DNA from: a virus
Lineage: Duplodnaviria; Heunggongvirae; Uroviricota; Caudoviricetes
Virus record (IMG/VR): IMGVR_UViG_2778261453_000019
DNA length: 19,266 nt
Reading direction: 5' to 3' (one strand)
Part shown: piece after piece, positions 1-19,266 of the stretch
Layout of the letters: the number at the start of each line of letters is the position of its first letter
How positions within the stretch are numbered: the first letter of the stretch is position 1
Notes under the pieces: model-generated
Told to the model about the DNA's origin: nothing
Database searches by the model: none
Seen by the model: the letters and a program-made list of their open reading frames with translations, nothing else
Position numbers and translations under genes: made by a program

Positions 1-996
1 CTAACGAACCAGCCAGACCAGCATCAGGATAATCGCGACTAACAGTATCCACAGCGCGGGACGCGTTGCCATATTTTGCAACGTGTCCATCATCGGTGGA
101 AAAGGATTAAGCAGCGGTTGCATATCACGCGGATCAATCCCTTTAACCCGCCGTTGATAAAGCTGATTAAGAATATCCTCGGCCTGGGCAGAAGAAAGCG
201 ATGATTGCGCAGAAAGACCATATTTTTGCTGGATATACGCCGATAACGCTGCCAGTTCACTGGCATCTAAAGGTTGTTTTAGCGCCATCTGTAGTGATTC
301 CAGTGTCGGCGTATTTTGCTGGCTTAGCGTCTGACGCGCCTGTAGCCAGGTCACCAGATGGTTAAACAGTTTCGCTGGAATTAACTCGCCATCTTTCACC
401 CCGGAAAGTTCCAGCATCGATTGCCAGATCTGTTTGCTGGGTTCCCCCGTTGCCGCCGCAAGTTTGGTCACCAGCTGTTTAAGCGCATTGTGCTCCGCCG
501 GTAATAAAGGACGGTCGGTCGCCTCGCGCTGCTGCGGTTGCGGAATAACCATCTTCCCTTCCTGCAACAGGGTGAGAATGGTTTTTAATTGCTCCGGTGA
601 GAGCTGATTCAGCGGCGTCTGACCAAAGTTATGACGGATATAATCCGTGACCGCCTGACGATTATTCCCCAGACGTAAATACTCCCCTAATTGCGCTAAA
701 AGCTGGCGGGCAGAATGGCTTTTTTGCGCGGCCAGCAGACGTTGCGCCAGGTTGTGTTCAGCGGCAGGGAAGTGACGCGAAAGCAGCGGTGAATCTCCCG
801 ACAGACCAATATCGTGCCTGATACCCGCCCACAGTTCTGCTCTTTGCTGTTGCGTCAGTGAGGTCACTTTCGTCATTAAGCTTTCCAGCGAAGTACGTTG
901 CTGACTGGATAAAGGCTGATTGCCCGCGCCAGACGGCAGGTTATCTCCCTGACCTGGTGGTTGCCCAGGAGGAGGGCCGGAAATAGGTTGTATCAT
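1..996 (-). CDS. flk: Flk flagellar regulator (host chromosomal gene) with C-terminal membrane anchor
   Basis: 331-aa ORF recognised from memory as enterobacterial Flk (MIQPISGPPPGQPPGQ... with hydrophobic C-terminal anchor ALWILLVAIILMLVWLVR); host-like composition; stop codon at window positions 1-3. Confidence 0.8.
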   Translation of the reverse strand: MIQPISGPPPGQPPGQGDNLPSGAGNQPLSSQQRTSLESLMTKVTSLTQQQRAELWAGIRHDIGLSGDSPLLSRHFPAAEHNLAQRLLAAQKSHSARQLLAQLGEYLRLGNNRQAVTDYIRHNFGQTPLNQLSPEQLKTILTLLQEGKMVIPQPQQREATDRPLLPAEHNALKQLVTKLAAATGEPSKQIWQSMLELSGVKDGELIPAKLFNHLVTWLQARQTLSQQNTPTLESLQMALKQPLDASELAALSAYIQQKYGLSAQSSLSSAQAEDILNQLYQRRVKGIDPRDMQPLLNPFPPMMDTLQNMATRPALWILLVAIILMLVWLVR

Positions 997-1200
997 TACG
1001 TATCCTTATACCTGAAATCTTCGCAAGTATGCCTGGCCGCGAGATTATGGCACACTTGTCCGGTTAACTCTCGTCTCATACAGGTAACACAAACGTGAAA
1101 ATCCTTGTTGATGAAAAAAACAAAGATTTAATTTATTGATATAAAAGGATTTGTATCAGCGTATGTCCACGCAGTGACCACATTTTCGAGAGGTAGAGTA

Positions 1201-1220
1201 AGCCCGCAACATTGCGGGCT
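1201..1220. terminator. Perfect 9-bp inverted repeat (AGCCCGCAA / TTGCGGGCT) immediately 3' of the methyltransferase stop; terminator-like hairpin, orientation ambiguous
   Basis: Palindrome read directly; followed on plus strand by TTGTCTT, on minus strand no U-tract. Confidence 0.45.
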
Positions 1221-1225
1221 TTGTC

Positions 1226-2017
1226 TTATGGTTCGATCGCCGTTTTGAGCCGTTGTGTTGCTACATCAAAATAATGATCACTGGTTTCTATACCAATAAA
1301 TTTGCGTCCTGCTTTCAGTGCAGCCACACCCGTTGTCCCTGACCCCATAAAAGGATCAAGGACTGTTCCGCCACTATTCACAGTCCTGACCAGTTCCGCC
1401 ATTAGTTCTTCTGGTTTTCCGGTCGGGTGCATTTTCTTTGACGGGATAACCGGGAACGTCATGCAGCCGTCGAACGGTCCCGAAGGCGATTTATCTAAAT
1501 GGCCTTTGCTGCCCCAGACGATGTATTCGCACTGATGCCGGAAATACCCGGTATGTGGTGTTCGTGACCCCCTCCCTTTGTTCCACGCAATAATGCCGCG
1601 CCATGTAAAGCCACTGGCCTGAAACGCATCGGTTAAAGCTGGTAGTTGTCGCCAGTCAGTAAATACCAGGGCATAACCGCCCGGCCTGACTGCGCGGTGT
1701 GCCTGTGCCATCCATAATTGTGTCCAGTAAGCCCACGAACGGGCGTCCATGTTTTCACCCGCGAACCCATCAAAGCGGTGAAGGTTCTCGCCGTTCAGAT
1801 ATTTTGCATGGCTGCCCTGGTTGATGCGTCCGGCCTTGTGTGTCGCCCCCGAACTGTAAGGCGGGTCAGTGATTAAGGCATCAATGCTTTCTGGCTCAAT
1901 CAGCGGCAATATTTCCAGCGCATTCCCACGACAGAGCATGGCATTGTCAGTCTGATAAACCTTAGTGTGTTCCGGTGTATGTGCTGGTTGGTGCTGGATT
2001 GCGATCCCCACGGTCAT
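1226..2017 (-). CDS. DNA methyltransferase, beta-class (motif IV DPPY N-terminal, motif I DPFMGSGTTG C-terminal); probably N6-adenine specific, orphan (no cognate endonuclease in window)
   Basis: 263-aa ORF containing DPPY at residues ~51-54 and FMGSGTTG near the C-terminus; motif order IV before I defines beta group; true start could be the internal ATG at 1939 (MLCRGN...). Confidence 0.85.
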   Translation of the reverse strand: MTVGIAIQHQPAHTPEHTKVYQTDNAMLCRGNALEILPLIEPESIDALITDPPYSSGATHKAGRINQGSHAKYLNGENLHRFDGFAGENMDARSWAYWTQLWMAQAHRAVRPGGYALVFTDWRQLPALTDAFQASGFTWRGIIAWNKGRGSRTPHTGYFRHQCEYIVWGSKGHLDKSPSGPFDGCMTFPVIPSKKMHPTGKPEELMAELVRTVNSGGTVLDPFMGSGTTGVAALKAGRKFIGIETSDHYFDVATQRLKTAIEP

Positions 2018-2159
2018 AACTCCTCATGTGTGTGGGGTGCTCGATGGCTCTCGTTATCTGGTTAAGTGTTTTGCAGCGCGGACATTTTATTTCAATGTAG
2101 TGAAATGAGGCGCGGGCAAGTAGTTTGTTGCAATTTTTGCATCGTACATTTTGCGTCAT
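1962..2159 (-). CDS. com: Com-like zinc-finger translational regulator (phage Mu Com family)
   Basis: 65 aa from the ATG at 2159 (AGAGG SD 7 nt upstream); CKNCNKLL...IEIKCPRCK closely matches recalled Mu Com (CKNCNKLL...IEIRCPRCK); 3' end overlaps the methyltransferase start by 56 nt as com overlaps mom in Mu. Confidence 0.75.
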   Translation of the reverse strand: MTQNVRCKNCNKLLARASFHYIEIKCPRCKTLNQITRAIEHPTHMRSYDRGDRNPAPTSTYTGTH

Positions 2160-2204
2160 TTGCGGCACCTCTTGTGTGGTTACTGCTGCCGATATGATAA
2201 CAAA

Positions 2205-2242
2205 TCGATCGTTTTTATCGATCGGATTTATTGCATCGATCT
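2205..2242 (-). promoter_or_regulatory. Cluster of three GATC (Dam) sites inside three ATCGATC heptamer repeats, 48-82 bp upstream of com start; candidate methylation-sensitive promoter/operator
   Basis: GATC at 2207-2210, 2220-2223, 2238-2241, each within ATCGATC; position upstream of com-methyltransferase operon. Confidence 0.5.
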
Positions 2243-2271
2243 GTTATGCCTATTGCTTATGGATGGGGATA

Positions 2272-2306
2272 CCAAAAAGAAAACCCGCAGTTTTTACGCT
2301 ACGGGC
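2272..2306 (-). terminator. Rho-independent terminator downstream of hok-like ORF (minus strand hairpin CCCGTAGCG..CTGCGGG followed by TTTTCTTTTTGG)
   Basis: Stem-loop plus U-tract read on minus strand. Confidence 0.55.
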
Positions 2307-2363
2307 TTGTTGTTCATGTCTGTGAGATAGGGTGCCTTATCGACCTTACCCTGGCAACCGATT

Positions 2364-2385
2364 GACGGGGGATTACTCCCCCGTC
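2364..2385 (-). other. Perfect GC-rich stem-loop (GACGGGGGA-TTAC-TCCCCCGTC) 10 nt after the hok-like stop; likely mRNA 3' structural element
   Basis: 9-bp perfect stem read directly; no U-tract follows, so not a classic terminator. Confidence 0.5.
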
Positions 2386-2394
2386 GCGGTTTCC

Positions 2395-2535
2395 TTACTG
2401 CTTACACTGTAAGAACGCCGCAAACTCCGCTCCCCAGAAGCTCATCCGTATTTCACACAGCGAACCGTGCAGCATCCAGATGATGAGGATTACCGTCACG
2501 CAGAACGTGATGGCCGTAAGCGATTTTTGCGACAT
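2395..2535 (-). CDS. Hok/Gef-family type I toxin-like small membrane protein (46 aa)
   Basis: Unlisted small ORF MSQKSLTAITFCVTVILIIWMLHGSLCEIRMSFWGAEFAAFLQCKQ: one N-terminal TM helix, SLCEI and E-x-AAF-L-x-CK motifs matching recalled HokA/Hok signatures; AAAGGAG SD 8 nt upstream; structured leader with a short upstream ORF (mok-like). Confidence 0.6.
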   Translation of the reverse strand: MSQKSLTAITFCVTVILIIWMLHGSLCEIRMSFWGAEFAAFLQCKQ

Positions 2536-2726
2536 AGCGCTTGCTCCTTTGTTGGAGAGGCGCTAACCTATCACTTGCTTAAGGTAGATATGTTAGGGCC
2601 TCGGTTAAACAGAAATGTTTTCCGGGGCCTTTCCACATCTGGCCTTCGGGTATTCCCTCCGACCATCAGCCGAAAGGCACCCGCGCGTAATCTATCGCTT
2701 TTTTGTTGCTCCGGCAATTCTGCCTG

Positions 2727-2987
2727 TTAATTCTGAGGTAAAGGCAAACTCATCTGATTGTTTCCCCTGTGTGAAGCTGGCAGTTCATGCCACGGGATAC
2801 CTTCTGAAGAGTGAACGCCGGAGGCGTGTTTTGATGTGAATTTATGGAAAGCTTCCAGTGTTGAGAAGCATACGCCGCATTCCAGATTGTTACACTGGTA
2901 ATACTTTTGCCGCACGGTGTTTGAATCATTTTCCGGACGACTGGTGCGGATACGGGCAGATGCGCCACAAAGCGGACAACGGAACAT
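2727..2987 (-). CDS. ogr: Ogr/Delta-family zinc-finger late transcription activator
   Basis: 86-aa ORF MFRCPLCGASARIRTSR...YYQCNNLEC matches recalled P2 Ogr (MFHCPLCQHAAHARTSR...YHQCQNVNC) C-x2-C-x22-C-x4-C; strong SD AAGGGAGG. Confidence 0.85.
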   Translation of the reverse strand: MFRCPLCGASARIRTSRPENDSNTVRQKYYQCNNLECGVCFSTLEAFHKFTSKHASGVHSSEGIPWHELPASHRGNNQMSLPLPQN

Positions 2988-3071
2988 AGCGACCTCCCTT
3001 AACGTGGTGCTGCTACCATTCTAAGTTGTCCCAATTCAGATTCCAACTGACAGCCCTCCCTGAGTGAGGAG

Positions 3072-4142
3072 CTATCTATAGTCTTCCCATGAGTTTTCAT
3101 CGACACAAAATTCAATACCAGCATCCAGTCCATTTATGTGCAAATTAAACTCATCATTGATAAACTGGCCTTCGTCTATTTCAAAGAATAATTCTAGTTC
3201 TACTGTAAAATCCTTTTCCTCCTCCTCGTGATTAGATACGGTGTCAAAGGTATAAAATTTTCCATCCTCTTTGTCATAATAGCCGTTTGCGGTATCAGGT
3301 CCGCTGGCAGTGACATTAAAACTAACAGTAACATCAAAAGTAATTTGACAACTTTCGTCATCCAAATGAATTATTTTGGGTTCGAATTCGCTTATGTTCG
3401 TAATTTCAAAGCTATCAATCTCTGAGTCTTCCCATGTTGAAGAATTATAAGCTTCAGCAGTTTCTAATTCTTCCGTTAATTTTTGTATGATTTCTTCATT
3501 TTTGCTTTCTAAAAAACGTTCTATAAATCCAGTTCTTTCGTCATTGTGTTTGTTGTAATCATCTAGTAGTAAGTTTAGTGCTCCTATAATTATGAAATTA
3601 TCATTGTCTTCACAGTAACCTTTTAGGTCAGGGTCTTCTGAAACCACATAAATTTTTTCATTATCTCCTAGCGCGGAACGTATTGCTAAAAGAGTGAAGG
3701 CGTCTCGAAATTCGTTAGGTTTTTTCGCACTAAAGGGGCTTTTTTTATCAAAGTACATGTCTATAACCTCATTGAGGTCCACCTTCGACATATCTACAAT
3801 AGTTGTGTTTGAGTCCTCCATGAAACCATTAAATGCGCTTAATGCCTTTTCTTGAATGTCTGTTTCATTAATTTCACAAAATAGATTTTTAATATTGTCA
3901 TCTTCATATTCTTTGAGGATAACAGCCTTTCGTCGGAAATTGTTAATCCCTTTCAATGCTTCTTGTATATGCTCTATGATTTTTCGTTCAACTTCTTTAA
4001 CTACAATTGTTGTAGAAATATGCCTGAACTCATCATTTCTACATAGTTCTTCAAATGATTTTATAGTTTTTGAGTTGAAGTCCAGGTTTGCTTTTACAAA
4101 AAACTCAGTATCAATGAATACATTGCGGGTAACTAGAGACAT
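3072..4142 (-). CDS. AT-rich cargo protein of unknown function (356 aa); N-terminal domain with PIN-like acidic-residue pattern (tentative), highly acidic C-terminal domain; candidate defence/exclusion moron
   Basis: Long ORF with strong SD (AAAGGAG 8 nt upstream of ATG at 4142); visibly AT-rich versus flanking phage genes; inserted between D and ogr, which are adjacent in P2. Confidence 0.85.
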   Translation of the reverse strand: MSLVTRNVFIDTEFFVKANLDFNSKTIKSFEELCRNDEFRHISTTIVVKEVERKIIEHIQEALKGINNFRRKAVILKEYEDDNIKNLFCEINETDIQEKALSAFNGFMEDSNTTIVDMSKVDLNEVIDMYFDKKSPFSAKKPNEFRDAFTLLAIRSALGDNEKIYVVSEDPDLKGYCEDNDNFIIIGALNLLLDDYNKHNDERTGFIERFLESKNEEIIQKLTEELETAEAYNSSTWEDSEIDSFEITNISEFEPKIIHLDDESCQITFDVTVSFNVTASGPDTANGYYDKEDGKFYTFDTVSNHEEEEKDFTVELELFFEIDEGQFINDEFNLHINGLDAGIEFCVDENSWEDYR

Positions 4143-4314
4143 TTTCCAACTCCTTTTAATATATTAACCCAAATGAGGTAACATCATAAAAGATCACATA
4201 GTCACTTGTATTGGTATCTTGAGTCAAGAGAATATGATGGCGCTTACAATTTTTGTGACAAGGCTAGATGTCAGACTGTTAAGTGCTATAAGCGAGTTAA
4301 TATATTTAAGTTGC

Positions 4315-5415
4315 TCACTCTGTTTCCGCTATCCATTCCGGGATTTTTGCCTCAAGTTCAAGCTGCGTGGTAAAGCCGCTGTTATCAATGGTGTGCTCGG
4401 CTTTTGCAATAATCCAGTCCTGATTATCAATCTCGCTTTTAAATCCTGTTACCGTGCCATGCATTTCGGGGTAGAGTTCTGCACGACCACGTGCCAGCGT
4501 GATGGAGAATGATGCGGCTCCGCGTTGTAGCTGCTGCCACTTTGCCGCCGCTGCGCGTCTTGCTGCCTGTTCGTTCTGATAAGTCTTGCGTAACACAAAC
4601 ACGTTGCCTTCCGCACCTTCCATATAGTCACCTTCACGGCTGCTGCTTTTCTCCTTTTTCGGTTTGCGGCGTTTCACGCTGACTTTTTTCTTTTTCCCGT
4701 AATTAAGATCAAGCCAGTAAGCGCGTACCCCCGTATACGCTTCGCGGTCAGCAATGCGGAACTGATGGCGATCGCCACTGCTGCGCGTGATGGCGAACGA
4801 GGGCAACGGCTGGCCCTGTGCGTTCACGCCACCGCCTGGCATGATGAATAACAGATTACCGCTTTTTACCGTGGTGATTGCGCCCAGCATTTCCGCCATG
4901 CGCGTAAGGAAGGACATGTCGCTTTCTTCGGTCTGGTCGGCGTGGTCGATTTCAATATCCATCAGCATTTCGCTGATTTGTGGTTTCAGACCGTACCGAT
5001 GAGCGATGGCGGATACCACGCGCTCAACGGTCACATCATGCCAGGACACCTCACGTTTAACGTTAAATTCATCCCGAAAATCTGCGCTTCTGGCTGAAAC
5101 AGTCAGCCTGTCCGGCGGTCCTTCGTGAGCGATTTCATCAACAATGTAAGTGCCTTTTTCTGTCAGCGGTTCTCCTTTCCAGCCAATGAGAACCGTCAGG
5201 CGCGCGCCCCGTGGCGGTAGCTGCAACTGACCATCCGCATCATCCAGCGTGATGGTGAGCTGGTCCGCTTCAAATCCCCGGTTGTCGGTCAGTGACAGAC
5301 TCATCAGGCGCTCTGCCACGCCGGACAGCGTTTCCCCCTCCGCGAGAATATCAAAATCCGGCATTTTCACGGGGTCTGTGCTCTGTCTGAGCAATTGCAT
5401 GGTGGTGTCGGTCAT
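4315..5415 (-). CDS. D: P2 gpD-like tail protein (late control gene D)
   Basis: Family recognised from translation; start set at internal ATG 5415 (MTDTTMQ...) preceded by GGGAGGG SD rather than ORF-track start 5436. Confidence 0.85.
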   Translation of the reverse strand: MTDTTMQLLRQSTDPVKMPDFDILAEGETLSGVAERLMSLSLTDNRGFEADQLTITLDDADGQLQLPPRGARLTVLIGWKGEPLTEKGTYIVDEIAHEGPPDRLTVSARSADFRDEFNVKREVSWHDVTVERVVSAIAHRYGLKPQISEMLMDIEIDHADQTEESDMSFLTRMAEMLGAITTVKSGNLLFIMPGGGVNAQGQPLPSFAITRSSGDRHQFRIADREAYTGVRAYWLDLNYGKKKKVSVKRRKPKKEKSSSREGDYMEGAEGNVFVLRKTYQNEQAARRAAAAKWQQLQRGAASFSITLARGRAELYPEMHGTVTGFKSEIDNQDWIIAKAEHTIDNSGFTTQLELEAKIPEWIAETE

Positions 5416-5571
5416 CTTTCCCTCCCTGTGCGGCATGGTCGCATGTGCGTGCGGAGTGGGTTACTGCTTTTTGTTGTCGCCGTGGCGGGAGAACGGCGCA
5501 GGGGTGAGATTACGCGCGTGGTGGGTGATGATTGTTGCCGAATCATTTAACGGATACAAGGGGCTGAAGCT

Positions 5572-6756
5572 ATGAGTGAAACTCGTTTTCATGGTGCCCG
5601 TGTCACGGAAAGTACCGACCTGGTAACAGCGATTAATGATGTTGATTCCAGCGTTATCGGTATCGTGGCAACGGCGGATGATGCGGATGCGGAGCTGTTC
5701 CCGCTGAACAAGCCCACACTGCTGACCCGCGTCAATGACGTGCTGGGAAAATGCGGGACTACGGGGACGCTTTATCGTGCGCTTAAGGCTATCGCAGACC
5801 AGGTGAGCACAAAAGTGATCGTCGTTCGCGTGGCTGAACACAAAGAAGAAGACGGTAGGACGCAGGATCAACTGGTTATCGGTGGTTCTGAATCTGACGG
5901 CAGCTATACGGGGATGTATGCGCTGCTTGTTGCAGAGCAGGATGAAAGCATCGGATACCGTCCGCGTATTCTGGCCGCGCCGGAGCTGGACACGGAGGCG
6001 GTGACAAAATCCCTGTGCGTGATTGCGGGTAAACTGCGCGCGTTTGTGTATGCCTCATGTCATGACTGTAACACGATGGCTGAGGCAATTACCTACCGCC
6101 AGAAATTCAACGAACGTGAGGTGATGCTCTTATGGCCGGACTTCATCGCCTACAACCCGAAAAGTGGCAAAAACGAAACGTTCCCCGCGCCTGCCTATGC
6201 GTGCGGCCTTCGTGCGTACATTGACCATGAGCAGGGCTGGCACAAATCGCTGTCCAACGTTCCGGTTAAAAATGTGCTGGGGATGTCCAGGCATGTGTTC
6301 TGGTCGTTGCAGGCCGAAGACAGTGATGCCAACAGCCTCAACAACAAAGAAATCACGACCATTATTCGTCGCAACGGGTTCCGCTTCTGGGGCAACCGCA
6401 CACCGGAAACGAACGCCTACATCTTTGAGGTGTATACCCGAACCGCACAGGTGCTGGCTGATTCAATTGCGGAAGCGCAGTTTGAAACCATCGACAGTCC
6501 ACTGACGCCTGCGAACGTGAAAGATGTTATCAGTGCCATCAGGGCAAAACTGGATTCACTGGTTACTGCCGGGAAACTGATTGGGGCGTCGTGCTGGTAT
6601 GACGTGGTGGATAACGGCACCACGAATTTACGTCAGGGGCGCGTGCGTATTCGCTACAAATATACGCCTGTTCCCCCGCTGGAAGACATGGAGCTTTACC
6701 AGTCGTTTACTGATGAATTCTTTGGTCCCGCATTTGCGGTGCTGGGAGGTGCCTGA
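5572..6756 (+). CDS. FI: Contractile tail sheath protein (P2 gpFI-like)
   Basis: 394 aa (P2 FI ~396 aa); sequence family recognised; followed by tube gene with TGATG overlap. Confidence 0.9.
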   Translation: MSETRFHGARVTESTDLVTAINDVDSSVIGIVATADDADAELFPLNKPTLLTRVNDVLGKCGTTGTLYRALKAIADQVSTKVIVVRVAEHKEEDGRTQDQLVIGGSESDGSYTGMYALLVAEQDESIGYRPRILAAPELDTEAVTKSLCVIAGKLRAFVYASCHDCNTMAEAITYRQKFNEREVMLLWPDFIAYNPKSGKNETFPAPAYACGLRAYIDHEQGWHKSLSNVPVKNVLGMSRHVFWSLQAEDSDANSLNNKEITTIIRRNGFRFWGNRTPETNAYIFEVYTRTAQVLADSIAEAQFETIDSPLTPANVKDVISAIRAKLDSLVTAGKLIGASCWYDVVDNGTTNLRQGRVRIRYKYTPVPPLEDMELYQSFTDEFFGPAFAVLGGA

Positions 6757-7268
6757 TGGCTGTACCAAAACATCTTCGCTTTTTTACGCTGTTTGTGGAT
6801 GGTGAAAACGAAGTGGGTAAGGTGACGTCCGTCACTCTGCCTAAGCTGACGCGCAAAACCGACAGCTACCGGGGTGGTGGCATGATGGGTGCGGTAAGTA
6901 TTGATCTCGGTCTGGACGACTCCGCGCTTGATGCGAGCTTTGTCATGGGGGGCGCAGTTCGTGAGCTGTTCCTTAAGTATGGCGGCACGATTGACGGCAC
7001 GCTGCTGCGTTTTGCGGGTGAATACTACACCGATGCAGAAAGCGACTTGTATGAAGTCGAAATGCGCGGACGTGTGACGGAAATTGATATGGGGGAAGCC
7101 AAACAGGGCGAAGCCACATCACACACTTACGCCATTAAAAACACCTACTACAAGCTGAGCGTTAACGATCGCCCGTTGTGGGAGATTGACCTGCTGAACT
7201 TCATTTACCGGAAGGACGGCAAGGACATTGTGCCCGATCGCATCCGTTCCGCGCTTGGGCTTGGCTGA
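6756..7268 (+). CDS. FII: Tail tube protein (P2 gpFII-like)
   Basis: 170 aa, position after sheath gene; family recognised. Confidence 0.9.
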   Translation: MAVPKHLRFFTLFVDGENEVGKVTSVTLPKLTRKTDSYRGGGMMGAVSIDLGLDDSALDASFVMGGAVRELFLKYGGTIDGTLLRFAGEYYTDAESDLYEVEMRGRVTEIDMGEAKQGEATSHTYAIKNTYYKLSVNDRPLWEIDLLNFIYRKDGKDIVPDRIRSALGLG

Positions 7269-7322
7269 TAAGTAATATGCAGGCGGCGCAGTGCGTCGCC
7301 TCTGACTGAAAGGAGTTTCCTG

Positions 7323-7688
7323 ATGAAAGAGACGAAAAACATCGATACCGAAAACACGGTAGTTACTGACACTGTGAAAGAAACCAGTGAGCGTGGCGTA
7401 AAACTTACCCAACCAATTGAGCGAGGCGGCGAAAAAATCACGTATGTGGAGATCACCGGGGCTATTGAGCAGGCTGGATCTCTGCGAGATTTGTCGCTGT
7501 CTGATGTGCTGAATCTGAAAGCGGAATCCATGTTTACGCTGCTGTCACGCGTGACATCACCGCGACTGGATGAAGTGACGATCAAAAAAATGGCATCCCG
7601 TGACTTTATTCAGTTATGTGTGGTTGCCGTAAATTTTTTGAGCGGTGCGGACTCTGGCGGGAAGAACGAACAGGCGACGGAAGCCTGA
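7323..7688 (+). CDS. E: Tail assembly chaperone (P2 gpE-like), zero-frame product
   Basis: 121-aa ORF between tube and tape-measure genes with AAAGGAG SD; contains slippery TTTTTTG. Confidence 0.8.
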   Translation: MKETKNIDTENTVVTDTVKETSERGVKLTQPIERGGEKITYVEITGAIEQAGSLRDLSLSDVLNLKAESMFTLLSRVTSPRLDEVTIKKMASRDFIQLCVVAVNFLSGADSGGKNEQATEA

Positions 7689-7852
7689 TCACGGTTGTGT
7701 GCTTTGAGTACATAGAAGACTTTGTGGCGGATATTGCCGCCATTTTTAACTGGTCGCCCGCCGAAATCTTCATGATGACGCCCGGCGAAGTGGTTAGCTG
7801 GCGTGAGCGGGCGGCACTTCGCAGCGGGAATGCAGACAATGAAGACTCTTGA
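7323..7852 (+). CDS. Tail assembly chaperone E+E' fusion made by programmed -1 ribosomal frameshift at T TTT TTG (7634-7640)
   Basis: The -1 frame ORF (7616..7852) overlaps the E 3' end and is entered exactly at the TTTTTTG heptamer; conserved E/E' (lambda G/GT-like) architecture. Confidence 0.7.
7634..7640 (+). promoter_or_regulatory. Slippery heptamer TTTTTTG for -1 programmed frameshift
   Basis: Read directly; matches canonical P2 E/E' slippery sequence. Confidence 0.7.
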
Positions 7853-9266
7853 TATCCGGGTCGCTTTCAGCGCCGTTGACAGGCTGACCCGGCCTGCCGA
7901 AAACGCCCGCCGCCTGATGGGGCAGTTTGGTGACTCCATCCAGCGAACGCAGGGGGCGATCAAAAATCTCGAGCGTCAGGCGCGATCATTTGAGCGCGCC
8001 CGCGACGCTGTCAGTAAAGCGGATGCGGGCATCGTGAAAGCACGACGCCAGCTTAACGCCCTTAATCAGTTACAACGCACGGGTACAGTGCTCAGCGAAA
8101 AACAACAAAAGCTGATGCGGCAGTTAAGCACCCGGCTTGAACGCCTGAATGAATCGCGCACACGGGAAATTCAGAAAATGCGGGAGCTTGGCGGAGAGCT
8201 GAAACGCCACGGCATTTCCCTGACAGGCAGCGATAACACCATCCAGCAGGCCATCAGACGCACCGAACAGTACAACAACCAGCTTGAACGCGAACGGCAG
8301 GCGCTTGCGCGTGTAACGCGGGCGCGTGAGCGGTATTCGCGCGTGCAGGAAACCGCGGGAAAACTGAAAACAGGTGGTGCGCTGGCAATTGGTGCGGCAG
8401 CGGCTGGCGGCTATGCTGCCGGGCGTTTTTTGCAGCCTGCGATCGGGTTCGGGAAAGAGATGTCCCGCGTTCAGGCGCTGACGCGAATCGACAAAAACAG
8501 CCCGCAGTTTAAGGCGCTGCGTGAGCAGGCGTTAAAACTTGGCTCTGAAACGCAGTTCACCGCAGGCGATGCCGCCAGTGGGCAGGCATTTCTTGCAATG
8601 GCTGGCTTCACACCACAGACCATTCAGGCTGCGCTCCCTGGCGTACTGAGCATGGCAACGGCTGGCAGTATGGACCTCGGTGAGACGGCGGATATTGGCT
8701 CAAATATTCTGACGCAGTTCGGTCTTTCTGCTGACCAGATGGACCGGGTCGGCGACACACTCACCGCAGCGTTTACCCGTACCAACACTGACCTTCGCGC
8801 ACTGGGTGAAACCATGAAATATGCAGGTCCGGTGGCGGGTAAGCTGGTTGATGAGACGAAAAAACGTATTGGCCCCGGCGATATTGTCTTTAAGAACCTG
8901 CCCCGCGCACTTGCCGTTCGTGGGGAGTGGCAGGAGCGGAAGATTGCGCAGGTCAGTAAGCCTGCTTCCGCAATCAACATCACACCCGTGGTCCCGACTC
9001 CTCTGCCTCCGGCGCTGGTCCCTGTTGTTGCGGCCAGCTCCCGCCCGGTGGCGGAGGCCATACGATCGCCAGTGGCATCAGTTCCTGCAACTTCCCGTAA
9101 CCGGGAGCCTGTTGTCTCCGGATTTGGCGGTGAAATTCATGTTCATCTGCATAACGTTGTTACGCAGAATCCCCGCGAACTGGCGAAACTGGTCGGTGAA
9201 ATGGTCAGGGCAGAAATGGAACGGCGCGCCCGTGCCGGGCGTGGCAGTTTTTGCGATAAAGATTGA
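7839..9266 (+). CDS. T: Tail tape measure protein (P2 gpT-like), apparently shortened (~475 aa)
   Basis: Coiled-coil-like N-terminal region, Gly/Ala-rich hydrophobic segment, LGETMKYAGPVAG tape-measure core motif; ORF-track start 7803 (GTG), ATG at 7830 or 7839 more likely. Confidence 0.8.
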   Translation: MKTLDIRVAFSAVDRLTRPAENARRLMGQFGDSIQRTQGAIKNLERQARSFERARDAVSKADAGIVKARRQLNALNQLQRTGTVLSEKQQKLMRQLSTRLERLNESRTREIQKMRELGGELKRHGISLTGSDNTIQQAIRRTEQYNNQLERERQALARVTRARERYSRVQETAGKLKTGGALAIGAAAAGGYAAGRFLQPAIGFGKEMSRVQALTRIDKNSPQFKALREQALKLGSETQFTAGDAASGQAFLAMAGFTPQTIQAALPGVLSMATAGSMDLGETADIGSNILTQFGLSADQMDRVGDTLTAAFTRTNTDLRALGETMKYAGPVAGKLVDETKKRIGPGDIVFKNLPRALAVRGEWQERKIAQVSKPASAINITPVVPTPLPPALVPVVAASSRPVAEAIRSPVASVPATSRNREPVVSGFGGEIHVHLHNVVTQNPRELAKLVGEMVRAEMERRARAGRGSFCDKD

Positions 9267-9278
9267 GGAGTCATGGCC

Positions 9279-9767
9279 ATGATGATGATCTACGGCATGT
9301 TTGTTTTTGAGCTGCGCACATTGCCGCATCAGCAGTTACAGCAAAATAAAAGCTGGCGGCATGTGAAAAATGAACGCGTTAACCGTTCAGCAAGCTGGCA
9401 GTATATCGGTGCAGGTGATGACCGCATCGTTCTTTCTGGTGTGCTTTATCCTGAAATTACAGGTGGCGAAGTGTCGCTGTCTCTGCTGACCACGCAGGCG
9501 TATACAGGACGGCCCTGGCCTCTGATTGATGGCGTCGGGCAGATTTACGGCATGTATGTCCTGACCGAAACGAATACGACCCGTTCCGAGTTTGATCGCT
9601 ACGGTAAAGCGAAAAAGATAGAATTTTCACTGACTCTTGAACGCTGTGATGAGGATTTGCGGGAGCGCCTGCAATCCTCATCGTTCAGCGATATGTTGTC
9701 CGGCTTCAAAGATAAGGTGACATCATCCCTTAATAGCGCGGCCAGCTCAGTTAAGGGGCTGCTCTGA
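9279..9767 (+). CDS. U: Tail protein (P2 gpU-like)
   Basis: ~162 aa ORF directly after T; GAGGAG SD placed for ATG at 9279 (ORF track start 9273). Confidence 0.8.
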   Translation: MMMIYGMFVFELRTLPHQQLQQNKSWRHVKNERVNRSASWQYIGAGDDRIVLSGVLYPEITGGEVSLSLLTTQAYTGRPWPLIDGVGQIYGMYVLTETNTTRSEFDRYGKAKKIEFSLTLERCDEDLRERLQSSSFSDMLSGFKDKVTSSLNSAASSVKGLL

Positions 9768-9843
9768 TTTAACGTATGTCGCCAATTTCCTGATGAAGGT
9801 GACTGGCGACTTGCTGTTGTATGTCCTTCTCAGAAAATTGTTT

Positions 9844-9872
9844 TTGAATAACAAATAACAGGATTTTATAAT
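9844..9872 (+). promoter_or_regulatory. Near-consensus sigma70 promoter: TTGAAT (9844-9849) - 17 bp - TATAAT (9867-9872)
   Basis: Hexamers and spacing read directly; ~50 bp upstream of acetyltransferase start. Confidence 0.65.
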
Positions 9873-9923
9873 CTCTTAACCTTATAACATGTGTGGTCTG
9901 AAATAATAATTAAGGAGATTATC

Positions 9924-10496
9924 GTGCTGTCTTACTTAATGGCAATTCACTTTGTTTTATTTGGGAACTCTACTAATTTAAAAAACTTCTGGAAATATGA
10001 AGTAATTCGGCGGAAACGTATGGATATCTGGAGGCTTTTAAGAGAGAAAAAACAGCGTAACCGGAATTTCCTTTTCTGGTGGCGGTTGGCTAACGAAATG
10101 TATATTAATGGTAATAAATTACATAAGAAAGCAGCCAAAAAGTTAAACAGTAAAATAATTAACAAATTTGGTTGTGAAATTGGATTGGGCGCAAATATTG
10201 GAAAAGGGTTAACAATTCCCCATCACACTGGAATTGTTGTTCATTTTGCTGTTGATGCTGGTGAAAATCTGGTGTTACGACAGAATACTACCATTGGACA
10301 GATAGATGGTGACATGCCTGGTTCAAGAGTAAAAATTGGTAGTAACGTTGATATCGGAGCTAATTGTTGCATCATTGGATTATCACGTAAAATTGGGGAT
10401 AATGTAAAAATAGGTGCAATGTCTTTTATAAATAAAGATATACCATCGAACTGCACATATATAACTAAAAAGAGCGGTGCTGTATTGTATAAATAG
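9924..10496 (+). CDS. Hexapeptide-repeat (left-handed beta-helix) acetyltransferase, serine O-acetyltransferase/CysE-like; AT-rich moron
   Basis: Repeating [LIV]-G-x-x-x-x hexapeptides (IGLGANIGKG, VKIGSNVDIGANCCIIG, IGDNVKIGA) and HHTGIVV resembling CysE core; GTG at 9924 preceded by AAGGAG (9912-9917); ORF track start 9891. Confidence 0.8.
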   Translation: MLSYLMAIHFVLFGNSTNLKNFWKYEVIRRKRMDIWRLLREKKQRNRNFLFWWRLANEMYINGNKLHKKAAKKLNSKIINKFGCEIGLGANIGKGLTIPHHTGIVVHFAVDAGENLVLRQNTTIGQIDGDMPGSRVKIGSNVDIGANCCIIGLSRKIGDNVKIGAMSFINKDIPSNCTYITKKSGAVLYK

Positions 10497-10503
10497 AGTA
10501 CAT

Positions 10504-10541
10504 AAAGCCATCGATATTTCTATCGATGGCTTTTTCTTTTT
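10504..10541. terminator. Strong rho-independent, probably bidirectional terminator (AAAGCCATCGATA-TTTC-TATCGATGGCTTT then TTTTCTTTTT)
   Basis: Perfect 13-bp stem, 4-nt loop, T-tract on plus strand and A-tract upstream; lies between convergent acetyltransferase and G. Confidence 0.8.
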
Positions 10542-11118
10542 ATTGTGGGGCGACAGGCCACTCAATATCTGCTGCTACTGTTGTATCAACACGATGCAAC
10601 AATACCCGATATGTCTTCCATGCAGCCAGTAACGATGTCTCTTCCTCCGTCGCAATATCTAAATCTATAGCATCCTGAAGTGGTGCAATATGCTCACTGG
10701 CTACCTGCATCAGGCTGTTTTTTGTTTCTTCCGCCTCCCTTATCCGAAACAGTTTTTCTGCTTCTGCATCTTTCACCCAGGATGTGCCGTTCCACTTCTG
10801 ATACTCTCCATACGGCGACAACCAGGTAACATTTTCCGGTAATGGACCGAGTTCAGAAATAAATAACGAGTCCCCTGATGCCACGTCATAAACCGTTTTA
10901 CCCCGATGGTCTTCAACGAGATGCCACGATGCCTCATCACTGTTGAAAACGGCCACGAAGCCAGCCGGAATATCTGGCGGGGCAATATCGGTACTGTTTG
11001 CAGGCAGACCTGTATGAGGTGGAATGTATGCATCACCTTCACCAATAAACTCATTGGTTCCGGTCAGTAGATTATAAATTTTTATGGTCCGTGATTGTTC
11101 ACTCATTCTGAATGTCAT
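10540..11118 (-). CDS. G: Tail fibre assembly chaperone (P2 gpG / Tfa-like)
   Basis: 192 aa immediately downstream of tail fibre gene with overlapping start/stop; family recognised. Confidence 0.8.
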
Positions 11119-13250
11119 TATGCAAGCCTCACAATATAGTTAAATGCGATGTTTTTTACGGTGTTTTCTGCGTTCCCCGTAGCATTAACGGTGATGGTGT
11201 GTCCGTGGGGACCAATAATGACAGAATGGGCATGAGCACCAATGCCGATAGTGTGGTTATGGGCACCGATATATACATTGTGAGCATGCCCTCCTGCGCT
11301 CGACGTGGTACCAGTACCTAACGCAGCGTTATAACCGGCTGATACACCATTCCCCGCGCCAGTGTGACCAACAGGTATATTGTGTGAATGAGCTCCTGCG
11401 CTATTTGTGGTTTTTGTGCCGTAATCAAATGAACTGGTCGTTTTAGTACCGTAATCAAACGACGATGTGGTTTTCGTCCCCAAATCAGTACTGGATGCGC
11501 TGGCGCTGTGGGTGTGCGATTTAATGCCGTCCTGTTCCTGAGACAGTACGGCACGACCACTGGCAGGTTTGCCCTTGATAGTCCAGCCACGCATATCAGG
11601 GATCACGCCTGACGGATAAGCGACTGCAAGTTTCGGGTATGCAGATTTGTCAAAAGTCTGCCCCTGCATCAGGGCATAACCAGACGGAACGGTATCTGAT
11701 GGCCACGGAATCGGTGCACCGACTGGATAAAACTTTTCAGGAGGATGAGCCGAGGTGTAAAGCTGCGCCCACGGCGACCAGTTTGCGTCGGTCGTATCCC
11801 GTCGTGAACGAATAAATGCCGGAGCATGAGCACCGCTTATACCACTCCAGCCGATGAGTAATTCGCCTTCGCCAACGGCTGTCATCCCTTTCAGGTGAAT
11901 GATATTTCCATACGCTGTTGGATATCCGTTGTTATACGCCTCGTATAACTCCAGACCTGTGGCCCCCTGCATATTATCTGTCAGGGCGGTCACCCGACCT
12001 TTTGAAGCCAGATTAACTGACGATACTGCTGTCCCATCTGACGGTAACGCCCCGATCTCTGATGCTGTTGGCTTATTCCTGGAGTTATAGTCCCTTCGCC
12101 AGCCAGGAGCATAAGCATCACCATGATTAATATAAGTAAATTGAGCATTAGGGATGCCTTCACCGCTGGATGTACTCGGTGTGGTAATGCGTATGGTCAT
12201 TGCGCCGCGGGTGCCAATAACTTCCACAACAGCACCTGCAAGACAAATATTTCCGCAACCTGTATCTGTAATGACCTTATTACTTGCATAAGCCCATGAG
12301 CCTTTGCACATCCAGTAAGGATGGTTAAATGCCCCCTGACTCTCTAGCCAAAAAATCAACTGCGCAGTTGTCCATGCTTCACTATCTCCACCAATATTCA
12401 GCTCTGCACTATATGCACGGCAGGCACCGATATTTTTCGTAAAGGTGTCTTTGTCAGAGATATCCTCACCATTCTTAGCTTTCTGCAGACGTTTTTCAGC
12501 ATTGTCATAGGCAGCTTTTACTGCATTTGATGTTGCCGCCAGCGTTTCAGACGTGCTGTTGGTTGCACTGCTGAGCTGGACTATCCCTTTTTGTGCCGTA
12601 GTGGCGTCCTGAGCGGTATATTTTCCGTTAGCCATGTCATACGCTGCCTTAACCGCTTTCGGCGTTGCAGCCAGCGTTTCAGAATCGCTGTTAGTGGCGC
12701 TACTGAGTTGAACAAAGCCTTTTGCGGTCAGCGAGGCGTCCGGGTGACGTCGTGACTGTTCATGTTCTTTCAGTTTGTCATTCACGTAATCCACTGTGGC
12801 CATAACCATGGTGTTATCCACGGTAAGCGCCACGGTGGCAGTGCTGGATACGGTCAGAATGGTGCGAAATGTTTGTGCACGTCCGGATCCTTCGGCAACG
12901 GTTGGCTTGTAACTTTCGGCAGTATTGCCCACCGCGATCAAATCGCCGTGCTCATCAAATACACCAATTTCCCGGATCCAGAATCCGCCCGTTTCAGGAG
13001 GAATAACCAGCTCCGCAATAATGCGGTTCTGATGTGTTGCGTCCAGGATGACGCGATTAACAGTATGTCGCCACACCTCATGCACCAGACGGGTCTGCTT
13101 ACTGTCTGGTGTGGGCAACGTGCCGCCACCGTCGCCCACGGCCATGTGAGTCAGGCGGACAGGATTACCATCTGGCGCGGCTGCCTGAGCTAATTTTTTG
13201 GCACCAGTATCAGTGATAATGGTTTTAAATTTTCGTGTTGTGGTACTCAT
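11118..13250 (-). CDS. H: Tail fibre protein (P2 gpH-like) with C-terminal His-x-His-rich tip domain
   Basis: 710 aa; N-terminal region typical of P2 H; C-terminus carries HSH/HAH/HNH/HAH/HGH motifs and a 10-aa tandem repeat. Confidence 0.9.
11401..11486 (-). repeat. Three imperfect 30-bp tandem repeats inside the tail fibre gene, encoding [10 protein letters not shown] / [10 protein letters not shown] / [10 protein letters not shown]
   Basis: Verified by translating the minus strand in the H frame. Confidence 0.8.
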
Positions 13251-13252
13251 GC

Positions 13253-13783
13253 TTAATCGTCCGGATAAATGGTAATGACTTCACCGTCGTAAGTTGCTGC
13301 CGCCGCGAAAATATCCCCCGGGATCTCCTGAATGATATTCAGCCCTGTCATGTGGCGGCTGACCGGGCGGGCATCAGCAATCAACCGCTCCATTTCCAGA
13401 TACATTTCCTCCGTCACGCCACTGTCCAGCGTGCCGACTTCAACGGTAAATGTTCCCGGTTCTCCGCCGAACTCCCACCACTCAGACACACGAATGAGGT
13501 ATCCCAGCGGCTCAATGGCCCGGCGCAGTGCGCTGATGGTCCCTTTGTGTCGGTGTATCAGCCATGCGTCACGAATCACCTGTCGCTTTGTCTCTTCCGG
13601 CCAGTTGCGATCCCAGCGGTCAACGGAAAATGCCCAGGCGAGATAAGGCAGCAGGTGCACCGGGCAGGTGTCCGGCGACCACAGCGTGTTGAGGTCTACC
13701 GGAATGTCTGTAATGCGTGTTCCGACGGCTTCGGCATAACGCATGAAATTGCTGGCTGATGGTGGTAACAACGAATTACTCAT
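13253..13783 (-). CDS. I: Baseplate protein (P2 gpI-like)
   Basis: Start set at ATG 13783 (MSNSLLPP...) with AAGGTGG SD; ORF track start 13816 is GTG. Confidence 0.8.
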
Positions 13784-14672
13784 TGCGCCCACCTTCGCTG
13801 ATGGTGAATGACTCACAGCGCGCCGCCTGTATGTCGCTGATGGCCATATTCTGTGTGGGTTCGATTATCTCCACGCGTTGCACACCGTGCACATGCAGTG
13901 CGGCAGCAATGGCGGACAACGCCACGTCCTGACCGATAAGCCCCTGCTCAGCCAGCCACTTCCTGAACGACGATTCCGCCGCGGCCAGAATAGGTTCGGA
14001 TTCCGGGCCGGGGTAAAAGTACAGTTTTGCATTCAGCCGCCATGTCACGATTCTGGCACTCTGTACGGTCAGGCGGTCGGCCACCGGGCGGGTATCCTCT
14101 GCATTCAGAACGGCGCGAACGGTATTAAGCAACGCCTCCGTTGCTGTGCCGTCGCCCTCAGTGGACAGTATGGAAACCGTCACGTTGGCCGGAGACGGGC
14201 TGATGGCCCGCGCATCGCGTACCAGACCGCTGGCGCTGCGTGCAAAATACTCGTATGCACCTGAAGGGCCAGCAACACTCAGACCGTCATATGCCCGTTG
14301 CGCCCGTAGTCTCAGCGAGGTGTCACTTTCCATCACTGCGTCGGTGGTATCCGTTGCCGGAGTGATGGTCAGGCGTTTTGTGTTCATATTGCCCGCGAGG
14401 TTGTCCAGGTCTGTCCCGGCGCTGTGGCTTAACATGCAGGCGCGTGCCCCCTCATTGATCCGCTGGCGTAACAGCATTTCGCGAAACGCTGTTGTCTGGG
14501 CGATAACGTTCAGGGGTTCCGATTCCAGCTCCAGCGCGGCGGAGACGGCTTCACGCTGTTCGGCGGGATAAGCCGCAATCATCATGGCCTTTGTGTCAGC
14601 CAGAATTGCCTCAAACTCAGGCTCCGCGATGATGGCGGGTTCCGGTAACTGGGAAAGGTCAACAGCAGGCAT
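13776..14672 (-). CDS. J: Baseplate assembly protein (P2 gpJ-like)
   Basis: 298 aa, position between W and I; family recognised. Confidence 0.85.
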   Translation of the reverse strand: MPAVDLSQLPEPAIIAEPEFEAILADTKAMMIAAYPAEQREAVSAALELESEPLNVIAQTTAFREMLLRQRINEGARACMLSHSAGTDLDNLAGNMNTKRLTITPATDTTDAVMESDTSLRLRAQRAYDGLSVAGPSGAYEYFARSASGLVRDARAISPSPANVTVSILSTEGDGTATEALLNTVRAVLNAEDTRPVADRLTVQSARIVTWRLNAKLYFYPGPESEPILAAAESSFRKWLAEQGLIGQDVALSAIAAALHVHGVQRVEIIEPTQNMAISDIQAARCESFTISEGGRNE

Positions 14673-14675
14673 GAT

Positions 14676-15026
14676 TTACTCTCTCAGCGTGATGGTTAAT
14701 TCAACATTCTGCATGGTCTGCATGACAGTGCCCGACAGCGTCACCCCGGCGCGGCCTCCTGCCTTCCAGACAACGTCGATAGCGTCCAGGGCAATGCGGG
14801 GTTCCCATCGTGTCAGCGCAATCACGGCAGCACTCATGCATTGCAGACGCGTGGTGTTATTCATGGGTTCGTCAATCAAATCAGGCACAAGGCTGCCATA
14901 TTCCCGTCGCATAACCCGGCTTGCCAGCGGGGTGGTCAGGATGTCCCTGACTGACTGTTTCAGGTGCTCCATATCGTTCAGGTTTCCCGTTCCGTCCGGG
15001 TTCATACCTGTGTAGCGGGTTGTCAC
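14676..15026 (-). CDS. W: Baseplate wedge protein (P2 gpW / gp25-like)
   Basis: 116 aa, position between V and J. Confidence 0.8.
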   Translation of the reverse strand: MTTRYTGMNPDGTGNLNDMEHLKQSVRDILTTPLASRVMRREYGSLVPDLIDEPMNNTTRLQCMSAAVIALTRWEPRIALDAIDVVWKAGGRAGVTLSGTVMQTMQNVELTITLRE

Positions 15027-15604
15027 TGCGGGCCTCCTGTCGAATCGCTGCCACCTTTAACGCCACCGTGTTTATGCGTATGCACTGTGATGCCGTTTGA
15101 GGTGAAATTGCCGCCGCTGTGCGTGATATTGCCGCTCATCTTTCCCCCTTTTGTGACGTCAAGCGTCGCCGTTCTCAGAAGGTCTGTGCATTCCACGACG
15201 GGCGTATCCAGTGTCACGCTGACGGATGCCTGCAGGGTGGCTGTTTTCATGCCGCTGGCGCTCAGTGCGCCTGCGTCCGCGTCGTAGCGGAACACCGCGC
15301 CATCCGGCGCGCTGACCACGATTTCTTTCAGGCTTTTGCCGGGGGCCGGACTGGCATCACTCCACAGGCTGCCAATTATCATGGCGGTTTCCGGGTTGCC
15401 GCCAATGCAGGCAATTACCACCTGTTCGCCTGGTGATGGCGGCAGCCACACATTGAAGGCTCCCGCGCGCGTGGTGTTCCAGCGCAGCCAGCCTGTTTCC
15501 AGTTCGCCGCTGCGAACGCGCACGCGCCAGGACTTCTCGTCAACTTCAGAGATGATCCCGGTGCGGATGATATTGCTCAGCAGTCGCATGAGTTCTGCGC
15601 TCAC
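15023..15604 (-). CDS. V: Baseplate central spike protein (P2 gpV-like)
   Basis: 193 aa, overlapping starts/stops with S and W. Confidence 0.8.
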   Translation of the reverse strand: MSAELMRLLSNIIRTGIISEVDEKSWRVRVRSGELETGWLRWNTTRAGAFNVWLPPSPGEQVVIACIGGNPETAMIIGSLWSDASPAPGKSLKEIVVSAPDGAVFRYDADAGALSASGMKTATLQASVSVTLDTPVVECTDLLRTATLDVTKGGKMSGNITHSGGNFTSNGITVHTHKHGGVKGGSDSTGGPQ

Positions 15605-16245
15605 CGTACAGCCTCCGCAATCCGGCCCAGCACCGTGTTATAAATCAGGCGTTCATCTGCCTGACTGATGCCCAACAGCTCACGTACCGGGTAATCGGTG
15701 AAAATGCCCGGCGCAACCTGATCGCGCTCACCGAACTGATGAACGCGGGCAATACGTGCGGCCACGCCGCTGTAACCCACCGTCACACCGGAAGCATCTG
15801 CACGGGCTTTCAGGTAGCGGGCGGTGCGCAGTTTTACGAACATGGGGACGCGCTTTGTGCTGTCCTGGTTGATGCGCCGGGTGCGTATTTCCAGAAAACG
15901 GTCGATGTCATCCCGGTAAAACGTGCGGATATTGTTTTTATCCTCATCCCACCCGGTAATGGTTCGCCCGTATTTCCCCGTGTCGTGATGCCAGTTTTTC
16001 AGCGTGCGTGCTTCGTTATTCCAGATAAAGCGAATGCGTTCCTGTATCCGGGTTACGCGGCGTCTGCGTGGTGTCCATGCGGTCCCGTCCGGCGCTTTCT
16101 GTGACCGGATGCGCGCCTGCTGGGCGCGGCGTAAATCCTGTGCCAGCTTTCTGGCGATGTTATTGATGGCCTGCTGATTCAGGCTGTCGCGGATGGCCTC
16201 AAAGGTTTCATCCACGCGGGTGAATGCCTTATCCATCGCTTTCAC
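15601..16245 (-). CDS. Tail completion / virion morphogenesis protein (P2 gpS-like position)
   Basis: 214 aa between R and V; assignment by synteny and general resemblance. Confidence 0.65.
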   Translation of the reverse strand: MKAMDKAFTRVDETFEAIRDSLNQQAINNIARKLAQDLRRAQQARIRSQKAPDGTAWTPRRRRVTRIQERIRFIWNNEARTLKNWHHDTGKYGRTITGWDEDKNNIRTFYRDDIDRFLEIRTRRINQDSTKRVPMFVKLRTARYLKARADASGVTVGYSGVAARIARVHQFGERDQVAPGIFTDYPVRELLGISQADERLIYNTVLGRIAEAVR

Positions 16246-16696
16246 CCCACGTCACATCCTGGAATACATGCGACCAGCCGCCTTCGGAAGATGGCAGGCG
16301 GGGTTTTGGCTCCGGCAGGTGTTCTGCCTGCGGTGTGCCCTGACTGCTGCGCGTGATGCGAACGCGTTCCCGCAGGGGGAGCGTAAACAGGAGATCGGCG
16401 CTGTCATCGTCATTGATAACGGCGGAAAATTTGATGTCCTGATTACGCTCAGGGTTGAGCAACAACTGTGGCTGATTTTCGGATAACCACGCCAGCAGCG
16501 GCAGCGTGAGGTCGTCCAGCTCCCCGGCGTAATCCATGACAAACATCACCATCTGATAGCGGTAAACAAACGATGGGGTTTCTCCGGTCGTTTCAATGTT
16601 GCCGCTCTCCACGAAAATGGTGAATTTTTCCGGGTTGGCCTGACACCATCGGCATGAACGGGTCATGGCTTCACGCAGGGAATCAGTTTTCAGCAT
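16229..16696 (-). CDS. Tail completion protein (P2 gpR-like)
   Basis: 155 aa (P2 R ~155 aa), synteny after lysis genes. Confidence 0.7.
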   Translation of the reverse strand: MLKTDSLREAMTRSCRWCQANPEKFTIFVESGNIETTGETPSFVYRYQMVMFVMDYAGELDDLTLPLLAWLSENQPQLLLNPERNQDIKFSAVINDDDSADLLFTLPLRERVRITRSSQGTPQAEHLPEPKPRLPSSEGGWSHVFQDVTWGESDG

Positions 16697-16973
16697 GGTT
16701 GTTGTCCTCGTTGTTCAGTCGTTGCAGCCTGCGCTGTTCCAGTAATTCAATGGCCCGTTTATCCGCGTTACAGGTTTCCAGTGCATCCAGAAGGCGGTCG
16801 CCCCATATACCGAGATTTCCCCATGTGGGAGGGTCAGGGAAGGGGGGCGGCGTTACCGGAATGGTCAGCGTCTGCGGTATAAGCCGGACTGACGGCGCTG
16901 GCCGTGGCGCGTTCTGCGTGCCTGCGCAACCTGTCAGTAAAACGAGCGTCAGGCAAAGCGTGGGCGCATTCAT
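16683..16973 (-). CDS. Outer-membrane spanin lipoprotein (LysC/Rz1-like), partly embedded in LysB in another frame
   Basis: MNAPTLCLTLVLLTGC lipobox signal, Pro-rich mature region; overlaps the LysB 3' end. Confidence 0.65.
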   Translation of the reverse strand: MNAPTLCLTLVLLTGCAGTQNAPRPAPSVRLIPQTLTIPVTPPPFPDPPTWGNLGIWGDRLLDALETCNADKRAIELLEQRRLQRLNNEDNNHAEN

Positions 16974-17241
16974 CTTTTGCAATATCGTTGCGTAGCTGTT
17001 CACGTCTGGCCTCTCCGTCCTGATTTCGCTGTTGATTTTCCACGCGGAGTTGCGCCAGCACCTGCTGCATATCCTGTACCCCGGCACTGATGATATTCAG
17101 TGTGTCGACGGTACTTTTCAGGGTGCTGGCCTGTGCTTCGTTTCTGGCGTTCTCCCGGCCAAGCGACCATGACAGACGCATGGATGTTCCCCATGCGGCA
17201 ATCAGAAGGAAAGCGACACCCAGCGTGGGCCAGAGCTTCAT
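16834..17241 (-). CDS. Inner-membrane spanin (LysB/Rz-like)
   Basis: Start at ATG 17241 (MKLWPTLGVAFLLIAAWG... N-terminal TM helix) just after endolysin stop; coiled-coil-like remainder. Confidence 0.7.
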   Translation of the reverse strand: MKLWPTLGVAFLLIAAWGTSMRLSWSLGRENARNEAQASTLKSTVDTLNIISAGVQDMQQVLAQLRVENQQRNQDGEARREQLRNDIAKDECAHALPDARFTDRLRRHAERATASAVSPAYTADADHSGNAAPLP

Positions 17242-17630
17242 GCCGGATAGGCTCCGTGTGGTAACTGAAAATGTGGTCCGTCTTTCAGGGTCTTCCAGTC
17301 GCCGCCCCATTCCACCGGAATATTCAGTTCCCGGCTGGCCTGTCTGAATGCTGCTGCGATTTTTTCGTACAGCGGCCATTCCCATGACACCTGGCTGCCG
17401 ATATAAGCCACAACATCCACGGCATGTCCCGTAAGGTGGCGGCTGTTCATGGTCTGGCTCTTACCTGTGGCCACAAGTTGCTTCTGGCGGTAACGGCTGC
17501 GCAACCCTTCGGTGATACCAAAATCCACTTCCGAAATTTCCAGTGCCCGTCGGGTCACTTTCACCAGATCAGGATTTACGCCCTGCAAATTCTTTTCGCT
17601 CCGGCTGCTGAATTTAAATGTGTTGCTCAT
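17238..17630 (-). CDS. Endolysin, peptidase M15-type (L-alanyl-D-glutamate / D-Ala-D-Ala peptidase family)
   Basis: 130 aa with SRHLTGHAVDV metal-binding-type motif; follows holin with ATGA overlap. Confidence 0.75.
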   Translation of the reverse strand: MSNTFKFSSRSEKNLQGVNPDLVKVTRRALEISEVDFGITEGLRSRYRQKQLVATGKSQTMNSRHLTGHAVDVVAYIGSQVSWEWPLYEKIAAAFRQASRELNIPVEWGGDWKTLKDGPHFQLPHGAYPA

Positions 17631-17950
17631 TCGTCCTTCTCCTTCACCCTGCGATTAAAGGCCGCAATAACCTTGTCGCGTGCTTTCTCTGCACCCATAA
17701 AACCGATTGATGCGCCGATAAACGTCACGGCATCTTCAGGAAACCCGAAGAAGCGCAACGACCCGGCCACGGCCATGGCAAGAACGCCGCACGCCAGCGA
17801 TCCCGTTACGGTCTGAACCAGTGTTCGTCCGTCATAAAGACTCATCAGCGCGGAAATGCTGACCGCCGCGCCTACTGCATACACCGTTGGCAGGTGGTCA
17901 AAGAGCCACGCAATAACCTGCTCTGTGATCCCTGTTTGAATGGTGCTCAC
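17627..17950 (-). CDS. Holin (P2 gpY-like position), GTG start
   Basis: ~107 aa with 2-3 hydrophobic helices and charged C-terminus; GGGGGAG SD before GTG at 17950. Confidence 0.65.
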   Translation of the reverse strand: MSTIQTGITEQVIAWLFDHLPTVYAVGAAVSISALMSLYDGRTLVQTVTGSLACGVLAMAVAGSLRFFGFPEDAVTFIGASIGFMGAEKARDKVIAAFNRRVKEKDE

Positions 17951-17952
17951 TG

Positions 17953-18153
17953 CTACTCCCCCCACAACTGAATCATTTCTCGTTTCTTCTTCTCCGGCTC
18001 CGGCATCTCCACTTCCTGCCCGGCGTCCAGAAATACCTGCTGACAGAGTCCGGGGTTGGCATCCAGCACCTTTTCGGTGACGCCCTGCGTCGTGCCGTAG
18101 TACCGGAAACAGAGCGAATCCACGGTGTCGCCTTCCAGTGCCTTCACTTTCAT
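17953..18153 (-). CDS. X: Tail protein X (P2 gpX-like, LysM-like)
   Basis: 66 aa MKVKALEGDTVDSLCFRYYG...LWGE resembling recalled P2 X (MKTFALQGDTLDAICVRYYG...LWE). Confidence 0.8.
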   Translation of the reverse strand: MKVKALEGDTVDSLCFRYYGTTQGVTEKVLDANPGLCQQVFLDAGQEVEMPEPEKKKREMIQLWGE

Positions 18154-18374
18154 CAGCACAACTCCGCAAAGATTCGCGGGCGACACAGAATGTCAGAGAT
18201 GGCCCAGCTCACATCGCGCCACAAATCCGATGTCTGTATATCCAGTGCGTCCGCCCGGCGGTCGCCCTTGTCCGTTGTGTCCGCATCGCGGTAACGCTCC
18301 AGAATCAGGGCGCGTGTGGCGGTATAAAAGCGCGTGCGTAAGGTATTTGACAAAAAATCGGTAGCGGTGGCCAC
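18153..18374 (-). pseudogene. C-terminal fragment of head completion gene (P2 gpL-like); N-terminus deleted
   Basis: Open frame upstream of X with TGATG overlap as in P2 L/X; overlaps the integrase 5' end, no head genes beyond. Confidence 0.45.
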
Positions 18375-19266
18375 TGAACGCTACATCATGGCGAACGCTG
18401 AAAAGCGGGAATATATACAGGGCTACCGTGATCGTCGAACGCTAAATGATTTGCTTGAGTTGTGGTGGATGTATCACGGCCAGCACAGGCGTAAGGCGGA
18501 AGAAGACCGAAAACAACTGCGCAACATAATCAATGAGCTTGGCGCTGATATGCAGGCTGTGGATCTTGATAAGCTGAAAATTATCGCGTGGCGTTCTCAA
18601 AAGATAGCTGAAGGATTGAAACCGTCATCTGCTAACAGGTACATGAATCGGTTATCCGGAATGTTTACCGTGCTGAAAAAAATAGGTCTTTGGGATGCAG
18701 AACATCCAGTAAGGGGAATTTCTATTCTTTATGTATCTCCACGAGAAATGGCGTTCCTGTCACAGAAGGAAGTGGCGCTATTGCTCGATACACTGGAGGG
18801 CGACTACTGGCGTGTTGCGCTTTTGTGTTTAAGCACAGGGGCGCGCTGGAGTGAAGCTTGTAAGCTTCGTGGTGAACAGATAGTTCATAACCGTGTAACG
18901 TTTCTTGAAACCAAAAATGGCCGGAAGAGAACAGTGCCAATTTCGCAGGCAGTTTGTGAGGCGATCAAAACCAGAGAAACAGGCGGCTTGTTTGAGGTGA
19001 AGTACCGGGAATTCTGCCTGGCGCTGAAAAGAGTTAAGCCCGATTTACCAAAAGGCCAGGCTGCACATGTGCTGCGGCATACGTTCGCCAGCCATTTTGT
19101 GATGAACGGAGGAAACATTATTGCGCTTCAGAAGATTCTTGGTCACGCAACCATTCAGCAAACAATGGCATATGCGCATTTTGCACCGGATTACCTGCAG
19201 GATGCGGTGGCCCTTAATCCGCTGAAAGGTGGCGTAAGTGTCCACGCAGTGTCCACGGGGGATTAA
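18334..19266 (+). CDS. int: P2-type tyrosine integrase, N-terminally truncated (arm-binding region missing); catalytic domain intact
   Basis: 310 aa aligning to recalled P2 Int from RRKFDKKSEAV onward; H-x-x-R box and catalytic Tyr (MAYAHFAP) present; in-frame stop at 18325-18327 just upstream of GTG start. Confidence 0.85.
   Translation: MRKVFDKKSVAVATERYIMANAEKREYIQGYRDRRTLNDLLELWWMYHGQHRRKAEEDRKQLRNIINELGADMQAVDLDKLKIIAWRSQKIAEGLKPSSANRYMNRLSGMFTVLKKIGLWDAEHPVRGISILYVSPREMAFLSQKEVALLLDTLEGDYWRVALLCLSTGARWSEACKLRGEQIVHNRVTFLETKNGRKRTVPISQAVCEAIKTRETGGLFEVKYREFCLALKRVKPDLPKGQAAHVLRHTFASHFVMNGGNIIALQKILGHATIQQTMAYAHFAPDYLQDAVALNPLKGGVSVHAVSTGD

Follow-up and report, generated by a model that had tools for sequence, protein, structure and literature searches.

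Organization of the locus

The cassette described here occupies one end of an E. coli prophage of the P2-like (P88/Xuanwuvirus-like) type, within a 19,266-nt stretch of viral DNA that was analyzed as a whole and is referred to below as the window. Genes typical of P2-like phages, namely those for Ogr/Delta, gpD and FI/FII, are found in the element. The host gene flk (NCBIfam, 2.3e-152), whose start is at position 996, adjoins the prophage end, and no tRNA was found at the attachment site. Next to this junction stands a gene for a DNA methyltransferase (MTase), preceded on its upstream side by com, a hok-like toxin gene, and the Ogr/Delta gene. The coordinates of the genes and of the predicted signals are collected in Table 1. 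An Rfam scan of the window matched only IS009, away from this locus, where no known RNA family was recognized.

Table 1. Genes and predicted regulatory features at the com-methyltransferase locus (window coordinates)
Feature	Position	Strand	Remarks
flk (host gene)	1..996		Adjoins prophage end
GC-rich hairpin	1200..1221		Immediately beyond the MTase stop (3' side), on or close to the prophage/host boundary; the score refers to the plus strand, and the minus strand lacks a T-run
Orphan beta-class N6_N4 DNA methyltransferase	1226..2017	-	263 aa from AUG 2017; 261 aa from GUG 2011
com (65-aa Com-family zinc-ribbon protein)	1962..2159	-	ATG at 2159, stop ends at 1962
Putative translation-inhibition hairpin, CCCCAC-N20-GUGGGG	2006..2037	-	Encloses the MTase Shine-Dalgarno GAGGAG (2025..2020), AUG 2017 and GUG 2011
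Predicted Com target motif on the mRNA, CCAUCGAG	2040..2047	-	Within the com coding sequence, codons A-I-E
com Shine-Dalgarno, AAGAGG	2168..2173	-	8 nt before the ATG; read from the sequence, kept in the alignment of relatives
Predicted sigma-70 promoter for com and the MTase gene, TCGATA-16 nt-TG-T-TATCAT (extended -10)	2194..2221	-	Consensus scan 9/12 plus TG; would place the transcript start near 2187
Predicted Dam/OxyR-type operator, ATAG-N8-GATC-N14-GATC-N9-GATC	2207..2253	-	Two to three OxyR-like half-sites, predicted
Intrinsic-terminator-like hairpin with T-run	2271..2308	-	Closes the upstream hok-like unit, sets the com-MTase operon apart
hok-like ORF	2395..2535	-	Pfam HOK_GEF, 3.7e-7; PHROG 251
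PIN_12 protein (PIN-domain ORF of unknown role)	3072..4142	-	1 kb away from the MTase

An earlier note on this DNA had stated that no restriction endonuclease is adjacent to the MTase, and a search for a type II restriction-modification arrangement agrees with it: the immediate neighbors are flk, com, hok and ogr. It is most improbable that the MTase is instead the modification half of a restriction or defense system, and thus not an orphan, with a partner nearby such as the PIN_12 protein. Such a pairing is suggested by the match of the enzyme to the PADLOC model MTase_II (1.6e-63) and by the short distance to the PIN-domain ORF. However, com, the terminator, hok and ogr all lie between the two, and the PIN-domain ORF itself has no PADLOC match. 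It is also missing from the otherwise identical module of Escherichia phage Chuche and from a Yersinia locus, where hok, com and the MTase gene stand alone beside host genes. Across the surveyed com loci, moreover, the MTase travels with com and not with a nuclease.

The methyltransferase and the Com protein

In a profile search, the MTase matches Pfam N6_N4_Mtase (PF01555) at 3.4e-33, with 115.9 bits against a cut-off of 26.7, and it matches PHROG 67 at 4.4e-80. The DPPY motif occupies residues 51-54 and FMGSGTTG residues 223-230, an order (motif IV before motif I, FxGxG) that defines the beta class and confirms the assignment made in the earlier note. The catalytic and AdoMet motifs are intact. 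Among solved structures, the best relative is 5hek, an adenine MTase of H. pylori that aligns over nearly the full length (7.8e-21); N4-cytosine enzymes also match, at 1.5e-12. On the basis of the DPPY motif and the best solved relatives, the enzyme is predicted to be N6-adenine specific. Alignment with relatives suggests that translation may truly start at the conserved GUG 2011 rather than at AUG 2017.

N6_N4_Mtase is the only family matched by this cargo. Homology to Mom (Pfam PF25680) was not found, and Mom-type cargo clusters separately. When the cargo of the surveyed com loci was clustered, the window MTase also grouped apart from the D12 enzymes. Membership in the Hia5/Hin1523 family was considered and rejected, since those proteins are Dam-like D12 enzymes and the window enzyme has no D12 match. 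M.EcoGII was likewise rejected as a relative, being a 349-aa enzyme from another type of prophage, described in a paper that says nothing of com. A literature search for methylomes of P2-like prophage MTases gave nothing useful.

The small ORF upstream is, by sequence homology, a true Com homologue. It matches Pfam Zn_ribbon_Com (PF10122) at 9.5e-12 (44.6 bits, cut-off 22.9) and PHROG 13819, 'gpCom control of modification', at 2e-17. Its identity with Mu Com is 53% in a global alignment and 59.5% over the tblastn-aligned core (residues 3-43). The four cysteines of the N-terminal zinc ribbon CxxC...CPRC (C7, C10, C26 and C29) are invariant when the protein is aligned with Mu Com and two others. 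The 56-nt overlap of com with the start of the MTase gene (1962..2017), which had been pointed out before together with the zinc-finger character of the ORF, is confirmed. Com is predicted to act as an RNA-binding translational activator. A 68-aa ORF with a GTG start is the same frame as the 65-aa com.

Predicted Com target motif and translation-inhibition hairpin

Activation of translation by Com has been demonstrated in phage Mu, where SELEX and SHAPE defined the Com motif as 5'-CC(N)2-3GAG-3' and where a hairpin holds the GUG start of mom (PMC6483171). The window sequence CCAUCGAG (CC-AUC-GAG, hence CC-N3-GAG) fits this motif and is located exactly 11 nt 5' of the CCCCAC...GUGGGG hairpin. 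This register is fixed at 11 nt in 8/8 enterobacterial com operons (the window, Mu, L003 and L005-L009), whether the cargo is Mom, an N6 MTase or a C5 MTase, and the spacing from the Shine-Dalgarno sequence to the GUG is 7-8 nt in all eight. The same stem recurs in Mu mom and in C5-MTase and other N6-MTase com operons.

The hairpin is present in the minimum free energy fold of the 101-nt region and, when folded alone, reaches -13.2 kcal/mol, as against -8.7 for its Mu counterpart. Because the 101-nt region folds no better than its shuffles (z = -0.78), the argument for this structure comes from conservation and not from folding energy; the stems are invariant among enterics, so that they display no covariation. 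Compared with the small stem that Com binds in Mu (AUGC/GCAU), its counterpart here is weaker, reading GAGC/GCAC with an A-A mismatch. In addition, ribosomes translating com must cross the hairpin, and translational coupling could therefore contribute to MTase synthesis without binding of Com.

The predicted GATC operator

Upstream of com, three GATC sites start at 2241, 2223 and 2210 on the minus strand, that is, at -82, -64 and -51 from the com ATG. Each is embedded in the heptamer GATCGAT (ATCGATC on the plus strand), as the first reading of the sequence had indicated, and these are the only three GATCGAT heptamers of the window. GATC is rarer than expected over the window, with 44 occurrences observed versus 70.6 +/- 7.7. 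Given those 44 sites in 19.3 kb, three GATC would fall within 31 bp somewhere with P ~0.09, so clustering alone is weak evidence; for the exact 18/13 spacing, P is ~3.5e-4.

This 18/13-bp spacing is the same as in Mu mom, and that of E. coli agn43 is 19/13; in all three, ATAG stands 8 nt before the first GATC. Scored against the OxyR consensus (two copies of ATAGxTxxxAxCTAT; PMC2909390), the operator reaches 15/20, the top value in the whole window; the Mu site reaches 13-14 and that of agn43 14-16. Mu mom and agn43 are described in the literature as experimentally proven Dam/OxyR targets, and control of the mom type involves three Dam sites inside a stretch of about 43 bp upstream of com. The resemblance to the Dam sites of Mu mom that had been proposed for the three sites holds as regards their layout.

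The operator has been kept in a Salmonella (L005) and a Yersinia (L168) relative while the flanking sequence diverges among Escherichia, Salmonella and Yersinia. The pattern persists in L168 even though its MTase is only 72% identical, and site 2 of this Yersinia operator reads GATCGTC, so that the full heptamer is not retained. Two GATC only are found in L003, L007 and L170, and a single one in L006, which carries a 31-bp deletion between repeats. The triple is confined to com loci of Enterobacterales and is absent from 35 com loci of other phyla and classes.

Predicted promoter and timing of expression

The predicted promoter is interlaced with the operator: GATC2 falls within the -35 element and GATC3 within the spacer. 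The -10-like hexamer occupies the same alignment column in L005, L168, L007 and L170. A 27-45-bp segment shared by Mu, L008 and L009, which in Mu bears the C-activator site, is absent, and TATCAT directly follows GATC3. No Ogr-type late promoter (TGT-N12-ACA) was found by eye upstream of com; the phage encodes Ogr/Delta and not Mor/C. As no late-activator site of either the Mu C or the P2 Ogr type is present, late-lytic timing is left unexplained. The analogy with Mu holds for Com, the gene overlap, the translational elements and the GATC layout, but does not extend to the promoter, which has no C-activator segment and is overlapped by the operator.

Given the position of GATC2 and GATC3 within the promoter, the GATC cluster might work without OxyR: methylation could affect the binding of RNA polymerase to the -35 element and spacer directly, or SeqA could mediate the effect, as in IS10 or P1 cre. 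The repeated GATCGAT might also have no function at all, being a neutral remnant that came along with com from a Mu-like ancestor. The P value for clustering and the relatives with only one or two GATC sites point the same way. Such an account is nevertheless very unlikely, since it leaves aside the 18/13 spacing and ATAG prefix common to two proven OxyR sites (a near-match in the case of agn43), the highest OxyR score in the window, and the retention of the site across three genera with diverging flanks.

A different use of the same operator is a phase-variable epigenetic switch of the agn43 type, expressed in lysogens. After replication, Dam and OxyR would compete, with heritable ON and OFF lineages as the outcome, and the MTase would be a prophage-borne 'phasevarion'. 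The operator covers the -35 element and spacer of a reasonable sigma-70 promoter and leaves no room for a Mu C site, and its GATC layout is the one seen in agn43, for which phase switching is proven. Similarly, the OxyR half-sites of gtr operons carry two GATC separated by 13 bp, and one such site covers the promoter; whether mom expression phase-varies has been noted as not known (PMC2909390). The ON state could even reinforce itself if the enzyme methylates GATC or ATCGAT in its own operator; the non-specific enzyme Hia5 does methylate GATC (PMC3299994). On the other hand, comparable prophage MTases are silent in lysogens, the GATCGTC of the Yersinia relative argues against ATCGAT as the enzyme's own target, and the Com gate suggests a product meant to stay tightly off. 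On balance, a switch of this kind is unlikely. Quite unlikely, too, is the more specific proposal that an activator-independent promoter within the OxyR/Dam operator replaced the C-dependent promoter of Mu, yielding a bistable agn43-like switch, possibly self-locking, with the MTase ON in a subpopulation of lysogens instead of late in the lytic cycle.

Distribution of com cassettes

In the survey of com loci, a DNA-modification enzyme overlaps or follows com in 24/37 cases: eight beta N6_N4 MTases, eight D12 enzymes, six Mom proteins and two C5 MTases. The exact module is already annotated in Escherichia phage Chuche, which is 96.9% identical to the window over the whole module, and in 171/5,426 complete E. 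coli genomes. Close relatives of the MTase also exist without com, one directly after ogr (P0003) and one in a Mu-like lysis operon (P0012), which means that gating by com is not obligatory for this enzyme family. The combination of com with a swappable DNA-modification gene has been published before (FluMu, Pnm1, B3, KS5); the present cassette is real and conserved, and of a kind already described.

Proposed mechanism and significance

Taken together, the locus is probably a mom-type cassette for late self-modification, a moron located at one end of a P2-like prophage, with an orphan beta-class N6-adenine MTase in the place of Mom. Transcription would start at the extended -10 promoter of sigma-70 type, whose -35 element and spacer lie inside the OxyR-type operator. 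By the layout shared with Mu mom and agn43, OxyR would bind when the GATC sites are unmethylated or hemimethylated and thereby block the promoter, a repression that full methylation by Dam would lift. From the bicistronic mRNA, Com would be made first, given its ORF and its own Shine-Dalgarno sequence, while the MTase start would remain locked in the hairpin inside the com reading frame. Com would then bind its target 11 nt upstream and open the hairpin, so that translation could begin at AUG 2017 or GUG 2011, as expected from the conservation of both cis elements with Mu. By analogy with Mom and Hia5/Hin1523, the enzyme would methylate adenines of the phage DNA, and collaterally those of the host, which would protect the progeny from restriction. 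Outside this phase, the double gate would silence an enzyme that might be harmful.

Should this wiring be correct, about 3% of complete E. coli genomes (the 171 mentioned above) would carry a silent adenine MTase under two gates, one host-epigenetic (Dam/OxyR) and one provided by the phage RNA-binding protein Com. This would bear on the invisibility of such prophage MTases in lysogen methylomes and on the escape from restriction of P2-like phages changing hosts. The module of Com, translation-inhibition hairpin and OxyR site would also represent a portable cassette that has been recombined onto no fewer than four DNA-modification enzymes unrelated to one another (Mom, beta N6, D12 N6 and C5). 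The practical value is modest: the cassette offers a small natural gate with two inputs, and its enzyme is a candidate for specificity studies; no new class of biology is opened. If the phase-switch reading were true instead, the locus would constitute a prophage-borne phasevarion in E. coli.

Comparison with known systems

Phage Mu offers the closest parallel. Both systems have homologous Com proteins, a com gene overlapping the modification gene, and an operon placed at the extremity of the phage genome. Both have CC-N3-GAG, followed at 11 nt by a CCCAC...GUGGG hairpin containing the Shine-Dalgarno sequence and the GUG, and the operator ATAG-N8-GATC-N14-GATC-N9-GATC with identical spacing. 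The architecture proposed in the earlier note, com/mom-like with a methyltransferase as cargo, is thus well supported by Com homology, by the geometry of motif and hairpin, and by the operator layout. The differences are equally clear. The cargo is a Rossmann-fold beta-class MTase and not the acetamido-transferase Mom (Pfam Mom); the last GATC precedes the com ATG by 51 nt, versus 78 nt in Mu; the C-activator segment and weak T-run promoter of Mu give way to a -10-like element after GATC3; and the host element is P2-like, whereas Mu is a transposable phage.

Adenine MTases in the position of mom are also known next to com homologues. They have been described as silent in lysogens, with possible Com sites at the 5' end of the MTase gene, and a role in broad protection from restriction has been proposed for them; Hia5 groups with Dam, DpnM and T4 Dam (PMC3299994). 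These FluMu-type enzymes differ from the window MTase in being Dam-related D12 proteins of the alpha type, which form a separate cargo cluster (8 D12 versus 8 beta N6_N4 loci), and in occurring in Mu-like elements of Pasteurellaceae, Neisseriaceae and Pseudomonas, without the GATC triple.

Nearer in phage background are the P2-like phages Burkholderia KS5 (gp21/gp20), Stenotrophomonas Smp131 (gp05/gp04) and Escherichia Chuche (CDS0013/0014), which share the phage type, the MTase family and the com-MTase overlap. Their com-MTase pairs exist only as annotation, with no published regulatory analysis. Smp131 shows 47.6% MTase identity, has no GATC triple of this spacing, and carries its module beside the portal gene instead of at the ogr/att end.

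For the operator, the closest counterparts are agn43 (flu), with its similarly spaced GATC sites and ATAG and with an OxyR site that overlaps the promoter/start region, and the gtr operons, whose 13-bp GATC pairs each lie within one OxyR half-site. Both control surface antigens without a translational gate, and their phase variation has been demonstrated, whereas at the present locus it is a possibility only.

Genomic setting of the com–methyltransferase module

Host gene flk occupies 1..996 on the minus strand (NCBIfam equivalog PRK10715, 2.3e-152), and because it abuts the prophage, the attachment junction must fall within 997..1225. No tRNA was found at this junction in the window searched. 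In Escherichia phage Chuche, the integrase gene comes after the methyltransferase gene, across attP. Past com follow a hok-like toxin gene, an Ogr/Delta zinc-finger gene, a PIN_12 ORF, gpD, and the tail sheath and tail tube genes; from flk and these phage neighbors, the module is therefore the final transcription unit of a P2-like prophage, beside the attachment junction. The hok–com–methyltransferase trio is kept together in E. coli, Chuche, and Yersinia kristensenii (L168). Elsewhere, the tail-fibre region holds a full-length match to Rfam IS009 (RF02111) at 10577-10775 (minus strand; 182 bits, E 3.4e-44).

Features of the module and its surroundings
Feature	Position	Strand	Remarks
Methyltransferase ORF, 263 aa	2017..1226	-	Pfam N6_N4_Mtase 3.4e-33
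com ORF, 65 aa	ATG 2159, stop end 1962	-	Pfam Zn_ribbon_Com 9.5e-12, over curated cut-off
Hairpin CCCCAC-N20-GUGGGG	2037..2006	-	Around methyltransferase SD (GAGGAG), AUG 2017, GUG 2011
Predicted Com target CCAUCGAG	2047..2040	-	Fit to published motif
Predicted promoter TCGATA-16-TG-T-TATCAT	2221..2194	-	Consensus scan
GATC triple	2241, 2223, 2210	-	-82, -64, -51 relative to com ATG
Putative terminator of hok-like unit	2271-2308	-	Own terminator; hok-like ORF directly upstream of com
hok/mok-like toxin ORF	2535..2395	-	Pfam HOK_GEF 3.7e-7; PHROG 'MokW-like host killing' 2.5e-23
PIN_12-domain ORF, 356 aa	3072-4142	-	Pfam 1.3e-20; between Ogr/Delta gene and gpD

The earlier note had described a Com-like zinc-finger ORF overlapping a beta-class methyltransferase by 56 nt, and both the Pfam matches and the coordinates agree with this. 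The methyltransferase has DPPY (residues 51-54) ahead of FMGSGTTG (223-230), the beta-class motif order, and its closest solved structure is 5hek, a compact H. pylori adenine methyltransferase (7.8e-21, almost full-length alignment). The com product matches PHROG 'gpCom control of modification' (2e-17) and has all four zinc cysteines in common with Mu Com; the two proteins are 53% identical when aligned globally and 59.5% identical across the core aligned by tblastn. In E. coli, PGAP labels com a 'Com family DNA-binding transcriptional regulator' and its partner a 'DNA-methyltransferase'; the characterised Mu Com is an RNA-binding translational activator, and the PGAP label (e.g., in NZ_CP120549.1) looks like a systematic misnomer.

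The module is probably a mom-analogous self-protection cassette driving an orphan N6-adenine methyltransferase, in which Dam and OxyR would control transcription of com and the methyltransferase gene, and Com would control translation of the latter. The earlier reading as a Mu com/mom-like architecture is supported by Com homology, the register of Com motif and hairpin, and GATC spacing. A hidden restriction partner of the enzyme is highly improbable: the PIN_12 ORF has no match in PADLOC, PHROG, or NCBIfam, and is missing from sister modules, including the same position in Chuche. This ORF could represent a moron or defence gene, so far uncharacterised, that occupies a P2-like hotspot.

Proposed transcriptional control

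The three heptamer-embedded GATC sites claimed upstream of com were recovered, each within GATCGAT, a heptamer occurring only three times in the window, always here. Their spacing of 18 and 13 equals that of Mu (sites at -109, -91, and -78), that of the textbook E. coli Dam/OxyR switch agn43 (L047) is 19 and 13, and ATAG lies eight nucleotides upstream of the first GATC in all three. With 44 GATC in the window, GATC clustering as such is not rare (P ~0.09), but exactly 18/13 would arise by chance with P ~3.5e-4. GATC is rarer than expected across the window (44 vs 70.6 +/- 7.7 in dinucleotide-preserving shuffles, with at least 44 sites in 200/200), a scarcity that makes the operator cluster more conspicuous.

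According to the literature, three GATCs lie within 43 bp upstream of mom, where Dam methylation blocks OxyR binding. Scored against a pair of ATAGxTxxxAxCTAT half-sites (the consensus given in PMC2909390), 2253..2207 gave the top OxyR score in the 19-kb window, at 15/20, compared with 13-14 for the validated Mu site and 14-16 for agn43. Effects of the GATC sites exerted without OxyR are distinctly improbable.

The triple is kept in the Salmonella (L005) and Y. kristensenii relatives, the latter with a 72% identical methyltransferase. It is reduced to a 13-bp GATC pair in L170, another N6-methyltransferase operon, and in two operons with a C5-cytosine methyltransferase (L003, L007); gtr operons, according to PMC2909390, carry two GATCs at a 13-bp distance within one OxyR half-site. 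None of the 35 com loci outside Enterobacterales has the triple, a limitation that fits a Dam+/OxyR host. A natural module variant at L006:2870-3000 has lost 31 bp between the first and third GATCGAT repeats; with only one GATC and one OxyR half-site left, it is a candidate OxyR-blind allele. Its assembly bears the label Vagococcus sp. WN89Y, and the presence there of enterobacterial prophage sequence suggests contamination or a wrong label.

The region departs from Mu downstream of the operator. The third GATC is 51 nt from the com ATG, compared with 78 nt in Mu; in alignment, the Mu segment with the C-activator site and weak T-run promoter is missing, and, unlike in Mu, a -10-like hexamer directly follows GATC3. 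GATC2 lies inside the predicted -35 and GATC3 inside the spacer. The same alignment column holds TATCAT in L005 and L168, TATACT in L007, and TATAAT in L170, and no site for a phage activator could be seen upstream of com. Given the operator/promoter overlap, OxyR would be predicted to block the com–methyltransferase promoter by direct occlusion, the arrangement seen at agn43 and gtr. Because this promoter is apparently activator-independent, the overlap also raises, as the main rival, an agn43-like phase switch in lysogens, which we consider unlikely; the self-protection cassette remains the preferred reading.

Mu (L002:409-417) also has the 9-mer TAACCACAC that lies in the 5' leader of com (2170-2178, minus strand); in Mu it is just past the third GATC in the Pmom C site/-35 region, at a different distance. 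It may be left over from a shared ancestor, or coincidental (a probability of about 1-2% for two regions of 60 nt).

Proposed translational control

SELEX and SHAPE work has defined the Com target as 5'-CC(N)2-3GAG-3', located within a small hairpin; in Mu, a translation-inhibition structure with the mom GUG in its stem follows immediately 3' of this hairpin (PMC6483171). In the window, CCAUCGAG precedes CCCCAC-N20-GUGGGG by exactly 11 nt. Motif, register, and stem are common to the window, Mu, two further Mom operons (L008, L009), the C5-cytosine operons, and the Salmonella and Yersinia N6-methyltransferase operons (L005, L168, L170). The hairpin appears in the MFE fold and alone reaches -13.2 kcal/mol, vs -8.7 for Mu; the region folds no better than shuffles (z = -0.78). 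Enteric stems are invariant and hence show no covariation, and support for the putative translational gate is comparative only. A different stem, GCAUCC/GGAUGC, encloses the AUG in Neisseria com loci, which is consistent with a conserved mechanism.

All compared enterobacterial com operons have a GGAG-type SD 7-8 nt upstream of the GUG in GUGGG. Judging from this constant distance, the conserved methyltransferase start may be GUG 2011 rather than AUG 2017.

A Dam/OxyR-type motif upstream of cor

Scanning IMG/VR with ATAG-N8-GATC-N14/15-GATC-N9-GATC returned at least 120 contigs, and 27 of the matches listed precede com. Another ~31 of the listed motifs lie ~58 nt upstream of genes for Cor superinfection-exclusion lipoproteins (77-83 aa; PHROG 1119, 4e-26), in opposite orientation and with the gene on the ATAG-proximal side. 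The cor-linked motif is strongly conserved (ATAGaTTtAAcAGATCAATAtt....AATTGATCGTTTaAAaCGATC; L050, L062, L063, L071, L095, L106, L110, L120, and ~23 more). Such conservation suggests a Dam/OxyR switch, perhaps phase-variable, acting on the cor genes of lambdoid prophages; our literature search turned up no account of cor being controlled in this way.

Relation to known Com systems

A Com pattern scan of one genome per species yielded 42 loci, and 37 overlapping or downstream ORFs of at least 108 aa were scanned. Among the 37 are beta N6_N4 (8), D12 (Dam-like; 8), and C5 (2) methyltransferases and Mom (6), and this varied cargo thus marks Com as a portable gate for DNA-modification enzymes, a role already in the literature. 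In FluMu, Pnm1, and an H. aegyptius island, com is followed by the non-specific adenine methyltransferases Hin1523, Nma1821, and Hia5, and in phage B3 by a Dam-like enzyme (PMC3299994). A 'Com translational regulator' overlaps an N4/N6 methylase in the P2-like Burkholderia phage KS5 (PMC3091744), and Smp131 has the same arrangement. The gate is optional for relatives of the methyltransferase: one in E. coli (80% identical) directly follows ogr, and one in Salmonella (62% identical) sits in a Mu-like lysis operon, both com-free.

Overlap of com with a C5-cytosine methyltransferase was seen in an E. coli Mu-like prophage within an Stx2c phage (L003:2400-3707) and in a Mu-like prophage of Citrobacter braakii (L007:2900-4207), with the GUG start in the same CCCCAC...GUGGGG hairpin and a two-GATC (13 bp) operator ahead; no mention of such cargo was found in the com literature consulted.

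The system is already known in kind, and this very module is already annotated: that of Chuche, 96.9% identical, carries the names 'gpCom control of modification' and 'DNA methyltransferase', and at least 80% of the module is present in 171 of 5,426 complete E. coli genomes. What it adds to this is that the entire Mu operator/translation-inhibition control module appears moved onto a beta-class methyltransferase in P2-like enterobacterial phages, with the operator fused to a predicted promoter.

Follow-up and report, generated by a model that had tools for sequence, protein, structure and literature searches.

A prophage that retains a contractile tail and a lysis cassette without a head raises the question of whether it is a domesticated R-type tailocin or a phage in decay. 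The locus examined here lies in a stretch of 19,266 nucleotides (the window). Overall, it appears to be a defective, immobilised P88-like (Xuanwuvirus, Peduoviridae) prophage at the 5' end of pdxB in one E. coli clone, a reading to which we assign a probability of about 0.85. The prophage is recent, grounded, and decaying, and it is tailocin-like by gene content only.

Boundaries and the 15.6-kb deletion

The integration site is the pdxB 5' end, adjacent to flk. A preliminary description had placed its start at position 2727; the true start is position 1098, where the att core (1098-1117) forms the left boundary, and therefore the com/DNA methyltransferase pair and hok (1226-2535) also lie inside the prophage. 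The second copy of this 20-bp direct repeat is found on the source contig 183-202 bp beyond the window end (L007 11116-11135), at the start of pdxB. Xuanwuvirus P88_4B11 and prophages at the same flk site are 96-97% identical to the locus at the DNA level over the late region. NC_049391 matches with 96.4% identity across 67% of the window, and prophages in 22 E. coli genomes match with 97% identity and a coverage of at least 80%. Gene order, strands, and att region are also those of Escherichia phage P88 / P88_4B11, and the integrase is shared (99.9%). Compared with the P88 type, about 15.6 kb is missing from the remnant (everything from M to C, with parts of L and int), as is 1380 bp of the tape-measure gene. 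Its U-G slot holds an acetyltransferase gene where the P88 type has the invertase with alternative fibre cassettes, and a PIN_12 gene lies between ogr and D.

A single deletion of about 15.6 kb joins int, from its nucleotide 66, to the head-completion gene L at codon ~104. In the alignment, window positions 12505-18328 correspond to L001 24744-30567 and positions 18327-19266 to L001 9090-10029, the int coding sequence of L001 beginning at 9025. The genes M, N, O, P, and Q, cos, and the partition, replication, cox, and C genes were lost, and neither Pfam nor tblastn against an annotated relative detected capsid, terminase, portal, replication, C, or cox genes in the window. Without its first 65 nt, int is 24 aa shorter as an open reading frame, and the upstream C/Pc region is also gone. 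One event of illegitimate recombination, from the interior of L to int nucleotide 66, probably accounts for the loss. The remnant is unable to excise because cox is gone and int is stripped of its 5' end and promoter, and neither replication nor packaging is possible. Flanked by att repeats and devoid of excision, replication, and packaging functions, the locus is a cryptic prophage; it belongs with P88-like phages by nucleotide identity across the late region, lacks the head, packaging, replication, and immunity modules of a complete P88-like genome, and is thus a deletion derivative and not a viable phage.

The retained tail and lysis genes

Spared by the deletion were ogr, the entire P2-type set of tail, baseplate, and fibre genes, the lysis cassette, and a number of cargo genes (Table 1). 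Genes were called with Pfam and by tblastn against the annotated relative L002. All sixteen P2-type tail genes are open reading frames, as are ogr and the lysis cassette; T alone is shortened, in frame, and every other tail and lysis frame is full length. The gene list given in the preliminary description (tail, baseplate, fibre, lysis, and ogr kept; capsid, replication, and immunity gone) is borne out by Pfam and tblastn, and so, for the gene list, is the likeness to P2-derived R-type tailocin clusters that it had drawn; its caution about function was justified. With the tail and lysis frames intact except for the in-frame deletion in T, coding capacity alone is compatible with function.

Table 1. 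Features of the remnant and its boundaries, by position in the window
Feature	Position	Strand	Evidence or remark
attL core AAAATCCTTGTTGATGAAAA	1098..1117	.	original pdxB 5' end; left prophage boundary
N6/N4 DNA methyltransferase	1226-2017	-	Pfam N6_N4_Mtase 3.4e-33; PADLOC MTase_II 1.6e-63; annotated in L002
Com-type zinc-ribbon regulator	1962-2159	-	overlaps methyltransferase; PHROG gpCom 2e-17; annotated in L002
Hok/Gef family toxin gene	2398..2535	-	100% identical to annotated L002 Hok/Gef protein
ogr, Ogr/Delta zinc-finger late activator, 86 aa	2727..2987	-	CX2C-X24-CX4C; Pfam Ogr_Delta 5.1e-14
Candidate sigma-70-like ogr promoter	3018..3046	-	TTGGAA-17-TAGAAT; consensus match only, by sequence
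PIN_12-domain protein, 356 aa	3072..4142	-	low GC (35%); Pfam PIN_12 1.3e-20
gpD tail/baseplate hub, 366-373 aa	4315..5436	-	intact, single open frame; Pfam Phage_GPD 1.5e-17
Ogr-type activator box (PF), TTTTGTTGT-N12-AGAAC	5469..5494	+	D/FI divergent intergenic region
FI sheath	5572-6756	+	97.7% identical, full length vs L002; Pfam Phage_sheath_1
FII tube	6756-7268	+	100% identical, full length vs L002; Pfam Phage_tube
Tail chaperone E	7323-7688	+	PHROG tail protein 2.3e-35; Pfam Phage_P2_GpE
Tail chaperone E+E'	7323..7852	+	-1 frame to 7852; slippery TTTTTTG 7634-7640, conserved, compared with P2
Tape measure T, 475 aa	7839..9266	+	tblastn: residues 1-336 plus 794-935 matched
gpU tail protein	9279..9767	+	98.8% identical, full length; Pfam Phage_P2_GpU
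Hexapeptide-repeat acetyltransferase, 190 aa	9924..10496	+	U/G variable slot; phrog_2154 4.9e-87; Pfam Hexapep below cut-off; L002 counterpart annotated as serine acetyltransferase
Fibre assembly chaperone G	10540-11118	-	Pfam Caudo_TAP 1e-40; full length vs L002
Tail fibre H, 710 aa	11118-13250	-	Pfam Phage_tail_fib 7.7e-54, Phage_fiber_2, Collar; full length vs L002
Baseplate I, J, W, V (spike)	13253..15604	-	full length, 97.7-99.4% identical to L002; Pfam Tail_P2_I, Baseplate_J, GPW_gp25, Phage_base_V
Tail completion S	15601-16245	-	Pfam Phage_tail_S 8.3e-28; full length
Tail completion R	16229-16696	-	Pfam P2_Phage_GpR; full length
Lysis cassette and X	16683..18153	-	full length, 97-100% identical to L002
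LysB with embedded LysC o-spanin	16834-17241 (LysB)	-	lipobox LLTGC (LysC); Pfam LysC, DUF2570
M15 endolysin	17238-17630	-	Pfam Peptidase_M15_4
Holin	17627-17950	-	Pfam Phage_holin_3_1
Tail protein X	17953-18153	-	Pfam Phage_tail_X
Gene L 3' remnant, 61 codons	18156..18338	-	tblastn: gpL residues 104-164 only
L/int deletion junction	18326..18328	.	AAA microhomology; both sides aligned to phage P88_4B11
5'-truncated int	18334..19266	+	Pfam Int_N, Phage_integrase; 99.9% identical to L001 9090-10029; last position is int stop codon

The tape measure, earlier suspected to be short, is indeed so: it has 475 aa, compared with 935 aa in every relative examined. The junction alignment places the cause in a second, in-frame deletion of 1380 bp between 10-bp repeats, with the loss of residues ~337-796 of the 935-aa protein; the retained repeat copy (GGTAAGCTGG) lies at 8838-8847, on the junction. 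Slippage between these repeats probably halved the tape measure in this strain, and the exact short protein is found on only two or three contigs. In-frame tape-measure deletions in other phages, as in the work on lambda gpH, reportedly still allow tails to assemble, and these are shorter. The tails of the remnant, if produced, would be roughly half length.

The FI-FII-E-T-U block is encoded on one strand and both D/ogr and V-G on the other; the block diverges from D-ogr and converges with V-W-J-I-H-G. This had previously been taken for an inversion, but the strands are arranged identically in L001, L002, and another ten loci (L011-L020), which identifies it as the native Xuanwuvirus order, with no rearrangement of this copy; therefore, it is no argument against function. 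P2 (Peduovirus P2) is alike in its tail genes, of which it has the same 16, and in having an activator of the Ogr type and a frameshift site in E/E'. In P2 too, the lysis cassette sits between X and R, and the divergent O and P operons share a single activator site. In P2, however, FI-D is on the V-G strand and a separate pV stands behind a terminator and orf30, whereas S and V of the remnant are contiguous and a distinct PV box was not found; furthermore, the remnant's endolysin is an M15 peptidase and lysA is absent.

Late promoters and regulation

C, cox, and the early region are deleted, and ogr is the only late (tail and lysis) regulator left; the Com zinc-ribbon regulator belongs with the cargo methyltransferase pair. 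The D/FI activator box has no mismatches, and its core is identical to that of the O/P intergenic box of an intact relative. Only two strong boxes of this pattern are present in that relative, at D/FI (1 mismatch) and O/P (0 mismatches). The O/P site was removed by the 15.6-kb deletion and D/FI is the sole clear late box left, the remaining matches in the window having 3 or 4 mismatches each. The loss of the O/P site had escaped the preliminary description.

X through G form a gapless array of 13 genes on the minus strand. In the P2 record, pO and pP have a single annotated activator site, and the O operon consists of O, N, M, L, X, Y, K, lysA, lysB, R, and S. Based on this annotation and on motif matching, the loss of the O/P site would deprive X, the lysis genes, R, and S, which are driven by O/P in P2, of their activator. 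As these genes are fused gaplessly to V-W-J-I-H-G, leaving no intergenic gap before the latter, all 13 minus-strand genes would lack an upstream late promoter. A clear Ogr box remains for FI-U only, and perhaps for D. A motif search of the window found no second clear box for the X-G array; genuine late promoters of the P88 type that lie within coding sequence may escape this motif, as a distinct PV box was recognised neither in the remnant nor in intact relatives. A partial box in lysB (17149-17174) and a TGT-N12 match at 18685-18704, the latter at chance level, both have the strand correct for the array. Upstream of the L remnant, sigma-70-like sites are likewise no more numerous than chance predicts (2 found, 2.3 expected).

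In P2, Pogr reportedly needs an early function and late transcription reportedly needs replication (Birkeland et al. 1991), both of which are deleted in the remnant. Judged by gene content, no inducible (stress- or SOS-linked) regulator is left. Overall, the sequence suggests that the remnant is probably transcriptionally silent except for its cargo genes, and we infer that particle production is lacking.

Distribution, decay, and alternative readings

The L/int junction is present in none of 5426 complete E. coli genomes, and the truncated int was found on 61 contigs. The junction carriers represent one clone, with host flanks that differ by 1-4 SNPs per 10 kb. A recombination patch of 0.7 kb with 23 SNPs, in the acetyltransferase/G region, is confined to this strain, is absent from its sisters, and was acquired after the deletion; outside it the density is 3 SNPs per 10 kb, which is not enough to estimate dN/dS. 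A further deletion of 4.9 kb, from H to R, is carried by L009 (representing two contigs), and in about 19 of the 24 sister contigs the half that was examined is free of a second lesion. The retention of these genes had been attributed to either a recent origin or selection. Recent origin is favoured because the junction carriers form one clone (at most 4 SNPs per 10 kb) and the junction is absent from the complete genomes. Selection fares less well: nothing points to selection for particle production, sister strains that share the junction have additional tail-gene deletions, and the single clone and the T and H-R deletions do not describe a fixed locus conserved under purifying selection.

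It is conceivable, if rather doubtful, that the locus persists for its cargo, namely the PIN_12 gene, the com-controlled methyltransferase, hok, the acetyltransferase, and the phage-supplied pdxB 5' end, with the tail genes hitch-hiking until they decay. These genes sit in known P2-like variable slots and are identical or nearly identical to the copies of intact prophages, the PIN_12 gene occupying the slot between ogr and D where relatives have a ParA-family gene. Defective P2-like prophages that keep defence genes have been described in the literature, and pdxB now depends on a phage-derived start region. However, the defence role of the PIN_12 protein is putative, the protein having no PADLOC or PHROG match, and retention in so young a clone is no evidence of selection.

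Less probable is a silent reservoir used in trans, in which Ogr of a P2-like phage or Delta of a P4-like satellite would activate the remaining late promoters, and tail or fibre parts would be supplied or exchanged by recombination or phenotypic mixing, or the half-length tape measure would poison the tails of an invader. The intact Ogr-type box upstream of FI-U is consistent with such a role, and it has been proposed in the literature that defective P2-like elements undergo exchange with functional ones. The recombination patch shows that exchange followed the deletion, but it is DNA that the remnant received and did not donate. Expression of the reservoir is conjectural, and tail poisoning is purely so.

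A functional domesticated R-type tailocin, in which Ogr would turn on tail and lysis genes and headless contractile particles, set free by the holin, endolysin, and spanins, would kill competing E. coli, is very unlikely, and the remnant is probably no functional weapon. The gene list does match that of P2-derived tailocins, with a full contractile tail, baseplate, and fibre set, lysis genes, and an activator, and without capsid, packaging, or replication genes; a P2-derived tailocin has been documented experimentally in Dickeya, and most sister contigs are free of a second lesion. R2 pyocin of P. aeruginosa and dickeyocin P2D1 of Dickeya dadantii likewise combine a headless contractile tail set with lysis genes and have no replication or packaging genes. 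Those clusters are conserved across strains or species, and their particles and killing have been demonstrated. They are inducible by mitomycin C or, for pyocins, through PrtN/PrtR. The remnant, in contrast, is restricted to one clone, has lost any inducible regulator, and accumulates deletions, in T in its own strain and in H-R in a sister. Moreover, the promoter region of its lysis/baseplate array is lost: the lysis frames are intact, but their P2-type O/P driver is deleted and no clear replacement stands out, and the early function and replication that P2 is said to need are gone.

That an intact prophage was cut by the window edge, or that misassembly created both junctions, is extremely improbable: the window ends exactly on the int stop codon and its right end cannot be judged from the window itself, but the source contig (GCA_002549675.1, NOCO01000002.1) runs from int directly into attR and then into host pdxB-usg-truA, so the missing modules are not an edge effect, X adjoins int across the L/int junction in all 24 contigs read from independent assemblies, and an independent assembly of SRR3977270, from Logan, has the identical tape-measure deletion, to the base.

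As a decaying P88-like prophage, the remnant resembles the defective or cryptic P2-like prophages of Enterobacteria, in which mobility is lost, cargo or defence genes are nearly unchanged, and recombination with other elements occurs. A survey of such P2-like prophages found that, among core genes, the primase gene had most often become a pseudogene. The remnant differs from those surveyed in that one clean deletion took the entire early region together with the head module; the tail-plus-lysis block that remains is unusually tidy.

Integration site and the two deletions

A sequence identical to the window is present in the E. coli assembly GCA_002549675.1 (contig NOCO01000002.1), and by megablast the window groups with the P88-like phages (Xuanwuvirus, Peduoviridae), NC_049391 being 96.4% identical. 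Same-site prophages were found by megablast in 22 genomes of other E. coli at at least 80% coverage and about 97% identity. Prophage DNA extends from about 1100 to the window end; the remnant had been described as starting at 2727, which is too far to the right, since the com/methyltransferase pair and hok on its left are also prophage. The 20-bp direct repeat at this left end recurs 183-202 bp past the window end, at the pdxB start. Therefore, the phage integrated in the 5' end of pdxB, which thereby acquired a new start region; a tRNA scan of the window found none, and the att site is pdxB rather than a tRNA gene. To the right of int the source contig continues into pdxB, usg, truA, dedA, and accD, so that the prophage ends just outside the window, whose edge hides nothing. 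In the source contig (L007, 11092-11135), pdxB now starts with a phage-derived upstream region and seven extra N-terminal residues (LSETEKGL-KILVDEN...), and attL keeps a dead 14-codon copy of the original pdxB start.

Window 12505-18328 aligns to 24744-30567 of the phage P88_4B11 locus, and window 18327-19266 aligns to 9090-10029 of that locus, whose int coding sequence starts at 9025. Therefore, a single deletion produced the junction, in which an AAA microhomology links L to nucleotide 66 of int. It removed about 15.6 kb on the phage map, which agrees with how far apart the two halves lie in complete prophages, for example that of strain M19. The second deletion took 1380 bp (460 codons, in frame) from the tape-measure gene, between two copies of GGTAAGCTGG; the tape measure is 935 aa long in all 12 relatives examined. 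A near-identical intact parent prophage was sought, and the best relatives were 97-98% identical and mosaic, so the lesions are not datable against a parent.

Coordinates of features in the window
Feature	Position	Strand	Remark
flk	1-996		host gene
attL repeat	1098-1117		AAAATCCTTGTTGATGAAAA
com, methyltransferase, hok/gef	1226-2535	-	left arm
ogr promoter	3018-3046		plausible sigma-70-like, TTGGAA-17-TAGAAT
PIN_12 gene	3072-4142	-	ogr/D slot
Activator box, D/FI	5469-5494		0 mismatches
E/E' slippery heptamer	7634-7640		TTTTTTG
Surviving GGTAAGCTGG copy	8838-8847		tape-measure deletion
Acetyltransferase gene	9924-10496	+	U/G slot
SNP cluster	10226-10894		3' ends of acetyltransferase and G
Rfam IS009 match (RF02111)	10577-10775	-	182 bits
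Segment lost in two contigs	11445-16366		H to R
Weak PV candidate	15660-15677		TGT-N12-AGG, upstream of V
lysB half-box	17149-17174	-	TGTCATGGTCGCTTGGCCGGGAGAAC
L/int junction	18326-18328		AAA; junction sequence GCGGTATAAAAGCGCGTGCGTAAGG
TGT-N12 match	18685-18704		chance level

Gene content and cargo slots

Each annotated protein of L002, an intact-looking relative prophage in strain 94_0962, was compared with the window, and Pfam was used for assignments. Full-length counterparts exist for ogr, D, FI, FII, E, E', U, G, H, I, J, W, V, S, and R, as well as for LysC, LysB, the M15 endolysin, the holin, and X, and the E/E' slippery heptamer is kept. For gpL only residues 104-164 match, and for the tape measure residues 1-336 and 794-935. 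No head, terminase, portal, replication, partition, cox, or C gene was found in the window by Pfam or by comparison with the L002 proteins. The preliminary description had therefore listed the present and absent genes correctly, while the inversion that it counted against function is the native order: FI-U lie on the opposite strand to D/ogr and V-G in P88_4B11 and L002 as well as in ten other independent loci.

The variable slot between ogr and D holds a gene of low GC content (35%) for a 356-aa PIN_12-domain protein, which had no PADLOC or PHROG match. The exact protein occurs in 715 blocks of public assemblies, where the loci shown were always P88-like prophages at the flk site, and relatives carry a ParA-family gene in its place. 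It is a candidate for an uncharacterised anti-phage cargo gene. Gene D is cut to 266 aa in L002 (18454-19254) and in two further prophages that otherwise look complete and P88-like (L012 and L015), and the truncated D adjoins the cargo slot, occupied by the ParA-family gene in the first and by the PIN_12 gene in the other two. Therefore, when cargo is exchanged at the ogr/D hotspot, a tail gene that is essential may at times be damaged.

The U/G slot is a second cargo hotspot, at the P2 Z/fun position. Here it carries a hexapeptide-repeat acetyltransferase; elsewhere it carries a DNA invertase with alternative fibre cassettes (P88_4B11) or a family-9 glycosyltransferase (mouse strains M19 and others). 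In the left arm, a Com-type zinc-ribbon translational regulator overlaps an N6/N4 DNA methyltransferase, and a hok/gef toxin gene is also present; the layout of the pair is similar to that of Mu com/mom, whereas the enzyme differs.

Late promoters

P2 late genes require Ogr bound at about -55 of four promoters. The curated P2 record gives a single activator site common to the divergent pO and pP, and an O operon of O, N, M, L, X, Y, K, lysA, lysB, R, and S. The textbook consensus TGT-N12-ACA does not describe the boxes of this phage, as a strict scan gave three hits, none at the expected positions, and a replacement motif was derived from the D/FI and O/P intergenic regions. The argument on promoters is based on motifs. 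The O/P intergenic region of a P88-like relative contains the 26-nt element TTTTGTTGT-N12-AGAAC, of which the D/FI intergenic region holds a perfect copy in the window and a copy with one mismatch in L002; the remaining matches in the window carry 3 or 4 mismatches to the pattern, and about 11 matches with 4 or fewer mismatches arise in shuffled sequence.

The O/P copy falls within the segment that the deletion took. The consecutive minus-strand genes X, holin, endolysin, LysB/C, R, S, V, W, J, I, H, and G overlap or are separated by at most 3 nt, and the terminator, orf30, and pV region that P2 has between S and V are all lacking in the P88-like remnant. Therefore, the 13-gene array from X to G seems to be left with no late promoter upstream of it. 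The L remnant is preceded only by int in antisense orientation, where sigma-70-like matches are no more frequent than by chance, and the chance-level TGT-N12 match listed in the table is on the right strand for the array. A PV box is not recognisable by the derived motif, even in intact relatives, and the weak candidate upstream of V, the only one found there, is likewise missed by it. The half-box in lysB, also on the right strand for the array, agrees with the D/FI activator box at 14 of 19 positions, GGGAGAAC among them, and is conserved in L002, but the TGTTGT half is missing; it may serve lysC-R-S as a weak late promoter inside the array, or it may be a chance match.

Birkeland, Lindqvist and Christie (1991) reportedly found that Pogr of P2 depends on an unidentified early function and that late transcription depends on replication of the phage; the remnant has lost both. 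Excision is impossible, since cox is missing and int is 5'-truncated and promoterless.

Tailocin-like content and probable decay within one clone

Overall, the element is best explained as a recent, clone-restricted, grounded prophage in neutral decay, with a probability of about 85%. The contiguous L/int junction was absent from 5426 complete RefSeq E. coli genomes. The exact truncated integrase (310 aa) occurs in 61 contigs, and in all 24 contigs read X lies 181 bp from it, i.e. at the same junction. Relative to the source strain, junction carriers show 1-4 SNPs per 10 kb in the host flanks and, once one recombination patch is set aside, 3 SNPs per 10 kb in the remnant. Therefore, the deletion occurred once, in one young clone, and at this divergence dN/dS among the carriers has no power. 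The 475-aa tape measure was found in only 2-3 contigs; misassembly is ruled out because one of them is an independent Logan assembly. In two contigs (L009 type) a 4.9-kb segment from H to R is missing, and about 19 of the 24 contigs show no further lesion in their right half. Contig L008 has a 1-bp deletion in H, considered as a third lesion, which is probably a sequencing error, as it lies in a C5 run of an assembly with indels in the host flanks too. The loss of tail genes within a very young clone suggests neutral decay rather than selection.

The tailocin reading holds for gene content, with a complete tail set and neither head nor replication genes, and fails for inducible dedicated regulation and lineage-wide conservation. 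In content the remnant is like the P2-derived R-type tailocins R2 pyocin and dickeyocin P2D1; it matches the defective prophages of P2-like type already known to keep their cargo genes. A functional or trans-activatable proto-tailocin is very unlikely. In that reading the locus would capture the origin of a tailocin in one step, a single deletion having created a headless tail-plus-lysis cluster that would still yield contractile particles once Ogr or Delta is supplied; these would either kill competing bacteria or poison the tails of P2-like phages that superinfect. Ogr would then come from its own sigma-70-like promoter, or a P2-like phage or P4-like satellite in the same cell would supply Ogr or Delta in trans, and particles would be of full length in the sister junction carriers and about half length in the source strain.

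As it stands, the element adds another defective prophage of the P2 family to those of E. coli and is of little consequence. Its modest value is that of a dated example in which a single illegitimate-recombination event gave a tailocin-like gene set; the set alone is insufficient for domestication, because the same event took the promoter and regulators. If expression could be forced, the natural sister pair, whose tape measures are 935 aa and 475 aa long, would lend itself to testing how tail length is determined; GCA_023101865.1 and GCA_000938995.1 are examples of sisters with the full-length protein.

In the recombination patch, 23 of 26 SNPs against same-deletion sisters cluster in 0.7 kb, where the sisters' allele resembles other P88-like prophages. 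Therefore, the patch entered the source strain by gene conversion when the prophage had already become defective. The IS009 match clearly exceeds the gathering score and falls in the 3' part of the fibre-assembly gene G, where it overlaps this patch; it may reflect conserved tfa-gene sequence and not a real RNA.

Follow-up and report, generated by a model that had tools for sequence, protein, structure and literature searches.

The gene between the tail gene D and the late-gene activator ogr of a P2-type E. coli prophage was, with a probability of roughly 60%, acquired horizontally as a single-gene anti-phage defence (superinfection exclusion). It belongs to the DUF4935/PIN_12 family, which also includes Cosus, and is cargo in a minor variable slot at the D-ogr junction. 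We analysed the gene within its window, i.e., the whole 19,266-nucleotide stretch of DNA, which is the end of the prophage adjoining the host gene flk (ORF 1..996; flk per the annotation of strain M19). We establish which domain the gene encodes, that its catalytic residues are intact, how the protein is built and that it is homologous to Cosus, and also that the gene is mobile and stands alone and that its slot is variable. Judging from these sequence relationships, it is probably a divergent, prophage-borne, Cosus-like defence gene, and its product would be expected to have an anti-phage phenotype.

An AT-rich gene between D and ogr

The original prediction placed a 1.07-kb ORF for a 356-aa protein on the minus strand between D and ogr, gave it a Shine-Dalgarno sequence of its own, and read its low G+C content (about one-third, versus about half in the flanks) as a mark of horizontal acquisition. 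All of this held up. The ORF is present exactly so (Table 1), and its GC content is 0.338, versus 0.539 in gene D, 0.483 in ogr and 0.527 in the rest of the window; GC3 is 0.294, versus 0.591 in gene D. The insert that carries the gene is missing from empty sites. The ORF is not a chance one, because 109 close homologues and 3,749 cluster representatives match it. The gene order on the minus strand is D, the PIN ORF, ogr, hok/gef, a Com-like zinc-ribbon/DNA methyltransferase pair and flk.

Table 1. Features of the window, with positions counted from its first letter
Feature	Position	Strand	Evidence or remark
N6/N4 DNA methyltransferase	1226..2017	-	overlapped by Com-like ORF
Com-like zinc-ribbon ORF	1962..2168	-	Zn_ribbon_Com E=1e-11
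Hok/Gef type I toxin gene, directly downstream of ogr	2395..2535	-	Pfam HOK_GEF E=3.7e-7
ogr, late-gene activator, downstream flank of slot	2727..2987	-	Pfam Ogr_Delta E=5e-14
Promoter-like site TTGGAA-17-TAGAAT upstream of ogr	3018..3046	-	-35 in boundary segment 3029-3071
Left copy TTCTAAGTTG of imperfect direct repeat flanking insert	3019..3028
AT-rich insert, ~1.27 kb, missing from empty D-ogr sites	~3029..4303		GC 0.345
DUF4935/PIN_12 Cosus-like protein, complete ORF	3072..4142	-	356 aa + stop, ATG start
Acidic all-beta C-terminal domain, aa 229-356	3075..3458	-	conserved, orphan fold
Helical linker, ~aa 191-228	3459..3572	-	model helices 189-197, 201-213, 215-227
PIN domain, ~aa 7-190	3573..4124	-	long helical insert after strand 2
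Shine-Dalgarno AAGGAG, 7 nt before ATG	4150..4155	-	sequence read
Sigma-70-like promoter candidate TTGTCA-16-CATCAT	4234..4261	-	consensus match only, 9/12
Right copy ATTTAAGTTG of flanking direct repeat	4304..4313		abuts D stop codon
Tail gene D, upstream flank of slot	4315..5436	-	Phage_GPD E=1.5e-17
FI-FII-E-T-U tail block	5572-9767	+	opposite strand to D/ogr, 2727-5436 (-)
Tape-measure gene	~7839-9266	+	~476 codons vs 936 in M19, ORF still open
201-aa ORF in U-G tail slot (Z/fun-type)	9891-10496	+	sub-threshold hexapeptide-repeat (acyltransferase-like) match
Rfam IS009 (RF02111)	10577-10775	-	182 bits vs gathering score 117, full model; inside tail-fibre assembly gene (10540..11118)
Phage integrase ORF	18334..19266	+	other E. 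coli genomes have integrases of 100% identity

The sigma-70-like promoter candidate lies within the insert, ~92 nt 5' of the ATG of the PIN gene. We found no intrinsic terminator between D and the PIN gene, nor between the PIN gene and ogr, so the PIN gene may be co-transcribed with D or ogr. An alternative route of expression could be read-through from the late transcript of D. An Rfam scan of the insert gave no RNA element, and a repeat scan gave nothing meaningful except the boundary duplication and an AT-rich palindrome. The latter, a perfect 12-bp palindrome TTAATATATTAA at 4156-4167, adjoins the Shine-Dalgarno sequence of the PIN gene and has a near-copy at 4297-4309, where the insert meets D (inverted repeat I3: 14 nt, 93%). 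Either an operator or mere chance in AT-rich DNA could explain it.

A PIN_12 domain fused to an acidic beta domain

A PIN-like nuclease fold had been proposed for the N-terminal part of the protein, and the domain searches bear this out. The sole Pfam match is PIN_12 (PF16289, formerly DUF4935; 74.9 bits, E=1.3e-20, aa 8-172), which spans model positions 1-171 of 172 and compares with a cut-off of 32 bits (the curated gathering threshold). The putative catalytic acidic tetrad consists of D11, E50, D147 and D170, joined by D172; across 241 family sequences these positions are acidic in 100% (D11 and E50), 99.6% (D147 and D170) and 92% (D172). Among 74 aligned close homologues, the invariant residues include D11, T12, E50, P136, F137, E144 and F145, as well as D147, A148, Y165, S168, D170 and D172. 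[quoted passage not shown]

The C-terminal part is as extremely acidic and beta-rich as the original prediction said. Residues 229-356 are all-beta in the model and contain 35 D/E and 5 K/R, for a net charge of -30 and a pI of 4.05. This domain is as conserved as the PIN domain, and its charge is kept across the 241 family sequences (median -26, range -34 to -11). It carries the motifs W237-E-D239 and D283...Y289-D290-x-E292-D293, and D283, Y289, D290, E292, D293 and D239 are its most conserved residues in the same set.

Reference collections add little. PHROGs contains no match for the 356-aa protein, which therefore resembles no phage structural, lysis or regulatory family, in keeping with the expectation that it would be unlike any P2 protein of those kinds. 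NCBIfam gave nothing useful, and searching PDB sequences with a profile yielded no solved structure for any member of the family. Structural comparison did not help to place the protein either, as Foldseek returned no match at E<=0.001 for the full model against all PDB chains. PADLOC-DB v2.0.0 (2023) likewise brought no support for the defence call, with 0 families at E<=1 for the window protein; Cosus itself also has 0 matches there, so the database predates the PIN_12 defence family. With no PADLOC v2 model for either protein, no defence-finder tool supports the call.

Distant homology to the integron defence protein Cosus

Cosus is the brc24 cassette, a single-gene defence with a PIN_12 domain found in mobile integrons, and it is reported to give complete resistance to T7 at high and low MOI (bioRxiv 10.1101/2024.07.02.601719). 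We took the true Brc24 sequence from plasmid pKAZ2 (ALG87191.1, 382 aa), which matches PIN_12 at E=2.4e-36. By profile comparison, the window protein is a distant, full-length homologue of this validated single-gene defence protein, because both hhalign and a broad family HMM run through both domains. The hhalign comparison of the window family with Cosus reached 98.7% probability (E=4.4e-16, 269 columns), pairing query 7-278 with Cosus 10-302, i.e., the PIN domain and the linker into the beta domain. The broad family HMM scored 134.8 bits over Cosus residues 10-357 of 382, and an intermediate member, P0111, matches Cosus directly at 9e-25. Identity between the window protein and Cosus is ~23%, and a direct tblastn of the window protein gave E=0.006 against brc24 as transcribed from the paper's PDF, a text with errors. 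Cosus D14, E52, D153 and D177 align with window D11, E50, D147 and D170. This distant, full-length relationship makes the window gene a credible, and not an unprecedented, candidate defence gene.

In Cosus, the substitutions T12A, D14A or D96A lower protection >1e5-fold, with 100-fold residual protection, and they are the only ones of 11 mutants that the text names as strongly impairing; D153A and D177A, at the equivalents of window D147 and D170, are not reported critical (bioRxiv 10.1101/2024.07.02.601719). In our alignments, Cosus D14 falls on the invariant window D11 and Cosus T12 on window F9 (F in 93% of the family, where T is not conserved), and D96, in the gapped helical-insert region, is paired with E90 by hhalign and unpaired in the MAFFT alignment. 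The sole escape mutation obtained lies in the tail protein gp12, which led the Cosus authors to suggest that the protein acts in two ways, one of them by interfering with genome injection (bioRxiv 10.1101/2024.07.02.601719). Given the few impairing mutants and the tail-protein escape, a simple model in which a PIN nuclease cleaves RNA is not established even for Cosus. The protein carries a fitness cost of 11% at high expression, and under a strong promoter it could not be established in P. aeruginosa (bioRxiv 10.1101/2024.07.02.601719).

The D-ogr junction is a small, variable slot

The D-ogr flanks match those of P88-like phages (genus Xuanwuvirus). We sampled 60 evenly spaced records from the 1,205 E. 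coli records that share these flanks, and the junction proved to be variably occupied in related prophages, as would be expected of a cargo slot. It was empty in ~32, with D and ogr adjacent and a span of ~615 bp (as in UTI89 and JJ1886), and held cargo of up to 1.5 kb in ~13; in the other 15, the ogr flank alone was joined. Both states also occur among sequenced phages: P88, Chuche and PhiR44_2 have an empty junction, and 500465-2 and 520873 an occupied one. There are at least seven kinds of cargo, among them the PIN gene, a 340-aa protein, a 295-aa protein, a ParA/AAA_31 ATPase and a DUF3800 protein. We also asked whether the alternative cargoes are known defence genes; the 340-aa protein has a sub-threshold HEPN_RiboL-PSP match and the ParA-like protein a weak P-loop match to the PADLOC candidate PDC-M28B, and these were the only such matches. 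Since the alternative cargoes are not recognised defence genes, guilt by association in this slot is weak.

The insert bounds were set by comparison with the empty site of UTI89, which has a 42-bp D-ogr spacer. An empty site contains a single TATTCTAAGTTG, and the insert is flanked by an imperfect duplication of it. The ogr-side boundary segment (3029-3071), ~40 bp long, is common to all occupied sites whatever their cargo; it contains GATTCCAAC, the reverse complement of which supplies the TTGGAA -35 hexamer of the promoter-like site upstream of ogr. On the D side (4294-4313), occupied sites have in common a short TAATATAT-TAAGTTG. A small hairpin of variable sequence also lies in the ogr-side boundary. 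Boundaries shared regardless of cargo suggest that cassettes are swapped inside constant ends, and a single ancestral insertion, followed by cargo replacement that preserved ogr expression, would account for the alignments. The duplicated TAAGTTG and the retained ogr -35 may be what allows cargo to be exchanged without disturbing ogr expression.

Other hotspots of P2-type elements have been studied. The gpA-gpQ hotspot was analysed by Rousset 2022 (PMC9122126), and a 2026 survey lists minor hotspots at int-att, at int-primase and within tail genes, without naming D-ogr (PMC13586616). The D-ogr slot has therefore been at most loosely described. The main P2 hotspot is never empty according to that survey (PMC13586616), whereas D-ogr is mostly empty in our sample.

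A mobile family without a fixed partner

The PIN gene occurs in 16 of 5,426 complete E. coli genomes, from mouse, sheep, cattle and human isolates; it is always at the D-ogr junction, at least 99.5% identical, and in these genomes never on plasmids or at other loci. Its close family comprises 109 clusters (38-99% identity, nearly all 354-357 aa) from Enterobacterales, Pseudomonas, Xanthomonas, Acinetobacter, Aeromonas, Variovorax, Achromobacter and one cyanobacterium. An exhaustive profile search returned 3,749 representatives at 50% identity clustering, and the best 150 of these are nearly all ~345-385 aa long and matched over most of their length.

The family sits in many kinds of element. 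In Serratia (79% identity), the gene lies between gpA remnants and the portal gene, i.e., in the canonical P2 old/tin hotspot, directly beside Lamassu, and in Enterobacter phage ENT4 (65%) it lies between the P2-type genes S and V, so that three P2-type prophage slots (D-ogr, gpA-gpQ and S-V) hold the family. Other carriers are a lambdoid prophage of Aeromonas (53%; in a moron slot with antiterminator Q on one side and lysis genes on the other), an E. coli ICE with AcaB, topoisomerase III and TraG (45%), and a 153-kb plasmid of Yersinia pseudotuberculosis with MazEF nearby (65%). Y. enterocolitica (72%) has MazEF, LPD38 and T5orf172 genes nearby, whereas the Achromobacter homologue (44%) adjoins AbiJ_NTD4 and HEPN genes and a 2,015-aa AAA_16 protein, that of Pseudomonas chlororaphis (63%) lies in an island with a TIR-domain gene, and that of Pseudanabaena (38%) sits amid BrnT and Uma2 toxin-type genes. 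In Acinetobacter (50%), the gene is alone, with a TetR gene on one side and catalase genes on the other. Neighbours differ across all 11 sampled contexts, with no recurring partner, as would be expected of a gene that works on its own in defence or conflict. Among the sampled contexts, only Achromobacter has a possibly co-transcribed partner: a 272-aa ORF (L026 6179-6997) that faintly matches GIY-YIG and stops 4 bp upstream of the PIN_12 gene.

This distribution bears on two other explanations. One is a late-expressed nuclease that serves the phage's own lytic cycle or inter-element warfare, acting on host or competitor RNA, host defences or P4-like satellites. Such a role would fit the shared orientation of the PIN gene with D and ogr, the lack of a terminator-like site from D to the PIN gene or from there to ogr, and the homologues within morphogenesis blocks of P2-like phages. 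We consider it unlikely: the family is also found in an ICE, a plasmid, chromosomal islands, integron cassettes and the solitary Acinetobacter gene, the ENT4 homologue is opposite in strand to its flanking late genes, and Cosus defends from a phage-free plasmid (bioRxiv 10.1101/2024.07.02.601719). The other explanation is that the PIN protein has a cellular role, in RNA processing or regulation, and takes no part in conflict between elements. Many PIN proteins do act in RNA maturation (PMC5499597), and the lone Acinetobacter homologue stands between housekeeping genes. A gene that is patchy, rare, AT-rich, carried on mobile elements and without a conserved chromosomal locus is nonetheless extremely unlikely to have such a role.

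The rest of the prophage

The Hok/Gef protein encoded directly downstream of ogr (WP_000078920.1) is annotated at the same place in five of the six E. coli prophages whose annotation was inspected, with any cargo, and the sixth has a near-identical variant; no sok-like RNA near hok/gef exceeded the Rfam threshold. The Com-like and methyltransferase genes recall the layout of Mu com/mom, but with a methyltransferase. The hok-to-flk interval is itself variable, as other strains have TagO with a zinc-ribbon protein, or a TM2-domain protein, in this place. The tail block and D/ogr are on opposite strands, so D is divergent from the sheath gene. In P2, the order is colinear, FI...U-D-ogr; the divergent arrangement is thus unlike P2 and matches P88-like (Xuanwuvirus) phages. 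At the U-G position, where the window has a 201-aa ORF, M19 has a family-9 glycosyltransferase, and this position is a second variable cargo slot in the window, possibly for surface-polysaccharide modification.

The tape-measure gene lacks ~1.38 kb that is present in M19 (L001 24145-25528), so the prophage may be defective or build a shorter tail. Synteny with the M19 prophage stops at 18328, in the lysis/tail-X region, and the junction at ~18328 is spanned in 0 of 5,426 complete genomes. The modules for head, terminase and replication are missing from their expected places, which points to truncation, rearrangement or a second element.

Could the PIN gene, then, be an inert or decaying passenger in a defective prophage? 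The missing tape-measure segment and the break beside an unrelated integrase would suit this idea. We judge it very unlikely, as the ORF is intact and nearly identical in all 16 genomes from their different hosts, every putative catalytic and C-domain motif residue is kept, and, according to the 2026 survey, defence genes stay intact in defective P2 elements (PMC13586616).

Proposed mode of action

If the gene is a defence gene, it would be transcribed in the lysogen from its own candidate promoter. The product would be a metal-dependent PIN endonuclease of the VapC type that most likely cleaves RNA. The fused acidic beta domain would keep the nuclease harmless or target it, perhaps as a regulator or sensor in cis that replaces a separate antitoxin. 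Infection by a competing phage would engage the protein, and nuclease activity would then stop the invader early. Because Cosus protects at high MOI, direct immunity is favoured over abortive infection.

In VapBC complexes, the C-terminal tail of the antitoxin fills the groove of the PIN domain. By analogy, a nucleic-acid-mimicking acidic domain could fill this groove within one chain, just as VapB tails fill it in trans. A component of the phage might then dislodge the domain, and the family would be a "single-chain toxin-antitoxin" immune sensor. It is tempting to join three ideas here, namely that the acidic domain is a new in-cis regulator, that the prophage subfamily differs from Cosus in specificity, and that D-ogr is a dedicated cassette-exchange site. 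As a whole, this joint reading is rather doubtful.

A toxin restrained in cis could also serve a different end, i.e., a self-contained addiction or stabilisation module that maintains the prophage and does not defend. This explanation draws on the VapC-like PIN domain, the hok/gef killer gene one gene away, the homologues that adjoin MazEF and BrnT modules, and the fitness cost of Cosus and its toxicity when strongly expressed (bioRxiv 10.1101/2024.07.02.601719). However, one polypeptide offers no obvious differential decay of toxin and antitoxin, and about half of the related prophages have nothing in the slot, with its cargoes swapped freely, which argues against strong addiction. The validated homologue, moreover, is clearly anti-phage (bioRxiv 10.1101/2024.07.02.601719). 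Altogether, addiction seems improbable next to anti-phage defence.

Significance and comparison with known systems

The PF16289/DUF4935 family and the Cosus-type architecture are already known; what is new, on present alignments, is a divergent, prophage-borne member. The finding is solid but comes as no more than a moderate surprise, since one member of the family is already validated and such prophage hotspots are well established. If defence is confirmed, Cosus-type PIN_12 defence would extend from integron cassettes to temperate phages, and one single-gene module would be seen to move among lambdoid prophages, ICEs, plasmids, defence islands and three P2-type slots. PADLOC v2 (2023) lacks the family, large as it is (~3,700 clusters at 50% identity). 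The allele in this E. coli prophage is a natural one, its insertion site is mapped and it comes with its native regulatory region, which makes it a handy object of study, and D-ogr is now documented as a small, mostly empty cargo slot of P88-like phages with conserved cassette boundaries.

In the literature on PF16289/DUF4935/PIN_12, we found only Matelska et al. 2017 and the integron paper; a 2026 paper on domain-centric discovery does not mention PIN. Matelska et al. catalogued DUF4935 as VapC-group proteins ~350 residues long, in which 4-5 acidic residues are conserved, a long helical insert follows strand 2 and the C-terminal alpha/beta part has no known homologues, encoded by mostly monocistronic genes, with no function assigned (PMC5499597). 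The window protein fits this description exactly, though no link to mobile elements or defence was drawn for DUF4935 in that work (PMC5499597).

Compared with VapC toxins, the window protein is ~2.5 times larger, with the helical insert and the fused acidic domain, and shares 9-14% identity with them. Membership in the VapBC type II toxin-antitoxin systems is rejected because there is no VapB antitoxin gene: the 1.27-kb insert holds the PIN gene alone, and homologues have no conserved small neighbour gene. The gene resembles P2 exclusion morons in being AT-rich accessory cargo that a P2-type prophage carries at a place where cargo turns over rapidly. It differs from P2 old/tin (gpA-gpQ slot) and Z/fun (tail-gene slot) in both slot and protein family, and the D-ogr flanks confirm that its position is neither of these two, as had been proposed.

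The closest parallel is Cosus. Both are single genes whose products, of the same size class (382 aa in Cosus versus 356 aa), share the PIN_12 domain, the helical linker and the acidic beta domain over their whole length. They have in common the motifs PF..K..NEF.DA..LLA and VS.D and the C-domain WED, and their C-domain charges are -29 (Cosus) and -30; the Y-D-x-E-D motif is partly kept in Cosus as R310-D311-x-I313-D314. The two differ in vehicle, since Cosus is carried by an IncC plasmid as an attC-bearing integron cassette, whereas the window gene is prophage cargo.

Follow-up and report, generated by a model that had tools for sequence, protein, structure and literature searches.

The F operon of phage P2, pF-FI-FII-E-E'-T-U-D-ogr, contains the same genes as the stretch of DNA analysed here, at 42-49% identity, and P2 and the outgroup phage phiCTX are colinear. 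In the P2 record, pO and pF have a -10 element at +52..+58 and mapped starts at +64/+65, and pP and pO share one activator site, with mapped starts 55.5 nt to either side and -10s at equal offsets. TGT-N12-ACA is the consensus of the four P2 late promoters, as cited in PMC3931495. Among closer relatives of this locus, P88 is inducible and electron microscopy shows its head and tail to be normal (PMC5285337), and phiSM is an active phage (PMC6456863). The P88 paper has no wording on inversion, orientation, rearrangement or synteny, we found no discussion of a pD promoter or of a clade-defining inversion in the P88 or phiSM papers, and a literature search that covered few subscription journals returned no explicit description of the inversion.

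We analysed a stretch of 19,266 nucleotides, referred to as the window. By sequence, the window represents what is left of an E. coli prophage and is about 97% identical to P88 (Xuanwuvirus). The window-P88 identity, 97.4%, covers the shared late region only, as the head, replication and immunity genes, some 15.6 kb in all, are gone; this loss, private to the window, takes in the head and early genes, beginning with the 5' half of L and including immunity. For a genus, ICTV asks for roughly 70% nucleotide identity over the full-length genome.

A first-pass annotation had placed the FI-U block on the strand opposite to D, G and H, and Pfam and blastp orthology to P2 confirmed this. The minus strand carries D, G, H and the baseplate genes, the plus strand FI, FII, E/E', T and U (5572-9767), with D divergent from FI and U convergent on G. 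Blastp against the P2 orthologues gave 49% identity for D, 45% for FI, 42% for FII and 46% for U. Pfam GPD was assigned to frame 4315-5436(-), within which the most likely start of D is the ATG at 5415, from a Shine-Dalgarno GGGAGGG and the 366-aa D of P88. With this start, the D-FI spacer, previously given as 135 bp, becomes 156 bp (5416-5571); the right junction, previously placed at 9768-9825, takes up the entire interval 9768-10539. The ogr gene lies downstream of D on the same strand, its translation containing the four-cysteine motif CX2CX24CX4C, and a PIN-domain cargo gene, which had no match in PADLOC or NCBIfam searches, sits between the two. Inspection of E found a T-run slippery stretch, AAATTTTTTG, at about 7627-7637. 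Coordinates are collected in Table 1.

Table 1. Features of the late region in the window, in order of position.
Feature	Positions	Strand	Remarks
ogr	2727..2987	-	Ogr/Delta-type zinc-finger late activator; Pfam PF04606, E 5e-14; 42% identity to P2 Ogr
D (baseplate hub/late control D)	4315..5415	-	Pfam PF05954; 366 aa, ATG 5415
D-FI spacer, predicted bidirectional late promoter region pD/pF	5416..5571		156 bp; left 'breakpoint'
pD -10-like hexamer GACCAT	5435..5440	-	mirror position, +52..+57 from other half-site
Ogr-type activator site TGTCGCCGTGGCGGGAGA (TGT-N12-AGA)	5475..5492	+	putative; preceded by TTTTTGT
pF -10-like hexamer GATGAT	5527..5532	+	+52..+57 from TGT
FI, tail sheath	5572..6756	+	Pfam sheath domains; 45% identity to P2 FI
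FII, tail tube	6756..7268	+	Pfam PF04985, E 7.5e-47
E and E+E', tail assembly chaperones	7323..7852	+	E = 7323-7688, blastp to P2 E
E' frame	ORF 7616-7852, -1 frame	+	Pfam GpE match
T, tape measure	7839..9266	+	475 aa; Pfam tape measure on frame 7803-9266
U	9273..9767	+	Pfam PF06995 (GpU), E 5.5e-39; last gene of FI operon in P88-type lineage
Hairpin, candidate FI-U terminator	9778..9810	+	directly 3' of U stop; -22 kcal/mol, z -3.7
Cargo hexapeptide-repeat O-acetyltransferase	9924..10496	+	190 aa from GTG 9924; GC about 34%
Bidirectional intrinsic terminator	10504..10533		13-bp stem, between convergent units; z -7.0, -7.3 per strand
G, tail fibre assembly	10540..11118	-	Pfam; gene order as in P88, PhiR44_2
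H, tail fibre	11118..13250	-	Pfam; G and H end the long minus-strand late operon

From D through U, the window is 97.4-97.5% identical in nucleotides to P88 and PhiR44_2, and its P88-group relatives show 95-98% identity over D-FI-FII-E-T-U and the baseplate and lysis genes. The window order, ogr-D(-) / FI FII E E' T U(+) / G H I J W V S R lysis X L(-), matches the order annotated in P88 and PhiR44_2 and recurs in 520873, 500465-2, P884B11, Citrobacter phiSM and Chuche, all of them independently sequenced phages that were induced or spontaneously active. One blastn match crosses the D/FI junction in 13 Xuanwuvirus records and, at 67-72% identity, in Novemvirus, Reipivirus and KSP20; the order in Reginaelenavirus and Senquatrovirus is also that of the window. 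The layout is therefore found in at least four ICTV genera besides Xuanwuvirus and in Serratia phage KSP20. A scan of IMG/VR with the D protein gave only 98-99% identical relatives, and we replaced it with distant blastn and a scan of species-representative genomes with a D-protein alignment. The latter found 80 D-containing loci, 74 of them classifiable. The P88-type order was present in 61 of the 80, across many Enterobacterales genera, and in every classifiable locus whose D is at least 60% identical to that of the window, and the P2-type order in 13 of the 80, all with a D about 50% identical to the window's. To take all P2-like phages as colinear was too narrow a premise: the P88 group natively has another order, and P88, PhiR44_2, phiSM and other intact relatives naturally share it with the window, the very finding that the first-pass annotation had named as one that would refute its reading. 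We conclude that the inverted block is real, but that it is the normal, ancient and ordinary gene order of the P88 group. We assign a probability of roughly 90% to the explanation as a whole, namely a native P88-type layout, derived from one ancestral inversion, with a bidirectional pD/pF late promoter.

The inversion proposed in the first-pass annotation stands insofar as the block pF-FI-FII-E-T-U is inverted relative to P2 and fixed, but not as an event of the window's own genome. Being inverted relative to P2 is what would speak for a recent inversion private to this genome or prophage, a reading that we consider exceedingly improbable, as the order and the junction sequences occur in independent phages, in five genera and in 1355 of 5426 complete E. 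coli genomes in which the left (D/FI) junction is contiguous. Against those genomes the junction spacer of the window shows 97-99% identity and no breakpoint of its own, and the records sharing it do not derive from a single misassembled template. Practically no weight is left for the suggested assembly artefact, in which part of the contig would have been joined the wrong way round. Apart from the difference to the P2 map, all that might favour it are the deletion in T and the L'-int fusion, both unseen elsewhere, which leave the assembly open to some question at those points; the left junction, by contrast, and the right one including the acetyltransferase gene (495 complete E. coli genomes) are unbroken in hundreds of finished genomes as well as in phages whose DNA was sequenced from particles. 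Phase variation by a site-specific DNA invertase, of the kind seen in the Mu G, P1 C and e14 P segments, could be imagined from P88, which encodes a DNA invertase directly adjoining U, but the ORF adjoining U in the window is a hexapeptide acetyltransferase. Both earlier negatives for the window, on an invertase gene and on inverted repeats at the junctions, were correct: Pfam found no recombinase gene in 4200-11200, and a search for inverted or direct repeats at the two junctions found no inverted pairs joining 5416-5571 to 9768-10539. In P88, moreover, the inverted duplicate is the tail-fibre C-terminus/assembly cassette and not FI-U; we rejected the P88 invertase as a flipper of FI-U, since it relates to the fibre cassette. 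PhiR44_2 has the same order without any invertase, and a single orientation relative to D, never the opposite one, was found in every Xuanwuvirus record and each of the 61 P88-type loci, making a switch of this kind wholly implausible to us. The best inverted pairs that the search did return, 19-20 nt long, 75-84% complementary and intragenic, are expected by chance, and the pair 5067-5085/9539-9557 (19 nt, 84%), short, imperfect and intragenic, was taken as a chance match.

It is also very unlikely that an FI-U module came from another phage and was inserted reversed, possibly several times. P2-family genomes are mosaic, and the neighbouring fibre/assembly/acetyltransferase cassette, 93% identical to Ro157c2YLVW and JL22, has clearly been exchanged with unrelated phages. 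However, divergence from P2 is alike for FI, FII and U (42-46% identity) and for D, V and W (44-49%), the identities of D and FI correlate with r = 0.96 over the 60 P88-type loci scored, those of D and U correlate with r = 0.90 in the P88-type clade, and pF keeps the P2 geometry. The matching divergence of FI-U and D/V/W, together with the co-divergence with D, argues for a single event rather than module swapping.

The most parsimonious reading of these sequences is one old inversion of pF-FI-U relative to P2 and phiCTX. The segment pF-FI-FII-E/E'-T-U would have been inverted once in the ancestor of a large Enterobacterales-infecting branch of the Peduoviridae, with breakpoints at the U/D boundary and, on the other side, between the pF activator site and the cargo locus that follows G, and the inverted layout would have been passed on vertically ever since. 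D would thereby have been set back-to-back with the upstream side of pF. Because the Ogr site is a dyad, already bidirectional at P2 pP/pO, the one site at 5475-5492 could then serve two divergent late promoters, pF running rightwards into FI-U and pD leftwards into D, with possible read-through toward ogr. Transcription of FI-U would stop at the terminators in the U-G gap, converging with the long O...S-V...H-G operon.

In four lineages, the length of the D-FI spacer is 151-157 bp. Of 61 P88-type spacers (60 loci and the window's own), 56 have TGT-N12-A(C/G)A at a constant position, counts that are not independent because the spacer sequences are phylogenetically related; the other 5 lack the exact pattern at the expected place and may be spaced differently. 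That the triplets on either side stay constant around a variable N12 argues for constraint. A perfect TGT-N12-ACA is present in KSP20 and many other loci, and in the entire P88 genome TGTTGT-N12-A(C/G)A occurs twice only, in the P/O and D/FI spacers. The centre of the site is 74-88 nt from the FI ATG and a median of 69.5 nt from the D ATG; the automatic choice of D start was wrong at a few loci (such as L091 and L092, 39.5 nt), and we therefore used the median and hand-checked cases. In a site-anchored alignment of 59 unique spacers, gAttAT is conserved at +52..+57 on the FI side (1.8-1.9 bits) and so is, on the D strand, AAtCAT, whose A and T positions carry 1.4-1.7 bits, and a GC-rich stretch lies upstream of the pD hexamer, as at other late promoters. 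The window site belongs to the class of activator sites that are annotated in the P2 record and fits a P2-type Ogr-dependent promoter dyad centred about 55 nt upstream of the predicted start, and the element itself encodes an Ogr/Delta zinc-finger activator (PF04606). The FI transcript is predicted to start near 5539 and the D transcript near 5428, which would give D a short leader of about 13 nt. From this pattern, we infer that the spacer is a bidirectional late promoter driving both D and FI-U, with binding by Ogr, transcription starts on both sides and dependence of D on the spacer promoter.

The order could be native and the site nevertheless serve pF alone, with D under some unrelated promoter or expressed in another way. 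Since P2 has a site ahead of FI, one is to be expected here anyway, and the case for pD is built from conservation and geometry. We regard this as unlikely, though, given that a -10-like hexamer is conserved at the exact mirror offset, that the distance from site to D start is conserved, that the D-side hexamer has the GC-rich stretch of other late promoters, and that D has no same-strand upstream gene for co-transcription. Extending the bidirectional promoter to the clade, we somewhat favour the view that all late genes of P88-type phages run from two dyad sites, P/O and D/FI, both bidirectional. If so, the symmetry of the activator site would explain why the inversion was tolerated, and D would have obtained late control by its placement behind pF.

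The U-G gap, 9768-10539, holds a hairpin, the cargo acetyltransferase gene and a bidirectional terminator, and may be the cargo-insertion spot of the P88-type lineage. Relatives have canonical A-run/stem/T-run hairpins in the same place after U. A predicted sigma70-like promoter (9844-9872) precedes the acetyltransferase gene, which is annotated as 'serine acetyltransferase' in strain 94_0962.

Two junctions of the window, the T deletion and the L'-int fusion at 18327-18331, were seen nowhere else. Compared with T of P88 (935 aa), T of the window has an in-frame 1380-bp deletion at the 10-bp direct repeat GGTAAGCTGG (8838-8847), and this deletion junction is absent from all 1374 complete E. 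coli genomes with the same T region. We considered tailocin-like domestication of the remnant and set it aside, as the window is 97-98% identical to intact prophages and both deletions are private; this combination points to recent decay, not selection.

As a rearrangement of the window's genome, the original claim leaves little to pursue. 'P2-like' phages have two stable late-gene layouts. The inverted one, carried by roughly one in four complete E. coli genomes and spread over many genera of the Enterobacterales, is the mark of a clade both large and common; for annotators and synteny-based prophage tools it is no anomaly to flag. A symmetric activator site would let an operon be split and flipped with late control retained, a modest point that nevertheless offers a testable example of promoter architecture constraining or permitting phage genome rearrangement.

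Compared with known systems, pF of the window resembles P2 pF in having an activator dyad some 56 nt ahead of the transcription start, which in the window is predicted, and a -10 at +52..+58, and P2 likewise has D followed by ogr and a cargo locus adjoining G. In P2, however, the block is colinear with H-G and D, U overlaps D, D has no promoter of its own, and a separate pV promoter and orf30 are present, whereas in the window S and V overlap and the O and V operons are fused. The predicted pD/pF pair is like P2 pP/pO in having one dyad in a divergent spacer, starts about 55 nt to either side and mirror-image -10s, and the P/O spacer of the P88 group shares the TTTTGTTGT-N12-AGA motif with the D/FI spacer; it differs in that pP/pO controls terminase/portal versus capsid and has mapped starts, where those of pD/pF are inferred. 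P88, PhiR44_2, 520873, 500465-2, P884B11 and phiSM are identical to the window in order and strands, and the D-FI spacer of the P88 group is identical to the window's, including the TGT-N12-AGA site. Unlike the window, P88 has a T without the 1380-bp loss and a complete L-to-immunity region, and the PIN-domain gene between ogr and D sets the window apart from its P88 relatives. The U-G interval contains the acetyltransferase gene in the window and an invertase with an alternative fibre cassette in P88, and is empty in PhiR44_2. Finally, Novemvirus (phiT5282H), Reipivirus (ST16-OXA48phi5.4), Reginaelenavirus (3LV2017), Senquatrovirus (SEN4) and KSP20 have D(-)/FI FII E T U(+)/fibre genes(-) and, like the window, a spacer of ~150 bp with the conserved site and a terminator hairpin right after U, but their D proteins are only 62-77% identical, and their cargo between U and the fibre genes consists of DUF262 genes, a macro-domain protein, or none.

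The ORF listing and Pfam scans bore out the strand pattern of the first-pass annotation, with D, G, H and onward on the minus strand and FI through U on the plus strand. Each window gene is the orthologue of its P2 namesake, at identities of 49% (D), 45% (FI), 42% (FII), 46% (U), 46% (V), 44% (W), 54% (J) and 61% (I). The D start is most probably ATG 5415, which has GGGAGGG just upstream and gives a 366-aa product, the same as P88 D; the ORF finder's start, ATG 5436, falls within a predicted promoter.

Features of the window; genes are from the ORF listing and Pfam scans, -10-like hexamers from the 59-spacer alignment.
Feature	Position	Strand	Details
flk	1-996	-	host gene
DNA methyltransferase	1226-2017	-	N6/N4 type
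Com-like ORF	1962-2168	-	small zinc finger
ogr	2727-2987	-	
PIN_12-domain gene	3072-4142	-	356 aa, low GC (33%)
D	4315-5436	-	ORF finder extent
D-side -10-like hexamer	5440-5435	-	consensus AAtCAT, mirror +52..+57; window GACCAT
Ogr-type activator site	5475-5492		TTTTTGT-TGTCGCCGTGGCGGGAGA (TGT-N12-AGA), within 156-bp spacer
FI-side -10-like hexamer	5527-5532	+	consensus gAttAT, +52..+57; window GATGAT
FI	5572-6756	+	sheath
FII	6756-7268	+	tube
E/E'	7323-7852	+	
T	7803-9266	+	tape measure ORF; gene T 7839-9266
U	9273-9767	+	
Hairpin directly after U	9778-9810		-22 kcal/mol, z -3.7
Sigma70-like promoter	9844-9872		of acetyltransferase
Hexapeptide O-acetyltransferase	9924-10496	+	GTG start, low GC (34%); ORF 9891-10496
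Bidirectional terminator	10504-10533		strong, 13-bp stem, 3' of acetyltransferase
G	10540-11118	-	
H	11118-13250	-	
I, J, W, V, S, R, lysis genes, X, truncated L	from 13253	-	
Integrase	18334-19266	+	

This order is not confined to the window but is common to intact relatives. In megablast against phage genomes, P88 and PhiR44_2 match window 4300-11200 at 97.4-97.5%, and 520873, 500465-2, P884B11, Chuche and Citrobacter phage phiSM match it at 95-96%. The records of P88 (Xuanwuvirus, Peduoviridae) and PhiR44_2 read D(-), FI FII E E' T U(+), G H I J W V S R(-), the order and strands of the window. Induction of E. coli K88 yielded P88, which lyses hosts and whose head and tail look normal in electron microscopy (PMC5285337); phiSM is a phage with spontaneous activity (PMC6456863). 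A 556-bp probe matched the D|FI junction without a break, at 95-99% identity, in 1355 of 5426 complete E. coli genomes, and a 1191-bp probe found the U-acetyltransferase-G stretch contiguous in 495 complete E. coli genomes. Because both junctions recur in so many complete genomes, neither an assembly artefact, which the first-pass annotation had offered as an alternative, nor a recent inversion local to this genome can account for the layout, and both are excluded.

The arrangement, with D divergent from FI-U (P88-type), is also old. Single alignments at 67-72% identity span the divergent junction (sensitive blastn, query 4800-6200) in Enterobacter phiT5282H (Novemvirus), Klebsiella ST16-OXA48phi5.4 (Reipivirus), further Klebsiella phages and Serratia KSP20, and the layout is found in Klebsiella phage 3LV2017 (Reginaelenavirus) and Salmonella phage SEN4 (Senquatrovirus). 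An alignment of seven D proteins then served as the query against bacterial genomes, one for each species, and the 80 loci returned were sorted by local tblastn: 61 were P88-type, 13 were P2-type, with FI-U colinear with D, and 6 received no call (FI missing or off contig). Among classifiable loci the split tracks D similarity exactly, every locus with D at least 60% identical to the window's being P88-type and every P2-type locus having D about 50% identical to it. P88-type hosts include Escherichia/Salmonella, Serratia, Erwinia, Pantoea, Klebsiella, Enterobacter, Kosakonia, Brenneria, Pectobacterium, Edwardsiella, Xenorhabdus, Photorhabdus, Providencia, Morganella, Hafnia, Yersinia and others.

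Both P2 and phiCTX, a Pseudomonas outgroup, have the colinear layout, so that order is ancestral. The simplest history would be one inversion at the base of the clade followed by vertical inheritance. Import of the FI-U module in reverse orientation, perhaps repeatedly from a foreign source, is unlikely because FI and U co-diverge with D (identity to the window across P88-type loci, D versus FI r = 0.96, D versus U r = 0.90), and the divergence of the inverted genes from P2 is neither above nor below that of their neighbours. Flipping pF-FI-FII-E-T-U in a P2 map of ...H-G-(cargo)-pF-FI...U-D-ogr, where pF is the late promoter toward FI-U, gives ...H-G-(cargo)-U...FI-pF|D-ogr. This map equals the window's minus-strand reading exactly, with the cargo locus adjoining G and the D-ogr adjacency kept, so that the left 'breakpoint' is the join of the upstream side of pF to the D start. 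An invertase-driven switchable segment is excluded: the window holds no such recombinase and, as already noted at first pass, no inverted repeats joining the two junctions; every relative examined has a single orientation; PhiR44_2 shows the layout without any invertase; and the P88 invertase adjoins a duplicated, inverted fibre cassette and does not flank FI-U. We conclude that 'inversion' correctly describes the segment relative to P2 but not as a local event: this is the ordinary, native, long-fixed layout of a large, common Peduoviridae branch already represented by classified phages.

Among the loci of the scan, a P88-type prophage whose D shares 99% identity with that of the window sits on a 226-kb contig labelled 'Vagococcus sp. 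WN89Y' (NZ_JBQPOM010000071.1); the label, a Gram-positive genus, probably reflects a contaminated or mislabelled assembly. Two Yersinia loci lack FI-FII-E-T: Yersinia sp. HM-2024 has V, J, I and then U directly upstream of D, and Yersinia nurmii has V and J there, with U and I not detected. These look like deletion variants or another compact arrangement.

At the right junction, P88 homology stops six bases past the U stop codon. Where the window has its hairpin, P88, PhiR44_2, phiT5282H, 3LV2017 and SEN4 carry canonical A-run/GC-stem/T-run hairpins, which look like bidirectional terminators between convergent operons. The U-G gap is a cargo site, holding a DNA invertase and an alternative fibre/assembly cassette in P88, a DUF262 gene and one other gene in ST16-OXA48phi5.4, and nothing in PhiR44_2; SEN4 also lacks cargo here, with a macro-domain gene instead between its fibre-assembly and fibre genes. 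The window's acetyltransferase, which occupies the same gap, is EpsC/CysE/WcaB-like, scoring under the family cut-offs, and may be a lysogenic-conversion gene modifying surface polysaccharide. Its cassette, G and the C-terminal part of H are 93% identical to fibre modules in vB_EcoM-Ro157c2YLVW and JL22, two unrelated phages, and form a horizontally exchanged module.

The ogr-D interval looks like a second cargo hot spot: it is empty in P88 and PhiR44_2, holds a ParA gene in E. coli 94_0962, and in the window has the inserted PIN_12-domain gene, possibly a defence or toxin gene, which had no PADLOC or NCBIfam match. At the flk-proximal prophage end, the Com-like ORF overlaps the start of the methyltransferase gene, reminiscent of Mu com-mom, and contains a perfectly palindromic TGT-N12-ACA (2067-2084).

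The window, bounded by the stop codons of flk and int, is a prophage remnant in decay that keeps tail, lysis, ogr and int genes. T encodes 475 aa, versus 935 aa in P88, owing to an in-frame deletion of 1380 bp (460 codons) between two GGTAAGCTGG copies; its junction (8838-8847) was found in 0 of 1374 complete E. coli genomes with this T region. If the shortened T were expressed, a tail of about half normal length would be expected. L is cut at 18327-18331, leaving its C-terminal half fused to the prophage's own integrase (region 18153-19266). Strain M19 carries the same integrase about 15.6 kb farther along, past L, M, N, O, P, Q and early genes; relative to M19, the window lacks M, N, O, P, Q, the 5' half of L, replication genes, cox and C. 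None of the 5426 complete E. coli genomes contains this junction, which reflects either a genuine deletion private to the window or an assembly error. The remaining tail ORFs, all intact, share 97-98% identity with their counterparts in live phages, which suggests recent decay; we found no evidence of domestication in this remnant. The close relative in strain 94_0962 has a truncated D (801 nt, annotated as VgrG/Pvc8 family; region 10454-11307). Prophages of this type appear to have decayed in many of their chromosomal copies, and in differing ways.

The D-FI spacer is 151-157 bp in the window, P88, PhiR44_2, phiT5282H, ST16-OXA48phi5.4 and KSP20, which share TTGTTGT-N12-A(C/G)A despite diverged flanks; TGT-N12-ACA is the consensus of the four Ogr-dependent P2 late promoters (PMC3931495). 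TGT-N12-A(C/G)A stands at the same place in 56 of 61 P88-type spacers (60 loci and the window's own), its triplets fixed and N12 variable, with its centre 74-88 nt (median 82) from the FI start codon and a median of 69.5 nt from that of D. When 59 unique spacers were aligned on this site, the remaining positions of strong conservation fell into two elements, both -10-like hexamers. Their offsets are those of P2 promoters with mapped starts: pO (GAAACT at +52..57, start +64), pP (TAGCCT at mirror +52..57, start +64) and pF (GAAAAT at +53..58, start +65). Of three activator binding sites annotated with transcription starts in the P2 RefSeq record, that at 3057-3087 serves divergent pP and pO, which start 55.5 nt from its centre on each side. 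The complete P88 genome has exactly two copies of TGTTGT-N12-A(C/G)A, one each in the P/O and D/FI spacers (positions 14233, 33272), and the window encodes an Ogr-type zinc-finger protein.

From the conserved motif and hexamers, the P2-like geometry and the presence of ogr, we infer that a single Ogr site would drive two divergent late promoters, pF (start near 5539) and pD, toward D (start near 5428). A dyad site already bidirectional at pP/pO would give D late control once placed behind pF, a possible reason the inversion was viable. Because S and V overlap (15601-15604), with no orf30/pV interval in this lineage, two dyad sites may control all four late transcription units. We give the bidirectional promoter together with two-site control a probability of about 0.6; it is the one modestly new point here, of limited surprise. 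P2 has a pV/orf30 interval, whereas in the window the O and V operons appear fused.

Follow-up and report, generated by a model that had tools for sequence, protein, structure and literature searches.

Results

The window analysed here, a 19,266-nucleotide stretch of DNA, belongs to a P2-like prophage remnant of Escherichia coli. [quoted passage not shown] The same 573-nt coding sequence is called by NCBI PGAP in E. coli relatives, and the GTG start is supported by the alignment of homologues, in which residues 1–5 are kept. The gene lies between two phage genes. On its left is the tail gene U (9273–9767, plus strand; Pfam Phage_P2_GpU, 5.5e-39), the last gene of an inverted FI-FII-E-E'-T-U block and the conserved left flank of the slot. 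On its right, on the minus strand, are gene G for the tail-fibre assembly chaperone Tfa (10540–11118; Pfam Caudo_TAP, 1e-40) and the 3' end of the tail-fibre gene H, which encodes the C-terminal tip (11118–11731). The Shine-Dalgarno sequence AAGGAG that the preliminary description had placed upstream of the gene is read at 9912–9917 on the plus strand, 6 nt before the GTG, and is kept in the related loci L148, L142, L149 and L144. The perfect hairpin terminator described at the same time is also present: an intrinsic terminator on the plus strand (10504–10543) separates the convergent acetyltransferase and G genes. It has a perfect 13-bp stem with a 4-nt loop, followed by a T-rich tail (stem at 10504–10533, then TTCTTTTTAT). 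Its folding energy is -21.3 kcal/mol (z = -5.2), and 0/200 shuffles fold as well.

A sigma-70 promoter-like site, TTGAAT-17-TATAAT, is found at 9844–9872 on the plus strand. It had been called near-perfect, and the sequence does match the consensus at 10/12 positions. However, such sites are not enriched (5 in the region versus 3.8 ± 1.9 in shuffles), nor is the motif kept in all alleles, being retained in one diverged lineage (L149) and degraded in L148, L142 and L144. The upstream sequence also differs in the P1-like copies of the gene. As a match in AT-rich DNA, the promoter is thus plausible, but statistically not distinctive. Since homology among the cassettes that contain the acetyltransferase begins at 9840–9842, the promoter-like site is part of the mobile unit.

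The GC content across 9750–10650 is 0.32–0.38, versus 0.50–0.61 upstream in T and U and 0.45–0.55 downstream in G and H. Backbone homology with sister prophages ends at 9772–9822 and resumes at about 10556, and these breakpoints agree to about 15 nt with the AT-rich insert delimited earlier at 9826–10541. The dN/dS ratio between appreciably diverged acetyltransferase alleles is 0.12–0.26, which marks it as a real gene under purifying selection; for near-identical alleles (dS about 0.01–0.02) it is 0.53. An Rfam scan of leader and gene gave no riboswitch or sRNA above threshold, and a search for phase variation with Tandem Repeats Finder gave zero tandem repeats in 9700–10650. The only strong Rfam match is IS009, inside the neighbouring tfa gene. 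Among the features of a phage moron, we found the terminator, the GC contrast and a swap site with alternative cargo, the promoter being a consensus match only. Together with the ribosome-binding site, the gene and the position between conserved phage genes, this is the classic moron layout that had been proposed.

In the phage P2 record, fun(Z) is located between G and FI, convergent with G. Three relatives with canonical P2 order (L150, L153 and L154) have a 65%-identical homologue of the acetyltransferase gene exactly at this place, also convergent with G. In the window, inversion of the FI–U block is the sole reason why the slot has G and U as its borders. The P2 record and the canonical-order relatives therefore agree with the initial suggestion that this is the equivalent of the P2 Z/fun locus. 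P2 fun(Z) has the same slot and orientation; as cargo it is dispensable, and it alters sensitivity to other phages. It nevertheless appears unrelated, as it is set apart by size and annotation (P2 15675–17261, about 528 aa, without acetyltransferase annotation). Sister prophages carry other genes in the slot: a GT9 heptosyltransferase-family gene in place of the acetyltransferase, a 38%-identical LbH paralogue in another of them, and a DNA invertase together with an invertible fibre segment in yet another. This position is a swap site carrying glycan enzymes. For the GT9 alternative cargo, a search by sequence gave no PDB match, and its identity in phage records is only 23%, to Campylobacter phages.

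A 1.8-kb block comprising the acetyltransferase and chaperone genes and the fibre-tip region is mobile, as a unit, between P2-like and P1-like phages. Positions 9932–11731 of the window align with positions 6009–7808 of L002 over a contiguous 1800 bp, with 93.5% identity. This block contains the acetyltransferase, the terminator, tfa and the fibre tip, the tip-coding end of H forming the rest of what is common to P1-like phages. The acetyltransferase gene is found in P1-like phage-plasmids at about 90% identity, and the block sits there within the cin-invertible segment. The G chaperone is 92% identical to the JL22 Tfa protein, and the fibre tip of H shares 64% identity with part of T4 gp37. 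Cargo and tip are not strictly matched: in L007, GT9 accompanies a tfa and tip with 82% DNA identity.

The AlphaFold2 model of the 190-aa protein (pLDDT 95.5) shows five N-terminal helices, then a left-handed beta-helix. Foldseek relates it to LbH enzymes with a probability of 1.00, the best solved-structure matches being serine acetyltransferases (TM 0.72–0.74). The Pfam Hexapep match (E 2.3e-5, 24.3 bits) is just below the 27-bit gathering score, and the protein matches PHROG 2154, a family of unknown function, at 4.9e-87. Profiles, alignment, model and structure search thus confirm the early recognition of a hexapeptide-repeat acetyltransferase with a serine-acetyltransferase-like core. The protein is probably a soluble, presumably trimeric, acetyl-CoA-dependent LbH O-acetyltransferase.

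Databases auto-annotate the gene product as "serine acetyltransferase". It shares with CysE (TIGR01172; PDB 1T3D and 6WYE), its best structural match, a helical N-terminal domain followed by an LbH, as well as the catalytic His and its acidic partner. The putative catalytic pair is His100 and Glu85. His100 is the equivalent of CysE His158; it aligns with the His of the DH motif of Neisseria gonorrhoeae CysE, and its conservation across the family is 90% or more. Glu85, at an acidic position, aligns with the Asp of "VDIHP", the equivalent of Asp143. In contrast to this pair, the CysE residues to which the carboxylate and amine of serine bind are replaced: the N. gonorrhoeae residues Asp161, Arg196 and His197 (Asp157, Arg192 and His193 in E. 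coli numbering) align with Pro99, Ser134 and Arg135, and these columns vary across the family. The roles of the CysE serine-binding and catalytic residues have been described (PMC8786284). In CysE, Asp92 of the N-terminal domain belongs to the serine pocket or the catalytic dyad (PMC13040420). The alignment to solved CysE structures begins only at query residue 54 and gave no equivalent of Asp92. The SATase_N domain was absent in a Pfam search of the protein, which has 190 aa versus about 273 for CysE. Full-length CysE has more N-terminal helices than the five modelled here, and its C-terminal tail binds CysK. In the model the window protein ends about 10 residues past the last beta-helix coil, without such a tail.

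The profile scores are all far below the curated cut-offs. The cysE model TIGR01172 gives 62.8 bits (cut-off 210.65) and NF008349 gives 39.2 bits (cut-off 397). The nearest curated models are EpsC (NF041874, 75.3 bits versus 150) and WcaB (53–54 bits versus 195–196), which represent short serine-acetyltransferase-like LbH enzymes of polysaccharide assembly. These enzymes are encoded in exopolysaccharide operons, whereas the window gene is in a phage tail-fibre module. A true CysE is ruled out by the sub-cut-off scores and the replaced serine-binding residues, and with it the orthology to housekeeping cysE that had initially been kept in view. A xenobiotic acetyltransferase of the Vat/CatB type was also rejected, the matches to these models being weak and partial and seen for the paralogue only. 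The best explanation is that the protein belongs to the serine-acetyltransferase/EpsC/WcaB structural branch and has lost serine specificity.

Of 5426 complete E. coli genomes, 530 (about 10%) contain the gene, which also recurs beside fibre genes in many phage lineages. It is therefore not the unusual payload it had been taken for. The carriers include serogroups O157, O111, O22 and O103, and this spread speaks for an acceptor that is conserved, and against a specific O unit. When homologues were clustered at 90% identity, a P2/P1-type tfa or fibre gene was found within 2 kb in 15 of the 24 clusters, and 4 further clusters adjoin other fibre-like genes. Other elements associate a homologue with sugar-modifying partners: a two-gene cassette with GT9 adjoins a prophage fibre gene, a second cassette contains GT25 (an "LPS biosynthesis" glycosyltransferase family), and in a third element a YibB/HtrL gene lies between the homologue and tfa. 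Chromosomal homologues are found in Leminorella, where a 47%-identical homologue (X) is inside the waa core cluster (waaB-waaI-waaY-waaZ-X-waaL, with waaL on the opposite strand and convergent with X), and in Halomonas, directly after waaZ. A Pseudomonas homologue adjoins a GT2 gene, and a UDP-sugar dehydrogenase is encoded some 1.5 kb further downstream. Many other chromosomal homologues stand alone as orphans, and their neighbours are uninformative. In a scan of one genome per species, 80 loci were kept, of which only about 13 (L010–L022) are close relatives by identity and match length; the remainder are more distant or match over the beta-helix core only. Several of these 13 are also orphans, with neighbours such as an autotransporter, Usp, msrA, an MCP or a sulfate permease.

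Discussion

The mobility of the block, the GT9 and LbH cargo of the slot, the GT9, GT25 and YibB partners and the homologues adjacent to waaZ all point to envelope glycan modification. We consider the chances to be about even that this "serine acetyltransferase" is in fact, and more likely than what its annotation says, a cytoplasmic O-acetyltransferase that would edit the LPS core or another conserved envelope glycan, giving lysogenic conversion or receptor masking. This reading is drawn from sequence and genomic context. In the lysogen, expression of the acetyltransferase would be driven by its own promoter, possibly supplemented in the present arrangement by transcripts reading through from the U operon. 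The enzyme could then acetylate a sugar hydroxyl on the glycan, most likely the LPS core oligosaccharide, before this has left the cytoplasmic side of the inner membrane. The altered surface may change recognition by phage fibres, including those with the adjacent T4-gp37/Stf-type tip. The outcome could be lysogenic conversion, superinfection exclusion, or the sparing of progeny phage from adsorption to cell debris. Several points count against this reading: the orphan homologues, the mismatch of cargo and tip in L007, and the promoter motif that is not kept in all alleles. For T4-gp37-like tips, OmpC can serve as receptor in addition to LPS, and to our knowledge an O-acetylated core has not been reported for the E. 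coli R1–R4 or K-12 core types.

A precedent for a prophage accessory acetyltransferase that modifies a surface glycan used by phages is NeuO, the K1 polysialic acid O-acetyltransferase of prophage CUS-3, and the role proposed here would be analogous. NeuO is also a cytoplasmic LbH enzyme, and its gene adjoins that of a tailspike. It belongs, however, to another LbH subfamily and is not among the sequence matches of the window protein. Its expression is phase-variable via heptanucleotide repeats, whereas the window gene is without tandem repeats, and the capsule that serves as its acceptor is confined to K1 strains, while the window gene occurs across several O serogroups. NeuO protects against K1 phage (PMC9659370). 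Another possible parallel is WabB of plasmid pO157, which Kaniuk and colleagues reportedly described in 2002 (J Biol Chem) as a mobile-element-encoded LPS core enzyme. It is likewise a horizontally carried cytoplasmic enzyme decorating the LPS core, but a glycosyltransferase on a virulence plasmid, and is not known to be linked to a phage fibre module.

The same chemistry could be directed to another acceptor, i.e. an O-antigen repeat unit, ECA, colanic acid, capsule or a nucleotide-sugar. We regard this as possible, though not probable. It would fit with the exopolysaccharide enzymes that are the nearest curated models (EpsC, 75 bits; WcaB, 54 bits), with the GT2 and UDP-sugar-dehydrogenase cluster around the Pseudomonas homologue, and with the capsule acetylation by NeuO. 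Yet every one of these scores is far under its cut-off, the carriers are spread over several O serogroups, and the informative partners (WaaZ, GT9, GT25, YibB) are LPS-core or LOS-type enzymes. The genuine short-form serine O-acetyltransferase implied by the annotation, an auxiliary metabolic gene that would raise O-acetylserine and cysteine supply or signalling, seems quite improbable. Truncated CysE isoforms do exist (PMC13040420), and the top solved-structure matches are serine acetyltransferases; the 63 bits against TIGR01172 and 39 against NF008349, the three replaced serine-binding residues, the missing C-terminal tail and the absence of cys-regulon genes nearby speak against such an enzyme.

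The preliminary description had proposed either modification of a surface polysaccharide precursor or a defence or counter-defence role on a small molecule or nucleotide. The context favours the former; the latter, here extended to proteins as targets, is unlikely. Variable loci of P2-like phages hold defence systems (PMC9122126), fun(Z) in the homologous slot of P2 blocks phage T5 according to the record annotation, and the homologue of phage ev040 adjoins an abortive-infection gene. Against this, a PADLOC-DB 2.0 search gave 0 families at E <= 1, the gene stands alone without a sensor or effector partner, and its recurrent partners are glycosyltransferases. Moreover, the Cell Host Microbe survey of the gpA-gpQ locus, which is another slot, lists no acetyltransferase (PMC9122126). 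The tight recurrent adjacency to tfa and fibre genes could also mean that the enzyme acetylates a tail fibre, chaperone or other phage protein during assembly, which we judge very improbable. The gene is convergent with the late fibre operon and has its own promoter-like site, terminator and foreign GC; sister prophages with related fibres lack it and have a GT9 gene or an invertase instead; and related homologues are found in chromosomal waa clusters.

If modification of the LPS core or a similar conserved glycan is the function, a prophage gene for the chemical editing of a conserved portion of LPS would be present in roughly 10% of sequenced E. coli strains, among which are many Shiga-toxin producers isolated from cattle. 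There could be effects on phage susceptibility, on host range in phage therapy, on serum and antibody recognition and on LPS-based typing. It would also correct a systematic mis-annotation of "serine acetyltransferase" proteins that are without the serine-binding residues. In P2-like and P1-like phages, the fibre-adjacent Z/fun slot would be a reservoir of enzymes that modify glycans, complementing the already surveyed gpA-gpQ defence hotspot. More tentatively, the family of about 190 aa, alone or with GT9, GT25 or YibB-type enzymes, might represent a widespread unrecognised "LPS-core editing" module, which would be genetically tied to the fibre tip and its chaperone and pass between P2-like, P1-like and other myoviruses as a single cassette. 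In P1-like phages, its location is even within the invertible host-range segment. Receptor binding and receptor editing would in this way come to a phage as a joint inheritance. The fibre-adjacent acetyltransferase would be a common, but uncharacterised, kind of lysogenic-conversion gene. Our literature search found no characterisation of this acetyltransferase family; the sole mention is a table entry in which the homologue of Citrobacter phage phiNP is listed as a "fitness" gene.

The acetyltransferase gene and its product

The acetyltransferase gene (9924-10496, plus strand) is an autonomous unit under selection; it encodes a left-handed beta-helix (LbH) acetyltransferase and lies in a swap site. 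The elements listed in the preliminary description, namely an AT-rich insert, a promoter-like site, a Shine-Dalgarno sequence, the gene and a terminator, are all present. The coordinates proposed there for an acetyltransferase moron (9826-10541) are also good: judged against sister prophages, the variable segment ends at 9772-9822 on one side and about 10556 on the other. The GC content is 0.32–0.38 over 9750-10650, versus about 0.5–0.6 in T/U and 0.45–0.55 in G/H. The ORF starts with GTG at 9924, 6 bases 3' of AAGGAG, and encodes 190 aa. The same CDS is called by NCBI PGAP in relatives, and the first N-terminal residues are kept across homologues. The terminator (10504-10543) is a perfect 13-bp hairpin followed by a T-rich tail (−21.3 kcal/mol, z = −5.2). 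The promoter-like TTGAAT-17-TATAAT at 9844-9872 is intact in the diverged lineage L149 and degraded in the related loci L148, L142 and L144, and P1-like copies have a different upstream sequence in its place. The number of promoter-like matches, 5, shows no enrichment over shuffled sequence (3.8 ± 1.9 expected). Given the inverted gene arrangement, some late transcription of the F operon may continue into the acetyltransferase gene. A weak terminator-like hairpin (9743-9761) overlaps the end of U. Between appreciably diverged alleles dN/dS is 0.12–0.26 (0.53 for near-identical alleles, on very few substitutions), and the gene is therefore under purifying selection.

The protein matches PHROG 2154, of unassigned function (4.9e-87), and Pfam Hexapep just below the gathering score (E 2.3e-5). 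An AlphaFold2 model based on 50 homologues (pLDDT 95.5) has five helices at the N-terminus and then a left-handed beta-helix, and the best matches among solved structures are serine acetyltransferases (TM 0.72–0.74, 20–28% identity). When aligned with CysE of Neisseria gonorrhoeae, His100 corresponds to the catalytic histidine, with at least 90% conservation across the family, and the acidic partner is kept as Glu85. In that enzyme Asp161, Arg196 and His197 hold serine (PMC8786284); here these are Pro99, Ser134 and Arg135, in columns that are variable across the family. As judged from this alignment, the catalytic pair is intact and the pocket is of a non-serine type. The nearest NCBIfam models, EpsC (75 bits, cut-off 150), cysE (63, cut-off 211) and WcaB (54, cut-off 196), all remain below their cut-offs, and the C-terminal tail is lacking since the protein stops just past the beta-helix. 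Together these features indicate an LbH O-acetyltransferase-like protein outside the CysE family, and the database name 'serine acetyltransferase' is a misnomer. That the protein is a true serine acetyltransferase, despite the missed cut-offs and the replaced serine-holding residues, is thus very improbable. Another E. coli LbH paralogue (38% identity), found in the same slot of the related prophages L008 (5684-6229) and L004 (283-846), has ISYLNS versus IPHHTG here. It is without the conserved catalytic histidine, and may therefore use another base or be inactive.

The cargo slot and its association with the tail fibre tip

The fun(Z) gene of phage P2 occupies the interval between G and FI and is transcribed convergently with G. 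A 65%-identical homologue of the acetyltransferase is located exactly between G and FI in three relatives with the canonical gene order (L150, L153 and L154), which bears out the equivalence with Z/fun suggested in the preliminary description. Inversion of the FI-U block in this prophage family means that the slot here has G and U as its neighbours. Other cargo fills this place in sister prophages whose backbone is nearly identical: a GT9 (heptosyltransferase-family) glycosyltransferase in L007, the 38%-identical LbH paralogue in L008, and in L009 a cin-like DNA invertase together with an invertible fibre segment.

The acetyltransferase gene is physically linked to those for the fibre tip and its chaperone. 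The region 9932-11731, which runs from the acetyltransferase ORF through the terminator and G/tfa to the final ~610 nt of H, is one contiguous block that is 93.5% identical in the P1-like JL22 and L132, and the Tfa protein is 92% identical to its P1-like counterpart. In the P1-like plasmids this block is in the middle of the cin-invertible segment (~5.5 kb), whose two alternative tip-and-chaperone sets lie on either side of the acetyltransferase gene. Between the P1-like records L002 (3402-8865) and L139, the segment is colinear and its flanks are swapped. The 89 loci analysed form 24 clusters of homologues (90% identity), of which 15 have, within 2 kb, a tfa or fibre gene of the P2/P1 type, mostly convergent and 4–54 bp away. 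Other fibre-like genes were adjacent in 4 further clusters, and in 3 of the 24 the flanking sequence was too short to judge. The C-terminal tip of H (11121-11870, minus strand) shares 64% identity with part of T4 gp37 and 55–76% with the tips of several Peduoviridae, of Salmonella phages and of phage 9g, and G/tfa has about 89% DNA identity to tfaQ-type genes in ~4500 E. coli genomes. We propose tentatively that a tip for receptor binding, the chaperone of that tip and an enzyme that edits the receptor might travel as one cassette, even within the P1 invertible segment.

The payload, considered unusual in the preliminary description, is in fact common. Of 5426 complete E. coli genomes, 530 carry the 778-bp segment, almost without exception annotated as 'serine acetyltransferase' and 'tail fiber assembly protein'. 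Copies with about 90% protein identity are found on P1-like phage-plasmids of 90–100 kb, e.g. JL22 and an O111:H- plasmid, and diverged homologues (35–70% identity) in other P2-like phages, Hafnia and Citrobacter phages, Enterobacterales, Orbaceae and Pseudomonas. On one metagenomic contig (L177, 3892-5591) three LbH-family paralogues of 181, 193 and 196 aa are in tandem, flanked by oprD-like and isochorismatase genes.

Possible substrate and function

Partner genes are the best clue to the substrate. In a Morganella-type prophage, a homologue and a GT9 gene form a two-gene cassette next to the fibre gene. A Xenorhabdus prophage has a homologue paired with a GT25 gene, described in Pfam as an LPS biosynthesis protein, and in two viral contigs a YibB/HtrL gene (NF008462, 359.8 versus a cut-off of 342) is located between homologue and tfa. 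In Leminorella grimontii a full-length, 47%-identical homologue lies within the waa LPS-core cluster, in the order LPS 1,6-galactosyltransferase, 3-alpha-galactosyltransferase, WaaY, WaaZ, homologue and RfaL (opposite strand); these cluster genes score above curated NCBIfam cut-offs except WaaY, which is above its Pfam gathering score. A Halomonas homologue is directly 3' of waaZ (222.9 versus a cut-off of 200), a Pseudomonas homologue is within a GT2 and UDP-sugar-dehydrogenase cluster, and another adjoins ugd and arnT-like genes. The E. coli carriers are distributed over several O serogroups, which argues for a conserved acceptor. Assembly of the LPS core takes place at the cytoplasmic side of the inner membrane, and the enzymes concerned are soluble, so that core O-acetylation would be the most economical reading.

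We propose that the acetyltransferase gene is expressed in the lysogen and that the enzyme would acetylate a sugar of the core, or a different conserved glycan of the envelope, prior to export. The changed surface could lower adsorption of phages with matching tips, resulting in superinfection exclusion or progeny protection. NeuO of prophage CUS-3 acts in this way on the K1 capsule (PMC9659370). On sequence and genomic context, we consider the chances about even that glycan editing in general is the function, and are less confident that the LPS core specifically is the target. Against the core count the many chromosomal homologues that are uninformative singletons, and the GT9-carrying L007, where a related tip (82% DNA identity) occurs with no acetyltransferase. 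Moreover, we know of no report of an O-acetylated E. coli core. Modification of another glycan acceptor is rather unlikely, a defence role via a small molecule is improbable, and a role in modifying the virion is the least probable of all. In kind, the protein would be a prophage lysogenic-conversion enzyme, a known category. Databases already contain its sequence, misleadingly named and in a PHROG without assigned function, and no functional study of it was found in the searchable literature.

State of the prophage

The window is E. coli chromosome adjoining flk (1-996, minus strand) with a P2-like prophage remnant. FI, FII, E/E', T and U are on the plus strand (5572-9767), and G/tfa, H, I, J, W, V, S, R, the lysis genes and the holin gene on the minus strand (10540 to ~18170). 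Relative to phage P2, the FI-FII-E-E'-T-U block (within 4315-9767) is inverted and separated from D (4315-5436, minus strand); D and FI are divergent, with a 135-bp spacer (5437-5571). This arrangement with a split-off D is common to all E. coli relatives inspected. The tape-measure gene T (7803-9266) has an in-frame deletion of ~1380 nt compared with every relative examined. The junction at about 8836/8838 corresponds to L007 2184/3566, and the product would be ~475 aa versus 935. A tail made with it would have roughly half the length, or the T gene would be defective. In 16229-19266, R is followed by LysC/LysB, an M15 endolysin, the holin and X, and then by an integrase (18334-19266); homology to intact relatives ends at about 18331, within a head-completion gene. 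Capsid, terminase and early genes are absent. The element is a tail-plus-lysis remnant, whose layout resembles that of a tailocin.

At the flk-proximal end, an N6/N4 DNA methyltransferase gene follows one for a Mu Com-like zinc-ribbon regulator (1226-2168, minus strand), and a Hok/Gef gene is annotated beside the methyltransferase gene in relatives. Between ogr (2727-2987, minus strand) and D, a 356-aa PIN_12-domain protein is encoded (3072-4142, minus strand). This interval is a second variable slot, since the relative L006 carries a ParA-family gene there and the relative L001 carries IS30/IS3 insertions. Finally, a match to Rfam IS009 (RF02111) at 10577-10775 (minus strand; 182 bits versus a gathering score of 117) is wholly within the G/tfa coding sequence, and this 'sRNA' family may merely reflect conserved prophage tfa sequence.
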